A stretch of DNA of 64,000 nt, from assembly GCA_032718475.1 (NCBI GenBank), contig JAUCBJ010003535.1, positions 17,126 through 81,125 on the forward strand, given 5' to 3'. The notes below the pieces were generated by a model. That model did no database searches. It was not told where the DNA came from and was given only the letters and a program-made list of their open reading frames with translations. Of the stretch, positions 1 to 64,000 are shown one piece after another (position 1 is the first letter of the stretch; each line of letters opens with the position of its first letter). The translations under genes were made by a program, and so were the position numbers. The DNA comes from Nemertoderma westbladi. Taxonomy: Eukaryota > Animalia > Xenacoelomorpha.

Positions 1-59
1 AAAGCTGTCTGGATAAGAGTAATTAGTTACCAGTAAGGGAGCTGTATACCTAAATAAAG

Positions 60-635
60 GATACTTTGAATACGTAAGGAAAAGGCATGGGCAGCCTTGA
101 ATAGGCTTTCCAGGATTTGGAAGTCACCGATAATTAATCGGAAACTTAAGGTCCGATTATTTAGAGCAGCAGTAGTTCCAGTACTCCTTACGGGAGTCCA
201 TGCTGGGCTCTAACTGCTGAGGACACCAAATCTCTGGATGGCACATTCACAAGAATGCTACGCCGGGTTCATTGTGTCAAGTACAATGCACACATCTCCA
301 ACCAGACCCTATATAACATTGGAGGTGTCTCATTGGTTCCCCCAAGCTTGACACTAGAACAAAATCGCCTCCGCTTTGCAGGACATTGCTTTCGCCGTGA
401 GGACCAGCCAGTGCATAATCTTGTACTTTGGCAGCCTCATGGAGTGAATAAGCATGGTGGACAGCCCATGACTTTCTTGAGACGCATCTTAAAGGACACT
501 GGCCTTGAAGATGCGGATGATCTAGCAAATGTCATGGGTGATAGGGAGTTGTGGCGGTGCAATTTTGTTGACAAGCCGGTACAGCATTCTTAAAAATGCA
601 GCTGCAATGCAGCATGCCGATCCTAGTAGTAGTAG
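60..635 (+). mobile_element. RTE-clade non-LTR retrotransposon, 3' fragment (RT C-terminal region)
   Basis: ORF 255-593 has the RLRFAGHC..LVLW..DTGL..DRELW C-terminus typical of RTE ORFs and ends in a (TAG)n tail. Same family as the copy at 61.7-64 kb. Confidence 0.8.
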
Positions 636-843
636 AGCTGTATACCATAGGGCTAAGTATAACGAGATGAAAGTCAATGAGGTCATTTAGAAAGTAATGG
701 CGGTGCAATTTTGTTGACAAGCCGGTACAGCATTCTTAAAAATGCAGCTGCAATGCAGCATGCCGATCCTAGTAGTAGTAGAGCTGTATACCATAGGGCT
801 AAGTATAACGAGATGAAAGTCAATGAGGTCATTTAGAAAGTAA
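552..843. repeat. Tandem duplication, 2 x 146 bp, of the LINE 3' end plus flank
   Basis: 552-697 is repeated at 698-843. Confidence 0.95.
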
Positions 844-1154
844 TATATAAAACTAATTATTGGTAAATCTAAAAAGGGTCTAATTAGCCTAATTGTGAAG
901 TGTCACCCAGACAGTCTGGCGCCAATGACACCCAATGACACCCTATGGGTGCTACGACTCATCGTTGAGTCATGAGTGTGGTCGGACTGTCGCCGAGAGG
1001 AGCAAACCTTTACTACTCATATATAAAAACAACACTCTTTTAATCCTACAAAATTGTGGACCCTAAAAAGGTAAAGCCCCCCTTAACTCCAAGAAGATCA
1101 CATTTTATGCATGAGACATGACACATCATTAAAAAATATTAAATTGTCGGCGAA

Positions 1155-1452
1155 TGGTTTAGATTCTCGGCGCCTTGTTTAGATTTCGGTTTAGATTTCG
1201 GCCAAGATTTCGGATTAGATATCTACAAGCCCAAATCGAAGCCGAAATCGACGCCGAAATCTAGGCAGAAATCTATGCCAACTGTAGAGTCGAATTACAC
1301 ACTATGGTACTGCGGTACCATAGTGCTGTACTGGTAACAGGGAAACACAGGCTGACAAGAAAACAAAACTGCAGCTGTAGGACTTCCCTCCAAAATTTCC
1401 GCTTAGATTTCGGCCTAGATTTCAGCTTAGATTTCAGCCTAGATTTCGGCTT
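1155..1452. repeat. Short AGATTTCGGC-type repeats in both orientations, probably transposon subterminal repeats
   Basis: tagatttcgg and ccgaaatc units at 1160-1275 and 1400-1452. Confidence 0.55.
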
Positions 1453-2694
1453 TGATAATAACCTTGTTTTGGATTGTATTTAAGAGGTAGTAATATTTAA
1501 AATATATGAAACTAATTAGAGACCAATATCTAAGCCTTCTGCATGTTCTAGAGTGTTGGAGTCATGTAATTCAGATAATATTTCTAGTTGTGATAAATTG
1601 GAAAAAAACCAATTTGGTTTTTGTGGCTCGGCACTGAAATTTGTATTTTCGCATTGAGGGGGGGGGGGGGGGGGGGGGGGGAGGACCCCCAATTTGAACC
1701 TCACATTTTTGGTCTCTGGACCATAAAATTGGGTTAAAAATTTTTTTTTTCTTGCTACAAAACATCGTCTGGACTGTGAAAGAATAACCAAACCAAATAT
1801 TTTTAAAATTGGAACCAAAATGGCTCCGTAATGGCAAAAAGTGCCATTTTGCGCCAAAGGCTACGCCAGAGTGGTGAGGGTTGGATCCCGATTGGTATCA
1901 ACAATAAAGTATATAATATATCAGGTCAGTATATATTATCACAACTAGTCTGATACCAGCAAACACAGACTGCATGGCCGGTACCGATAATGGTACACGG
2001 AGGTAAGAAAGGTACGTAACTATGCTGATGTACAGGGTAAGATAGTGCTGCCATGTGACACAGTCAGACTGAGGCCCCTCCGACAATGCGGTACCTGTTC
2101 GGCCTTAGGTCTATATCCACTATAATATATATATGCTAGACCTTAACGTCTGGCGTATACGCTAGACCTAAGGTCTGGAGCTTTTTCTCTACCAATATTT
2201 GGATTTTTGGAGTATTGAGAAAGGTATTCTTAACAATTGTACCAAATTTCAACTCATGTCAGTTAAAATTGGCGGATAAATATACTTTTTCATGAAAAAA
2301 CGTCATTCTGAGATATGGGTGTTAAGTTTAAGGAACAATTCGAACCTTCCCGCTATTTTAGATAATACCATTTTTCTATGTTCAACAATAACTTTGTCAA
2401 AAGTGAATGAAATTCAACGACATTTTTCATCTTTGGTAAACATATAACTAGAAAAACAACTTTCTGGCAATTTTATTAATATCTGTACCGTAAGAGCCTT
2501 TTTTATGAAAAGGGCCCCGTACAATTGTAAGTATAGTGCTGCTTGAAGGCTTGTCAAAAATCAGACTAGCTCTTACGTTTTGGGTAATAACTTGAGTTTG
2601 AGAAAAGATATGAGAAAACTGCTCGCATATTTGAGATCTCCATTAAATTGGGCACATGAAAGAATAAAAAAGTTTTTTGTCAATTTCCAAAATA

Positions 2695-4636
2695 GGGGGG
2701 TGCAGACAGTGGTGTAGATACTAGTGCAGACAGTGGTGCAGACACCTGGTGCAGACAGTGGTGCAGACAGTGGTGCAGACAGTGGTGCAGACAAAGGTGC
2801 AGACAGTGGTGCAAACACTGGTGCAGACAGTGGTGCAGACACTGGTGCAGACAGTGGTGCAGACAGTGGTGCAGACACTGGTGCAGACAGCTGGTGCAGA
2901 CAGTGGTGCAGACAGTGGTGCAGACACTGAGTGCAGACAGTGGTGCAGACACTGGTGCAGACAGTGGTGCAGACAGTGGTGCAGACACTGGTGAAAATAC
3001 TGAAATACCAGAGTACCACAAAACACAATACCACCAGGCACTATTATATTATATTTTATCATAGACTTTATTATCTACAAATATGCGAGTAACTACTGAA
3101 ATGTTCTACATGAAGTAGGCAGGAAGTATGTAGTACAAGTCGGGGTGCGTGGGGGTGAATGTGCCCTGATTACAAATAATTATAAGTGGTGTGTACGAAA
3201 GTAATTAATCGGTATTCCCGTTTTCATATAAACAATAATGTATACAAACTGTGAGCACCATGCAGCAATGTCTCCAAGGAATGAGGCTTAAGCGACAGTG
3301 TTTGATTGTTTATGCATGAACTACTTTATACAGAGTATGTTTAATTTCACTGCTTATTAATAAAACGAGCTAATCAAGTTATTGTCTCATGATGCTCAGT
3401 CGTCAGTCTGACTTGTTGGCTACTAAATTCAAATGTAATTGTTATTATCGACATTCAATAAATAATAAGTATTAACACTTCTTATTATAACTGTAATGTA
3501 GTTCTGTATAAAAAGCCGTATCACTGTCGAGTTTGAAGAAAAGGTGATGGAAATGTGTGGGTCTTGGGACACATTAGAACTGGAAGTCAAACAAGTAGCT
3601 TCATTCTCTAGCTAGGTTAAATTGTATTTATATATTTATAATTAAATGCAATTTAAATTCGTTATATATTGAACTGAATCTATAAGATGGGGGGGGGGGG
3701 GGTGGGGGGGGCTTAGACGCAGTAAAAATTAGACGCAAATAACAGCTGCTGATTACTCCCAAAAATAAAGCTGGAACCTGTTCTATTGAGTTTCGTTTAA
3801 TGTTTTGGTTAGAATAATGTGTCACTGTTAACTCACGCTCGAACATGCGACGGTGTCTGCACCTGGTGTCTGCACCAGGTAGCTGAACCAAGTGTATGCG
3901 CCAGTGTCTGCACCACTGTCTGCACCACTATTTGCACCACTGTCTGCGCCACAATCTGCACCACTGTCTACACCACTGTCTGTACCACTGTATGCACTAG
4001 TGTCTGCACCATTACCTGCACCAGGTGTCTGCGCCAGTGTCTGCACCACTGTCTGCACCACTGTCTGCACCACTGTCTACACCACTGTCTGCACCACTGT
4101 CTGCACTAATGTCTACACCACTGTCTGCACCACTGTCTGCACCACTGTCTGCACCAGTGTTTGCATCACTGTATGTACCTCTGTCTGCACCACTGTCTGC
4201 ACCACTGTCTACACCACTGTCTACACCACTGTCTGCACTACTGTCTGCACCAGTGTTTGCGCCAGTGTCTGCACCACTGTCTGTACGACTGTCTGTACCA
4301 CTGTCTGCACCACTCCATGCACCACTGTCTGCACCATTGTCTGCACCACTGTCTGCACAACTGTATGCACCACTGTCTGCACCACTGTCTGCACCATTGT
4401 CTGCAACACTGTCTGCACCACAATCTGCACCACTGTCTACACCAGTGTCTGCACCACTGTCTGCACCACTATCTGCACCAGTGTCTGCACCACTGTCTGC
4501 ACCACTGTCTGCACCACTATCTGCACTACTGTCTGTACCACTGTCTGCACCAATATCTGCACTACTGTTTGCACCACTATCTGCACCAATGTCTGCACCA
4601 CTGTCTGCACCAGTGTCTGCTTAACGTTTACACCCC
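2695..4636. mobile_element. Foldback-type element with inverted 12-bp satellite arms; left terminus damaged
   Basis: (TGCAGACAGTGG)n at 2700-2992 faces (TCTGCACCACTG)n at 3855-4620. The right end gtctgcttaacgtttacaccc matches the right end of 29099-30496. Confidence 0.8.
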
Positions 4637-6658
4637 CGAAAAACGCGTTTAGACTGATATACCTTTTCTCACTGCTGAACTCTACAAATGGTACTCATTT
4701 GGGAACGCCATGAGGTTTTAATTGATTATTTAAAAAAAACTTACGTTGGACAAATTTCATGGATTTGTATTATTTTGTATTGTTTATGTATTTATATATG
4801 GTAATTATTTATCTATCCGTATTTAGTAAAGGTTAAAGTTTGAATTTACTGGTTCTAGTCTGTGCGATTTTGGACAATCTATTTTTATCAATAGATATAA
4901 TATCTATATATCTATACAGGTTATAAGACAGAAATAAGCGATACAAACCACATAATAAGGATAAATTTGGGAAAAATACAAATTCTTCATATAAAATCCC
5001 AGTAGAATTTCGAGTGAAAACCTGGTATTCTTCACATGGGCGCAAATGTCACCTACCAAATATCAAGAAATTAGACTCTCGTTGACTTGAATTATATTCG
5101 TGCAAAATTTGAACTATGCAACTTGACAACAACATATAAATTCCAGAAAGACATTTTATTACATTCAGTAAACTCTACTCATATAATATTCATATCTAAT
5201 AACCAAAGTAACATATTTAAGAAGTTTCTAAGGAAATATTATAAAACAAGTGCCATAAATAGGAAATAGATTAATTAATATGCCCACGTTAATTTTAGCA
5301 ATCGGGCCGCCTCTGCATGACCTTTAGTATTAGTATACTTTGGTAGGACCTCCACGTTTTTCTGTGCTTACTTTTAATTTGCGAATGAAATAAATTATCA
5401 GATTTTTATGTTCAAAATAACAAATAATTATAAATTTAATTTCCCGTCTACAATACGTTGTTATGTAAAATAACACGATAACTCCAAGAAGCCCATCTCC
5501 CGTTAGTCAACTTTTAGATTCTCCAATCATCAATATTCATATTGTTGTGGTTGTGACTTGTAAATCATATTCTTGTTGGTTTTCAAGAACAACGTGTTGC
5601 CGCCGAGAATTTCTATCGTTGCCCGGCGCCCCTTTATTTATTGAGTATGACAGATATGCGTCGATACGTTGTTGTTGTTTCCAGTTCAATATTCCAATAA
5701 TAGCAGTGCCAAGATTTGCAACATAGTATTTGGCTTGCGTGTTCCATTCCTATAACCCATCCCAACTCTATAAAGAGAGGGCCCCGCCTGGTATTTGTGA
5801 CAAATGTCAATTGATCACCGTTTACTATACAGTACGGCACAATTATTGATATCTTCATAATTAGGTTGTGTATGACAGGACAGATATAATAAGTAGGTTG
5901 CTAAGTAAACACATGTTGCTATTCTCCAATTCCTCTTGTTATTCAATAATTTAATTCCATAATTAATTACAACTGTAGTTCTTTATTACAAAGAATAACA
6001 GACATGAAGTGTGGTGCATTATTTCGGTGACGGCCCCAACCGCATGGACATCCTGAACATTTTTAAACGAATACTATAAACATTATATTTTTCGCGGTAA
6101 TTTGGCGAATACATCAAGATTTAATTATTTTTATTTAAACTCCTTCGATTACAACTGTTTTTTATTACCAACAATGACTCGTTTTTTTATCGTATTCATA
6201 TATACATATTTTTTATCGTATTCATTTATAGTGTTTGTAAACTGTACGTCGATTACATCCTATACTGTAAGCGCGTAGAACACAGCGTATTGGCGCTATA
6301 TAAATACTTATTAAATAAGTATTATTATAGAAGTAGGTTTGGCTTGTTTCCATGGCATATCCATCATGGTGAACCCGTATTATTAAACTGTAAGATAGGC
6401 CTTATTTGATAGAAAATTTATTAGTTTTGATATATAATTAATTTAAACGTTTAAATGTTATTCTAAAATATTTTGTGATAAATGTGACACTGCTGGTGTT
6501 ATAATTGTTTTGCTACTACAGTTTGTACATCTATAATTTTAGATTAATTAACGTACGTCCGAGGGACTTTCGACGCAATCTTCATCCTTCTCCATGTGAA
6601 AATCGACGCTAATGTGACGTCATCGTAACCCTAAATAGGCTGTTCTACCACTACACCA

Positions 6659-6941
6659 TGGTCACACCTTGGTGTAGTTGTTGCATTGAATTCACATCTA
6701 CTGTAGGTCGTGGGTTCGATCCCAGCATGGGGGCCAGCGCAGTTTTCGTTTCGACACGAATGCTTTGAAGGGGCCAGCCAGCGTACCTTACATCATTAAG
6801 TGGTAGCTAAATTACTACCGGTACTGGAGTTTCCTCTGGGGAGTAAAGTTCTGGGGGGATCGCACTGGAAATAAGTCGTCAGTCTTTGTGCGTAATCCCT
6901 GGTCTAACGGCCGAAGAAAATTTACTTCACTTTTACTTTTA
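6659..6941 (+). mobile_element. tRNA-derived SINE
   Basis: A-box-like tggtgtagttg, B-box ggttcgatccc, and a (tttac)-type 3' tail. Confidence 0.6.
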
Positions 6942-7748
6942 TCAGCATTAGTATATTATTTTAGCTTGAATAACGTGCCACTGCAACCTGCTCCTTTCCC
7001 TTAATTAATAATTTAACATTGAGGCGAGATATTAATTAGTTGAGATGCGATTAGGACCCCCCCCCCCCCCTCCCCTCCCTATCTGACCTAAACTCTACTT
7101 TATTTTTAATTTATAATAAATTATGTTAATTACGCCATGATATTGGCAGACCCAGGAAAATTAAAATCATAAAATTATATATAAATATGAAGCTAAAATT
7201 TAAAATTTTATGTTTATTAATAGACTATACATTCATTCTTTAAAGTATATATATAACTTACTACTTACTATTCGACGCACTATTTCTTAGAAACATCAAT
7301 AATAGATAATATGTTATGTACTGCATCGTAGTATATAGAGTGTGTAGTGTGCAAATAATGGCTATGTTAGTTGTGTGAATAGTATTGCGTGCCCATTTAT
7401 TTACCTACTAAGTCTGCTCTATTGATTGTGAGAGTTGATAGAAATTACGTCTTCTGTTCTCAACCTAAAGGTTTCATTTCTGAACTCCAGTTCGCTTACT
7501 GGGAATACGAATCTAAATTTAAATATAGGTTTACTTATTAGTGATTGAATTGCTTAATTATAACTACATTGAACCTTTATAAGAATTAATATATGTTAAC
7601 ACTTTATTAAATGTTAAACTATAGTCTGTATGACTCCTACTGTTTGTGACTGTTCTAGTTGTAGCATTGTAATATTTATTACGAAATAAAAACATTACCA
7701 AATATATTTTGTGATGATAGCAACTAAGTCAAGTCTTTCACTGCTTAG

Positions 7749-8059
7749 TTATTTAAGAGGATGTTACCCGGTTTCCATAGCAACTCGACACCATATCTCC
7801 ACCCAGTGAAACGGATTAGTGCACCCCTAGATGAACGTTGTCAGGAGACCGCTAGACTACCAGAGAGACCACGGGGTAATCACTACATTATAGATTCCAG
7901 TGGGGACTCAGATACAGACAGTGAGGCTAGCGTCATAGAGATAATTAAAGTGAGCCTCCAGCAGCCTAACAAGCAAACCAACCCTAGCGATGTTCGTAAT
8001 AATGTAGAAGAAACTGGTACAGTTGTTGGAGAAGAACAATTCAATAGTACCTTTAATAG
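7749..8059 (+). CDS. Candidate upstream coding exon of the ZMYND11-like gene (low complexity, acidic/Ser-rich)
   Basis: Acceptor gtctttcactgcttag, open frame (ATG at 7761), donor AG|gtgaga in phase 2, compatible with the exon at 28716. Linkage to the gene is inferred. Confidence 0.5.
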
Positions 8060-8212
8060 GTGAGACAATTAATATAATATTAATAATATAAATAAATCAC
8101 GACAAAACAAAATTTTGTAATAGAATAAACTCGTTTTTCTAGTTTTTCAATTGTAGTTGCGAAATGTTATACTGTGCCTTGTGTTCTGTCAGTTTGATTT
8201 AGTTATTATGTG

Positions 8213-9492
8213 TGTTCGCGCTTTCAGACCTTTGGCAGTTTAACCCACCAAATTAAGATGTCTTCTAGATATTAAATCTGTTTTTTAGTCTATGACAAGT
8301 ATTTGATTCACTACACTAGTCGAAACCAATCCGTGCGCGACCATTCACCCGCTGGATATTCCCGGGAGATTGGGTTCGACGGTTTAATTTTATTGCTATG
8401 TAAGCCTAATGTATTATTCGACTGACAGTACTATATAATCTCTGACAATATTATTCACCTTCGGTAATATTAACAGTTCCTTTAGGACGTGGCGCTTTAT
8501 CTATATAAACAGAGTTATGACTTAAACTACTCACAACGATATGGCTTAATTATAATTCACATATATGGCGCATTCTTTAGGAATTGCTTCTTTAACAGAC
8601 TCACTCATACACAATGCTGCACAATACTGCACACTAATCTGCCAATCTTCACTGATTTTAGTCACATATAAAAGGAACACAGACTGACTCATGTAGGGTC
8701 TATCAAATAACATTAGATTCACTTCAAACCACTTTAACATAAGTCACAATCGTTTATCTGTAACCCTTCTCTCTTACCTTCGGTATATCAAGAATATTGG
8801 GTTTCGGGGTTATTTATCGTTATTCCAAATATAATTATTCGTCAACCATATTATGAAGAACTGACGGTAAATAGCAGTATAAAACAACAATGAAAACACT
8901 GATTGTTATGAGTTTGCAATGTTTCAGCAGTCAGCATGTATCATCAGTCAGCAGTGATTCCATGAGTTTGATCGGTATGTTAGTACCGGTATGTCAGCAG
9001 TGAGATATTTACAGTTAAAGGATATATGCCCTTTATAATTAAACCTACTAGTGTAAGACTAAAAAGCAGTACAGCACAAAATACTTCCAAGCCGTTCTTT
9101 CTTTGGCTCAAGACTGAATGTAAACACTGCACATAGGCATTGCGTCATTTCTCGGAAATTTTCTGTACAAGGAGCCACAAAACGCTCTAATTGGCTGACT
9201 GAACTGAGAGACGCCGTAGAACAAAGGAAATCAACACGTATGAATGTCAGCTGTTAACCGTAGTCATAGTAACTACTGTTCAAGAGTAGCTATCACCCCT
9301 TTGCGTCACGAATTGCCATAGAATCATAAAATATGCCTTTCACAGTACACATACGGAGGAAATAGGTCTTAGATCCTCTAAAAACACCGATACAGCAATA
9401 ATACGGTCTCTTACACTTATTAAATCAACTACAGAGTATTTTAATGTAAAAGATAATAAAAATAACGGGGCAATTCAGCAAAGGCTTTTACA
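8213..9492 (-). repeat. 3' LTR (1280 bp)
   Basis: Near-identical to 18639-19919. The adjacent purine tract GGGAGCGG on the minus strand (9493-9500) serves as the PPT. Confidence 0.95.
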
Positions 9493-12386
9493 CCGCTCCC
9501 AGAAAATGGGATTTTCAGTCTATAAAATATAAAAATCACAGTTTCTAAAACATAAAGATACTCTAAACAGTTAGTCTTTCTTACGCAGACGGCGTTTACG
9601 CAGTTTTTTGAGGCTAGCAAGAGTCTTTTTCTCTTTGGGGGGAGCCACTTTACTAGGAGGGCCATAACTCCTGGGTGAAGGGTGCAATATGATTGCATTA
9701 GAAGGTTTGGGTTTACTGTCGGTGTCTCGTCCATTTCGATATGCTTCTCCTCGAGCTGATTTTCCTCCGCTTGTCATGGGATACGTTCGTCCAAAACTCT
9801 CGCAGAGAATAGGGTTTTCTAAGCTTGATATCTTCTTTGAGATTCGAGGTTTCCCAATCGAACTGAGATAAGGCCAATTCGTTTATCGATTGGACTTACT
9901 GTGATAACTTACGTTTATCTGAACAAACGCAGGTTTCTTTTTTGATCTTTATAAAATAGCGTTTAACTCGTTTCGTACAACGCTCTCCTTCACCTTGATG
10001 AAGGGTTGTATCGCGTTAAACGGGACGACCATACGGTTGGATAGTGATATTAGGTGTCTGCGTCATAATCCAGCTAGGTAAGATGGGCGGCTAGCTAGAA
10101 ATCACTGTCGGAGTGTTACCGATTAATTGTTAGGGTAGCACTAGATCTTTGAACAGTGAATACAGGCCGCGAGGATCCGCGACACCACCAAGATCGCAGG
10201 TCTGAGGTCCAACTAAGGAATGAGGAGGTTTGACCGAGTATTCCGGGACTCTGATCGTAGGTTTACTCCAGGATCGTTCGAGCCGAGTGAGCATAGGTGA
10301 TACGTCAACAAGTTTCGGTTTACATGGATGTTTATGTCTTTCCGTTTATTATTTGGGTCTAGGGCATTTATCGTAATAATACCAAAGACGCACGTCTGGT
10401 AGGGTAAACGCGGGTGACATTTATTTGTTGTTACAATGCTTCTATCAAGAATTCCAAATATACTTTGGAGTTACCGCGTCCATTTGTTTCTTTAGTGTCT
10501 TTTCTTTCGAGCCGATTTCGAATAGAATTTTCGCATTCGAATTTCAGTTTATGGTTCCGACTCCGCTGGGCAGGATATATAGTCGACATAGTCCGTATTG
10601 TGTAAATCGATAGGATGACCAGTAGTTAAGAAGACCATATACGTACCATTACGCTGCGTATATCGAGCAGCGAATTTTCTATAGTCCAACTCGCGCGCGA
10701 GCTGCTCTTGGGACATTGGCGGTTCGATATAACGACCATCGTCCTCCGCAGCAGTTGGACTAACGTCGCCGCGTATTAAGCTATCAACAAACGCTTGCAA
10801 AAGTAGAGTATATCGCTCCCCGATACCAAGACCATCTTCTATCAACTCCGTCATATCTGCTATATATGAGTTTATCCATATTATAATGAGTCCACATTTA
10901 GGCGAGCGGGCGTCGCTGCCTACCTCAATCAACCCCCGGACAGTACGAGATCCTCAGCGCCGATGTGTCGTCGCCGCTGTACTTTCGCCAACGACGTAGC
11001 CGCACAACGACAACGACAACCGGCACAAGTCACTCAACTGTCCGTCCCAAAGTCTTAGATGTACTTCAGGTTTTCCTTGGAGAGTTAGGTTACTTTACGA
11101 TTGCGACTGGCTACTGTAAACACACCTTAGTAGTAACATTCGCCTATAAACTCACAAGTACCACACACACAACTTGTCACAAATTACACACACTCGGGTC
11201 ACTTGTCCGTTAGTCAATGCCTTCCAGAATGTCACTGTATTATTATGTATCCTTGGATACTATCAGTGCACTATTTATTCCCTATGCTATTCAATGGGAC
11301 AAGCTTTCTATTGTTCGTTTAACTCAATTCTAATTCTAGCGTGGTTGTTGCTATGGTGACATTATGCAAAGCTAGCGGTAGAATTAGGGTGATTCCAATG
11401 CATACAGATCTGGGATGTTATTTAATAGTAATTCTTTAATAGTCAATGTCCTGTTTATACATGACTTTACGAATTTTATAGGCTATTAACTATGTTGGGG
11501 AGACTTTCGTACACGCATACGCATAATAATATAAATCTCCGCTCCCTTGATCTATTAATTAATGGAATTTTGGGAATGTTATAAATTGCGTAAAATGGCA
11601 ATTTATTAAATTCATTAAAAGACATGAATTTAAATTTATTCCCTGAAATTTTATTATTTGATAATTAAATGGACATATTTTGATTCTAGAACATGTCTAG
11701 GGACACAAGATCCTTAATTCTAAGAAAATTGTCTCTTTAAGAATATCGGTAAATGCTACGATATCTTAATTGACTAGAATTGTTGAAGGATCTGAATTTT
11801 ACAGATTTTGACTTATTTGATTTGTAAATATTAACTAATTAATATTTGAGATGGGCACCGATTTATTCCAGAACTTGTCTGGGGACGTTAACCACTGATT
11901 CTAGAATTTGTCTTTCAAGTATATCGGTGGGTGCCGCGATATCTTAATCGACTAGAATTACAGATGGTCAAAGGGTTTAACAGATTTATTCTGCGTTATA
12001 CGCTACTGTTAAAGGGACATCACGCTACTATATGTATTATTTAATATACGGTATGAGAGCAATATCGCACGAAGCAATGTCAGTGTGAAGAGGCAAGTCG
12101 TTTCCAAGGTCTACCCAGAGCTTGGTTTAACCGAGACACGAGGATCTGAACTTTGCATTCCTAATACCTAATAATTATTTCTTCGCCGTCGCACTAAATA
12201 TAATATAAGTAATTACGTACGTAATAAACACGAATATATTGCACTATTCTACACAATAATCGCTAAATAATATTCTACTAAATTAAATAAAACGATTATA
12301 ATAAAATTACATAGTAATACATACATAAATATAAAAATAATAAAATAATATAAAATAATAGAGTCACACACCCACTCCATATGTTG

Positions 12387-15300
12387 TTACGTTATGGAGT
12401 CCCTAGATGTTTGAAGGATTAGGGAGGTGGTCGTGGGAAGAGAATCTTGCCTTCCACAGTTTCCGGAGAGTCCTCCATTCCCTTCCGATAAACACAAACG
12501 ACCGACTGGGTGATTGAGTCGCTGCATCCTAAATACAATTCCAGGTTTCCTCTTCGTCCTGGAATAGTGACGATAGAAACATCGCTCAAAGTATATGACG
12601 GCGTCACAAAGCCGATTCCAGGAGCTATAGTGGTCCGTCGCTCTCTGCAGGAGAGGTGAGAGTCCCTGCGAGACGTCTGATGTTCCAGAGCTCCAATCGC
12701 TCTCTCTGATCTTCATGAAGGATCCACTCGCGGTGGGGAGGCCCAGATCCACGGCGTCGTCCCTGGCAACATGTAATACCGACAGATCTATCCCGGGTTC
12801 AAATAACTCCGATCCACACGTCCGGGTTTCAGGTTCGACTTTCTCCGCTCCCTTGGCTGGTATAATCTCAGTCTGAGTAAGATGGGGAGGCCATTCATTC
12901 TCCTTACTCAGGAAGTCGGGTTCACCTAATCGGTCTGTAGTATCTGTCAGTTCTTGAGGAGTTGCTCCTCTGGAAGCGATGTCCGTTGGATTAAACTTCT
13001 TGGGGCAATATCTCCATTGATCTAAATTGGAGCTAATATCGTCATTATCTGAGGAGTATGGTGTTCCCTCAGTTGGGTCGTCTCCCTCACTAGTATCATC
13101 TTCCCATTTACTCCGCTGGCAGACGCGATCTTGAAGCAGTCTTTCTCTGAGCGTTCTACGGGAAGGTCCAGTAAGGTACCAACCTACTCTAGTTCTTACC
13201 GCATAGGGCTGAAGTGGTTGCGGTTGAGCAGGTCGTTTCTCTAATGTCTCCAGCGCCTCATGAGCGTTTTGGCCGATGAGTATTTGCACTCCAGGATAAT
13301 CAGTCTGGAATCGAGGTATGTTAAGATGTTGGATGCTCTCATCCTCGTCCCAATTATAAAGGTCTGCTTGAGTAGTAGCGAAGTTCTTTATAGCCACCAT
13401 TTTCACTGACCTGATGCTATGTTCTCCTAGTTCGTCCTGGGGGGTGGACAACTCACATATATAATAGTCGGCAGCTACAGTAGAATTCCAAACCTGCATG
13501 ATCCCTGACAGGTTTAGCTTGGTTCGGAACTTGGGTTGTCCAGCAAAGATGACTTCGGCTAGTTCCCTATCGATGAATGTTCCTGTGCTACCGGAGTCCA
13601 GGAGGGCGTTCACTATATAGCTCTTCTGAGGTCCGTGGACCCGTAACTGGACTACAGGAAATTCTCGGATTCCTATGTTGGAAGTTGGCGCTTTCCAAGA
13701 TGGTTGTTGATCGGAAGTAGTTAAGGTAAGGTCGCTGTCTGTGTCTTTCTCATACACGAGTGCTCGATACACTGCGGTGGTGTTTATTAGGTAACAGGAT
13801 TCGTTTTGGTCGGAGAACTCGTCCGTATAGAATCCTTCCATCTCAGATTGATCAGTGTCGTTCACATCACTGAATTGGACATGTATTTCGGACTCACTTA
13901 CCTGACTCGGGCTGTTTCGTTCGAATTCCGTGTGCAACAAGATATGATGTTTTGCGCCGCACTTTGCACACCTTGCGTCGGAGTTACAGGTTCGCCGTTG
14001 GTGTCCTCGTCTGAGGCAATTATAACACAACCGCTTATCCCACATGACTTCACGTCTATCCTCGAGTGATTTCCTCAGGAATTTATCACACGCATTTAAA
14101 CGGTGGGGCCCGTCGCACAGCACACATTTGGGCTTGATGTTACTTACTTTAACATGTGCTGTGTGGTGCACACTTGTTCTTTCCTCGGGCTTTCTCACCT
14201 GAATTCTTTTAGGAGACGTAGGAGGGGTTTTTTGTACCGGTTCCCTTCTGTCATTGGGTCGAGACTTGGATTTACTTACCTGATCTTTAGGCATTTTATT
14301 GACATAAGATCTGTCAGTGTCTTTCCCGCTGTCCTCTCCTTGAGAAGTTTGGCTTTCACCGTCGTCGGTATAACATACTGGTGTTACCCTTCTCCTAGAA
14401 ACGGGTTTCTCACTTACCTTGTTTTCCAATGTCTTCTCTCTGGACTGCCTTAGGAGCTGTAATTTCACTTCTCCATCTAAGAATGACATGAGATCAGCCA
14501 TGGTAGGGTCTCGTCGTTGTTGTTCCATCATATATAACACTTTCTTATCCCAGCGTGTACCTACTCCACCCTTCGGTAAAGCAGAAGCCACTGCTCTAAT
14601 AACCATAGCACCCTGATACTCATGAGACTTACCTAGCCAATCTAATTGTCTGCAGATCTCCTGAATTTCATCGGAAAACTCTATAATCCCGCTGCTAATA
14701 AACTTTCGGGGCGCTACCAACTTTGCATACAAATACCCAGCTATGTTATTCCTATTACCATACCTGATGTTTAATGTATCCCAAACTTGTCTTAATCCGT
14801 CTGGATGTCCAATAAACCTTAACGCCATTAACTTGGGAGATCCTTCCAAGCACTCGATGAGGTATCTAAGTTTTTCTCCATTAGATAGTACGGAGTTCTG
14901 TATGTTATCTTTGTAATATTCATTAAAAGGTAACCATTTCATCTCATCTCCATTGAACTTAACGATCTCTCCCACCTTTACCGCTTGCCGGGCTTCGGTT
15001 CTAGCCATTTGACGCGTAAAACTTTCTTGGGCCATCGTGCTATTTAATATCGAGTTATCGGCATATAAATTTCTCGGATTATGATCAGTTCTATATGGAA
15101 TATCATTATCAACAGGTCTATAATTACCCTTAATAGGGTTCACTATAGGAGTTTCTACTTCGCTAGCAGTATAAATGCGTGTAGGCTCCACACCTTGCGC
15201 ATGAGATACTTCAGACCTAACGGGTTGACACATTGTTACAGAGGTTGGTGGTATACCCTTTTTTAAGTTTACTAATTTATCGCGTTCTAACGCGATACTT

Positions 15301-16433
15301 TGCTGCACTTCTTGCAACTCTAACCTGCTTTCCCTCACTGTTCCCTTTAAATGTTGGACAGTCCCTTCCAACTCTCGGACCTGTTGGGAGGAGCGTATCC
15401 GATTCTCCTTCATCTCTCCGAGGAGAATATCCATCCCCCGCCGTCTCTCATCTACCCAATCAACCGCCGAAACGGGATCCGCCAACGTCGTAGCGGGCAG
15501 ACAAGGGACAACGGGCGACAAATTCGGAATATTTCGCTCGGGGTCCAGGACCTGAACTGTCTCTCGGGCAGTTCTACGGGGCACAGGTAGCTTAGTGCTA
15601 TGTAGAGGGAATTTATAGGTAGCTTCAGGGAGCACAGGTGTATCTATTACCGTAGGGGTGATTTCAAGAACAGGCCTAATTATTTCAGGCTCATCTACTA
15701 TAGTAGGGAGTCTTTCTATTTTAATTATTTGGTCTGTGGGCTCTGTACTACCTAAGTTGGTGTTATTTAGTTGCCTTCTAACAGCTGGAGGCAAATCAGG
15801 CAATTTCTGACGGTGGAATGTTCTTTTACGTCTGCTTAGGCGAGATCGATTTCTTCCGCCTTCAGTGTCGGTGGTATCGCCTTCCTCAGATGAGGTATAC
15901 CCTTGTCTTTTGGGAGTAGATCGACTCATCATCTGCATATTACTAGCTGCTAACTGTTTACTGAAGTCGTCTTGCTTCTCTTGAAGATTTTCCAACTCCA
16001 GTTGGATGATCTCTTCAGCCGCTTTTCGTTCTGCTTCCGCCACTGCTGCCGCTTTTGCCTCTGTTCGTTCTGCTTCCGCCTCTGCCGCTGCCGCTTTTCT
16101 TTCTGCCTCTGCCACTGCTGCTATCTTTCTGTCTTCTATACGCTTTTTCCTTACTTGTTCTTCCCTTTCTCTAGCGATGCGGAGTTGTTCATCGAATTTA
16201 GCTTGGTTCGCCGCTAACCTATCCACATCAATCGCATCTAACACAAGTTTGGCTCCTTCGCTATTAGGGCTAAGTCCCTCTAGCCTTCTCCTCAACTCTT
16301 CATCTCCCACAAAACGCTGATAGTCTGACAGATAGATATCAATGGCATCCTTCTTATGCGGTTTCTCTGCCGTCGCTTCGCTCTCGGTCGTATCTAGTAG
16401 ACTGTCTGACAGGTTCTGCTTTGCATCAGACAT
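12387..16433 (-). CDS. BEL/Pao Gag-protease polyprotein, 1348 aa, RT/RNase H/integrase deleted
   Basis: Coiled coil; Pao gag core (FNGDEMKWLPF..EKLRYLIECLEG); three Cys/His knuckles; aspartic protease ALLDSGS; then the post-RNase H motif QWRYCPKKFNPTDIASRG. No RT or integrase catalytic motifs. Confidence 0.92.
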   Translation of the reverse strand: MSDAKQNLSDSLLDTTESEATAEKPHKKDAIDIYLSDYQRFVGDEELRRRLEGLSPNSEGAKLVLDAIDVDRLAANQAKFDEQLRIAREREEQVRKKRIEDRKIAAVAEAERKAAAAEAEAERTEAKAAAVAEAERKAAEEIIQLELENLQEKQDDFSKQLAASNMQMMSRSTPKRQGYTSSEEGDTTDTEGGRNRSRLSRRKRTFHRQKLPDLPPAVRRQLNNTNLGSTEPTDQIIKIERLPTIVDEPEIIRPVLEITPTVIDTPVLPEATYKFPLHSTKLPVPRRTARETVQVLDPERNIPNLSPVVPCLPATTLADPVSAVDWVDERRRGMDILLGEMKENRIRSSQQVRELEGTVQHLKGTVRESRLELQEVQQSIALERDKLVNLKKGIPPTSVTMCQPVRSEVSHAQGVEPTRIYTASEVETPIVNPIKGNYRPVDNDIPYRTDHNPRNLYADNSILNSTMAQESFTRQMARTEARQAVKVGEIVKFNGDEMKWLPFNEYYKDNIQNSVLSNGEKLRYLIECLEGSPKLMALRFIGHPDGLRQVWDTLNIRYGNRNNIAGYLYAKLVAPRKFISSGIIEFSDEIQEICRQLDWLGKSHEYQGAMVIRAVASALPKGGVGTRWDKKVLYMMEQQRRDPTMADLMSFLDGEVKLQLLRQSREKTLENKVSEKPVSRRRVTPVCYTDDGESQTSQGEDSGKDTDRSYVNKMPKDQVSKSKSRPNDRREPVQKTPPTSPKRIQVRKPEERTSVHHTAHVKVSNIKPKCVLCDGPHRLNACDKFLRKSLEDRREVMWDKRLCYNCLRRGHQRRTCNSDARCAKCGAKHHILLHTEFERNSPSQVSESEIHVQFSDVNDTDQSEMEGFYTDEFSDQNESCYLINTTAVYRALVYEKDTDSDLTLTTSDQQPSWKAPTSNIGIREFPVVQLRVHGPQKSYIVNALLDSGSTGTFIDRELAEVIFAGQPKFRTKLNLSGIMQVWNSTVAADYYICELSTPQDELGEHSIRSVKMVAIKNFATTQADLYNWDEDESIQHLNIPRFQTDYPGVQILIGQNAHEALETLEKRPAQPQPLQPYAVRTRVGWYLTGPSRRTLRERLLQDRVCQRSKWEDDTSEGDDPTEGTPYSSDNDDISSNLDQWRYCPKKFNPTDIASRGATPQELTDTTDRLGEPDFLSKENEWPPHLTQTEIIPAKGAEKVEPETRTCGSELFEPGIDLSVLHVARDDAVDLGLPTASGSFMKIRESDWSSGTSDVSQGLSPLLQRATDHYSSWNRLCDAVIYFERCFYRHYSRTKRKPGIVFRMQRLNHPVGRLCLSEGNGGLSGNCGRQDSLPTTTSLILQTSRDSIT

Positions 16434-17799
16434 GTTTGTTTATACAGTTGAATGCCTACTGCTGTATTACAGTCTGAGCAAGTCTAGTAACTCAGTATTA
16501 ACTGCTAGCCTAGTAATTAATTACCGGTACTGCTACTCAGTGTAGCGTGATATATATAATATATTAGAATACCGGTATGCTTATAGTATATATAACTATT
16601 ATTACAGACTAGGTTTATCACAGAATACCGGTATAATTTTAGCACAAATATATGTAAAAATATAATAGGCCTATCGGAATACCGGTATACAGCTTACAGT
16701 TTGTAGTATATATAATTCTGAACTAGAATTAATTACAAGTACCGGTATAATTTCAGCCTAAATTTATAGAAATAAAGATAATAGGCCTATCGTAAATACC
16801 GGTATATCAATTATTTTAAATAACTGAATTTCTGAATCTCAAGGGTTACTTAGTTACTTTAACTTACTTTATTGCCGTTATTTAAGCAGTAGTCCAACTG
16901 ATATTGAGACCTAATGGTTGTATGGTAGGCCTACGATTTATAAATCGTTAGATTTGATTTATAATATATATATACCCGTTTTAATGGGTTTTGTCAATGT
17001 TTGAAATAAATGTTATTATTTCTGGGGAGTAATCACTACACAAAGCGGTGCGCTTTCAGTGAAGTGTTACGTACAGGACACTAAAACAAATAATACTAAT
17101 TTACCTAAGTTACTTAATACTACAAATTACGTACAATTCGGGTGAGATTACAATCTCTAAATAAACACAAAAATTTACAAAAAAAAACACAAAATACGAA
17201 TTTTTAGGGTAATTTTACAAGAAGTTTACAAACCAGCCTAACAAAGGGTTAGATAACCGGTTATTACAACGGACAGAGTACTACGGTATTTGAAATAATA
17301 AGTAGTAGTAAATACACTGCGTTGTCTAGATAGGAAATACCACCGCCTGACGACCTATAGCCGTATCGCTATAGGTTCTACGTTATGTATCACGGAGTGT
17401 TCCTACCTAGAAGTTAATAGAGCTAATCGAATGTGCCTATCAACCACTTTACAACACAAATATAATGCCTACAATAATTACTTCGGAAAGTACTGTACAC
17501 TAAACCCTAAATTAGGTACGAGTACTTGTACAACAGATAATCTGTAGTTAAATATACTTGAACAGCTAAAAGAACCACGGCATCTGCTGGAGTGACCGAT
17601 GCACAAAATCACCAGTCTTTACCTACGCCGAGCAGCCCGTGTAGTACCGGGGTTAATTTAACTATAACGGTATGTATAACAAACACAATTACTGTAGGAA
17701 CAAACTTGGGGAATTGAATGTTGCGAATAATTGCATAAACTCTGAATAATAAATATTACGCTACGCGTACAAACTACTCAAACAAAATACAGACCGAAC

Positions 17800-18320
17800 A
17801 CTGACAGACTACTATCAAGTCTAAACAAACTACGGTATATGCAGACTCCGAAATGATTAGGGAGTATGCGCTCTAACCCAGTAGTGCGACTTATTCTTTA
17901 GTTGGGGGTTTACCTTACCGCATTGGCTGCCCCTACTGCCTAATCGTACTTAATCGGACAGATGATCTACACACGCGGCAATCCGTTCAGACCTAATAAC
18001 AGCCAGACAACTATCCAGCCTACAAATTATTTAAATAAAATTATACGCTACCCGTACAGACTTACACAAACAAAGTACAGACTAAACGATGGCAGACTAC
18101 TCTCAAGCCTAAATAAACTACAGGACATGCAGACTCCGAAATGATTAGGGAGTATGCGCTCTAACCCAGTAGTGCGACTTATTCTTTAGCTGGGGGATTA
18201 CCTTACCGCATTGGCTGCCCCTACTTCCTAACCGTACTTAATCGGACAAGTGCTCTACACACACTGCAATTCGTTCGGACTTAACAGCAATCAGACAACA
18301 GCTCAGCCTACAAATTGTCT
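17800..18320. repeat. About 288-bp direct repeat in the LTR element 5' leader
   Basis: gcagactccgaaatgattagggagtatgcgctc... at 17841 and 18129. Confidence 0.9.
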
Positions 18321-18638
18321 GTACAATCTGATCAGGTTTACACGCCTTCTGTTCAATACTGGCCTACAAACAAATAAAACTTGACAGAAATAAGTAAAAT
18401 CTCAATAAAAAATCAGGGCGGCCGTTCCCTGATTAAGTACTAAGACCTACCGGTATACAACTATCAAAATCGAATAGTACTGCTGTACCTGTACTGCTGT
18501 AGGTACCGGTCCGGGTGGTTAGGTAGTCAGGCCTACTGGTACCGGTTCTGGCAGTTGGGCCTACTGACCTACAGATGTACCGGTTGACCGGTACTTTTAA
18601 CTTTATTGCTTACTGCAATAAGAAGCAATATCCTTTAA

Positions 18639-19919
18639 TGTTCGCGCTTTCAGACCTTTGGCAGTTTAACCCACCAAATTAAGATGTCTTCTAGATATTA
18701 AATCTGTTTTTTAGTCTATGACAAGTATTTGATTCACTACACTAGTCGAAACCAATCCGTGCGCGACCATTCACCCGCTGGATATTCCCGGGAGATTGGG
18801 TTCGACGGTTTAATTTTATTGCTATGTAAGCCTAATGTATTATTCGACTGACAGTACTATATAATCTCTGACAATATTATTCACCTTCGGTAATATTAAC
18901 AGTTCCTTTAGGACGTGGCGCTTTATCTATATAAACAGAGTTATGACTTAAACTACTCACAACGATATGGCTTAATTATAATTCACATATATGGCGCATT
19001 CTTTAGGAATTGCTTCTTTAACAGACTCACTCATACACAATGCTGCACAATACTGCACACTAATCTGCCAATCTTCACTGATTTTAGTCACATATAAAAG
19101 GAACACAGACTGACTCATGTAGGGTCTATCAAATAACATTAGATTCACTTCAAACCACTTTAACATAAGTCACAATCGTTTATCTGTAACCCTTCTCTCT
19201 TACCTTCGGTATATCAAGAATATTGGGTTTCGGGGTTATTTATCGTTATTCCAAATATAATTATTCGTCAACCATATTATGAAGAACTGACGGTAAATAG
19301 CAGTATAAAACAACAATGAAAACACTGATTGTTATGAGTTTGCAATGTTTCAGCAGTCAGCATGTATCATCAGTCAGCAGTGATTCCATGAGTTTGATCG
19401 GTATGTTAGTACCGGTATGTCAGCAGTGAGATATTTACAGTTAAAGGATATATGCCCTTTATAATTAAACCTACTAGTGTAAGACTAAAAAGCAGTACAG
19501 CACAAAATACTTCCAAGCCGTTCTTTCTTTGGCTCAAGACTGAATGTAAACACTGCACATAGGCATTGCGTCATTTCTCGGAAATTTTCTGTACAAGGAG
19601 CCACAAAAACGCTCTAATTGGCTGACTGAACTGAGAGACGCCGTAGAACAAAGGAAATCAACACGTATGAATGTCAGCTGTTAACCGTAGTCATAGTAAC
19701 TACTGTTCAAGAGTAGCTATCACCCCTTTGCGTCACGAATTGCCATAGAATCATAAAATATGCCTTTCACAGTACACATACGGAGGAAATAGGTCTTAGA
19801 TCCTCTAAAAACACCGATACAGCAATAATACGGTCTCTTACACTTATTAAATCAACTACAGAGTATTTTAATGTAAAAGATAATAAAAATAACGGGGCAA
19901 TTCAGCAAAGGCTTTTACA
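18639..19919 (-). repeat. 5' LTR (1281 bp)
   Basis: Copy of 8213-9492 with one extra A in ccacaaaaac. Confidence 0.95.
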
Positions 19920-20361
19920 ATGTGGCCTTTCAGATATAATTGTATTATGTCATTGCTGTTGCTAACTAATTAATTTGTAGTAAAATAATCAAAAACAACA
20001 ATTTTCATATGGATGAATAGTTTGTTACACTGACCGCGGATTTTGAATATTATATCGCTATTTTTATCTTGCAATGGGGTGAACCAAAATTCGGGTTTCA
20101 ATTTGTTTGGTTTTATTAAATCACGGTGAATTTTCTGATTGGTGTAATGGATACTATAAATACATTATTAGGCCTATAATATTATTGAAATATTACTTAT
20201 ATATATGGGCACAATCGATTTTTGAAAGTTGGAATTTTTCATAATGTGTGCATTTTCTGTGGAATTCCCCCTATGGAATGGGTGCAGGGACTGTGATAGC
20301 AGTGCTTAGGAGTGAACCTTGAAATAACCATGTTAGGCTACAGTAGTATATAGAAAATACA

Positions 20362-21348
20362 CACCATGACCCGTAATATAGTGTCATTTTCTGATGACAC
20401 AGACCCCCCCCCCCCAAATTTTTCTACAAATCTTTAAAATATTGCTTGAAATTTGTAACACAACTAGTTCAACTCACCGTGGTTGTTACCATGAAGCCGG
20501 AATTTTCAATTTTGCCTTTACATTTTTTTTATAAGCGTTTTAAAAAAATCGCCTCATTTATCCCCCTCCGCCTCGCTTTATAGATATCATTAAAAAGCTT
20601 GCGTTCCAAGGATTCCAAATATGTAACAATATTTGAATTTCGTTGAGAAACAGCTGAGAAATAGGCGTTCAAAGATTGCAAGAATTATTGTTCGCTGCAG
20701 GACATTTATTCTATTTAATTTTTTTTTTTTTTTTTTTTTTCAAACAAGTAAACATGTTCATAATATTATTTGTTAAGTTTAATTATTATAAATCTTTTTA
20801 CTAAAAAAATTTTTTCTATTTAATAAATACATAATGTTCTGAAACAATTTGTTTATGTATTTGTCTATTTGTCTACGCAATATAGATATTGTATAGGCAA
20901 GGCATACCGCTGTTGCCCACCAACTCATAAAATAAATAACACGTTCTAGAATTTTGTGTATTTATTAAATAGAATAAATGAAATGTCCTGCAGCGAACAA
21001 TAATTCTTGCAATCTTTGAACGCCTATTTCTCAGCTGTTTCTCAACAAATTCAGATATTGCTACATATTTGGAATCCTTGCAACGCAAGCTTTCTATTGA
21101 TATGAAAAAACAAATGTGAGGAATGGCAATGATACGGATGGTGCGATTTCGCAAAGGACACTTTTTTAAAACGCTTATAAAAATAATGTAAAGGTGAAAT
21201 CGAAAATTGCGGCTTCATGGTAACAACCACGGTGAGTTGAACTAGTTGTGTTTCAAATTTCAAGCAATATGATAAAGATTTGTAGAACAATTTTTGGGGG
21301 GGGGGGTCCGTGTCATCAGAAAATGACACTATATTACGGGTTATGGTG
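20362..21348. mobile_element. Non-autonomous DNA transposon (MITE) with about 370-bp imperfect TIRs
   Basis: 20362-20720 is the reverse complement of about 20965-21348; CACC..GGTG ends. TA lies on the right flank only. Confidence 0.85.
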
Positions 21349-22670
21349 TATTAGGTGAACATTGTTAATGTACTTTGCACAAGTTAATAAACCACAGAAA
21401 CAAAAGTTACCCCCCCCCCCCCCCCCCCCTGGGTGAATGGGCAGGGCAGATAGTGCAGCAGATTGATCGCTAGTGAAAATTACTAGTAGATCTATTTTTT
21501 ATATAACCCTAACCCATTTTTGGGATGATTGCCCGGAATGTATAATTTACGAGTTGTTATTGTTTCTGTAAAACTCCCTTCCTCTAAGAGATATAAGAAT
21601 GGACTTTAATTGAAATGAAAACAGAACGTTTGAGTAAACAAATAACACGTAAATAACACGATATAACACATTATTGAAGACGCAGTTACTCACATAGTGA
21701 TAGTATAACTTCTATTGTTATGATACGCACAGGTGGCCACAGCCACGTAATTTATCTATTACTGCGTAGCGAGGCAGTAAATAATGGATAATTAACTACT
21801 GTATAGGCAGACAAAATAAATAAGGCATTGGGATGATGGCACAGCTTGGGAGAACTACGATTAGGACAGAGCTGTAATACCGATTGATAGTGGCAATCAT
21901 GATCACAATGTACTGTTTACCGCGCAGCCTATATTACATCAACCAACGGTCATTATACTTATTCAATGACATTCATTATCCAATAACAAGCCTCCACCCC
22001 GACTAGTGTGTGTGCTGAACAGAGTATACTATTGTACCGCCTTCAATGCGGTTTGTTATGAGTGTGCACTACTCGGAGAAATCTACCAATTGATGATGCA
22101 CTTCTACCTAATGGACTGGTTTTATTATTATTATTATTCTATGCCATTGTCATTGTTATTGTTATTATAATTATAATAATAATAATAAATATATAACTGT
22201 AATATAACAGCCTGTAATAATGTTGTAATAAATGTTGATTGGACTTAACTACTGTAGTTATTTTATTTATGCTTTGGGTTTAATAAAGAAGAATACAATT
22301 TTAGAAACAATCTGCCTAGTATATATTACCAATTATCAGAGGATCACAAGGTTTCTAATATTTAATACATATTGTTATTATCGTATTAAATACAAGATTG
22401 TTAAGATATGTCAGTATCTTAATTTTAAGTCTTTTTAAAGTCTTCAGCGTGAGCTAAATTTAGTGTATTATTATTATTTGATCATTAAAATAATATATAA
22501 AATAAGTATTAATACATATTAATTTATTAATTACAATTCATTATGAAATTAATTTCAGTTTAACAGTACAAGTGTAGCGATCTAGCTAGCTATAAGAATA
22601 ATTGTTTATTGTGTTGCCTAGCAACATATCCAGATTCCTTAGTTGGGAAACTTTGCAGCTAACGTTCTAG

Positions 22671-22840
22671 TTCCAGGGTGGCCACAAAGTCTTCTGGTTC
22701 GGTCCCAAATTGTAACAGTCTTCGAGGTGATAAGCTTTTACGTAGCAGTACAATTATTAGTGGACCGGTCACCCAGAGCCGGACTGTTTTTCCCTACCAA
22801 ATTTCAGATGAATCTGAATTGGTTCTACAGCTACTCATAG
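22671..22840 (+). CDS. Possible internal exon (SRVATKSSGSVPNC...)
   Basis: Higher-GC open frame bounded by tag and G|gtttcg. No phase-compatible downstream partner was found. Confidence 0.3.
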
Positions 22841-22999
22841 GTTTCGTACTATTCGCCCCCTAACGGCCGATAGACGAACTATAGAAGTCTGTCTGTATGT
22901 ACAATTTATAATCTTTTGATAGACTACATGTGTATCAAGTTTAAGTTTATAATTTATTTTTTATTATTGGTGTTATGGGTGAATGAGTGGTTTCATATT

Positions 23000-23112
23000 A
23001 TTATAACTTTTTGTTGGGCACAGCTTTTGCAAAGTCGGCAATGACATCCAGGTGGGTTCTAACTGGTGACCTCCGGGTTGGAAGTCTGACGCTCAAACCA
23101 TTCAGCTAGCGG
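23000..23112 (-). mobile_element. Degenerate tRNA-like head, SINE or pseudo-tRNA
   Basis: Minus strand reads tagctgaatggtttgagcgtcagacttccaacccggaggtcaccagttagaacccacc with broken stems. Its downstream body recurs at 44400-44440. Confidence 0.5.
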
Positions 23113-23498
23113 CTCAGGTAAAAGATAGACCTGGAAATACTATCTGATACCTTGTATGTCGTCAATTTACCTTTAATTTAAGTTTAAGTTTGGTTCCATT
23201 TAAATCAAAGTTTGACCGACTTATTAGAGTTCGAACAGAACGACGACGGCAGATAGTCCAATAATTTTACCGATACGTAAAAGCTCAGCTGAGTTAGTGA
23301 CTCGCCCCATAACTGTATGAGTGAAGTCCGGACAATTGGGACTCGAACAATTGCGACCCGGATTGTCCGGGTGGCAATTGTCCGGGTCGCAATTGTCCAG
23401 GCCGCAATTGTCCTAACATCTGTATGAGTGACCGTCAATGTATCGGAAGGACATTCACTCATTACTGCATTACTTGGAAAACCTCTTACAGTAGGGAA

Positions 23499-26400
23499 AA
23501 GGGCTATTCATGATTTCCACAGTTAAGTGGACATCAATATGTCCGAACATGAAACACAGTATTTCTTCAATTTTAATAGCTCAAGTCCTTGGTAGTAGTC
23601 TAAACCTTTGTAAAACTATTCAGTGCAATTTCACAACCGTCTATAAAACAATCGATTCAATTTGATCCCATTTGAACATACTTTATAAGGACAGTTAACC
23701 CCATATCATCTAAAGAGATTCATTTTTGTTATGAGCTTATCCCCAAGACTAATCTATACTTAATAAAACCGTACTCTCAAATTTAAAATTATTCACTTCC
23801 AAGAATAGTAAATGTTTGCTCTAACTAGAACATAATCAATCAGCCTTTACGAATTATGTAATTCCATAACGGAAACTTAATATTATTTCAATACCTAATA
23901 AACAAGTGAGTTTACGATGTTTACGATGGTTACGACGGTTACATTATATCCGTTATGGAATTACGTTATGGAATTACTTGATCTTGAATCCTATTGGACT
24001 AAGTGTTTTGTTGCTATTTATAGCAGCTTACATGCTGCCTGGGCTTTTCCTGAGCCAGTTTGTGTGTGTGTTTTTCAATATTTGTTATATGTCTGAAACC
24101 AATTGCCAGAATTATAATATTTAAATTTCACTGTTTTGTCTGCTCTACTTTGATCTTAACAGAATCGCACTCTAAATCGTGTTTATATTATTTGATAGGT
24201 ACAGTACCCCGAAAAACCGAAATTTACTTCTACAACAATTGCTTTGACTGTGCCTTATTTAATAGCGGAATTAATCTATATTTAATTACAGTAGGCCTAT
24301 CAGAGAATGGGAAAACCGAAATCAAATGCAGATATGCAGATATATTCAACTTCGGAAGGTATTGGATAAAGATGAGTTAATCGGTTAGATAGAGAGAGGA
24401 AGAGCAAAAAACGCCAAGAATTTATCAATGGAAAGTTTGAATAAACTTCGAGTCGAAACTAGATTACGAGTTCAAAAATTCAGGAAACTAAAATCTGTCA
24501 AACTTTCTCAAACTGCCACTTATAATGCCACAAGTACCATAAGTATGCCGCATAAGCAAGCATACCACAAGTATGTCGCCTTCAAGTCGGTATACTATGA
24601 TTCAATCAATATGTAAAGCTGTTCAGCGTGCGTAACGATCGATGCTTAACAGTCCACGCAAGAAGTCTTGAGTCATAAGGAAACTCGCCATGTCCGAGGG
24701 AATCGCTATCATAAAGCATGGAAAAGCGACAACTAGTAACCGTGGGATTGATGAACATACAATTAACACCATTATTGTCGAATATTATTCGAATGATGAG
24801 ATTTCAAGTGTTTCGCCAGGGAAAGCTGATAGTGGGAGGCCAAAAACTGAGAAAACAAAAACGGCATTTGATAATGACATTGACTGAAGCGTTTGCGTTT
24901 GTCATCTTTAAAGATACCAAACCTGATATCAGTGTTGGTGTTTCGAAAATTAGCTCATTACGTCCCGCCCATGTGTTATTATCATCTCAACTTCCTCGAA
25001 ATGTTTGCACCAAAATATAATTATATTATTGATTGCTCTCCATCGCGAGTTGCCCGAAGTCTTTCCATTATACGGCCCAGAATTTATACAAAGCAGTGTG
25101 TGTTTGCGATTGCACTAACAAGCTATCAACAAGCTAATATTAGAGGGCTTCCCTCTAATAATGGTAACACATACACAATGCTATATTTTATAGTATAGTA
25201 GTATGATTTTTCATGGCTTGCGTTTATGGGCATATTAATCAGTAGTATTTAGTATTGTAACTGTAAATGTGTTGTTAATAATATTTCTCATAATTGTATA
25301 TATTTGCGGCTCATACATTTTATTACTTTAATTTTTTAATTAATTAGTTAAACTAGTTTTAATTTATTAATTGGCTATTTTAATTTCTACATAAAATATC
25401 AGAATATAAAAAGTTAAAAAAAAGTGTAAATAAAAACGTTATCTTTAATTTATTTTGCCAATTTACCAATTTATAATACCTTAATTTTAGTTACTTATTG
25501 CAGGTTTTGTTACATTTTGTTTTATAGTTTCGGTTTGTGATTTTTCACGTTGTCGCACAAACTTAAATGTGTAAAAAAAGCTCTGTTAGGCCGCAATGCA
25601 TAAGCAATGCATAACACAGATATAACAGGGGGGGGGGGCAGCAGTGGAAAATATCCATAACGGCCCATCTTCCTGGTTAAAAATTGGGTTGTCTTTGTAT
25701 TCGTGGCATCCTGTCTACCAAACTTATTTCCCGAGATTCAATTCACCTGGGAATTCTTCGAAACGTCCCATAGGAAGGGGCCTTGCGATCATATCGGTGG
25801 TCTTGCTAAGCGACAAGTCCAGCGTGTAGTAAATAGTCGGAGGATGATAGTTAATGACGCACGGATGTTTGCAGAGGATCTTTCAAGTGTAAACAATAAT
25901 ATTTATATTATATTATTGACTGAAGACGAAATCAGAGACTGGGTAACAAAGAATATTGCAGAGTTATGGGAAAATGTTTCGGGAGTTGAAGGAACCATGA
26001 ATATTCATCATATGGAACCCAAACCAACAAATTTTTTGTTAACGCGTTTCACTGCAACCGCCACATCTTGCACAATACATTATTTATGGATGCGCTATTG
26101 ACGGATTCGCTTCCCACTAAAGAAATTAGAAATACAGCCATTGCTGGTATCGACGTTTACGTTGTAGTGCTTTTCAATGGTGAATATATGCCAGGGCAAG
26201 TTATGGGCATAAATACTACCCTTGCCCATGTGTCTGGCACTGATCCTGATGCATTGCATGAACTAACCATTATTATGGAGAAGAGTATTGGATATGCATG
26301 GGAGTGGAAGTTTATACATGAAGATTTGCGAACCCAACATAATAAATAAGCGGGGATTATTTCGCGTTCTGGAACTCGATACTCTGTTTGGGTTTAATTA

Positions 26401-26846
26401 CTTTCTGATTCCTAATTTAATAATACAACTTGTTATATATCTATTGGGTTCTCTAATATACTTTGTATCGGCATCAATTACACAATTTATTACTATCTTT
26501 TAACTATTAATAACAGATTTTGTTAACGTAATTCCATAACACTTCGGAAATGTAATTCCATAACGACATGTATTTGATATAATATTCATTTCAGTTGATT
26601 ACTACTTTATCTACACAATTATTTCCAAACTACATCTAGTTTGCCTCGTCATAACTAGTAGTGAATATTCTAGGTATTATTAGTTCGCAGGGAAATAACT
26701 TAGAAAAGTATTTAAAAAATCTCATGTATTTTTTTCATGTAATTCCAAAACACTGATTATTATATTGAATAAATTTAACATAACAAACATTTTTGAAACT
26801 GAGTCCGATTGTAATTCCATAACGGTGGAATTCATGCAAAAGACAT
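23499..26846 (+). mobile_element. Decayed DNA transposon with fragmented transposase, probably Sola-type
   Basis: ORF pieces 24428-26349 include FTWEFFETSHRKGPCDHIGGLAKR (HGKGPCDGxGG-type motif). Degenerate TIRs catgatttccacagtta and taacggtggaattcatg; repeated subterminal gtaattccataac at both ends. Confidence 0.7.
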
Positions 26847-27829
26847 CACTAACAAAATAAAACATAAAGCCGAATCACAACTCGCTATCTCTCACATCCA
26901 AAGAGGCCTTGCTGAGAAGGTGAAGCTAAAAATAAAACATGTGGCTGAATTCAATTAGGCAACAGTTAACATGTTAAGTTAATAAGTCGTGTGAATCAGT
27001 ACTGCCGGTTGCAGTGCAGTACACTGTAAAAAAAATGAAACATTTGCTTCATTTTTATTATGGTAAAAGAATAAAAGCATCAATACGGGCGTTTTTCCTT
27101 TAAATTGTTTGTGGTGAAATTGATCCACTCTATTCTATGTGAAATACCTAGAATAATTTCTTTAAAATGCATTGTTTTACCCCAAAATATTTGAGAAATA
27201 AAATAAAAATATCTATACACATTAATTTGCCTTTAAACAATTGTGTAAATATTAAACTGAAATCACCATTATACCACTGGCCGTATTTCTTTTCACCATG
27301 TTATACAGTAATATGGTGTAACACATTTATTAATCCAGATAAGTTTTCGTGATTTCCTATTATAATAATTAAGGTAAAATACCAATTAGAAGTGTACTTT
27401 TATACATTTAAGTGTCTGCCAATTTCACCATGAAAATGGTAAATAATGAAAATGGTTAATGGTAAATACCATTATTATCAACTTTAAAATAAACATCCGC
27501 TACACAACTTAAAATGTCTGTTTTTGATTTTTATTTTAATCAAATTAAAATTAAAATCGTTATGTTGTTATGTTATGTTATTTTATTGCACCGAGCAGAC
27601 GATTTTGATGACAAAAATTAAATTTTAGTTTTTTGGTAATAAAAGGGTTTCAATACTGTGAATTATAACAAAAAAAGCCAACATATTTTATGATTTTGTT
27701 TGTTTTGACAACACGTTGCTTAAAAGCAACACGGTGCGACAAAGGAACGTAATAATGAAGAAATATATTATAGTGAATGTTTTTTTCTGTCTGATTTGTT
27801 TCAGTTTTGTTCCACTTCTTTCAACTGTT

Positions 27830-28170
27830 TGTATGTCTGTCTACCTTCCTACCTGTCTGTTCGACTGTCTGTTCGTATGTCTGCCTGTCTGTCTCCATAC
27901 CTGACTGTTTGTCGGGGTCTGTCTGTCTGTCTATCTGTCGGTCTGTGGTCTGTCTCTCTGCATGCCTGATGGTTTATCGGTCTGTCTATCGGGATTTTCT
28001 TATAGAAAAGCAACGGGGGGCTAATTTTATCTAAAAGTTTGTACCCGGTGTTATTTTTTTGTGCTCTTTCTATTTTCGACTGTGTTCGGCAGTTTTTGGA
28101 GTGTGTTCGGGTGTGTTGGAGTGTGTTCGGGTGTGTTGGGGTGTGTTCGGGTGTGTTGGGGTGTGTTCGC
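27830..28170. repeat. (TCTG)n microsatellite and (GTGTGTTCGG)n minisatellite
   Basis: Direct reading at 27830-27990 and 28080-28170. Confidence 0.85.
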
Positions 28171-28715
28171 TTGTATTCTGTAAAAAGATCTATCCAGACA
28201 TCGGGAAACAACTTTGACAAGGTATTGGATAACGTCATTTGCATGGAGCCACATACCCGCAGTAAGGTTGATGCAGCCGTTACTGGGTTATTTACACATA
28301 CAGTACTGTAGATAATATTGTTTTAAAATAAATACAAATACTTGATCGTAGATAGATGTGGGATTATCGTCGTCAGTTAGAGCTGTACACTGGTATCGAT
28401 TGGTACATACTGTAGAATAGGGATTATTGTAGATTGTCTGCAGTCAATACCTACTACATACACTTATACTGTAGTGCAGTAGGCCTTGTCTTCAGTACAT
28501 CTATATAATATACTGTATATGGAGAAAGAGAAACAAGACAACTTATTTTCTTAAAATGGTGGCAAATTTACTTTAAATAGGCCCCTACCTACTGTACATA
28601 TTGGACGGATAATACAACATCTGACAATTTTTCCCAAATAAGTCACATATTTTTAACGTCAATTATTTAGTACTTCCAAATTTATTCGTAATTATTATAT
28701 AATTTATTGTTTTAG

Positions 28716-28814
28716 AGTTTTTAATCGAGTTAGTTCAATAAATCAATGCAGTGAAGCAATAAAGAAGATGCCAAGTGTATTTTGGAAACGGATGAATAAT
28801 AGAAACTCACAGTG
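28716..28814 (+). CDS. Exon of the ZMYND11-like gene, N-terminal extension (VFNRVSSINQCSEAIKKMPSVFWKRMNNRNSQ)
   Basis: ttttag acceptor, 99 nt, phase 2 to phase 2, donor TG|gtaagt. Joins 33700 in frame. Confidence 0.65.
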
Positions 28815-29098
28815 GTAAGTAATAAATAGGCATAAGTAGGGTAAGTACTGTATGTACAATAGAAACTCACAGTGGTAAGTAAGAAATAGGCATAAGTAGG
28901 GCTCAACAGAAGCTTCGGCTTCGGTTCGGTTCGGGCCGAAGTTTGGCAATTTCGGTTCGGTTCGGCTTCTGCAATTGATACTGCAGAAGCCAGGAGCAAA
29001 CTTTGCTAATTATTCCAAGTATTATATTGACTGATTGAGCTAAGACCAGAAGACAGTAAGACTAATCAATCTGTCCATCGTTGTACTAATTAATTTTG

Positions 29099-30496
29099 GG
29101 GTGCAAACGTTAAGCAGACACTGGTGCAGAGCAGACAGTAGGTACAGACAGTGGTGCAGACAGTGGTGCAGACAGTGATGCAGACAGTGGTGCAGACACC
29201 TGGTGAAACAGTGGTGCAGTCGTGCAGCCACTGGTGCAGACAGTTGTGCAGGCTTTGATACAGACAGTGGTGCAGACAGTGGTGCAGACACTGGTGCAGA
29301 CACTGGTGCAGACAGTGTTGCAGACAGTGGTGCAGACACCTGGTGCAGGCACTGGCTGACTGGTGCAGACACTGGTGCAGAGCAGACAGTGGTGTAGACA
29401 GTGGTGCAGACACTGGTGCAGACAGTGGTTCAGACACTGGTGCAGACAGTGGTGCAGACAGTGGTGCAGCCAGTGGTGCAGACAGTGGTGCAGCCAGTGG
29501 TGCAGACAGTGGTGCAGATACTGGTGCAGACACTGGCAGACTGGTGCAGACAGTGATGCAGACAGTGGTGCAGACACCTGGTGAAACAGTGGTGCAGTCG
29601 TGCAGCCACTGGTGCAGACAGTTGTGCAGGCTTTGATACAGACAGTGGTGCAGACAGTGGTGCAGACACTGGTGCAGACAGTGTTGCAGACAGTGGTGCA
29701 GACACCTGGTGCAGGCACTGGCTGACTGGTGCAGACACTGGTGCAGAGCAGACAGTGGTGTAGACAGTGGTGCAGACACTGGTGCAGACAGTGGTTCAGA
29801 CACTGGTGCAGACAGTGGTGCAGACAGTGGTGCAGCCAGTGGTGCAGACAGTGGTGCAGCCAGTGGTGCAGACAGTGGTGCAGATACTGGTGCAGACACT
29901 GGCAGACTGGTGCAGACAGTAAAGGCTGAAAGGGGCGAGCAGGTTAGTAAAGGAGCAGTTTAGTAAAGGAGCAGGTTTCAGAGGAGTATTGGGGGAACCA
30001 AAACAATAAACGTTATTGTTTTGGAGGCTAAGAATACCCAAGGGCCAAGAATACTCACAGGCTAAGAATACTCGCGGACTAACAATTCCTGAGACCTTAC
30101 TGTAGTTAGTCTGCACTGTCTGCACCACTGACTGACTGTCTGCACCAGTGTCTGCACCACTGTCTGCACCAGTGTCTGCACCACTGTCTGCACCAGTGTC
30201 TGCACCACTTTCTGCACCACTGTCTGCACCACTGTCTGCACCAGTGTCTGCACCACTGTCTGCACCAGTGTCTGCACCACTTTCTGCACCAGTCTGCACC
30301 ACTGTCTGCACCAGTGTCTGCATCACTGTCTGTACCAGTGTCTGCCGCACCACTGTCTGCACCACTGTCTGCACCAGTGTCTGTACCACTGTCTGCACGC
30401 TGCACCACTGTCTGCACCACAGTCTGCACCACTGTCCGCACCAGGTGTCTGCACCACTGTCTGCACTGCACCACTGTCTGCTTAACGTTTACACCC
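29099..30496. mobile_element. Foldback/Mutator-like element with modular 12-bp-repeat TIRs
   Basis: Termini gggtgYaaacgttaagcagac, inverted (TGCAGACAGTGG)n arms, and a 9-bp TSD ttaattttg (29090-29098 and 30497-30505). Confidence 0.9.
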
Positions 30497-30593
30497 TTAA
30501 TTTTGGACTGAACTTCCATTTAAATGGCATTATTTTTTTAATTGTTTTCAGTTTACTTGGGTAGTTTCAAAATTAGCTTATAATTATACAGTA

Positions 30594-31960
30594 CCGTAAA
30601 ACGGGGTGACTTGATACAGTTTTTGCCTTTAACTGTGAATATCTTTTGAAGTTTTTATCCAACACAGATGGAATAAAAAGACAATTTTATAGTCGGGATG
30701 AGTACTACACCACTAGACTAAAGCACTATTTCAGGTGCTTAGTCTAGTGGTGTTTTTTTTTTAAAAACCAGCTGTATCAAGTCACCCCACCTAACGGGGT
30801 GACTTGATACACGAGCAAATTTTCCGCAATAATACCACTCTGTGAATGAGTTTGGATCATGTTGTAGGCTGTGGGGGTGACTTGATACATCTTGGAAATT
30901 TTAAAAAAAGAACGAAGTCCCCACCTAATGGGGATATAAAATTATGGCTAAAATTAAAAATAACTCAATTTTTTATGAAAAAATATTAAATATTTAACAA
31001 GTTAAATTGCACTTTAAAAACGGAAAAGACCTTCATTGCATAGTGCCATCATGACACCAATAAGTAAGACAATACATTTTTAAAAAATCTGCAAACTAAA
31101 ACAATGAATATAAGCACAAATTTTGCAAATTTAAGGTTTAAGTAAAGATGAAAAAATATTTTAGAAAATCTAACTTATAACAATAGGCCTAGTTAACAAG
31201 TTAAATTGCACTTTAAAAACGAAAGAGACTTTCATTGCATTGTGAAATCCTGACTCCAGTAAGTAAGACAAGACATTTTAGAAAAAACTGAAAATTAAAT
31301 CAATGAATTTAAGCACAAATTTTGCAAAATCAAGGTTTAATTAAGTAAGATAAAATTTAAAAAAATACTGCAAACTAAATTAACAGATCAATGTAGGCCC
31401 TATTTAAGCACAAATGTTGCAAAATAAAGGTTTGCAGTTGGTATCTATCAATATACTGTACTCTATCAATAAACACTATCAATAAACAATACTGCAATAT
31501 ACCCTACACTGCCGAAGAGGATATGATTTACAGTTAACCAATATGTATCAAGTCACCCCATTTTGAGACACACTTTCAAAAAACGGGCACTCCACCCCCA
31601 ATTCATATGAAAATGTGTAAAATTTTTTTAGGATCATAATATTCAAAGACATCTATTAGCATCTGTAAAAATAATTTTTGAACAACATTAACCCAAAGTG
31701 TCAAAAATTCGACCTATATTTTGACATTGAAAAAAAGTGAATTTTTGAAAAATGCATTTTTGGCTCTAGTGATCACAAATGCGAAGCAATGACAAAATTT
31801 ATTTTAATATTTGACAGACAATTTATTCAGACATCTTCTAACTGTCTAATATTTCAATTTTTATCATAAGATCACGCAATCACCCACAATCCGTTAAAGA
31901 AAAAAAGTATAACTTGCTGTATCAAGTCACCTCAATGTATCAAGTCACCCCGTTTTACGG
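30594..31960. mobile_element. Non-autonomous Tc1/mariner (pogo-like) element
   Basis: Perfect TIR ccgtaaaacggggtgacttgataca with a TA TSD, and internal copies of ggggtgacttgataca. Confidence 0.92.
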
Positions 31961-33699
31961 TAGTTTAGGTTAGGCTAAATAGGCCTATTGCCATTTTACT
32001 TTGTAGTACCTATTTTTTAATTAATCATAACTTTGATACATAATACCAAATACAGAAATATACCTACTACCTCATACTGTCATATAAATAGTACTACCTG
32101 TACTTTTAGTGAGGTTTTCTAAATTTTATGTCACTACTGTACGGCTTACTACGGATGAAAATGTGGTGCATACAGTAGCAGTAAGTATACAGTAGTTTAG
32201 GTTAGTAATGCTGTACAGTAATGTAAATATTGTCATTTTATTTTGTAGTGCTTATTTTTTTAATTAATCATAGCTTTCTTGCTAAGTCCGCAGACCAAAT
32301 AGGTACCAGTCTGCCACTGCCAGTCAGCCAGTATAGTGACGTAAAGACGAATTTATGACCATAACTTGCTAACTTTCTGAACTTCGGTTCGGATTCGGTT
32401 CGGTTCGGCCCGAAGTTGGCCCTGCTTCGGTTCGGTTCGGTTCGGCACCATAAAGTGCCTTCTGTTGAACCCTAGGCATAAGTAGGGTAAGTACTGTATG
32501 TACAATAGAAACTCACAGTGGTAAGTAAGAAATAGGCATAAGTAGGGTAAGTACTGTATGTACAATAGAAACTAACAGTGGTAAGTAAGAAATAGGCATA
32601 AGTAGGGTAAGTACTGTATGTACAATAGAAACTCACAGTGGTAAGTAAGAAATAGGCATAAGTAGGGTAAGTACTGTATGTACAATAGAAACTCACAGTG
32701 GTAAGTAATAAATAGGCATAAGTAGGGTAAGTACTGTATGTACAATAGAAACTCACAGTGGTAAGTAAGAAATAGGCATAAGTAGGGTAAGTACTGTATG
32801 TACAATAGAAACTAACAGTGGTAAGTAAGAAATAGGCATAAGTTAGGGTAAGTACTGTATGTACAATAGAAACTCACAGTGGTAAGTAAGAAATAGGCAT
32901 AAGTAGGGTAAGTACTGTATGTACAATAGAAACTAACAGTGGTAAGTAAGAAATAGGCATAAGTTAGGGTAAGTACTGTATGTACAATAGAAACTCACAG
33001 TGGTAAGTAATAAATAGGCATAAGTAGGGTAAGTACTGTATGTACAATAGAAACTCACAGTGGTAAGTAAGAAATAGGCATAAGTAGGGTAAGTACTGTA
33101 TGTACAATAGAAACTAACAGTGGTAAGTAAGAAATAGGCATAAGTTAGGGTAAGTACTGTATGTACAAAATGAAATAGGCATAAGTAGGGTAAGTACTGT
33201 ATGTACAAAATTAAATAGACATACCTAATAGGAATTACCTATTAATTGTTAGTAAGCACAAAAAGAAATAGGCACAAACTACGGAAAAATAAGTGCATCC
33301 CGGAATTGTGTTGGTGGTTACACCAATACTGTTGCTATGCGACACGTATTAAATCCTTGGTGTTGTCTCAAATCCCACCGACATACCTTTAAATTTAATG
33401 TGTGCCCCATGATTGGTTATAGTCCATGCTCTCTAAGTTATGTGCCCCATGATTGGTTATACCCCGTAGGCCCTGCCTCTTCTCTAAGTTAAGACCAAGT
33501 GCTCTGATAAAATAAATATATTGTTGGAATATAATGCAAAGTGTTATTAATATTGTGTTATAATAATTATTCTGTATGAATTTAACAATGTTACAAAATA
33601 TAATTATTAATTACTGAAGACTTTGTATTCTACGCTTTATTATATATTTGTATGCCTATTTATCAACAAGCCCATCTTCACTTACCATTATTTTTCCAG

Positions 33700-33856
33700 C
33701 ACCTATTCATCTGGTGATGATGATGGTCTTTCGGCTGCTAACGACTCTATCGTAGGGATAGACGATTCGGCCTCCCAGATGGGAGTACCAAAAAGAAAAC
33801 AACACCAAACACAGAAGAGAACACTAGATACATCATCTAGTGATGAAGCACATTGG
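33700..33856 (+). CDS. Exon of the ZMYND11-like gene (TYSSGDDDG...DEAHW)
   Basis: tttttccag acceptor, TGG|gttagt donor, phase 2 to 0, in frame with 28814 and 45660. Confidence 0.7.
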
Positions 33857-35739
33857 GTTAGTTAATATATTTTATTATTATTTCACCGTAATCTTACAAA
33901 AGGTTTCACGACAGCGACAGGTTAAATAATTATGATTTTAAATTCATGTTTTGCAAGAAGGTATGTACTTCTCCGCAAAGATAGTGGACATTGGTTCATT
34001 ATATATAAAGGCCACACCACTTGAATGCATCGCTTGCCTGTCGCTGCCATTATAGTGCCATATAACTACATCATACACATGGTGATGAGTATTAACGAAT
34101 TATGAAGGCAGTGGCCGACAAGTCTTATCCATTCTCTCTCAGGGAGATGATGGGTTTTTGAAATCTGCGTTATGTTGAGATTGTACAATGTCTGGATTTG
34201 GTATTTTTAAACATCAAACGCCCATAAGTTTCTGCCAAATAGCAGCCCATGCTCTACTGCTACCCGAATAAATTTACCTTCAGAAAGGGTGTGATACCAG
34301 GTGATTTGTATACCTTTGATAGTTATTTAAAATGCAGACCATTCTGCAATCGGAGGTTTTCCGCAGATTTCCAAAACCAAGACTCTAAGTAGCAGAAAGT
34401 CACCTACTGTACATGACCCACAAAGCCACCCTACTTCTGAATACAAAGTGACGGTCGTTGACCTGCTGTATGAGCAGGAATCAAAGTTTACACCCACTTT
34501 TAAAAATATAGGAAACATTGGATATTGCTTGTTTTAGACTTCTAGGTAGTGACTGACAATCAATGTCCAATGTCACTGACATAAATCCCAAATCTTTAAC
34601 AAGTCAAGGTCCGTCAAGTGTATTGACAGTTGTTCTGTAATTCTACAACCTCTACAGTAGATGGTTGTATCCCACCCCATCTACACTACAATGTATATAT
34701 TTATTAGTATTATTATGTTTTCAAGAAGATCCTTCCACAGCACTCCGCCACAACGTATTACAGTTTTTGACTTTGATTGTAGTATTGTATACGATAACCA
34801 CAAACCAAAATTAATAAATCTATTATTCTAAACATTTATTTACATGTACAGTAGGTGTAGAGTACTGTAGGTGCACAATGTAGGTTTAGCCTACATGTAA
34901 GCCATTATTAGCAGAGACATGGTACAGTAGTAAGCAAGAGATGTAAGGTAGTATTGAAATTTGTCATAAAGAGGTGTTTAATTAGTGGAACCCAGAGATA
35001 AATTGAGATAAGAGAATAAAACGAAATAAAAGAAAAATAATTACAGTAATGGAGGGTGCAATTACTTGTTTAGCTACAACTTTATTTACATGTATCTTTA
35101 TCGTGAGAAGCTCCAATTCTTAGGCTAGTATGGAAATACATTTCCATGGGGGCTGTCGAAGAAAACTGTCAAATTTGTGGTGGTCTTCTTAGAATTAACA
35201 AAACGTCTAGAAGAAAAGTCTGATAGTAAAAATAGCAGATTGTAGTAAAGAACCTTTACAGAACCCATTCTGGTATCCATGAAGCCGTGAATCCGTGATG
35301 TGATTCAATATAATTATATTGTATAGTTTCGATTCGAGATTACGAGATTCCATGGAGAGATAATAATACTGTAATGTAGGTTGCCCTTCTTGGGATCTGG
35401 CACCAACATGTACGTTATCATTTCTTGTACAGAGGCAAATACTGTCTACTGTAGTAGACCGACCATCTCTATTCTGTCTACTGTAGATCTATGATGATGC
35501 ATGATGAATGAGCTCAAAAAACTCAGGAATTGTAAAGACCTCAGACACCATCTACTCCACTGAAACAATTAGTAAAGTATTAATGCTCTTGGCAAGACAT
35601 GGGCTCCATCCTCCTGCCTTTCGGATCAAGTTTTGGTTCAATAATTCTGTTCAACATTACTCTGTTGAATAGTTTATTTACAATCGAAATGAGGCTGATC
35701 CCACGATATGTGACCCATTAAGTCTTAATGGGTCACATA

Positions 35740-36000
35740 GCAACAGCTTGGTCTAGTGGTGACATTCACGGGCTTCCAATGAGGAAGGCCTAGTCGATCC
35801 CTAGATGAGGCAGCACTGTTTGGGCCCAGTGCTTTAAATTCTGCAGCCTAGCCCAACCCTGGCTTTCATCCTTTACTGGTCGATAAATGGGAACCAAGGC
35901 AACTAAGGAAACGAGTGGAAGGGTTTACTGTGGAAGATCACCCATGGTGGTAAACAGGCATTCCTTGGACAAACCAGCCTAAAATATTCTCCCATTCATT
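35740..36000 (+). mobile_element. Old tRNA-derived SINE with Nin/Deu-like central domain
   Basis: A-box-like tggtctagtgg; ctggctttcatcctttactggtcgataaatgggaacc resembles the conserved Nin/Deu SINE core. Confidence 0.55.
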
Positions 36001-36149
36001 AAGTCTAAAGTTTCCTCTAGTTTTTTTTTGGTACAGCAGCCATAACTTGTTATTATTTCTTGAGGTGAAAAATTAGCGTGGTACATGTTTTGGATATGGA
36101 ATAAAGGAGTACTTTTGTAAATCTTGAATACATCAGGAGGTATGCCACC

Positions 36150-36860
36150 AACAAGTTATTTGCCATACAGTAGAATATGCAGCAGTTTATACTTTGGAAA
36201 ACCTTATCATTTTCATCTTCATTGGAAGTAAAAGGGACTCATTGTTTTCATCACTCACAACATTAACAAACTCTTTGTACCTCTCACAGTGAGCTATTTC
36301 TTAACAGACCAGTGCGTACTGTAAGACCTGTTGATGTGTTGAAGCAGACCACACAGTAGTAGTGAATTTTTCTCCTCATTATGGTTCTTAAAGGCAGAGC
36401 TGTCATACTGAAGAGAGGACTTCTGCACAGTCATGTTCGAACGAAGACATCAGAACGCCTTTTCATCAATACTTTTTTTGAAATACAATACAGTAGGATA
36501 GATCTGTGGCTTATGTCCACTGGGTAGGTGCCCTAGATATAGAGTTTCACTGGTTTCTTCGGAATCCTGAGTGATGGCCAAAAACATATCATTGGCGAGG
36601 ATCAAATCTTCAACAACATTTCTAAACTTCGGTTGATGTGGTTGCTGTACACCAAAGCTTACTGGAGCTGAATGGCATAGAGGCATATTGAGTCCACAAG
36701 ACAAAATAGCAATAAAAGTTCATTGATCTGTACAACTGGTTCATTAGCAGGAGGGTACCGCTACGTACATGTAATTGATACCACATTGGAAAAATATGCA
36801 TTAACTTCCAAGCGAAACATGACAAATTGGCAGCGGATAATTCTACTAAACGTTTCTTCT
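36150..36860 (-). pseudogene. Highly decayed RecQ-like SF2 helicase relic, possibly from an Academ transposon
   Basis: Frameshifted motifs in the expected order: LSCFAxxxxHIFPMW (DEAH region), CTATTSTEV/RNVVEDL (TATA), PTVLYFKK, LQYDS, CVVCFNTSTGL. Confidence 0.4.
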
Positions 36861-38799
36861 AAAAAAAAATGCAGACCTTTTCTCGTAAAAACTTAGCATT
36901 TTATCTCTCAGCATGACTTCCAGTTTGCATACAGTAGGTGATAACGTAAATTGTTCGTCAGTTTCTGTTTCTAAAAGCGTACAGTATAATAAAATGGAAG
37001 GTTGGTATAAATTACAGAGATAAAACCTACATTATTCAGCATTCAATTGTGTCCCAGGGCCAGCCCCAAATTGATATATATACTAGGAGAAACTCTATAA
37101 GCTCATTAGGTCCTTTGTGGGTTCTTTAGTGCGTTAGGTCCTACAGTCCTAAAGTCTGGAAGGTACCGGCACGGTACGATACCGCAAATAACATTATAAT
37201 ATACAATACAAATAATTGCAACCTGTTGACTTTCGTTTATTGTTTTGGTTAGAATAACGTGTGTTACTGCCACCTGCTCCTTTCCATAAAAGCGTAAAAG
37301 GGAGAACCGGTAAGGCATAAAGTAACTAATGTGGCAAGCGGCAGGGACCTTACAGGTCACAATCAGGGAAACTGTGCAGAGTGTAGTGGTGTACTGTGAT
37401 TCTGGTTCTCCTACCAGCCTACTGTCGATTGGCCGATGGGTGCCAACAAGTTGATATGACTTGCAAACGTGTCAACTGTCAGACTGTATTCAGGTAGACC
37501 TATCGCTATATGTTTATGTTTAATGTTTAATAGTTTAGGGTAAGAGGAAGATAAACTTATAGATACCCATCACCGACATAATTTAAGGCAATCTTTATAT
37601 AGAACCAGAACTGAAAGTAAATTAATATGTTGTATGTAATACCGGTAATAGAATAAAATATTAATAACTACTAATACTAACTACTAATAAAATATAGTAA
37701 GAAGTTGAAGAAGAGTATAAAAAAAACCTGATACGACACCAACGAAATACATGTACTCAATCCAGCGTAGGACTGTTAAAAACCGGCGATGCACAAACAA
37801 CAAACTATAATATAGGTTAAAACAAAGTAGTGTAGAATCGGTAGAACTATTGAAATTTGAATAAGGTATGTATGAATTATTAAAAACCGACTGAATTAAA
37901 ATTTAAATAAAATATGTATGAATTATGTATGAATTACTAAAAACTGACGGGGTAGGTTAGTGTGGCGCAAACAACGTACGTACCATAATTTTAAAAAAGT
38001 ATTTAAAAATATTGACAATAAATTTGTAAATAAGTAATGTTGTACAGGCTTAAAAACATGTCAATAACAAATAGTCTACATTGATACCAAATTGAATTAA
38101 AGATTTCTTACGTGCAGATCCGAATGTGAAGCGATTATTGCCTAATGGTCAATAAAAAATTAATTAATTAATTATGTATTCCTATATTATTGATACAATT
38201 AAAAATGATTTAATTAAAATATTGTAATTAAAATGTAGTATTCCTACTGTACCATAGGTTTTCATGCGTATATTTGGGCATGAAAGGGTTAAATAAATAA
38301 ATAAATTTATAGACTAGAAATTAAATATAAACCAATCAATTAAGTTATTTAATTCATTAAATTTAGAGTTACAATTATCACGCATTGAAAAATGTTTCTA
38401 GGTCCACCACGACGGATCGGTCTGTCGGTAGCTGTAGGTATTGCAGTAGTGTACAGTTAGGTACGGTATGTAGGTTAGGCCTACAGCAGTACAGCCTACA
38501 CCCGACACCTACACCAGTACTGCAGTACACTGCTACTACATACCTGTCAGCCTGTAGGCCTACCCACCTATCCCATACCCCATGTCTTGTCAGCATGTAC
38601 CGGCAACCGGTATCAGGGTATTCAATACTGCAGTACAGCAGTACCGGTACTGTAGATGTTGGATGTAGTCTCAGAAGACCACAGACTGACAGACTCATGT
38701 CAGTATGTTGGCAGCATTTTTAAAATTTTTTTCCTTTAACATTTCTCTACCAGTGTACTGAATGTCTGACCACATGGCTGTATGGTTTCCCTCAATTGG

Positions 38800-39429
38800 C
38801 AGTCGGCCCAGTCGGGAAGAAGTAGTCCCCACTATTTTCAACTGAGTTGAAATTTCAACTTTATTTTTTAAATTCAACTTTTTATTACGGTAAAATTCAA
38901 CTTTTGGCTGTTTGGAGTAGCGGTACGGACTTGTACGGTCAGACTGTCAGACGGTATAGTTTAAAATTCAATTTTTTTTTTAAAATTCAACTTTTGGTGT
39001 AGCTTTGGAAATACTGAAATATGGAATTGGAATCCATTACTGGCTGACTGGTATTCCATTGTATAATAATTATGGCATACCGGTACAGCGGTAATTTCAT
39101 AGGGCCTACATCTAATAAATTCCCGTACAGCCGTAGTATTTCAGCTAATTTGCAAATGTAATCACTTAAAATGTTTTAAAAAAGTATTCCCGACGGTGAA
39201 AGTTTTTATTCCATCCACCATCGGTAATGAGGGTTAATTTTTCGAATTACATCCATAAAAACACCCCTTCTGTGACGTCTTGCTGTCTTGGCAGCTTGGG
39301 GCCTTGCCTTTCTGCGCCACCTGCCATTTTAGAGTTGAATTTACAACTTAAAAGTTGAATTACCGGTACATTTTAAGTTTTAAATTTCAACTCAGTCTGT
39401 CAGTTGAAATTTGAACTTCTCCCCGACTG
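38800..39429. mobile_element. MITE with CAGT termini and 5-bp TSD
   Basis: cagtcgg(cc)cagtcgggaagaagt and acttctccccgactg, TSD attgg, internal aattcaact/agttgaatt repeats. Confidence 0.8.
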
Positions 39430-40076
39430 ATTGGTATAAAGTGATCGTTTAGGCCTAGGCCTATTGTTTTATTAGAAAAGCCCGTCTTTTTCTGTCTGTA
39501 ACCTGCTCCTTTCCCTCAATTTGTAAAGTGGCCATTTATTGTTTTGGTTATTGGTAATGTGATCGTGTATTGTTTTGGTTAGAAAAGCCCGCCTCTGTCA
39601 GTCAGGGAGATCATCAATTTTGGGGTTACCCCAAATTTCGAATTCTGGTAATACTGTAATAGACTGTCGAAAATTGGGGTTTTTTGTTCAAATTTGAGGT
39701 ATTTTTAGGCTCATAATATCGAGTGTTGCTGCGACTTAGGGAAACTGTTGGAGCAACTTCTACTTTTAATATGTTAAAATATAATGTAAAATAAGAACTT
39801 TTATCGATGCAATAAAATATTTCACCGATGCAAACATGCTTTAATTGGGGGCGAAAATTGAAATTTGAGGTTAAACCTCAAATTTGAGACAAAACCTCAA
39901 ATTTCGCCAGCCTTTACAACATCACCAGCCTGTCAGCAGTAGGGTGTAGCAGTAGGCTTTGCTGCTTAGTGCTTAAATAGAGCTTGGTGAGAATGGGTGA
40001 CCAGTGTAACCTGTGACCTGACATGTATGCAGGGCAGGCTTAACCTTACAGACAGCACAGTAACTTACAGTCAATA

Positions 40077-41239
40077 CAGTAAGGGAAAATACCCCGAATC
40101 GGGGTATATACAGCTATATACACCGAATCGGTGTCATAGTAGAAAATAATGACACCGATTCGAGATTTTCAGTAGAAAGTTATACCCCGAATCGGTGTTC
40201 TTCTAGAAAATCTCCAGGCAGTGGAAAAATTAGGTATACCCCGAATCGGGGTATAGGAGTTATTTACGCCCCTCCAGAAAAATGATGTTTCACTCATGCG
40301 ATGCCAGACTGGAATTCATAGTGCTGTAGTGCGGAAATTACCTTTTTTTTGTGCAGTACAATAGGCCTACTGTTTCATAATATAAATGTGGTAACTATTG
40401 ATAGATATAGCTGTATAGGGCCTACTACTGAAGTGCGGGACGTCCTGTATAGGCCCCCTTCTAGGCCTATACTGTACATTTACATTATTATTATTGCAGT
40501 GTTATTTGTCTATCAACTGATTTATAAATATGGATATGATAACAAAAAGTATGTATTTTAATCAACACGGAGTACCAGTCATAGTCAGTTAGTACCAGTA
40601 CAGTAAATTCCATAATTAACAAACAATTTACGTCTAATAAACAAACAATAATATAATAGGAAATCACCAAATATACTCGCATCGCAATTATTCGCAAATA
40701 TATTAAATATTTTAATTAATTTGTTCGTTTATATAACACTAATACTAATTAGAATATGAATTACATCACGATAATCCATTAAAAAATATAAAAAATGACA
40801 AGAAAATATACACCGAATCGGTGTCAGAGTGGAAAAAAAGAGCCGATTCGGTGTATTTTCGAGAAAATTGAATTCCTGAATCGGTGTACTAGAAAATACT
40901 GACCCCGAATCGGTGCTTCTGCAGGCTGTAGTAATATATCGTAAGCCCCCATTCGGGGTACAGGGAGTCCTGGATACCCTGATTCGGGGTATAATTTGCA
41001 TTAGATTTTCCGGTACAATATCGAAGCCGGAAGATTTCATTATTACTTCAAAGTTTTCTTATTTGTAGTACACACCAATGTGTATTCGAATATGTTAAAA
41101 CGAAATTGCGGAATTAAAATCTTCATATGCGGAAATGAAGGAGAAAAAATGTCTATGGGAGAACCCCGAATCGGGGTATCATGAAACCCCGAATGGGGGT
41201 TTGCTTCTATACCCCGATTCGGGGTATTTTCCCTTACTG
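40077..41239. mobile_element. MITE with CAGT termini and 5-bp TSD
   Basis: Perfect TIR cagtaagggaaaataccccgaatcggggtata, TSD caata, and many palindromic ccgaatcgg motifs. Confidence 0.92.
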
Positions 41240-42174
41240 CAATAACTTTAATGATTGTTAACTCCGTTAGTGATTGGTGAGAAAAATGCAGAAGACTAGA
41301 TAAATTCGCTATCCTTACAGCCTTACTGTTGGTAAGAAGAACAGTAGACCAAATCTTCACTGTTGCGAGATTCAAGCTCACACAGCTGCACAGCACAGTC
41401 ACAGACTCAGGAAGACCTACGATATCTTGTAGATGTTGAATCAATTCCAGAATTTGGAAGTTTACATATTCTGGCATTCATCTGTTCTGTTCATCATTCA
41501 TATCACACATCTTCAGAAAAAAATATGTTTTCTGGCTGTTGGTGTCCTCTTTAAAACTTTGTATATCAAATGAAGCCATTCCTCTCCTGATAGCCTGAAG
41601 ACTTATGTAATATTCGCCTGCCCTAGCTCTATCTGTCAATTGGAATACTGTACCATCAGTTTGGAGCCCATTTCTAGACAAATGTTGCAGCAAAGGTTGA
41701 CAGGTTGACGTGGTTTATACAATATATGTGGACTTGATTCTTTTGTTAGTTATTCTATATGACTGGCAACTGGAGAGTGGAGACTCTAAAGTTGGAACCT
41801 TATGAAGCAAAGGCCAAGCCCCGCCCATCTGCCCATGTCTGCATGTTCCATACATCACCTCTTCTTTATCAGGGTCATTAACATATGGAACATGCTGGAC
41901 CCTGGACCTGGAACACAGTAGAAACATCATCATCTCATCACTAATCGCTAGTCTTTTAAACAGTCTTTAGACTCTGCTTTCTTATCAAGACATCTGAAAT
42001 GTTTTAGAAATCTAAGTGACTGTTTGTTTAAAGGCCTACTATACATACTTACATCCTTTTAAATTGCCCTTATGTGGAACCAGAATCATTTATAACTTGG
42101 GCAAAAAGTATAACCTTTTTCACTAATCTATTCTCGAGGCTTTATCTCATTTCTGGAGTACACCTTGCAGGCAC

Positions 42175-43897
42175 CCAGGTTGGAATTCATGCATGAGCGC
42201 GCAGGTACGCTTTGTTGTTTTGAAATCACCGCGCACCTGAAATTGGCTCGTCGCGCACCTCATCATATGTCATAATCCAAACAAAATCGCGCAGCTCATG
42301 TCATGCATATCTCAAAAAATCGCACATTTCATAAGAACAATTTTACATTCCTATTTTACAAGTTTGAGCGTTTTAAGCTTATCTTTACGTCTGTCTGTCT
42401 GTACGTTGAATCTAGGCTTACATAATAAATGTAATTTTTGCAACATTGTTAATATTAAAAAATATTTTTTTAATCCACTACTATCTGACTATGGTGGCCC
42501 ATCGGGCTCACTGCTTTTATAACAGAAAATATTATTTTAGATCACAAACAAAACATGTACCGGTAATTTCAAAAAAACGAATATTGAAATAGGTACCAGT
42601 CTGCCAATAATACTTTGTATAGGCCTACCTAACAATTAGGCTTAAACATACAGTTGGCTTATAATTAAGTCATACTTATAATACATTGTTACTTTCTGAC
42701 TTTACCTGTTTACTAACGTAACATCGGCATAGCATAGACCTAATAACAATACAACAATAGAGTACTGTAGTTAAAATAAATTAGGGCTCGATCGGAGTTG
42801 GGATTTGGCCGGAGCCGGAGCAGGAGCCGGAGTTGGACAATTTGGCCGGAGCCGGAGCAGGAGCCGGAGTTTTTCAAAAATTTTAAAAATCAAAAATTTT
42901 CAAAAATTTATTTAAAAAAAAAATAAAGTATGGTTATCGTTCGCCAATCGCTCATAATCAATCATACTGTAGGTCTAATTAATTTCATAATTTATAGATT
43001 TACGAATTTTCAATTTAAGTAATTAATTTATCACGGACAGACGGCCTGACGCTGACGGCCTGATGTTGACGGCGATGGCCTGACGCTGACGGCTAAAAAT
43101 TACCTACAGTACCTAACTCGCTAACTGTCTAACTGTTGTAGAGGTGTGTACTGTAGGTAGCCTACCGTACGTGTACCAGTACTGCAGTACAGTATGCTGG
43201 CATGACAGCAGTAAATGGCTGCAGTGGTACAGTCTGACAGTGTACAATCATAGCATTTACAATTTTTTAAAGTAGGGCCTATCTGTAACAGTCTGCTAGT
43301 CAGCCAGCTGGCCAGTACCAGTACTGCAGTACAGTCAGTCAGTCATTGACTTTAAGTAAATACTGCAGTATTATCAGATTATACTTGAGATTGAAGCTGT
43401 ACTACAGTACTTCTGTACTTATAGTGTTAAATAATTGTTCAGATTAGAATATGCACGAAATATAATACTTTATTAAAAAATTAACTCCGGCAATATTTTT
43501 GCCGGAGCCGGAGCAGGAGCCGGAGGTGCCAAAATGGCCGGAGCCGGAGCCGGAGGCCGGAGCTCCGATCGAGCCCTAAAATAAATAGACAAATTCAGCT
43601 CCGGTTGCCGGTATTACAGTATTACTGTATTATGGTGAAGTGATTTGACATAGACTGTTTGAAGAATTGGAAATGAGAAACTAATGCGAGCGTAGCGAGC
43701 GAAATTTTTTTGTGTATTTTCGTGATTTCAATTAATTTGTGGTGCGCATCAGAGGCAGAGCTGCGCGCTGAGGCGCAACGCGCACCTGTCTCACACCCGA
43801 ACGCGCACCTGTCTCACCCAAACGCGCAACGCGCATCTGGTTTGCGGTCATTCGCGCAGGTACGCGTCCGAGTTTTGCAGCATGAATTCCAACCTGG
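42175..43897. mobile_element. Non-autonomous hAT-like element
   Basis: TIR ccaggttggaattcatgc and 8-bp TSD gcaggcac. Confidence 0.9.
42782..43578. mobile_element. Non-autonomous hAT element nested in the previous one
   Basis: TIR tagggctcgatcggag, 8-bp TSD aaataaat, subterminal (gccgga)n. Confidence 0.92.
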
Positions 43898-44020
43898 GCA
43901 GGCACTAAAGTTGCATTGCAATAATCGATAGTGTGTAGGGATGGATTTCGCTCAAATTTCGATCAAAAATTTTGATCAACACTTTCAATGAAATTTTAGA
44001 AATTCCACCCAAAATATTTT

Positions 44021-44292
44021 GGCACTTGTGTCAAATCAAATAGGTGACCCTCCTAATCTGCTAATCCTGAAATCACCAGCTAATGCTGAAATTTAGTGCA
44101 GGTGATATCAATATTCCTAACACTTGTTTATTGTTTTTTGGTTACTTTCAACTCACCTCTGTAACCTGCTCCTTTGACCTTTGCTAACCCTGTAACCGGG
44201 CACTAGTGAAAGTGACTTTAGTTTTGGTGATTTAAGGATTAGCAGAATAGGAGCTAGGAGGGTCCCCTACAGCCCTATTTGACACAAGTGCC
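44021..44292. mobile_element. MITE, Merlin-like
   Basis: TIR ggcacttgtgtcaaat with imperfect extension; 8-bp flanks aatatttt and aatgtttt (one mismatch). Confidence 0.65.
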
Positions 44293-45346
44293 AATGTTTT
44301 ATTGTACTTTTTTTACCGGGAGAAAAAGTAAAATCAATGCATAATTATGGCTCTATGGTACATTATTATGTGGCAATATTATTGCAGGTTGTTGCTGTGT
44401 TGCCGACGTTGCAAAAGCTTTGCCCAACAAAAAGTTACAATATTCAGATATTATGGGGATAACTTTTTCCCTACAAGTAGGGAAAAAAAGTAGGCCTACT
44501 ACTTTTTCTCCCGATTTTAGGGCATATTCAAGCAAAAAAGTAACAATATAAAAATATAAGTTCTTTAACTGTTTAAGCTCTGTAGGTACTTCGTTTTATA
44601 TGTCTACCATCTGATTAGCCGCCCCACTGCACCCCTACCAGTAGCCTTTTTAAATATAAGCCTTTTTAAACTACCGGTAATACTGAATATGTTTTAAATG
44701 TTATATTTCACAACACTCAGACACTACCCTAGCCCTAGGCCTACATCAGTTTATTTTTTTACCTTTGCAATACAGTAACAAGCTAACAACTACTGAACTA
44801 GGCCAACTATGGCTTCTGTCTGTATCTGACTTGGACTATGCTGCTATGAATTTCAAATTTGGGGTAAAACTCAAATTTAGAGAATTAACCTAACCTTGTA
44901 TTAAATTTGAGGTAATTCCAAAATTGGGTCTATAATTTGAAATTTGAGGTATTCTCAAATTTGATGATCTCCCTGACTGTCTGTAACCTCGTAACCTGCT
45001 CCTTTCCCTCAATTTGTATAGTGGCCGTTTATTGTTTTGATTAGCAAAGCCTGCCAGCCTGCCTACTGGCCTACCAGCCTACAGGCCTATGTAACCTGCT
45101 TCTGCTTTGTACAGTTGTACCCTATGCGCTATGCCCTAGGCAGGCCCTAGTTTACCGGTCTGCCGGCCCCGGCACCACGCCACCACGGCCACCACGTTAA
45201 CGGCGTTATAGCGTTACAGCTTACGCTTACACTGTTACAGGCTTAGCCTGCTACTACTGTACTACCTGACTACAGCCCTGACACCTAACAGTCTGACAGT
45301 GGTTAAGGTGCGTTAGGTCCTGGCGCCAGGGCGCTTTAGGTCCTGG

Positions 45347-45450
45347 CAGTCGGTGAGAAGTCAAAAATTGGACTTTAGTCCAAAATTGGACTTCGACTCC
45401 AGTTCAAGTCCAAAATTGGACTTCTGTGAGTCCAATATTGGACTTCAAAT
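45347..45450. mobile_element. Solo terminus of another CAGT-type element
   Basis: cagtcggtgagaagt followed by palindromic agtccaaaattggact repeats; no partner end found. Confidence 0.55.
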
Positions 45451-45659
45451 CAGCTAATTGTTCCAGGGCCTTGGCCTTAGGTACGTGATAGGCTGATAGG
45501 GTAGACCTACGGTAGAGCATATCAGATGTATTTCATTAGGCTAGCGCTAGACTGCTAGGCGTATTTTCTGTTGCAGTGTAGTTGGGATCATTCCAATATT
45601 TATGAAGATATTTACTGGTACTTTATACTGTTAGGCTATAATAATTTATTTCACCATAG

Positions 45660-46131
45660 GACGAACGGACTTTCATAAAACCGCCACCCATCGCCCCTCT
45701 CCGACGTAAAATACCTGCGTTTGTGGCGACGCGTCGCCCGCATGGGTTTCCCGGAGATACGCGCCGTAATATTATGGATTCAGCGGAGGAGGCGATAGAT
45801 GAACAAACCGGGACGACCGCAGCGAGGCAACGAGGTGCGAAACGGTTGCGGTACATAGTAGAGTCGGATAGCGAAGAGGGGGTGGTGAGCGATGTGGAGG
45901 GAGATTGGACTGAAGGAGAGGAGGAGATATCGGTATCGAGCAATGACGACTCTAATAGCGAGATGGATCAAATAAGACTTCCTCGGAGGGATGTGAGTAG
46001 ATTCGATCAGCCCCTTAGTGTGGACGTGGACCAATGTACCGTTGTTCTAGAACGGATAAACACACCGGAGACAGTGAAGAGGGGTGCTACCTCACACCAA
46101 TCCTCTTTGAAAGGGAGCAATAGGAATTTCG
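45660..46131 (+). CDS. ZMYND11-like gene exon (acidic, disordered)
   Basis: catag acceptor, open frame, G|gttagt donor, phase 0 to 1. Confidence 0.8.
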
Positions 46132-46245
46132 GTTAGTTGTTGTTTTATATTTAGGCCTAATATTAAAGTGTTACCTATTAGTTTAGTTGCCATTTGATTG
46201 GGTACCAAAATTTAATTACCGGTACTTTATTTAATATTTTCTTAG

Positions 46246-47288
46246 GTAAATCTCGAAGCGATCTGAGATGGAAGAAACTTCGACGAACTCCGGAATCCGA
46301 CGATTATACGGAGGAGAGCGGGAGTGGTTACTACGGGTCGCCCAGTGACAGTTCTGGTCGCGATAGTAACACCGACTCTACCGAAATCGGGATCGCTATA
46401 GGGCCAAACATCGCGATAAAACGACCACCGACGGCCTGGCTGGAAGCCAACCAGTCGTCCATAGCAACGGTCGGTCAAGTCACAGAAACTCGGAGTACCA
46501 ACTCCGGAGTCGCTCGCATTAAAACTGTTACTCATACCGGAAGTAATGTTACTCATACCGGAAGTAATGTTACTCATACCGGAAGTAATGTTACTCATAC
46601 GGGAAGTAATGTTACTCCTACCGGAAGTAATGTTACTCATACCGGAAGTAATGTTACTCATACTGGAAGTAAGGTTACTCATAACAGAAGTAATGTTACT
46701 CATACCGGAAGTAATGTTACTCATACCGGAAGTAATGTTACTCATACCGGAAGTAAGGTTACTCATAACGGAAGTAATGTTTCTCATACCGGAAGTAATG
46801 TTACTCATGCCGGAAGTAAGGTCACTCATACCGGAATTAATGTTCCGCGTACCGGAAGTCGTGAGTCCCTGCTCGTCAGTCGGTCGCCGTACCCGGATAG
46901 GACTGGTAGCGACTGCTCAGTGGCTCAACTGGGACTCCCGTTGGTTCACCTACAGTGCTGCGTCAGTGAGCCGAGCGGCTCGGGCCACCAATCGAGGGCG
47001 ACGCCCAGTAGATACAACAACTACTCGTCCGATAATGCGAGTGCGATTAGTGGATCGCCCCAAGCGGTACCCGTAAATAATAAACGCGTTAACCCGTCCC
47101 ACACTAAACGTGTGAGCTCGACTCACACTAAACGTGCGAACTCGAGTTCTTCCCACACTAACCGAGGTCTTCCATCGCACAATCGAAACACTTCGCCTGT
47201 AGGAAGTGCGCTAACCACCGCTCCCAACTCAGAAACAATCCGTAATGGCCTCCTCACTCCCCCAATAACCCCCGACACACAATTCGAG
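46246..47288 (+). CDS. ZMYND11-like gene exon, Ser/Thr-rich, with (VTHTGSN)n
   Basis: ttcttag acceptor, GAG|gtaatt donor, phase 1 to 0, uninterrupted frame. Confidence 0.8.
46527..46860 (+). repeat. Coding 21-bp minisatellite, about 16 units
   Basis: Unit gttactcataccggaagtaat, in frame. Confidence 0.95.
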
Positions 47289-47719
47289 GTAATTATAATC
47301 GAAATACTATGAATCTGTTGATTTTCTCTAATCTTTCTTTACTCCTGGCCACTGTACTATTCCGTGGTGTTCTACCCTTTAATTATCAGCTCGAAACATT
47401 GAAGTCTGTTAGTGTTTTAGCTAATTGTCGGGGTTAAATAACACAAATTTACCTTATCACATCTAATACCTTTTGCAGTATATATAAGGCGTCGTTGACA
47501 AAGAAACACGTTTTGCTAATTTTTCTTGAGAATCGGCCATCGTGTTCTCAATAAATCCAATCAGACTAACAGTAAATTTAAAACTGAAAGTAAACATAGA
47601 CTCGCAGTTCCCCTTATACTAAACAGTTTCGAACTATAGTTCTAGTTATTGTTATATATTATTTTACTTGTTCAGTAAAGTTGTCCTCTAGTCTCTAATT
47701 ATTTATTTTTTATTTGTAG

Positions 47720-47761
47720 ACTGGCACGGGGAACTTTGAGACTAAAGGACATTCGCTCCAG
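47720..47761 (+). CDS. ZMYND11-like gene 42-nt exon (TGTGNFETKGHSLQ)
   Basis: tttgtag acceptor, CAG|gtaaac donor, phase 0 to 0. Confidence 0.75.
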
Positions 47762-47923
47762 GTAAACTAATAACTATATCCAATAAAGTATTTTATATCA
47801 CTGTAACTTAGTTTCATTGTTGTACTGTAACGTACTATAATAATATATTTATTTAACAAGATTGAAACTAATAAATTATATTGAGTAGAATAATTAATTC
47901 CAAACAAACATTTTATCTCACAG

Positions 47924-48074
47924 CGCCGTTCAACAAACACAATCGTAGTTTGGTACCTTTGGGCCGGAGTCCGTGAGATTCGAAAGGGAAAGAAATGCGC
48001 AACGTTGTCGCGATTAGTCGGCTACATGTTGAAGAATGTTGAGTCAACAAAACGTGAAGTTATTGCCAATATCA
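47924..48074 (+). CDS. ZMYND11: ZMYND11-like exon, N-terminal winged-helix domain
   Basis: RRSTNTIVVWYLWAGVREIRKGKKCATLSRLVGYMLKN resembles the ZMYND11 N-terminus ([35 protein letters not shown]). Phase-1 donor A|gtaagt. Confidence 0.88.
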
Positions 48075-51000
48075 GTAAGTTATTGCCAATATCAGTAAGT
48101 TATTGCCAATATCAGTAAGTTATTGCCAATATCAGTAAGTTATTGCCAATATCAGTAAGTTATTGCCAATATCAGTAAGTTATTGCCAATATCAGTAAGT
48201 TATTGCCAATATCAGTAAGTTATTGCCAATATCAGTAAGTTATTGCCAATATCAGTAAGTTATTGCCAATATCAGTAAGTTATTGCCAATATCAGTAAGT
48301 TATTGCCAATATCAGTAAGTTATTGCCAATATCAGTAAGTTATTGCCAATATCAGTAAGTTATTGCCAATATCAATGAGTTATTGCCAATATCAGTAAGT
48401 TATTGCCAATATAAGTAAGTTATTGCCAATATCAGTAGTTATTGCCAATATCAGTAAGTTATTGCCAATATCAGTAAGTTATAGCCAATATCAGTAAGTT
48501 ATTGCCAATATCAGTAAGTTATTGCCAATATCAGTAAGTTATTGCCAATATCAGTAAGTTATTGCCAATATCAGTAAGTTATTGCCAATATCAGTAAGTT
48601 ATTGCCAATATCAGTAGTTATTGCCAATATCAGTGAGTTATTGCCAATATCAGTAAGTTATTGCCAATATCAGTAAGTTATTGCCAATATCAGTAGTTAT
48701 TGCCAATATCAGTAAGTTATTGCCAATATCAGTAAGTTATAGCCAATATCAGTAAGTTATAGCCAATATCAGTAAGTTATTGCCAATATCAGTAAGTTAT
48801 TGCCAATATCAGTAAGTTATTGCCAATATCAGTAAGTTATTGCCAATATCAGTAAGTTATTGCCAATATCAATAAGTTATTGCCAATATCAGTAAGTTAT
48901 TGCCAATATCAGTAAGTTATTGCCAATATCAGTAAGTTATAGCCAATATCAGTAAGTTATTGCCAATATCAGTAAGTTATTGCCAATATCAGTAAGTTAT
49001 TGCCAATATCAGTAAGTTATAGCCAATATCAGTAAGTTATAGCCAATATCAGTAAGTTATTGCCAATATCAGTAAGTTATTGCCAATATCAGTAAGTTAT
49101 TGCCAATATCAGTAAGTTATTGCCAATATCAGTAAGTTATTGCCAATATCAATAAGTTATTGCCAATATCAGTAAGTTATTGCCAATATCAGTAAGTTAT
49201 TGCCAATATCAGTAAGTTATTGCCAATATCAGTAAGTTATTGCCAATATCAATAAGTTATTGCCAATATCAGTAAGTTATTGCCAATATCAGTAAGTTAT
49301 TGCCAATATCAGTAAGTTATTGCCAATATTAGTAAGTTATTGCCAATATCAATGAGTTATTGCCAATATCAGTAAGTTATTGCCAATATCAGTAAGTTAT
49401 TGCCAATATCAGTAGTTATTGCCAATATCAGTAAGTTATTGCCAATATCAGTAAGTTATAGCCAATATCAGTAAGTTATTGCCAATATCAGTAAGTTATT
49501 GCCAATATCAGTAAGTTATTGCCAATATCAGTAAGTTATTGCCAATATCAGTAAGTTATTGCCAATATCAGTAAGTTATTGCCAATATCAGTAAGTTATT
49601 GCCAATATCAGTAAGTTATTGCCAATATCAGTAAGTTATAGCCAATATCAGTAAGTTATTGCCAATATCAGTAAGTTATTGCCAATATCAGTAAGTTATT
49701 GCCAATATCAGTAAGTTATAGCCAATATCAGTAAGTTATTGCCAATATCAGTAAGTTATTGCCAATATCAGTAAGTTATTGCCAATATCAGTAAGTTATT
49801 GCCAATATCAGTAAGTTATTGCCAATATCAGTAAGTTATTGCCAATATCAGTAAGTTATTGCCAATATCAGTAAGTTATTGCCAATATCAGTAAGTTATT
49901 GCCAATATCAGTAAGTTATTGCCAATATCAATGAGTTATTGCCAATATCAGTAAGTTATTGCCAATATCAGTAAGTTATTGCCAATATCAGTAGTTATTG
50001 CCAATATCAGTAAGTTATTGCCAATATCAGTAAGTTATAGCCAATATCAGTAAGTTATTGCCAATATCAGTAAGTTATTGCCAATATCAGTAAGTTATTG
50101 CCAATATCAGTAAGTTATTGCCAATATCAGTAAGTTATTGCCAATATCAGTAAGTTATTGCCAATATCAGTAGTTATTGCCAATATCAGTGAGTTATTGC
50201 CAATATCAGTAAGTTATTGCCAATATCAGTAAGTTATTGCCAATATCAGTAGTTATTGCCAATATCAGTAAGTTATTGCCAATATCAGTAAGTTATAGCC
50301 AATATCAGTAAGTTATAGCCAATATCAGTAAGTTATTGCCAATATCAGTAAGTTATTGCCAATATCAGTAAGTTATTGCCAATATCAGTAAGTTATTGCC
50401 AATATCAGTAAGTTATTGCCAATATCAATAAGTTATTGCCAATATCAGTAAGTTATTGCCAATATCAGTAAGTTATTGCCAATATCAGTAAGTTATAGCC
50501 AATATCAGTAAGTTATTGCCAATATCAGTAAGTTATTGCCAATATCAGTAAGTTATTGCCAATATCAGTAAGTTATAGCCAATATCAGTAAGTTATAGCC
50601 AATATCAGTAAGTTATTGCCAATATCAGTAAGTTATTGCCAATATCAGTAAGTTATTGCCAATATCAGTAAGTTATTGCCAATATCAGTAAGTTATTGCC
50701 AATATCAATAAGTTATTGCCAATATCAGTAAGTTATTGCCAATATCAGTAAGTTATTGCCAATATCAGTAAGTTATTGCCAATATCAGTAAGTTATTGCC
50801 AATATCAATAAGTTATTGCCAATATCAGTAAGTTATTGCCAATATCAGTAAGTTATTGCCAATATCAGTAAGTTATTGCCAATATCAATGAGTTATTGCC
50901 AATATCAGTAAGTTATTGCCAATATCAGTAAGTTATTGCCAATATCAGTAGTTATTGCCAATATCAGTAAGTTATTGCCAATATCAATAAGTTATTGCCA

Positions 51001-53031
51001 ATATCAGTAAGTTATTGCCAATATCAGTAAGTTATTGCCAATATCAGTAAGTTATTGCCAATATCAATGAGTTATTGCCAATATCAGTAAGTTATTGCCA
51101 ATATCAGTAAGTTATTGCCAATATCAGTAGTTATTGCCAATATCAGTAAGTTATTGCCAATATCAGTAAGTTATTGCCAATATCAGTAAGTTATAGCCAA
51201 TATCAGTAAGTTATTGCCAATATCAGTAAGTTATTGCCAATATCAGTAAGTTATTGCCAATATCAGTAAGTTATAGCCAATATCAGTCAATAAGTTATTG
51301 CCAATATCAGTAAGTTATTGCCAATATCAGTAAGTTATTGCCAATATTAGTAAGTTATTGCCAATATCAATGAGTTATTGCCAATATCAGTAAGTTATTG
51401 CCAATATCAGTAAGTTATTGCCAATATCAGTAGTTATTGCCAATATCAGTAAGTTATTGCCAATATCAGTAAGTTATAGCCAATATCAGTAAGTTATTGC
51501 AAATATCAGTAAGTTATTGTCAATATCAGTAAGTTATTGCCAATATCAGTAAGTTATTGCCAATATCAATAAGTTATTGCCAATATCAGTAAGTTATTGC
51601 CAATATCAGTAAGTTATTGCCAATATCAGTAAGTTATTGCCAATATTAGTAAGTTATTGCCAATATCAATGAGTTATTGCCAATATCAGTAAGTTATTGC
51701 CAATATCAGTAAGTTATTGCCAATATCAGTAGTTATTGCCAATATCAGTAAGTTATTGCCAATATCAGTAAGTTATTGCCAATATCAGTAAGTTATTGCC
51801 AATATCAGTAAGTTATTGCCAATATCAATAAGTTATTGCCAATATCAGTAAGTTATTGCCAATATCAGTAAGTTATTGCCAATATCAGTAAGTTATTGCC
51901 AATATCAGTAAGTTATTGCCAATATTAGTAAGTTATTGCCAATATCAATGAGTTATTGCCAATATCAGTAAGTTATTGCCAATATCAGTAAGTTATTGCC
52001 AATATCAGTAGTTATTGCCAATATCAGTAAGTTATTGCCAATATCAGTAAGTTATAGCCAATATCAGTATCAGTAAGTTATTGCCAATATCAGTAAGTTA
52101 TTGCCAATATCAGTAAGTTATTGCCAATATCAGTAAGTTATTGCCAATATCAGTAAGTTATTGCCAATATCAGTAAGTTATTGCCAATATCAGTAAGTTA
52201 TTGCCAATATCAGTAAGTTATAGCCAATATCAGTAAGTTATTGCCAATATCAGTAAGTTATTGCCAATATCAGTAAGTTATTGCCAATATCAGTAAGTTA
52301 TAGCCAATATCAGTAAGTTATTGCCAATATCAGTAAGTTATTGCCAATATCAGTAAGTTATTGCCAATATCAGTAAGTTATTGCCAATATCAGTAAGTTA
52401 TTGCCAATATCAGTAAGTTATTGCCAATATCAGTAAGTTATTGCCAATATCAGTAAGTTATTGCCAATATCAGTAAGTTATTGCCAATATCAATGAGTTA
52501 TTGCCAATATCAGTAAGTTATTGCCAATATCAGTAAGTTATTGCCAATATCAGTAGTTATTGCCAATATCAGTAAGTTATTGCCAATATCAGTAAGTTAT
52601 TGCCAATATCAGTAAGTTATTGCCAATATCAGTAAGTTATTGCCAATATCAGTAAGTTATTGCCAATATCAGTAAGTTATTGCCAATATCAGTAAGTTAT
52701 TGCCAATATCAGTAAGTTATTGCCAATATCAATAAGTTATTGCCAATATCAGTAAGTTATTGCCAATATCAGTAAGTTATTGCCAATATCAGTAAGTTAT
52801 TGCCAATATCAATGAGTTATTGCCAATATCAGTAAGTTATTGCCAATATCAGTAAGTTATTGCCAATATCAGTAGTTATTGCCAATATCAGTAAGTTATT
52901 GCCAATATCAGTAAGTTATAGCCAATATCAGTAAGTTATTGCCAATATCAGTAAGTTATTGCCAATATCAGTAAGTTATTGCCAATATCAGTAAGTTATT
53001 GCCAATATCAGTAAGTTATTGCCAATATCAG
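48059..53031 (+). repeat. 20-bp satellite, about 250 units, made of the exon end plus splice donor
   Basis: Unit gttattgccaatatca|gtaa; the first copy overlaps the last 16 nt of the exon. Confidence 0.98.
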
Positions 53032-53126
53032 CAATATAGCGGCGCAGTAACGTGGTACCGGTATTATAAATCCAATGGTCCATATATTTATTTTTTTAAC
53101 TAATTTATTTATATCATCTCTCACAG

Positions 53127-53524
53127 ACTGCGCTGTTAAAGAAGGTCTGCTCTACCGGATGGTCGTCCAGGGTTCATACACTCAGGATACTGACGTCACT
53201 GATAACTCAATCCCAGAATTAATCTCATCCAACGGGACTGTAGAACAATACTTCATACCTAAAGACATCCCCACCCGTTACAAACACGACTGGTATTGTT
53301 TCCAGTGCCACGCAGGTAACGAAGGCGATGTATACGAATGCGCCGTCTGCGATCGCGTCTACCATACCCGCTGCCTGTCGGACAAGGTGGTTAACAGCGC
53401 CCCCTGGCGGTGTCGGTTTTGTTTGGCTGCGTCCGACGCTACTTCTGTTAACGCCAATATCGGACTCAGCCACTCGGTGCTCAATAAAACTCTCGCGTTC
53501 GTCCTGAACAGGATGAAGGAAAAG
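53127..53524 (+). CDS. ZMYND11: ZMYND11-like exon: end of winged helix, PHD finger, start of bromodomain
   Basis: CAVKEGLL...HDWYCFQCH..VYECAVCDRVYHTRCL..PWRCRFC..LAFVLNRMKEK; phase 1 to 0. Confidence 0.93.
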
Positions 53525-54971
53525 GTTAGCGCCGTAGTTAGCCGAGCTGTGCCATATAGTTAGTCGAGCTGTGCCATAGTTAGCCGAGCTGTGCCATAGT
53601 TAGTTGAGCTGTGCCATAGTTAGCCGAGCTGTGCCATAATTAGCCGAGCTGAACCATAGTTAGCCGAGCTATGCTATAGTTAGCCGAGATGTCCTATAGT
53701 TAGCCGAGCTGTGCCATAGTTCGCTGAGCTGTGCCATAGTTCGCCGAGCTGAGCCATAGTTAGCCGACCTGCGCCATAGTTAGGGGAGCTGTGCCATAGT
53801 TAGTGCCATAATTATCCGAGCTGAACCATAGTTAGCCGACCTGCGCCATATTCTTAGTCGAGCTGTGCCATAGTTAGCCGAGCTGTACCATAGTTAGTCG
53901 AGCTGTGCCATAGTTAAACGAGCTGCGCCATAGTTAGGCGAGCTGTGCCATAGTTAGCGTAGCTGTGCCATAGTTAGTGCCATAATTATCCGAGCTGAAC
54001 CATAGTTAGCCGAGCTGTGCTATATTTTATTTAGCCGAGCTGTGCTGTGCCATAGTTAGTCGAGCTGTGACATAATAGTTAGCCTAGCTGTGCCATAATT
54101 AGCCAAGCTGACGCATAGTTAGCCGAGCTATGCTATAGTTAGCAGAGCTGTGCCATAATTAGCCGCGTTGTACCTTAGTTAGTCGAGCTGGGCCATAATT
54201 AACCGAGCTGTGCCATAATTAGCTGAGCTGTGACATAGTTAGCCGAGCTGCGCCATATAGATAGCGGAGCTGTGCCATTGTTAGTCGAGCTGGGCCATAA
54301 TTAACCGGGCTGTGCCATAATTAGCCGAGTTGTGACATAGTTAGCCGAGCAGCGACATAGTTAGCCGAGCTGTACCATAGTTAGCCGAGCTGTAACATTG
54401 TTAGTCGAGCTGCGCCATAGTAGTCGAGCTGTGACATAATAGTTAGCCTAGCTGCGCCATAATTAGCCAAGCTGACGCATAGTTAGCCGAGCTATGCTAT
54501 AGTTAGCAGAGCTGTGCCTTAGTTAGCCGAGCTGGGCCATAATTAACCGAGCTGTGCCATAATTAGCTGAGCTGTGACATAGTTAGCCGAGCTGGGCCAT
54601 AATTAACCGAGCTGTGCCATAATTCGCCGAGCTGTGACATGCTTAGTCGAGCTGTGCCATAGTTAGTCTGTGACATAATGGTTAGCCTAGCTGTGCCATA
54701 ATTAGCCAAGCTGAAGCATAGTTAGCCGAGCTATGCTATAGTTAGCAGAGCTGAGCCATAATTAACCGCGCTGTGCCTTAGTTAGTCGAGCTGGGCCATA
54801 ATTAACCGAGCTGTGCCATAATTAGCTGAGCTGTGACATAGTTAGTCGAGCTGCGCCATATAGTTAGCGGAGCTGTGCCATAGTTAGTCGAGCTGCGCCA
54901 TATAGTTAGCGGAGCTGTGCCATAGTTAGTCGAGCTGGGCCATAATTAGCCGCGCTGTACCATAGTTAGCC
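53525..54971 (+). repeat. Diverged 20-bp satellite starting at the splice donor, about 70 units
   Basis: Unit gttagccgagctgtgccata; the donor is AAG|gttagc. Confidence 0.95.
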
Positions 54972-55020
54972 TACTAATAATAACTAATAATTAATAATCG
55001 ACTCGATTCTTTTTTATTAG

Positions 55021-55204
55021 AGTCAGAAAATTCATCTGATCGCTCCCCTCGATGAGGACCAGAAGTTTTACGACTCGATCATTTACAAACACATGGACAT
55101 GAAAGTGATGGGAAACAAAATCCACAAGGAGTTGTACACCTGTCTGGAGGAGTTCGAGGGAGACGCCTTGAGGATGCAGCATAACTGCGTCTTATATTAC
55201 GGAT
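55021..55204 (+). CDS. ZMYND11: ZMYND11-like exon, bromodomain
   Basis: FYDSIIYKHMDMKVMGNKIHKELYTCLEEFEGDALRMQHNCVLYYG; tttattag acceptor and T|gtaagt donor. Confidence 0.92.
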
Positions 55205-56011
55205 GTAAGTTATTGTATTACGGATGTAAGTTATTGTATTACGGGTGTAAGTTATTGTATTACGGATGTAAGTTATTGTATTACGGATGTAAGTTATTGT
55301 ATTACGGGTGTAAGTTATTGTATTACGGATGTAAGTTATTGTATTACGGATGTAAGTTATTGTATTACGGGTGTAATTTATTGTATTACGGGTGTAAGTT
55401 ATTGTATTACGGGTGTAAGTTATTGTATTACAGGTGTAAGTTATTGTATTACGGATGTAAGTTATTGTATTACGGATGTAAGTTATTGTATTACGGGTGT
55501 AAGTTATTGTATTACGGGTGTAAGTTATTGTATTACGGATGTAAGTTATTGTATTACGGGTATTGTATTACGGATGTAAGTTATTGTATTACGGGTGTAA
55601 GTTATTGTATTACGGATGTAAGTTATTGTATTACAGGTGTAAGTTATTGTATTACAGGTGTAAGTTATTGTATTACGGGTGTAAGTTATTGTATTACAGG
55701 TGTAAGTTATTGTATTACGGGTGTAAGTTATTGTATTACGGGTGTAAGTTATTGTATTACGGGTTTAAGTTATTGTATTACGGGTGTAAGTTATTGTATT
55801 ACAGTGGTGTAAGTTATTGTATTACGGATGTAAGTTATTGTATTACGGGTGTAAGTTATTGTATTACGGGTTTAAGTTATTGTATTACGGGTGTAAGTTA
55901 TTGTATTACAGGTGTAAGTTATTGTATTACGGATGTAAGTTATTGTATTACGGGTGTAAGTTATTGTATTACGGATGTAAGTTGTTGTATTACGGATGTA
56001 AGTTATTGTAT
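55195..56011 (+). repeat. 21-bp satellite spanning the splice donor, about 38 units; resumes at about 57075-57100
   Basis: Unit tattacggRt|gtaagttattg. Confidence 0.97.
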
Positions 56012-56014
56012 TCT

Positions 56015-57078
56015 GTATGTTATTGTCTACTGTCTGCCCATTGCTACAGCATGCGATCATCTTGAAGTCGGCTACCACATCTACGCTGACGACAACCAGA
56101 TCTTCATAATTTTCGACTGCCTTGACTCATTGGCACTAAAAGCTTCGATAGCAAATTGCATCCAAGCCATCAAAGTGCAACTCGATGAACTTCACCTGTT
56201 CTTGAATGATGACATGACAGACATCCTACTACTTGGACGCGGCAACGATTTCTTGAGCTTTGCATCAGAATTCTCAGTCTCTCTAGGCGGCAAGATAATT
56301 CAATCCCTATCCACCGTAACAACCCTTGGAGTTCGCTTCGATAGTCAGCTAAATATGCATGATCACATTAAAACTCTCAAATCTATTCTATAATAATTCT
56401 ATATTCTAATTCTAATATTCTAATAATTCTAATCTATATCAGCATCTATTAACTTTCACCTCAGGAACATACGTCGAATAAAAGAACACTTGTCTTCTGA
56501 TAATCTGAAGAAGCTTGTCAATGCTCTAATAATATCACGTATCGATCAAAACAACAGTCTTCTGTATAATCTACCAACTGTGTCCCTCAACAGACTACAA
56601 CTTGCACTTAATAGCTGCGCCCGCCTTATTTCAGGTCAACCGGTTCGGTCTCACATCACCCCTACTTTACGAACTCTTCACTGGTTGCCGGTCACCTTCC
56701 GTATCGAGTACAAGATTGCACTCATGACGTGGAAGGCGCTTAATGGTCTCGCCCCGTCTTACATTTTAGAACTGTTGACTCCAAACTACAACCCAACTAG
56801 AACCCAACAACTGTGGACTTTATCGGTCCCAAGATACAACTTAAAGACGGTCGGTTCCCGTGCATTTAAACATGCTGCCCCAGTTATTTTCAACAGTATC
56901 CCCCTTAGCTTAAGAACTTGCACAAATTTAGAATCATTCAAATCTCAACTCAAAACATGTTTATATAATAGGGCCTTCAACTGACTTTCTAACTGTTTTT
57001 ACTACTGCGCCTTTGAACCTTGCGAAAAAGGCGCATAACAAGAAATTGTGTATTATTATTATTATTATTATTATTATT
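56015..57078 (+). mobile_element. 5'-truncated L2/CR1-group LINE inserted in the 21-bp array
   Basis: YADD RT motif, SHITPTLRTLHWLPV C-terminus, 3' stem-loop gcgccttt..aaaggcgc, (ATT)n tail. The frame is broken by an (attcta)n expansion at about 56385-56435. Confidence 0.9.
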
Positions 57079-57214
57079 ACAGGTGTAAGTTATTGTATTT
57101 TTTTTAATATTAATTAAAACTAATATAATTTGTGTTATAAATCTAAAAATATTTAGCAAGTTGTTAGACTTAATTACTGTAAGAAAAAAAGCTACGGACT
57201 ACTGGCTACTGACC

Positions 57215-58177
57215 TAGACCAACAACGGCGATAACGATTTTGATGAAATTTTGCATGGACCATGAAAATGGATTTCTAAGGGTACTTGTGAAATCGCGCT
57301 TTAAATTGAAACATCTCAACTTGTTTTATTTCAAAAAATAGCCCCAAAACACGAAAACACTTTCTTTGCTAAGTATTATCACTCTACTCTACAACCCAGA
57401 CAGTAATCAAACATAAACTGATTTAACTATTACAGTCTCAGCTGAATAACTCTTCCCAATGCATCCTTGCTATGTTAATTAATTGGCGTGCAAGCTAAAT
57501 GACTGTTAGTTATACAGTGTGTTGGCTACACAGTGTATTGTACTATGCTCTCATCGCATTATTGTTTTATTTTGAAATCTTTGTGCCAACATTAATACTG
57601 TGGAGGCTCTATGCTTATAAGGCTGAATGTTTACTCAGCCTCATAATGATTCTTCATAAGGCTAACATTATAGTTTGAAATATAAAAATCTGTTATATAA
57701 TAATAATATAATTGTTGTATTTAATTAATATCGTGGTTTACATTTAACAGTGTAAATTGTTAATCGCGGTTTACATTGAAACATCTCAACTTGTTTTATT
57801 TATTACAAAAATAAGAACGAATTTGTCTTATCACTTATTGTGCGCGATTGTATTGAATTCATGACAACTGCTGTTATTATTATTAATCAATTGACACCTC
57901 GACTCCTCTCTGAGACTCCGACTACTCTATCCGATAGAATAAAATAATCATTTCGCTAACTGCTCTCTATCTTCTATAATCACAACAGCTTTTATAATTC
58001 ATTAGATGATTACAACATAATAATTATAGTTTGAAGTTGTCTAGAAAATTTTTCGTACACCACCGGGACTACCCTCACACTAATTTATTATCAGACAGAA
58101 CAAAAAGCTTTTACTTGACTCGTACTGTCTCCTACGACTTGCTTCACGGGCCGCTAGGCCGCTAGGCCCGTCTCTAG
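57215..58177 (+). mobile_element. Probable non-autonomous Helitron-type element; only the 3' end is well defined
   Basis: GC hairpin acgggcc..ggcccgt followed by CTAG|T at 58146-58178. The 5' boundary is a guess. Confidence 0.45.
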
Positions 58178-58603
58178 TTACCGAATGAAAGAAACCAGGT
58201 TACATAACAAATAAATGTGATAAACCTTTAGTTCTGGTGCTTTTGAAAAATAACATATAAAATTATAAAAACTTAGCCATGCGAAAATAGATCAAATAGA
58301 GTAGAAATGATCCAAAATAATTCCTAAAACTACAAACTCGTCAAACGAGACATAAAATGCATATCGAATATATCCGAGGCCAATATCCTATAGAGAGACT
58401 CTATTATTATAGATAGAAAAATATTGGAATTGGGACAGAAAGGGGCGGAATACTTAGTTAGTTATTGTTGGGATATAATTAATTTATTAATTAATTACAG
58501 AACTTAAGTAAAAAATAAATAAAGAAAAAGTAAAAACATAAAGCGAAGGAAAGCAACATGATAATACAAATTTCCCAAAGAACAAGCCGATATTATAGAT
58601 CGT

Positions 58604-59899
58604 TTAATGCGCTACGACGCCTCCAGTAGAAGCTATGGTTGCCAACCTACTGGCGTCCACACCGACAACCGCAGACTGCTTCCTCCCCCCACTGCCACCC
58701 GTCCCCTTCCCTCCTCTGCCCCCTCTCCCCCGCACCGGCCCCCGCTCTATAACCACTAGTCTCTCCGTGGCTCCCAGCGGGGCCGCCACCGCCTTAGCCA
58801 CCCTAGGGAGCGCATCGAGCACCAACGAGTTGACGGCTGCCCCGCCGTACCGACTATACGCCCTCGCTTTGCTCTCCATCCCGACAGCCTCCGCTTCTCC
58901 GACCGCCTTTATGCTCGCGGCCTCGGCCCCGCCTATCAGCCGGATCTCCTCGGCGGCTCCCTTTGCCAGCTCCACCGTCTGCGTACGTCTCCCCCCCGCT
59001 TCGCGCTCCATTCTGTAGCTCTCCGCCTCCGCTGGGACCCGCACTGTAGCCGACAACTCCTTATCCTTCCTCGCAACCTCCTGATCTTCGATCTGGATCT
59101 GTTTCCGTCGTTCGACCACTTCGATCTGGACTTCCTCGGATTTAATCTCTTGTTGAATCTTGGCTGTTTGTAGTTTATAGGCGAGTTCGGATTGGGCGCG
59201 AATAATACTCACCTCTCCATCGAACTCAGCTTCCTTCATCTCGAATCCCCTTTTACTATCGGCTATCGATGAGTCAGCTGCGTACCGACTATCCAACCGC
59301 AGTTTATCCGCTTGCGCCTGCGATATCTCCGCGTCCCGCTCCGCTTCCGCAACGGCCACTGACGCGTCTCGCATTACAGCCGCCGTCTGAGAACGACCCA
59401 AAGAGTTCAGATAATCCACCATATCTGTGACGTCCTTAATAGTAAAACTTAGTATCTCGATACCCATTCTACTAATATCTGGAGCTGCGACTTCTCGAAT
59501 CAGTAAGGCAAATTTATCCCGATCTTTATAAATATCTTCTACAGTTAAAGTTCCTAGAATAGATCGTAAATGCCCTTCCAGAGTCTGTAAGACCAGGTCT
59601 TTTATTTCGCTTTGATCTCTACCTAAAAATTGCTCGCAAGCAATCGCTAATAACTGACTCTCTGTCATCACTTTGGCTTGGACGCAACAAGTTACAGTTA
59701 CCGGGACTCCCTCGCTCGTCTCCACTTGTTCGCATCTCGGGTTGAGTGTCATTAACTCCAGGCTGATGGTCTGGACATCTGACACTAACCACCAGGCCCA
59801 GCCCCATCCTCCCACCACGAACTTCCGTCCCAGTCCCCCACACAGACCTCCAGATATCACCAGCGCCTCGTTAGGCCCCACTACGTGGATGTTCCCCAT
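58604..59899 (-). CDS. FLOT2: Flotillin-2 (reggie-1), single exon, 431 aa
   Basis: MGNIHVVGPNEALVISGG..GGWGWAWW..LQTLEGHLRSILGTLTVE..AAPDISRMGIEILSFTIKD SPFH domain, followed by the AEAE flotillin coiled coil. Confidence 0.95.
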   Translation of the reverse strand: MGNIHVVGPNEALVISGGLCGGLGRKFVVGGWGWAWWLVSDVQTISLELMTLNPRCEQVETSEGVPVTVTCCVQAKVMTESQLLAIACEQFLGRDQSEIKDLVLQTLEGHLRSILGTLTVEDIYKDRDKFALLIREVAAPDISRMGIEILSFTIKDVTDMVDYLNSLGRSQTAAVMRDASVAVAEAERDAEISQAQADKLRLDSRYAADSSIADSKRGFEMKEAEFDGEVSIIRAQSELAYKLQTAKIQQEIKSEEVQIEVVERRKQIQIEDQEVARKDKELSATVRVPAEAESYRMEREAGGRRTQTVELAKGAAEEIRLIGGAEAASIKAVGEAEAVGMESKARAYSRYGGAAVNSLVLDALPRVAKAVAAPLGATERLVVIERGPVRGRGGRGGKGTGGSGGRKQSAVVGVDASRLATIASTGGVVAH

Positions 59900-61665
59900 A
59901 GTTTCGACGGTGAGTATTCTTTCTGTCTTTCGATAGACAGTTCAGCAGTTCGAGAAGTACCGGTATCAGAGTATTCTTACAGACTTATCCAGGTGTCCAG
60001 TACCCTATCGCTACCGGCAAACTGGTATTCTTTCGTCTTCAGTCCTGCCTACCACAGTACCGGTACAGCGGTAGGCCTACTACTGTACTACTGTACTATA
60101 CAGTATTAGTTAAGTATTATTAAGTTATTGTATTATAGTCTACCTGCCAACTCCCGAAAATTAAGTTTAGATGGCATTTTTTGTTAATGGTTGGCATCCA
60201 CCTGATTTTTGTACTTCAAGACATGGCGAATCCGGCTAGGCCGGATGCCACCTCTGCATTTTTAATTTAATGCCTTTTTTTGGGCTTCAAAGTTTTTTGC
60301 TCAAAAATGTGTTTTCTTCAATTTTAGGATACAAGTTCATGGTGAATGCTAGTGAATCTCGTCTCATAACCAGTGTATAAATTGAAAGTTAATCAAAATG
60401 CATCAATGTTGTCCTGAAACTGTTATAAACACTTTGGTAAAGAAGAAAATTTCCGAAATTCCCTTGCAGTCCGCCAACCCGGCCCTAGTAACCGCCTTAG
60501 CAACAGATTTATGAAATTTAAATTATCAATTTCTTTGTCTCACATTTCCTTTTCCTGAGAAAATCAACAAACAGTTTTAAAAATCAAAAAACCCATCACA
60601 TAACTTATATGACATCTTGGGAACACATCAAGGGCAATATAAAATCAAATAGCGTCTAATGTCGCAGACACAGGCCCATTATTTGGACCAGAGTAATTTT
60701 CACAAGTATCAAAATATTGAGTTTAAGTGGAGAATTCGTGTACCTTTACTCAACTATTTGCTTCTATATTTGTAATTATTTTAAAATATCACTACAGCTC
60801 AGTAGCATGGTGATACTTCCCGTCATATTGTGCACATTCAGGTGACATTTACAGACCACGTTACCATAGCAACAGACCAAATAAGACAATTTAATAAGAA
60901 TTTAATTTACAGTATAACTATAATGTAGTTTTCCCTAGGCCTACCTTACCAGAGTTTGAGAGATTAAATGTAACACACGTCGCATAGCTATAACCTTCGA
61001 CTGTTAGTCAACATCCTATCGTGACTTGGGGGAATATTGTTTAATATAAATATGAATTTTAAAGTATCTCATGCGTTCATTGAGGAGACCTACAGTTAAT
61101 AGTTAACTCACTCTAAATTCTGCTAAGATATTAGTTTTGCAACAGGCAGGTACATCACACTATGCACCGTCGAGACAGGGGTTGAGCGGGGGAGGGGGCA
61201 CAAATCCCATTTCTGTTTTTATTTTGTTTTTATTTCAATTATTTTTTCTCAATGTTAAATTATCAATTTAGGGAAAGGACCAGTTTACAATGGCACGTTA
61301 TTCCAACCAAAACAATAAACGAATCTCAATAGAACAGATTGAAGTTTAATTTTTGAGAGTAATCGGGTGTTATTTGCATCGATTTTCCCCTGGAGAGGGA
61401 TCAATTTTGATTGCGTTGAAAGTAATGTAATTACAGTAACAGTAATGTTTCTTTCACTTTGAGATTGATTTTCACTATCACTTGCATCTGCCTATTATTA
61501 TTATGACTTGATGAAAATGGATGGTGACGAACATATTCCTACTATCAAAAGGAAAACTTGCCCGAATGTGGTTTGTGAAGAGACATGCATAGTATATGGA
61601 GCAAAGAAAGATGAGCCATTAAGAATTGCTTCAGTTGACGGCAAGTTAAAATTAAATGTGTCAGC

Positions 61666-64000
61666 ACTACTACTACTATTACTACTACTACTATTGGCAT
61701 GCTACATTGCAGCTGCATTATATACAGTATATTACATATATATTTAGAATGCTGTGCAGGCTTGTCGACAAAATTGCGTTGCCACAACTCTCTGGCACCC
61801 ATGACAATTGCTATATCATCCGCATCTTCAAGGCCAGTGTCCTTTAAGATGCGTCTCAAGAAAGTCATGGGTTGTCCACCATGCTTATTCACTTCATGAG
61901 GTAGCCAAAGTACAAGATAATGCACTGGCTGTTCCTCACAGTGAAAGCAATGTCCTGCAAGGCTGAGGCGGTTCCGTTCAAGTGGCAAGCTAGAGGAGAC
62001 TGATGAAACAGCTCCAATGTTGTATAGAGTCTGGTTGGAGATGTGTTCGTTGTACATAACACAATGAACCCGGCGCAGCATTCTTGAGAAGGTGCCATCC
62101 AGAGATTTGGTATCCTCTGCAGTTAGAGCCCAGCGTGGACTCCCATGGAACTACTGCTGCCAGAAATAATCGAACCTTGAGGTACCGTTTTATTATGTGG
62201 GAATTACAAATCCTGGATAGTCTATTCAATGCAGCCCATGCCTCCCCCTTACGTATCCGAAGGTCCTCACCTGAGTTTCTGATCCATGATCCCAAGTAGC
62301 AGAAGTCATCCACGTGCTCAAGCAAGCCATTCCTGGAGCTTATTCCCTTACGATCAGATATTTCTTGAGGGCTGTCTAGGTTGACTGTCATAATTTTTGT
62401 CTTCTTGGAATTTACAAAAAGACAAACACTAGAAGCAACCTCGTCTAATGAGCAGAGAAGCCTTTGGGCTACCTCTAGTGATTCTGACAGTATCCCTATA
62501 TCATCAGTAAAGTCTATATCAGTTAGGTACTTTGCTGGATTTCCTCCACTTATTGTGCCAGTAGGGGTACCATCATCCCATTTTAATAATTTTAATTTTT
62601 ATGGTCTAAGGACATGCGTAGAACACAATCAACCACAATTAAGAATTAGTATGGCACAAGTGTGTAACCCTGAAGGATTCCGCATAAGAGTTCGAATGGA
62701 TCTGTGTCACCATCAGCAGTAGACGCAAATGTGGTGGAACCATCAAACAGTGATCGGAAAGCTGCAATAATTTCCCCAGGAAACCAATGTGCTACAAGTA
62801 TGCTAAACATCCGTGGTCGGGAGACTGAGTCGAAGGCCTTAAAGAAGTCAACAAAGATAATAGCCAGATGTATGTCTTTCTTTGTTGATAACTCTTTGAT
62901 TATCCTTCTAAGTGCCAGAATAGACTTCATGTCCCACGACCTTTATGGAACCCATTTTGGTTCTCACAGGATTCCTGATGCGATTTAATAGAATTCTGTT
63001 GTATTGCTTTGCAGCAATCGAGATTAACGAGTTTCCACGAAAAGCTTTATAGGTTGTTAGGTTGCCCTTTTTTGGTGCATGGACCAACTTATATATTTTC
63101 ATTTCTTGAGGGACTATCTTTGTCCTATACATACTCAGAATAATGGGGTGACTGAGCTCTAAGCACTCAGCAATTTTAAAGACCTCAGGGGCACGCCATC
63201 TACTCCAATGGCACGATTGGTCTTCAAGCCCCTTACTGCAGTCTTAATTTCAGCAAATGAGATGTGGATATCTGTGAGCACAGAATCAGATACACGATGT
63301 ACCTCAAAGTTATCAGGCAATACCCTGTTATGTTTGGAAGCTTTTCAAAGTAGGCCTTCCAACATCCAACCATTATTGAGGAGTTCAGGAGATTCAGCAT
63401 TAACCTTGGTGGTTGGTTGGCTTTTCCTCCCAGTGAGCAGGTTTACTGATTGCTATGCCTGAGCTGATTGCCTGCTATCATCAGCGTTAATGGCATCAAC
63501 CTCGGCCCTACTTATTGATAAGCTCCTTTAGCATCCTTGTCTGTCTTCGTGTGCCCTAGTCGGCGGGACTCATTCTGCGCCATTTGAGGTCATTTCGGCA
63601 CTTCCGAATTCTGTGATCAGTGCGGGGGGGGGGGGGCTATTTCCTGTTTCGAGGATATACAGGATCTGTTTCAGCAGCTGCTAAATTAACTGCTTCTGTG
63701 AAGGCAGTATAGCCCACGCAGTGATTTGCCGCCTCAGAGGCGAGAACCTCATACCTCAACTGTAGTGTGAAGCTGGATCTCACAACTGGGCTGTTGCAAC
63801 AAAGAGGACCAGTCATTCCTTGGCAATTCTGCTAGCGTGGAGGCTAAGTCTTACCTTGGCCACAATAATAGGTAATAGCTGGATAAGGGTCGAAGTGCAA
63901 ATATACTTCAGTCTTGTACAGAATAGAGCTCCTGTATTTCCCACGAAACAGAATATGGTATATCTGGGACGTGTGACCACTTGGTCCAGTATGAGATGTA
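61666..64000 (-). mobile_element. Decayed RTE-clade LINE
   Basis: Frameshifted RT pieces (FVDFFKAFDSVSR, GILQGYTLVPY, DDFCYLGSWI, LAGHC) and a (TAG)n tail at 61666-61693. Confidence 0.88.

What the first reader, a model, noticed from the sequence alone, without database searches (positions are those of the whole stretch)
28798..57100. Splice-donor satellites: four 5' splice sites of one gene are each amplified into their own tandem array
Seen: arrays with distinct units begin exactly at donors 28814 (60 bp), 48074 (20 bp), 53524 (20 bp) and 55204 (21 bp); the last three introns are consecutive. In three arrays the unit is the last 10-17 exon bases plus GTAAGT. In the fourth, the unit starts with the donor's own GTTAGC. 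No array spans an acceptor. Because each unit derives from local sequence, these arose independently in place. Inference: a recurrent donor-anchored amplification process (slippage or repair linked to U1 binding, Pol II pausing or R-loops) inflates introns here, and the organism must have a rule for choosing among tens to hundreds of near-identical donors.
Basis: partly seen in the sequence, partly recalled or inferred. Interest (0 to 1): 0.92.

Follow-up and report, generated by a model that had tools for sequence, protein, structure and literature searches.

The report
Four splice-donor minisatellites in ZMYND11
In an unidentified animal's ZMYND11 gene, four exon ends have each been copied head-to-tail 13 to about 250 times into the next intron; the spliced sequence found uses only the first splice signal at the three sites that could be checked, so this is likely a dense but harmless example of a repeat type already known from lancelet and human genes.

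Summary
An 8-exon model (831 codons, no stop) is a ZMYND11 orthologue. Arrays sit at donors 28814, 48074, 53524 and 55204: 4 of 8 donors, 0 of 8 acceptors. Three span the donor (17, 18, 10 exon bases); the fourth starts at the GT and carries no exon bases. Arrays F, G and H are present in DNA contigs of two individuals. A spliced contig from one run uses the first donor at those three, even where downstream copies are in frame and stop-free. Donor 28814 was not tested on RNA. This fits the known 'mirage'/F7-type junction minisatellite with first-donor choice (PMC3087553, PMC1557585), and the scan has noted such arrays in many other animal genomes, including several per gene. What stays open is the density: under a conservative in-gene null it has p about 1e-4 (post hoc), and all 3 donors reading GTAAGT carry arrays against 1 of 5 others (p=0.07). 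No genome was available for the decisive genome-wide test. New member of a known kind; interest 0.32.

The parts
28768..28814 (+). Exon A coding part (ATG to donor 28814); acceptor near 28716; belongs to the gene by frame only
   Evidence: no RNA test
28798..33223 (+). Array A: 60-bp unit (17 exon + 43 intron bases), about 13 copies, interrupted by a transposon
28897..32474 (.). hAT-like non-autonomous insertion in array A (16-bp terminal inverted repeats with 1 mismatch, 8-bp target duplication), holding nested repeats; family label inferred from these ends
33700..33856 (+). Exon B; no array at its donor
45660..46131 (+). Exon C; no array at its donor
46246..47288 (+). Exon D; holds an in-frame 21-bp coding repeat (46526-46859); no array at its donor
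47720..47761 (+). Exon E; no array at its donor
47924..48074 (+). Exon F (first part of the winged-helix domain); first donor 48074 is used
48057..53031 (+). Array F: 20-bp unit (18 exon bases + GT), about 249 copies as assembled, 205 downstream donor 11-mers identical to the real one; a 78-unit block is repeated inside it
53127..53524 (+). Exon G (end of winged helix, PHD finger); donor 53524 is used
53525..54971 (+). Array G: 20-bp unit starting at the donor GT, about 72 diverged copies, no exon bases
55021..55204 (+). Exon H (bromodomain); first donor 55204 is used
55195..57100 (+). Array H: 21-bp unit (10 exon + 11 intron bases), about 39 copies to 56012 plus a last part-copy behind a LINE-like fragment; unit in frame and stop-free
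56012..57079 (+). LINE-like 3' fragment with a TAT tail inserted near the end of array H; label from recalled resemblance, no Pfam hit

Best explanation
These are four locally derived junction minisatellites ('mirage'/F7 type) in a ZMYND11 gene, each likely seeded by a small microhomology-guided duplication across or at the donor, likely expanded by slippage and unequal exchange, and likely tolerated as neutral because the first donor stays in use, which a spliced contig shows at three of the four. Shown: anatomy, local origin, presence of F, G, H in two individuals, first-donor use at F, G, H. Inferred: the seeding step, the expansion route, neutrality, and the selection rule (5'-to-3' choice of the most upstream site, carried over from human F7). 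The clustering at donors likely reflects a general tendency of exon borders to seed repeats in animals, plus a filter: two host introns were only about 70-100 bases long and their 3' part cannot be lengthened freely.
For: Spliced contig in run X4 (1326 nt, depth 398) carries only 18 unit letters between exon F and 53127, and joins 53524 straight to exon H. From 55204 it goes into two next exons whose depths (251 + 157) add up to the exon's, with no array-H units in any of the 3 X4 records, although the H unit is in frame and stop-free to 55810, so decay cannot hide downstream use there. The spliced protein aligns to ZMYND11 homologues without insertions at the junctions. Border microhomology: TATT for H, GTTAGC for G, about 2 bases for A and F (read by eye). 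Repeated variant blocks in F (45-unit exact run at 78-unit distance). Arrays of different divergence (75-97%) and transposons inside A and H point to drift. Same layout and first-site use in F7, LMNB2, PDGF (PMC1557585) and lancelet genes (PMC3087553, PMC3902484).
Against: 4 of 4 long host-derived intronic arrays touch donors; under a neutral-placement null that already spares acceptors, the chance is 1e-4 (introns capped at 500 bases) to 1e-8, so filtering alone is a poor fit, though the window was picked post hoc. All 3 GTAAGT donors have arrays against 1 of 5 others (p=0.07), and F and H share 11 bases (about 0.004 by chance). RNA evidence is one run, contigs only (rare isoforms are dropped), labelled 'DNA?' and read as RNA from its splicing; it comes from another haplotype than the window. 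Exon A is untested. Neutrality is untested.
Confidence: 0.62

Rival explanations
1. A donor-targeted mutational process in this lineage (U1 snRNP binding, paused polymerase or R-loops at strong 5' splice sites) preferentially seeds or expands repeats at donors.
For: 4 of 8 donors against 0 of 8 acceptors and no long host-derived array elsewhere in the introns seen; null 1e-4 to 1e-8; 3 of 3 GTAAGT donors affected; F and H share GTAAGTTATTG.
Against: One gene picked after the fact; n=8. Array G has a GTTAGC donor and exon D holds an array far from any donor. Acceptor-side mirages exist in lancelets (PMC3087553) and in unchecked scan notes. No direct evidence for U1, pausing or R-loops. The shared 11-mer could be conversion from the large neighbouring array F.
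Confidence: 0.22
2. The arrays are kept by selection as U1 landing pads that strengthen weak donors or protect transposon-filled introns from premature cleavage.
For: Donors F and H match U1 poorly on the exon side (6 and 7 of 11). In F the last copy is followed by GCAATA, so the GTAAGT of the used donor may have been created by the duplication (inferred). F and G arrays are shared by haplotypes about 2% apart.
Against: Introns 6 and 7 were short and hold no AATAAA to suppress, while the 11.8-kb intron 2 holds 21 and has no array. Array G copies are poor U1 matches. Transposons have landed in the arrays.
Confidence: 0.08
3. The arrays are an alternative-donor device that yields isoforms or tunes expression through decay.
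For: Unit H would add seven in-frame residues per copy; human 6-16 and CBS use the next two copies (PMC1557585, Introduction). Use of later copies at A, F or G would hit a stop or shift the frame, so those products could be lost to decay.
Against: No X4 contig carries extra units at F, G or H (2 and 3 records laid); depth past exon H is fully accounted for by first-donor joins.
Confidence: 0.05
4. The arrays are assembly artefacts.
For: Array F is very homogeneous, has an internal 78-unit repeat, and its depth is only 0.11-0.57 of expectation, so its length may be overstated.
Against: Junction contigs and depth far above single-copy level for F, G and H in two samples from two studies; diverged units and nested insertions with target duplications.
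Confidence: 0.03

Closest known systems
Amphioxus 'mirage' minisatellites (Adh3, globins BflGb6/BflGb9, troponin C, PGBD5); PMC3087553 (abstract part, passages, reference list) and PMC3902484 (passages). The original Adh3 paper (PMC117041) was not held: title only.
   Same: Tandem copies of an exon-intron boundary, units of 10-160 bp, splice signals repeated, normal splicing kept; more than one array in a gene (PGBD5 has two).
   Different: Here four arrays in one gene, all donor-side, up to about 250 copies (2-7 in the globin and PGBD5 cases read), in a long-branched animal that is not a lancelet; array G abuts rather than spans the border.
Human F7 intron 7 37-bp VNTR, with 6-16, CBS, LMNB2, PDGF; PMC1557585 (abstract, Introduction, Discussion read)
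   Same: First unit spans the donor, identical pseudo-donors follow, the most upstream one is used.
   Different: One array per gene and 5-25 copies there; here up to 205 identical decoys, and three consecutive introns. The scanning mechanism was shown in mammalian cells, not in this organism.
Internal tandem repeats at exon-intron boundaries of duplicated human genes; PMC2812944 (passages)
   Same: Repeats at exon-intron boundaries alter intron structure.
   Different: Those often create introns or stay in alternative transcripts; here the acceptors lie outside the arrays and no alternative transcript was seen.

Membership tests
Mirage / donor-spanning minisatellite | First unit spans an exon-intron boundary (arrays A, F, H) | tested here: met
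   17, 18 and 10 exon bases in the unit
Mirage / donor-spanning minisatellite | First unit spans an exon-intron boundary (array G) | tested here: not met
   Starts at the GT, no exon bases; it is donor-abutting, so filed as working alike, not as a strict member
Mirage / donor-spanning minisatellite | Minisatellite-size unit in head-to-tail copies | tested here: met
   20, 20, 21, 60 bp
Mirage / donor-spanning minisatellite | Splice signal repeated in the intron | tested here: met
   Identical donor 11-mers: A 12, F 205, H 13; G 0
Mirage / donor-spanning minisatellite | Authentic (most upstream) site used, mRNA normal (F, G, H) | tested here: met
   Spliced contigs of one run; rare isoforms would not show
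Mirage / donor-spanning minisatellite | Authentic site used (array A) | not tested
   Frame continuity only; both read-laying runs went to F/G and G/H
Mirage / donor-spanning minisatellite | Length instability between alleles or cells | tested here: inconclusive
   Depth ratios differ between runs, also within one sample; contig depth is no copy number
Transposon-borne or dispersed satellite | Unit found at other loci, independent of exon sequence | tested here: not met
   Within the 64-kb window only; units contain protein-coding exon ends; genome not available
Intron gain by tandem duplication of an AG|GT site | Duplicated segment supplies both donor and acceptor | tested here: not met
   Acceptors lie 49-476 bases beyond the arrays
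ZMYND11 (host gene) | Winged helix, PHD, bromodomain in order, then PWWP and MYND | tested here: inconclusive
   First three present and best named hits are ZMYND11; PWWP and MYND would lie beyond the window

The most novel reading that the evidence does not exclude
In this lineage, 5' splice sites with a perfect U1-pairing GTAAGT are mutational hot spots for repeat birth and expansion, so that splicing itself drives intron growth genome-wide; half of this gene's donors have been hit, and in one case the duplication built the donor that is now used.
Probability: 0.2. Interest if true: 0.72.

Novelty: new member of a known kind. Interest (0 to 1): 0.32.

Why it matters
As it stands it is an extreme natural test of 5' splice-site choice: one donor picked from about 200 identical copies in a non-vertebrate, and an in-frame array that still shows no downstream use in contigs. 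It also shows two introns growing 20- to 50-fold from their own donor region. If the enrichment held genome-wide and tracked donor strength, it would tie splicing to local mutation and explain why junction minisatellites keep turning up across animals; my searches found no genome-wide donor-versus-acceptor count.

Tried and rejected
No whole genome is held, so no genome-wide test. No RNA holder was listed for 44000-48100; X4 is read as RNA only from its splicing. Run X6 laid nothing. A word-based protein search with exon G found nothing; the HMMER search did. The flotillin tree left the organism unplaced on a long branch (quick tree, 54 rows picked from 120 listed hits). Two metagenome scans gave no locus of this organism or a close relative (0 hits; 51 loci, full-length matches at 65% or less). 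The two next exons and an X3 flank are not in the window. A 42-nt X4 contig at depth 1100 that resembles unit F (2 mismatches, 2 gaps) was set aside as probably another repeat; unexplained. The depth simulation could not confirm the 5-kb length of F. The 12-bp arrays at 2699-4620 and 29131-30466 were left out of the count as transposon parts (same unit at two loci in inverted pairs); the 4-, 10- and 3-bp rows and the coding repeat in exon D were also not counted as long intronic arrays. PMC10078293, PMC2206037 and PMC2632668 (passages) had nothing on this point. No supplements were read; the Adh3 paper could not be read and may describe several arrays in one gene.
Full report
The gene. Eight + strand exons (A 28768-28814, B 33700-33856, C 45660-46131, D 46246-47288, E 47720-47761, F 47924-48074, G 53127-53524, H 55021-55204) join into 831 codons without a stop, and all seven introns are GT-AG. 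Exon G has a PHD finger (below Pfam's cut-off) and exon H a bromodomain. A HMMER search with exon G returned 151 proteins; of 10 looked up, 6 clusters hold a member named ZMYND11, 2 have only uninformative names and 2 have representatives without a name. Residues 585-831 align with these across winged helix, PHD and bromodomain with no insertion at the junctions. The first 575 or so residues have no counterpart in these homologues, so exons A-C belong to the gene by frame continuity alone. The organism is an animal that I could not place.

The arrays. TRF lists 60 rows. Four long host-derived intronic arrays exist, all at donors; donors B-E have none and no array reaches an acceptor. Array A has a 60-bp unit of 17 exon and 43 intron bases, about 13 copies, split by a 3578-bp element with hAT-like ends and an 8-bp target duplication. 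Array F has 18 exon bases plus GT, about 249 copies, and fills all but 95 bases of intron 6. Array G starts at the GT, has about 72 diverged copies, and leaves 49 bases. Array H has 10 exon and 11 intron bases, about 39 copies, with a LINE-like fragment near its end. Downstream 11-mers identical to the real donor number 12, 205, 0 and 13. No 12-mer of F or G occurs outside its array in the window; A and H have 5 scattered hits each; F and H share their first 11 bases.

Are they real? In contigs of three genomic runs from two samples, single contigs run from the tail of array F through exon G into array G. Summed depth over F reaches 2000-5200 against 16-25 for single-copy sequence. Array H shows the same in 2 of 2 genomic runs laid. 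The second sample differs from the window at 11-12 letters in 556, so the arrays are shared by diverged haplotypes. A simulation from the assembled arrays gives observed/expected depth of 0.32, 0.11 and 0.57 for F and 0.60 and 0.97 for H; contigs are simplified and filtered, and the tool warns that depth is no copy number, so F is long but 5 kb is not confirmed. Array A was not checked.

Which donor is used? Run X4 is labelled 'DNA?', but it covers exons only and is spliced, so I read it as RNA (inference). Its 1326-nt contig has exon F, exactly 18 unit letters, then 53127-53524, then the 184 bases of exon H. At 55204 it forks into two 110-nt contigs (depth 251 and 157; exon depth 398), each leaving from the first donor into a different next exon, neither of which is in the window. 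No X4 record carries additional units, apart from one poorly matching 42-nt piece that I set aside. This matters most at H, where the unit is in frame and stop-free up to 55810, so decay would not remove such products. Limits: one run, contigs only, and a haplotype that matches sample S2 (all 10 exon differences of X2), not the window.

More than chance? I placed arrays at random among tolerated positions (over a donor, or inside an intron but 35 bases clear of the acceptor). Four of four at donors has probability 1e-4 with introns capped at 500 bases, 3e-6 at 2000 and 1e-8 uncapped. The window was picked after the fact from some 250,000, so 1e-4 is suggestive only. Introns 6 and 7 collapse to about 100 and 70 bases, where any array must begin near the donor. 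All three donors reading GTAAGT carry arrays, against one of five others (Fisher p=0.07), and the 11 bases shared by F and H have a chance of about 0.004.

Mechanism. Shown: local origin, first-donor use at three sites, later insertions. Inferred: seeding by short duplications at microhomologies (4 bases for H, 6 for G, about 2 for A and F), growth by slippage and unequal exchange (a 78-unit block is repeated in F), and tolerance because the most upstream donor wins. In F the last copy is followed by GCAATA and the exon itself reads GTGAAGTT one unit upstream, so the GTAAGT now used may be a product of the duplication (inference). A donor-targeted process stays possible at about 0.2; nothing here tests U1, pausing or R-loops. 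A protective role against premature cleavage fits badly: introns 6 and 7 hold no AATAAA and intron 2, with 21, has no array.

Known kinds. Tandem repeats over exon-intron borders are named 'mirages' in lancelets, occur at either border and do not disturb splicing (PMC3087553, passages); lancelet PGBD5 has two (PMC3902484, passages). Human F7, LMNB2 and PDGF use only the first donor, while 6-16 and CBS also use the next two; mutational work on F7 supports 5'-to-3' choice (PMC1557585; abstract, Introduction, Discussion). I reached these papers through earlier scan notes. Those notes, unchecked, list similar arrays in sharks, rays, urchin, abalone, clam and annelids, on both donor and acceptor sides, including seven borders in one Ret gene and one case using the last donor. 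Arrays A, F and H meet the tested defining features (A lacks the RNA test); G only works alike.

Verdict. A real and unusually dense example of a known repeat kind, with the known first-donor rule holding against up to 205 identical decoys. The one open point of value is whether donors, and GTAAGT donors in particular, are mutational hot spots in this genome; that needs the assembly. New member of a known kind, interest 0.32.

Noticed in passing
window 55204 (run X4): Exon H is spliced to two different next exons of equal contig length (depth 251 and 157), with similar peptide starts: probably duplicated, mutually exclusive exons inside the ZMYND11 bromodomain. Both lie beyond the window. A search listing showed no paper on this by title or abstract start.
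   Followed up: partly
window 58604-59899 (-): Intronless flotillin-2-like gene nested antisense in intron 8 of ZMYND11; 65% at best to other animals and on a long branch.
   Followed up: partly
window 28768-47288 (+): About 575 residues of low-complexity N-terminal extension, absent from the ZMYND11 homologues aligned, including a 7-residue coding repeat of 16 copies (46526-46859).
   Followed up: partly
window about 8214-19919: Apparently complete LTR retrotransposon: near-identical 1.28-kb terminal repeats and a 5-bp target duplication read by eye, and a 1350-codon ORF with DUF1759 and weak protease hits; BEL/Pao-like by recall.
   Followed up: no
window 2699-4620 and 29131-30466: Two elements whose arms are inverted arrays of the same 12-bp unit; the second lies inside the hAT-like insertion in array A.
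   Followed up: partly
window 54962 and array H (run X3): In sample S2, 26 foreign letters ending like a hAT terminus precede the last unit of array G, and a contig of 255 or more foreign letters joins array-H units: possible polymorphic insertions in the arrays; the latter flank is not in the window.
   Followed up: partly
window 53524/55021: The intron 7 position coincides with the point where a frog isoform and several arthropod homologues have insertions, which suggests an old intron rather than one made by array G.
   Followed up: no
window 53195-53509: Ten exon G differences between the window and runs X2/X4: 6 silent, 4 amino-acid changing; about 2% divergence between haplotypes.
   Followed up: partly
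window 28081-28169: Short 10/20-bp array about 50 bases upstream of a possible 5' UTR donor near 28220; not at a border and not counted.
   Followed up: no

Follow-up and report, generated by a model that had tools for sequence, protein, structure and literature searches.

Minisatellites that span an exon-intron boundary, with the 5' splice site (donor) repeated down the intron, have been described in human and amphioxus genes, also under the name of 5' pseudo-site VNTRs. In the F7 study, minigenes with the 37-bp VNTR of human F7 IVS7 use only the most upstream donor, and IFI6 (6-16), CBS, LMNB2 and PDGF are further repeated-donor cases; the most upstream site alone is used in F7, LMNB2 and PDGF, and the next two are used as well in 6-16 and CBS (PMC1557585). 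The human ABCA7 intron-18 VNTR has 12-427 units of 25 bp, each beginning with the donor GT (PMC5954066, PMC13747324). Its second donor is used at about 2% and gives a frameshifted transcript degraded by nonsense-mediated decay (NMD); one-unit retention and the NMD response did not track length, but skipping of the next exon did (PMC5954066). Amphioxus has 'mirage' minisatellites in Adh3 and the globins BflGb6 and BflGb9, and these repeats appear not to disturb splicing (PMC3087553). On the other hand, HeLa assays show that when two strong donors lie more than 45 nt apart the intron-proximal site is spliced (PMC3413131).

Here we describe an intron of a ZMYND11-like gene model in the xenacoelomorph Nemertoderma westbladi, located in a stretch of 64,000 nt (contig JAUCBJ010003535.1), referred to below as the window. 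The array in intron 4 is an exon-intron-boundary minisatellite and a large example of a known arrangement, which had first been taken as unprecedented. As in the F7-type VNTRs, the first unit spans the exon-intron boundary and the donor is repeated down the intron. The F7-type VNTRs have 5-25 copies, with stated unit lengths of 37-100 bp, and four exon nucleotides are copied in F7; intron 4 has 213 donors, a 20-bp unit and 16 copied exon nucleotides. Donor usage was measured in the F7-type cases, whereas intron 4 is known from sequence alone. ABCA7 also has hundreds of units, but its unit starts at GT and is C-rich, whereas the intron-4 unit is AT-rich with 16 coding nucleotides; length polymorphism and an effect on exon skipping were shown for ABCA7, and intron 4 is one assembled sequence. 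The amphioxus mirages are likewise invertebrate cases in which exon-intron boundaries have been duplicated in tandem, at several sites in a genome. Their end units escape homogenisation, as the last unit of the intron-4 array may also do. They have 3-6 units in the globins and units of 10-160 bp, compared with 249 units and three consecutive introns here. No paper on this locus or describing a non-human array of this size was found in a literature search that covered few subscription papers.

Host gene and reading frame

The inferred gene model comprises six exons.

45774..46131, + strand: putative exon 1, with an ATG at 45774 and a low-complexity N-terminus, set by open frame and GT-AG limits
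46246..47288, + strand: exon 2, 1043 nt, containing an in-frame 21-nt coding repeat of about 16 copies (46526-46859)
47720..47761, + strand: exon 3, 42 nt, inferred by splice signals and frame
47924..48074, + strand: exon 4, 151 nt, with the opening portion of the winged-helix domain (profile match E 1.1e-7)
53127..53524, + strand: exon 5, remaining winged helix and complete PHD finger
55021..55204, + strand: exon 6, bromodomain (Pfam PF00439, profile positions 26-73 of 84; E 1.8e-8, above the cut-off)

These exons give 725 open codons with no stop, and each of the five modelled introns has GT-AG ends and a branch-type motif. The best solved-structure match of exon 5 is the PHD finger of ZMYND11 (9m0u_A, E 3.8e-12), with the PHD cysteines and histidine in alignment; its Pfam PHD score of 20.7 bits is under the cut-off of 24. 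Exon 4 matches a ZMYND11 chain weakly (9loa_A, E 0.076), and exon 1 has no match in Pfam. The order of winged-helix, PHD and bromodomain regions is that of the N-terminal part of ZMYND11 and is shared by the chromatin readers ZMYND11 (BS69) and ZMYND8. Unlike these, the host gene has about 480 extra low-complexity N-terminal residues, and the window yielded neither the end of the bromodomain nor PWWP or MYND (between 55205 and 64000 the best C-terminal profile hit has E 0.24, with no motif matches). The putative gene is therefore classed only as ZMYND11-like. A full HMMER search gave 151 matches, all distant (best 59 bits), and none of the 150 listed exceeds 63% identity, over short stretches. 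Among longer proteins, none of the 77 candidates from a word-index protein search with exon 5 reached E 0.001, and a metagenome scan returned one weak locus (27 residues, 52%).

Intron 4 (48075-53126, 5052 nt) has its donor GT at 48075 and its acceptor AG ending at 53126.

48059..53034, + strand: 20-nt satellite, 249 units with 213 consensus donors; unit from the first donor GTAAGTTATTGCCAATATCA
48075..48080, + strand: first donor GTAAGT, the sole frame-keeping donor of intron 4
53031..53126, + strand: non-repeat remainder, 96 nt, with a GC start in the last unit, a branch-type ACTAAT at 53099 and the acceptor end at 53126

The satellite makes up 98.1% of the intron, and the 96-nt remainder, likely to be the ancestral intron body, agrees with a first estimate of about 98% repeat collapsing to about 100 nt. 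Tandem Repeats Finder reports a period of 20, 248.9 copies and 96% matches over 48057-53031, so that the array begins 18 nt inside exon 4 and its first copy spans the boundary. Each unit consists of 16 exon bases, the last of exon 4 (48059-48074), and GTAA. The full 16-nt context followed by GTAAGT is present in 183 of 249 units, in keeping with its description as the form of most units. The 248 unit junctions read GTAAGT (211), GTGAGT (2), carry a 1-nt deletion (14) or lack GT (21), and the 249th unit reads GC. An initial count of about 250 donors was thus too high: there are 213 of the form GT(A/G)AGT, the authentic donor being repeated down the intron. All of the first 15 are intact, and nearby competitors thus show no trace of having been purged. 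The 114- and 162-nt introns with which the sequence-only reading compared intron 4 are numbers 1 and 3; intron 2 has 431 nt, and both downstream introns are satellite-expanded.

An open frame results from only one of the 213 donors. Donor 2 (+20 nt) leads to a stop at codon 569, donor 3 (+40 nt) to a stop at 548, and donors 4 and 5 to the in-array TAA at codon 545. The first-donor join is ungapped at the junction when compared with 27 ZMYND11-type homologues, picked by eye from the 150 listed HMMER matches because they had a suitable length and matched where expected. Scored against the profile of these homologues it reaches 185.6 bits, whereas donors 2-4 score about 27 bits and skipping of exon 4 gives -2.6. 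The sequence-only reading had claimed that the first donor alone gives a protein, that the second and third shift the frame by 20 and 40 nt, that later ones meet an in-frame TAA and that the split winged-helix frame is intact; all of this stands.

Origin of the array and choice of donor

We consider it probable that this is a slippage-born boundary minisatellite, grown in blocks, which is tolerated through commitment to the first donor and removed as one intron. Slippage would have occurred across the splice donor of an intron of about 96 nt, at short microhomology between exon and intron. The first duplication may have used the AA common to exon positions -18/-17 and intron positions +3/+4, which would set GTAA ahead of the exon's GT and give the consensus GTAAGT in the copies. 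Growth to 249 units would have followed by block duplication. An exact block of 45 units is present twice (starts at 48419 and 49975, 1556 bp apart) and carries 13 variant units, compared with at most 3 in 100 shuffles, and smaller variant motifs recur 10 times in differing settings. The block duplication and the divergent GC last unit, seen in one assembled sequence, would fit length instability and turnover.

First-donor selection is the best reading for intron 4, with frame and homology pointing to donor 1 and with F7 as direct precedent. By analogy with F7 and ABCA7, exon 4 would be defined while the gene is still being transcribed, when the polymerase has kilobases to go to the acceptor. 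The spliceosome, committed to the first donor, would excise the whole array as one intron, hence its tolerance. A few percent of transcripts might take donor 2 or 3; with early stops about 300-400 nt ahead of the next junction, these would be fitting targets of nonsense-mediated decay. We propose no function for the array.

The proximity rule from HeLa assays (PMC3413131) speaks against this reading: seven donors of the array would leave introns of at most 250 nt, and the unexpanded introns of this animal are short. Eight donors would leave an exon of at most 300 nt, so exon definition alone cannot single out the first. Positions -3 to -1 are all non-consensus, and the copied exon context thus gives no extra pairing with U1. 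The U1 match covers 6 of 11 positions, and the predicted duplex of -5.6 kcal/mol ranks near the bottom for the six donors of the gene (full match -14). The predicted cost of opening, when transcription is 10-20 nt past the site, is 0.6-0.8 kcal/mol for donor 1 against 2.3-5.3, which in prediction makes donor 1 the most accessible donor shortly after it is transcribed. At 30 and 80 nt past the site the predicted advantage is gone, and the pseudo-donors are predicted to be more open than three of the gene's authentic donors. A special masking role for self-complementarity was rejected, as arrays assembled from shuffled units folded equally well in 81 of 200 cases; a DNA folding z-score of -4.3 was obtained with non-periodic shuffles.

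Alternative explanations

The sequence-only reading overlooked that introns 5 and 6 also hold 20-21-nt arrays beginning at their own donors, and three consecutive introns of the gene are thus satellite-expanded.

53531..54971, + strand: intron-5 satellite, 20-nt unit, about 72 copies, in which the donor pentamer GTTAG, lacking exon context, occurs 46 times
55195..56012, + strand: intron-6 satellite, 21-nt unit, 39 copies, each of 10 exon and 11 intron nucleotides
56020..57079, + strand: putative LINE-like 3' fragment, judged by sequence, inserted at the end of the intron-6 array and terminating in a TAT run
57085..57156, + strand: last intron-6 donor copy with a 72-nt intron-like body, CTAAT and an acceptor, followed downstream by a stop within 3 codons

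The intron-5 array is older (11% from consensus). The intron-6 array contains 35 GTAAGT donors, of which 16 are in frame without a stop. We take the insertion to be LINE-like from a reverse-transcriptase motif; 56433-56981 within it has no match in Pfam. A flotillin gene ends tail-to-tail 1.4 kb further on. Its identity is at most 65% among the 120 matches listed, so that the collection searched seems to contain no close relative, and in a flotillin tree the window's sequence is on a branch of 1.87, which gives the animal no placement.

The three expanded introns, the LINE-like piece and the nearby flotillin would also fit a truncated or recently dead ZMYND11 paralogue, in which the young intron-4 and intron-6 arrays grew as splicing no longer matters. 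The gene may be truncated: no PWWP or MYND exon was found between 55205 and 64000, none of 135 candidate acceptors gained more than about 5 bits, and use of the acceptor at 57156 brings in a stop 3 codons later and cuts the bromodomain. However, the open frame, the five GT-AG introns and the aligned PHD residues speak against a dead gene, and the absent exons could sit past 64000, with flotillin nested in a long intron. Simulated at 12% neutral divergence, roughly that of the intron-5 array, the 725-codon frame survived none of 500 runs, which suggests that the gene is likely to have been under selection while carrying arrays. At 1.6%, the divergence of the intron-4 array itself, the frame survived 24% of runs with substitutions only, which leaves room for a recent death, but 1.4% when 10% indels were assumed. 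We regard a truncated or recently dead paralogue as unlikely.

It is more doubtful that array length tunes output, longer arrays leading to more use of later donors or to skipping of exon 4 or 5, with frameshifted products degraded. All alternative outcomes are non-productive, and by the proximity rule the last donors should see some use (PMC3413131). Precedent would support such an effect only in part, and an NMD dial worked by extra donors runs counter to it. Skipping of the exon after the ABCA7 VNTR rises 3.2- to 4.1-fold with length, but one-unit retention stays at 2% independent of length (PMC5954066), and donor choice in F7 is unchanged with 1-12 units (PMC1557585). A length effect alone would not amount to adaptation.

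An array that is real but inflated in length by assembly, for example by a false duplication of about 1.5 kb, is very unlikely. The exact 45-unit block 1556 bp away would fit, but the recurrence of smaller motifs in different settings is what real turnover predicts, and more than 150 units remain after removal of the block.

Stepwise removal of the intron, by recursive or nested splicing, had been proposed and is highly improbable. There are 226 CAG trinucleotides in intron 4 and a TAG-creating variant in 20 units, but recursive splicing takes YAG directly before a GT donor and an upstream branch site, and intron 4 has no AG-GT ratchet site; its only ACTAAT, at 53099, lies outside the array, which holds no branch-type motif. 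Splicing from a late donor to the real acceptor consumes the acceptor, with no new AG at the join. The further suggestion that the pre-mRNA titrates U1 snRNP as a sponge has next to no probability: one intron holds 213 consensus hexamers, but the predicted duplex is weak, and U1, at about a million per human cell, is very abundant compared with the nascent RNA of one gene.

Meaning for splice-site choice

The class is already known and one human case exceeds it in unit number; what is gained is scale and setting and not a new principle. A far-reaching version, that short introns (about 70-160 nt) repeatedly become kilobase arrays of their own donors, three in a row, that the first of 213 donors is picked against the proximity rule and that array length sets productive mRNA of a chromatin reader in a fast-evolving animal, seems improbable to us. 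If the gene is expressed, the locus would be an exceptionally clear natural experiment on 5' splice-site choice, with 213 donors, a shared exon context and one productive outcome, in which junction reads show the donor used. Intron 6, where many of the extra donors keep the frame, serves as a contrast within the same gene. An expressed gene might also carry first-donor selection beyond human and lancelet genes to an animal with short introns, for which the proximity rule makes the opposite prediction.

Anatomy of the intron-4 array

Intron 4 of the ZMYND11-like gene (plus strand, exons 1-6 modelled at 45774..55204) spans 5052 nt between its GT at 48075 and its AG at 53126 and carries a 20-nt satellite (48057-53031, 248.9 copies, 96% matches) whose unit is built up by 16 exon bases and GTAA. 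The proposal of the sequence-only reading that this intron is mostly satellite holds, with 98.1% array and 96 nt left over. Cut at the start of the copied exon sequence, the array has 249 units, 183 of them identical to the consensus. The 248 unit-unit junctions comprise 211 GTAAGT, 2 GTGAGT, 14 that are one base short and 21 without GT. Consensus donors thus number 213 and not about 250 as first claimed, while the remaining description stands.

When each donor was joined to exon 5 (53127..53524), the frame was open for 1 of the 213, in agreement with the earlier claim that the first donor alone gives a protein. Donor 2 leads to a stop at codon 569 and donor 3 at codon 548, which are 302 and 385 nt upstream of the exon 5 end. 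Donors 4 and 5 stop at an in-array TAA at codon 545, and this TAA also lies within the products of all later donors, as had been noticed. A profile built from 27 of 150 listed homologues matches exons 4, 5 and 6; the first-donor join is gap-free at the junction across these 27 rows and scores 185.6 bits, where donors 2-4 reach about 27 and skipping of exon 4 gives -2.6.

The host gene and its other arrays

The best match of exon 5 is the ZMYND11 PHD finger (E 3.8e-12), with ZMYND8 second; a weak match links exon 4 to a ZMYND11 N-terminal chain (E 0.076), and exon 6 encodes a bromodomain. The model of six exons reads through 725 codons with no stop. Its introns measure 114, 431, 162, 5052 and 1496 nt; each is GT-AG and has a branch-type motif within 70 nt of its 3' end. 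Motifs of ACTAAT or TTAAT type are plain in every one of them. GTTAG, an uncommon donor type, is found at two of the six donors (46132 and 53525). Nothing resembling the bromodomain end, PWWP or MYND was found 3' of exon 6 in the window (55205-64000). The nearest good acceptor there, 57156, closes a 72-nt intron-like body and is followed by 3 codons and a stop, and two acceptors slightly further 3' open 24 and 18 unrelated codons. The gene may be truncated, possibly stopping near 57160, or may extend past the window. Its completeness is uncertain, and a dead or truncated gene is judged unlikely.

Within 10 kb there are four arrays of period 20-21, namely that of intron 4 and:

46526-46859, in-frame 21-nt coding repeat in exon 2, about 16 copies
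53531-54971, intron-5 array of the 20-21-nt class, beginning at the donor
55195-56012, intron-6 array of the 20-21-nt class, beginning at the donor

The donor-anchored arrays of introns 5 and 6 had been missed by the sequence-only reading. The intron-6 unit has 10 exon and 11 intron nt and gives 35 donors, 16 of which stay in frame and meet no stop, making this array a second true exon-intron-boundary repeat. The intron-5 unit repeats GTTAG only, mostly preceded by ATA. Donors 4, 5 and 6 have an array start at 18, 6 and 10 nt, respectively, and for donors 1-3 the closest one is 295-763 nt away. With nine long arrays placed uniformly in 64 kb, hits at three of six donors have P about 4e-6; if arrays arise in the available 5' stretch of introns of 70-160 nt, such a hit has a probability of 0.2-0.6 for each intron with the exclusion zones that were assumed, so short ancestral introns account for much of the anchoring. 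The first 11 nt (donor hexamer plus 5) are common to the intron-4 and intron-6 units (48075-48085, 55205-55215), which may reflect chance or exchange between arrays.

Other features of the window are:

58607-59902, minus, intronless flotillin-like gene with Band 7 and Flotillin domains
32473-33223, 60-nt array whose units each carry two GTAAGT motifs, no flanking exon being evident
12390-16439, minus, 1350-codon open frame, likely a retrotransposon polyprotein
2699-4620 and 29131-30466, paired 12-nt arrays in opposite orientation
56020-57079, 61548-63243 and 165-590, which by their motifs we take to be decayed LINE-like fragments

The first of these fragments breaks the intron-6 array ahead of its last unit. 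Because related sequence is found near 28733-29009, the 60-nt array would appear to be a dispersed element, and the 12-nt arrays resemble putative fold-back element ends. The flotillin-like gene (at most 65% identity among the matches listed, very long tree branch) points to a fast-evolving animal as host; the tree gave no placement.

Origin and age

Exon 4 (47924..48074) reads GTGAA immediately 5' of the copied 16 nt and intron 4 begins GTAA; AA is present in both and could have templated the first slip. In the simplest reading, drawn from one event, the ancestral donor lay at the last unit, which has GC and is continuous with the 96-nt remainder, and GTAAGT would have arisen in the copies where GTAA was joined to the GT of the exon. 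An exact block of 45 units recurs 1556 bp apart and includes 13 variant units, where 100 shuffles gave 3 such units at most; this points to a block duplicated in the array itself or, with lower probability, in the assembly.

As a rough clock, units differ from their consensus by a mean of 1.6% in the intron-4 array and 11% in the intron-5 array (56 of 64 units scored). In neutral-decay simulations the frame stayed intact in 0 of 500 runs at 12% divergence; at 1.6% it did so in 24% with substitutions only, or 1.4% with 10% indels assumed. The gene was likely functional while the older array was already present, and may have died recently.

Probable choice of the first donor

Boundary minisatellites ('mirages', 5' pseudo-site VNTRs), in which the first tandem unit spans the exon-intron boundary, are reported in F7, 6-16, CBS, LMNB2 and PDGF, and in F7 the most upstream functional donor alone is used, 1-12 units having no effect (available text of PMC1557585). 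In its sequence, the intron-4 array has the same anatomy. The ABCA7 VNTR is described with 12-427 units opened by the donor GT, a length-independent one-unit retention of 2 +/- 1% and next-exon skipping that increases with length (PMC5954066), and with 11-330 copies by long reads (PMC13747324). Amphioxus mirages apparently do not disturb splicing, according to PMC3087553.

The best account is still first-come commitment to donor 1 during transcription, with a small predicted leakage to donors 2-3. Exon definition leaves 8 donors (exon at most 300 nt) and intron definition the last 7. Predicted folding cost 10-20 nt past the site is 0.6-0.8 for donor 1 against 2.3-5.3 kcal/mol, an edge that is gone at 30 and 80 nt. 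Stronger folding of the array was rejected, as 81 of 200 shuffled-unit arrays were as good. Strong donors in pairs follow a proximity rule, tied to high U1 occupancy in the available text of PMC3413131, and this rule argues against first-donor choice; the weak array donors may fall short of that occupancy.

Stepwise intron removal, also suggested earlier, is unsupported because the internal acceptor-donor junctions that it needs were not found in intron 4 (0 AG-GT sites; no branch-type motif in the array). Against the U1 end, the array donor pairs at 6 of 11 positions with -5.6 kcal/mol, a value like those of donors 1, 5 and 6 and well short of the -14 of a full match, so the suggested U1 snRNP sponge is implausible.

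The intron-4 array is a real, large and clean case of an already known repeat class. It is very doubtful that donor arrays expanding in series impose use of the first donor and adjust output in this animal of short introns; the array is most probably a tolerated passenger.
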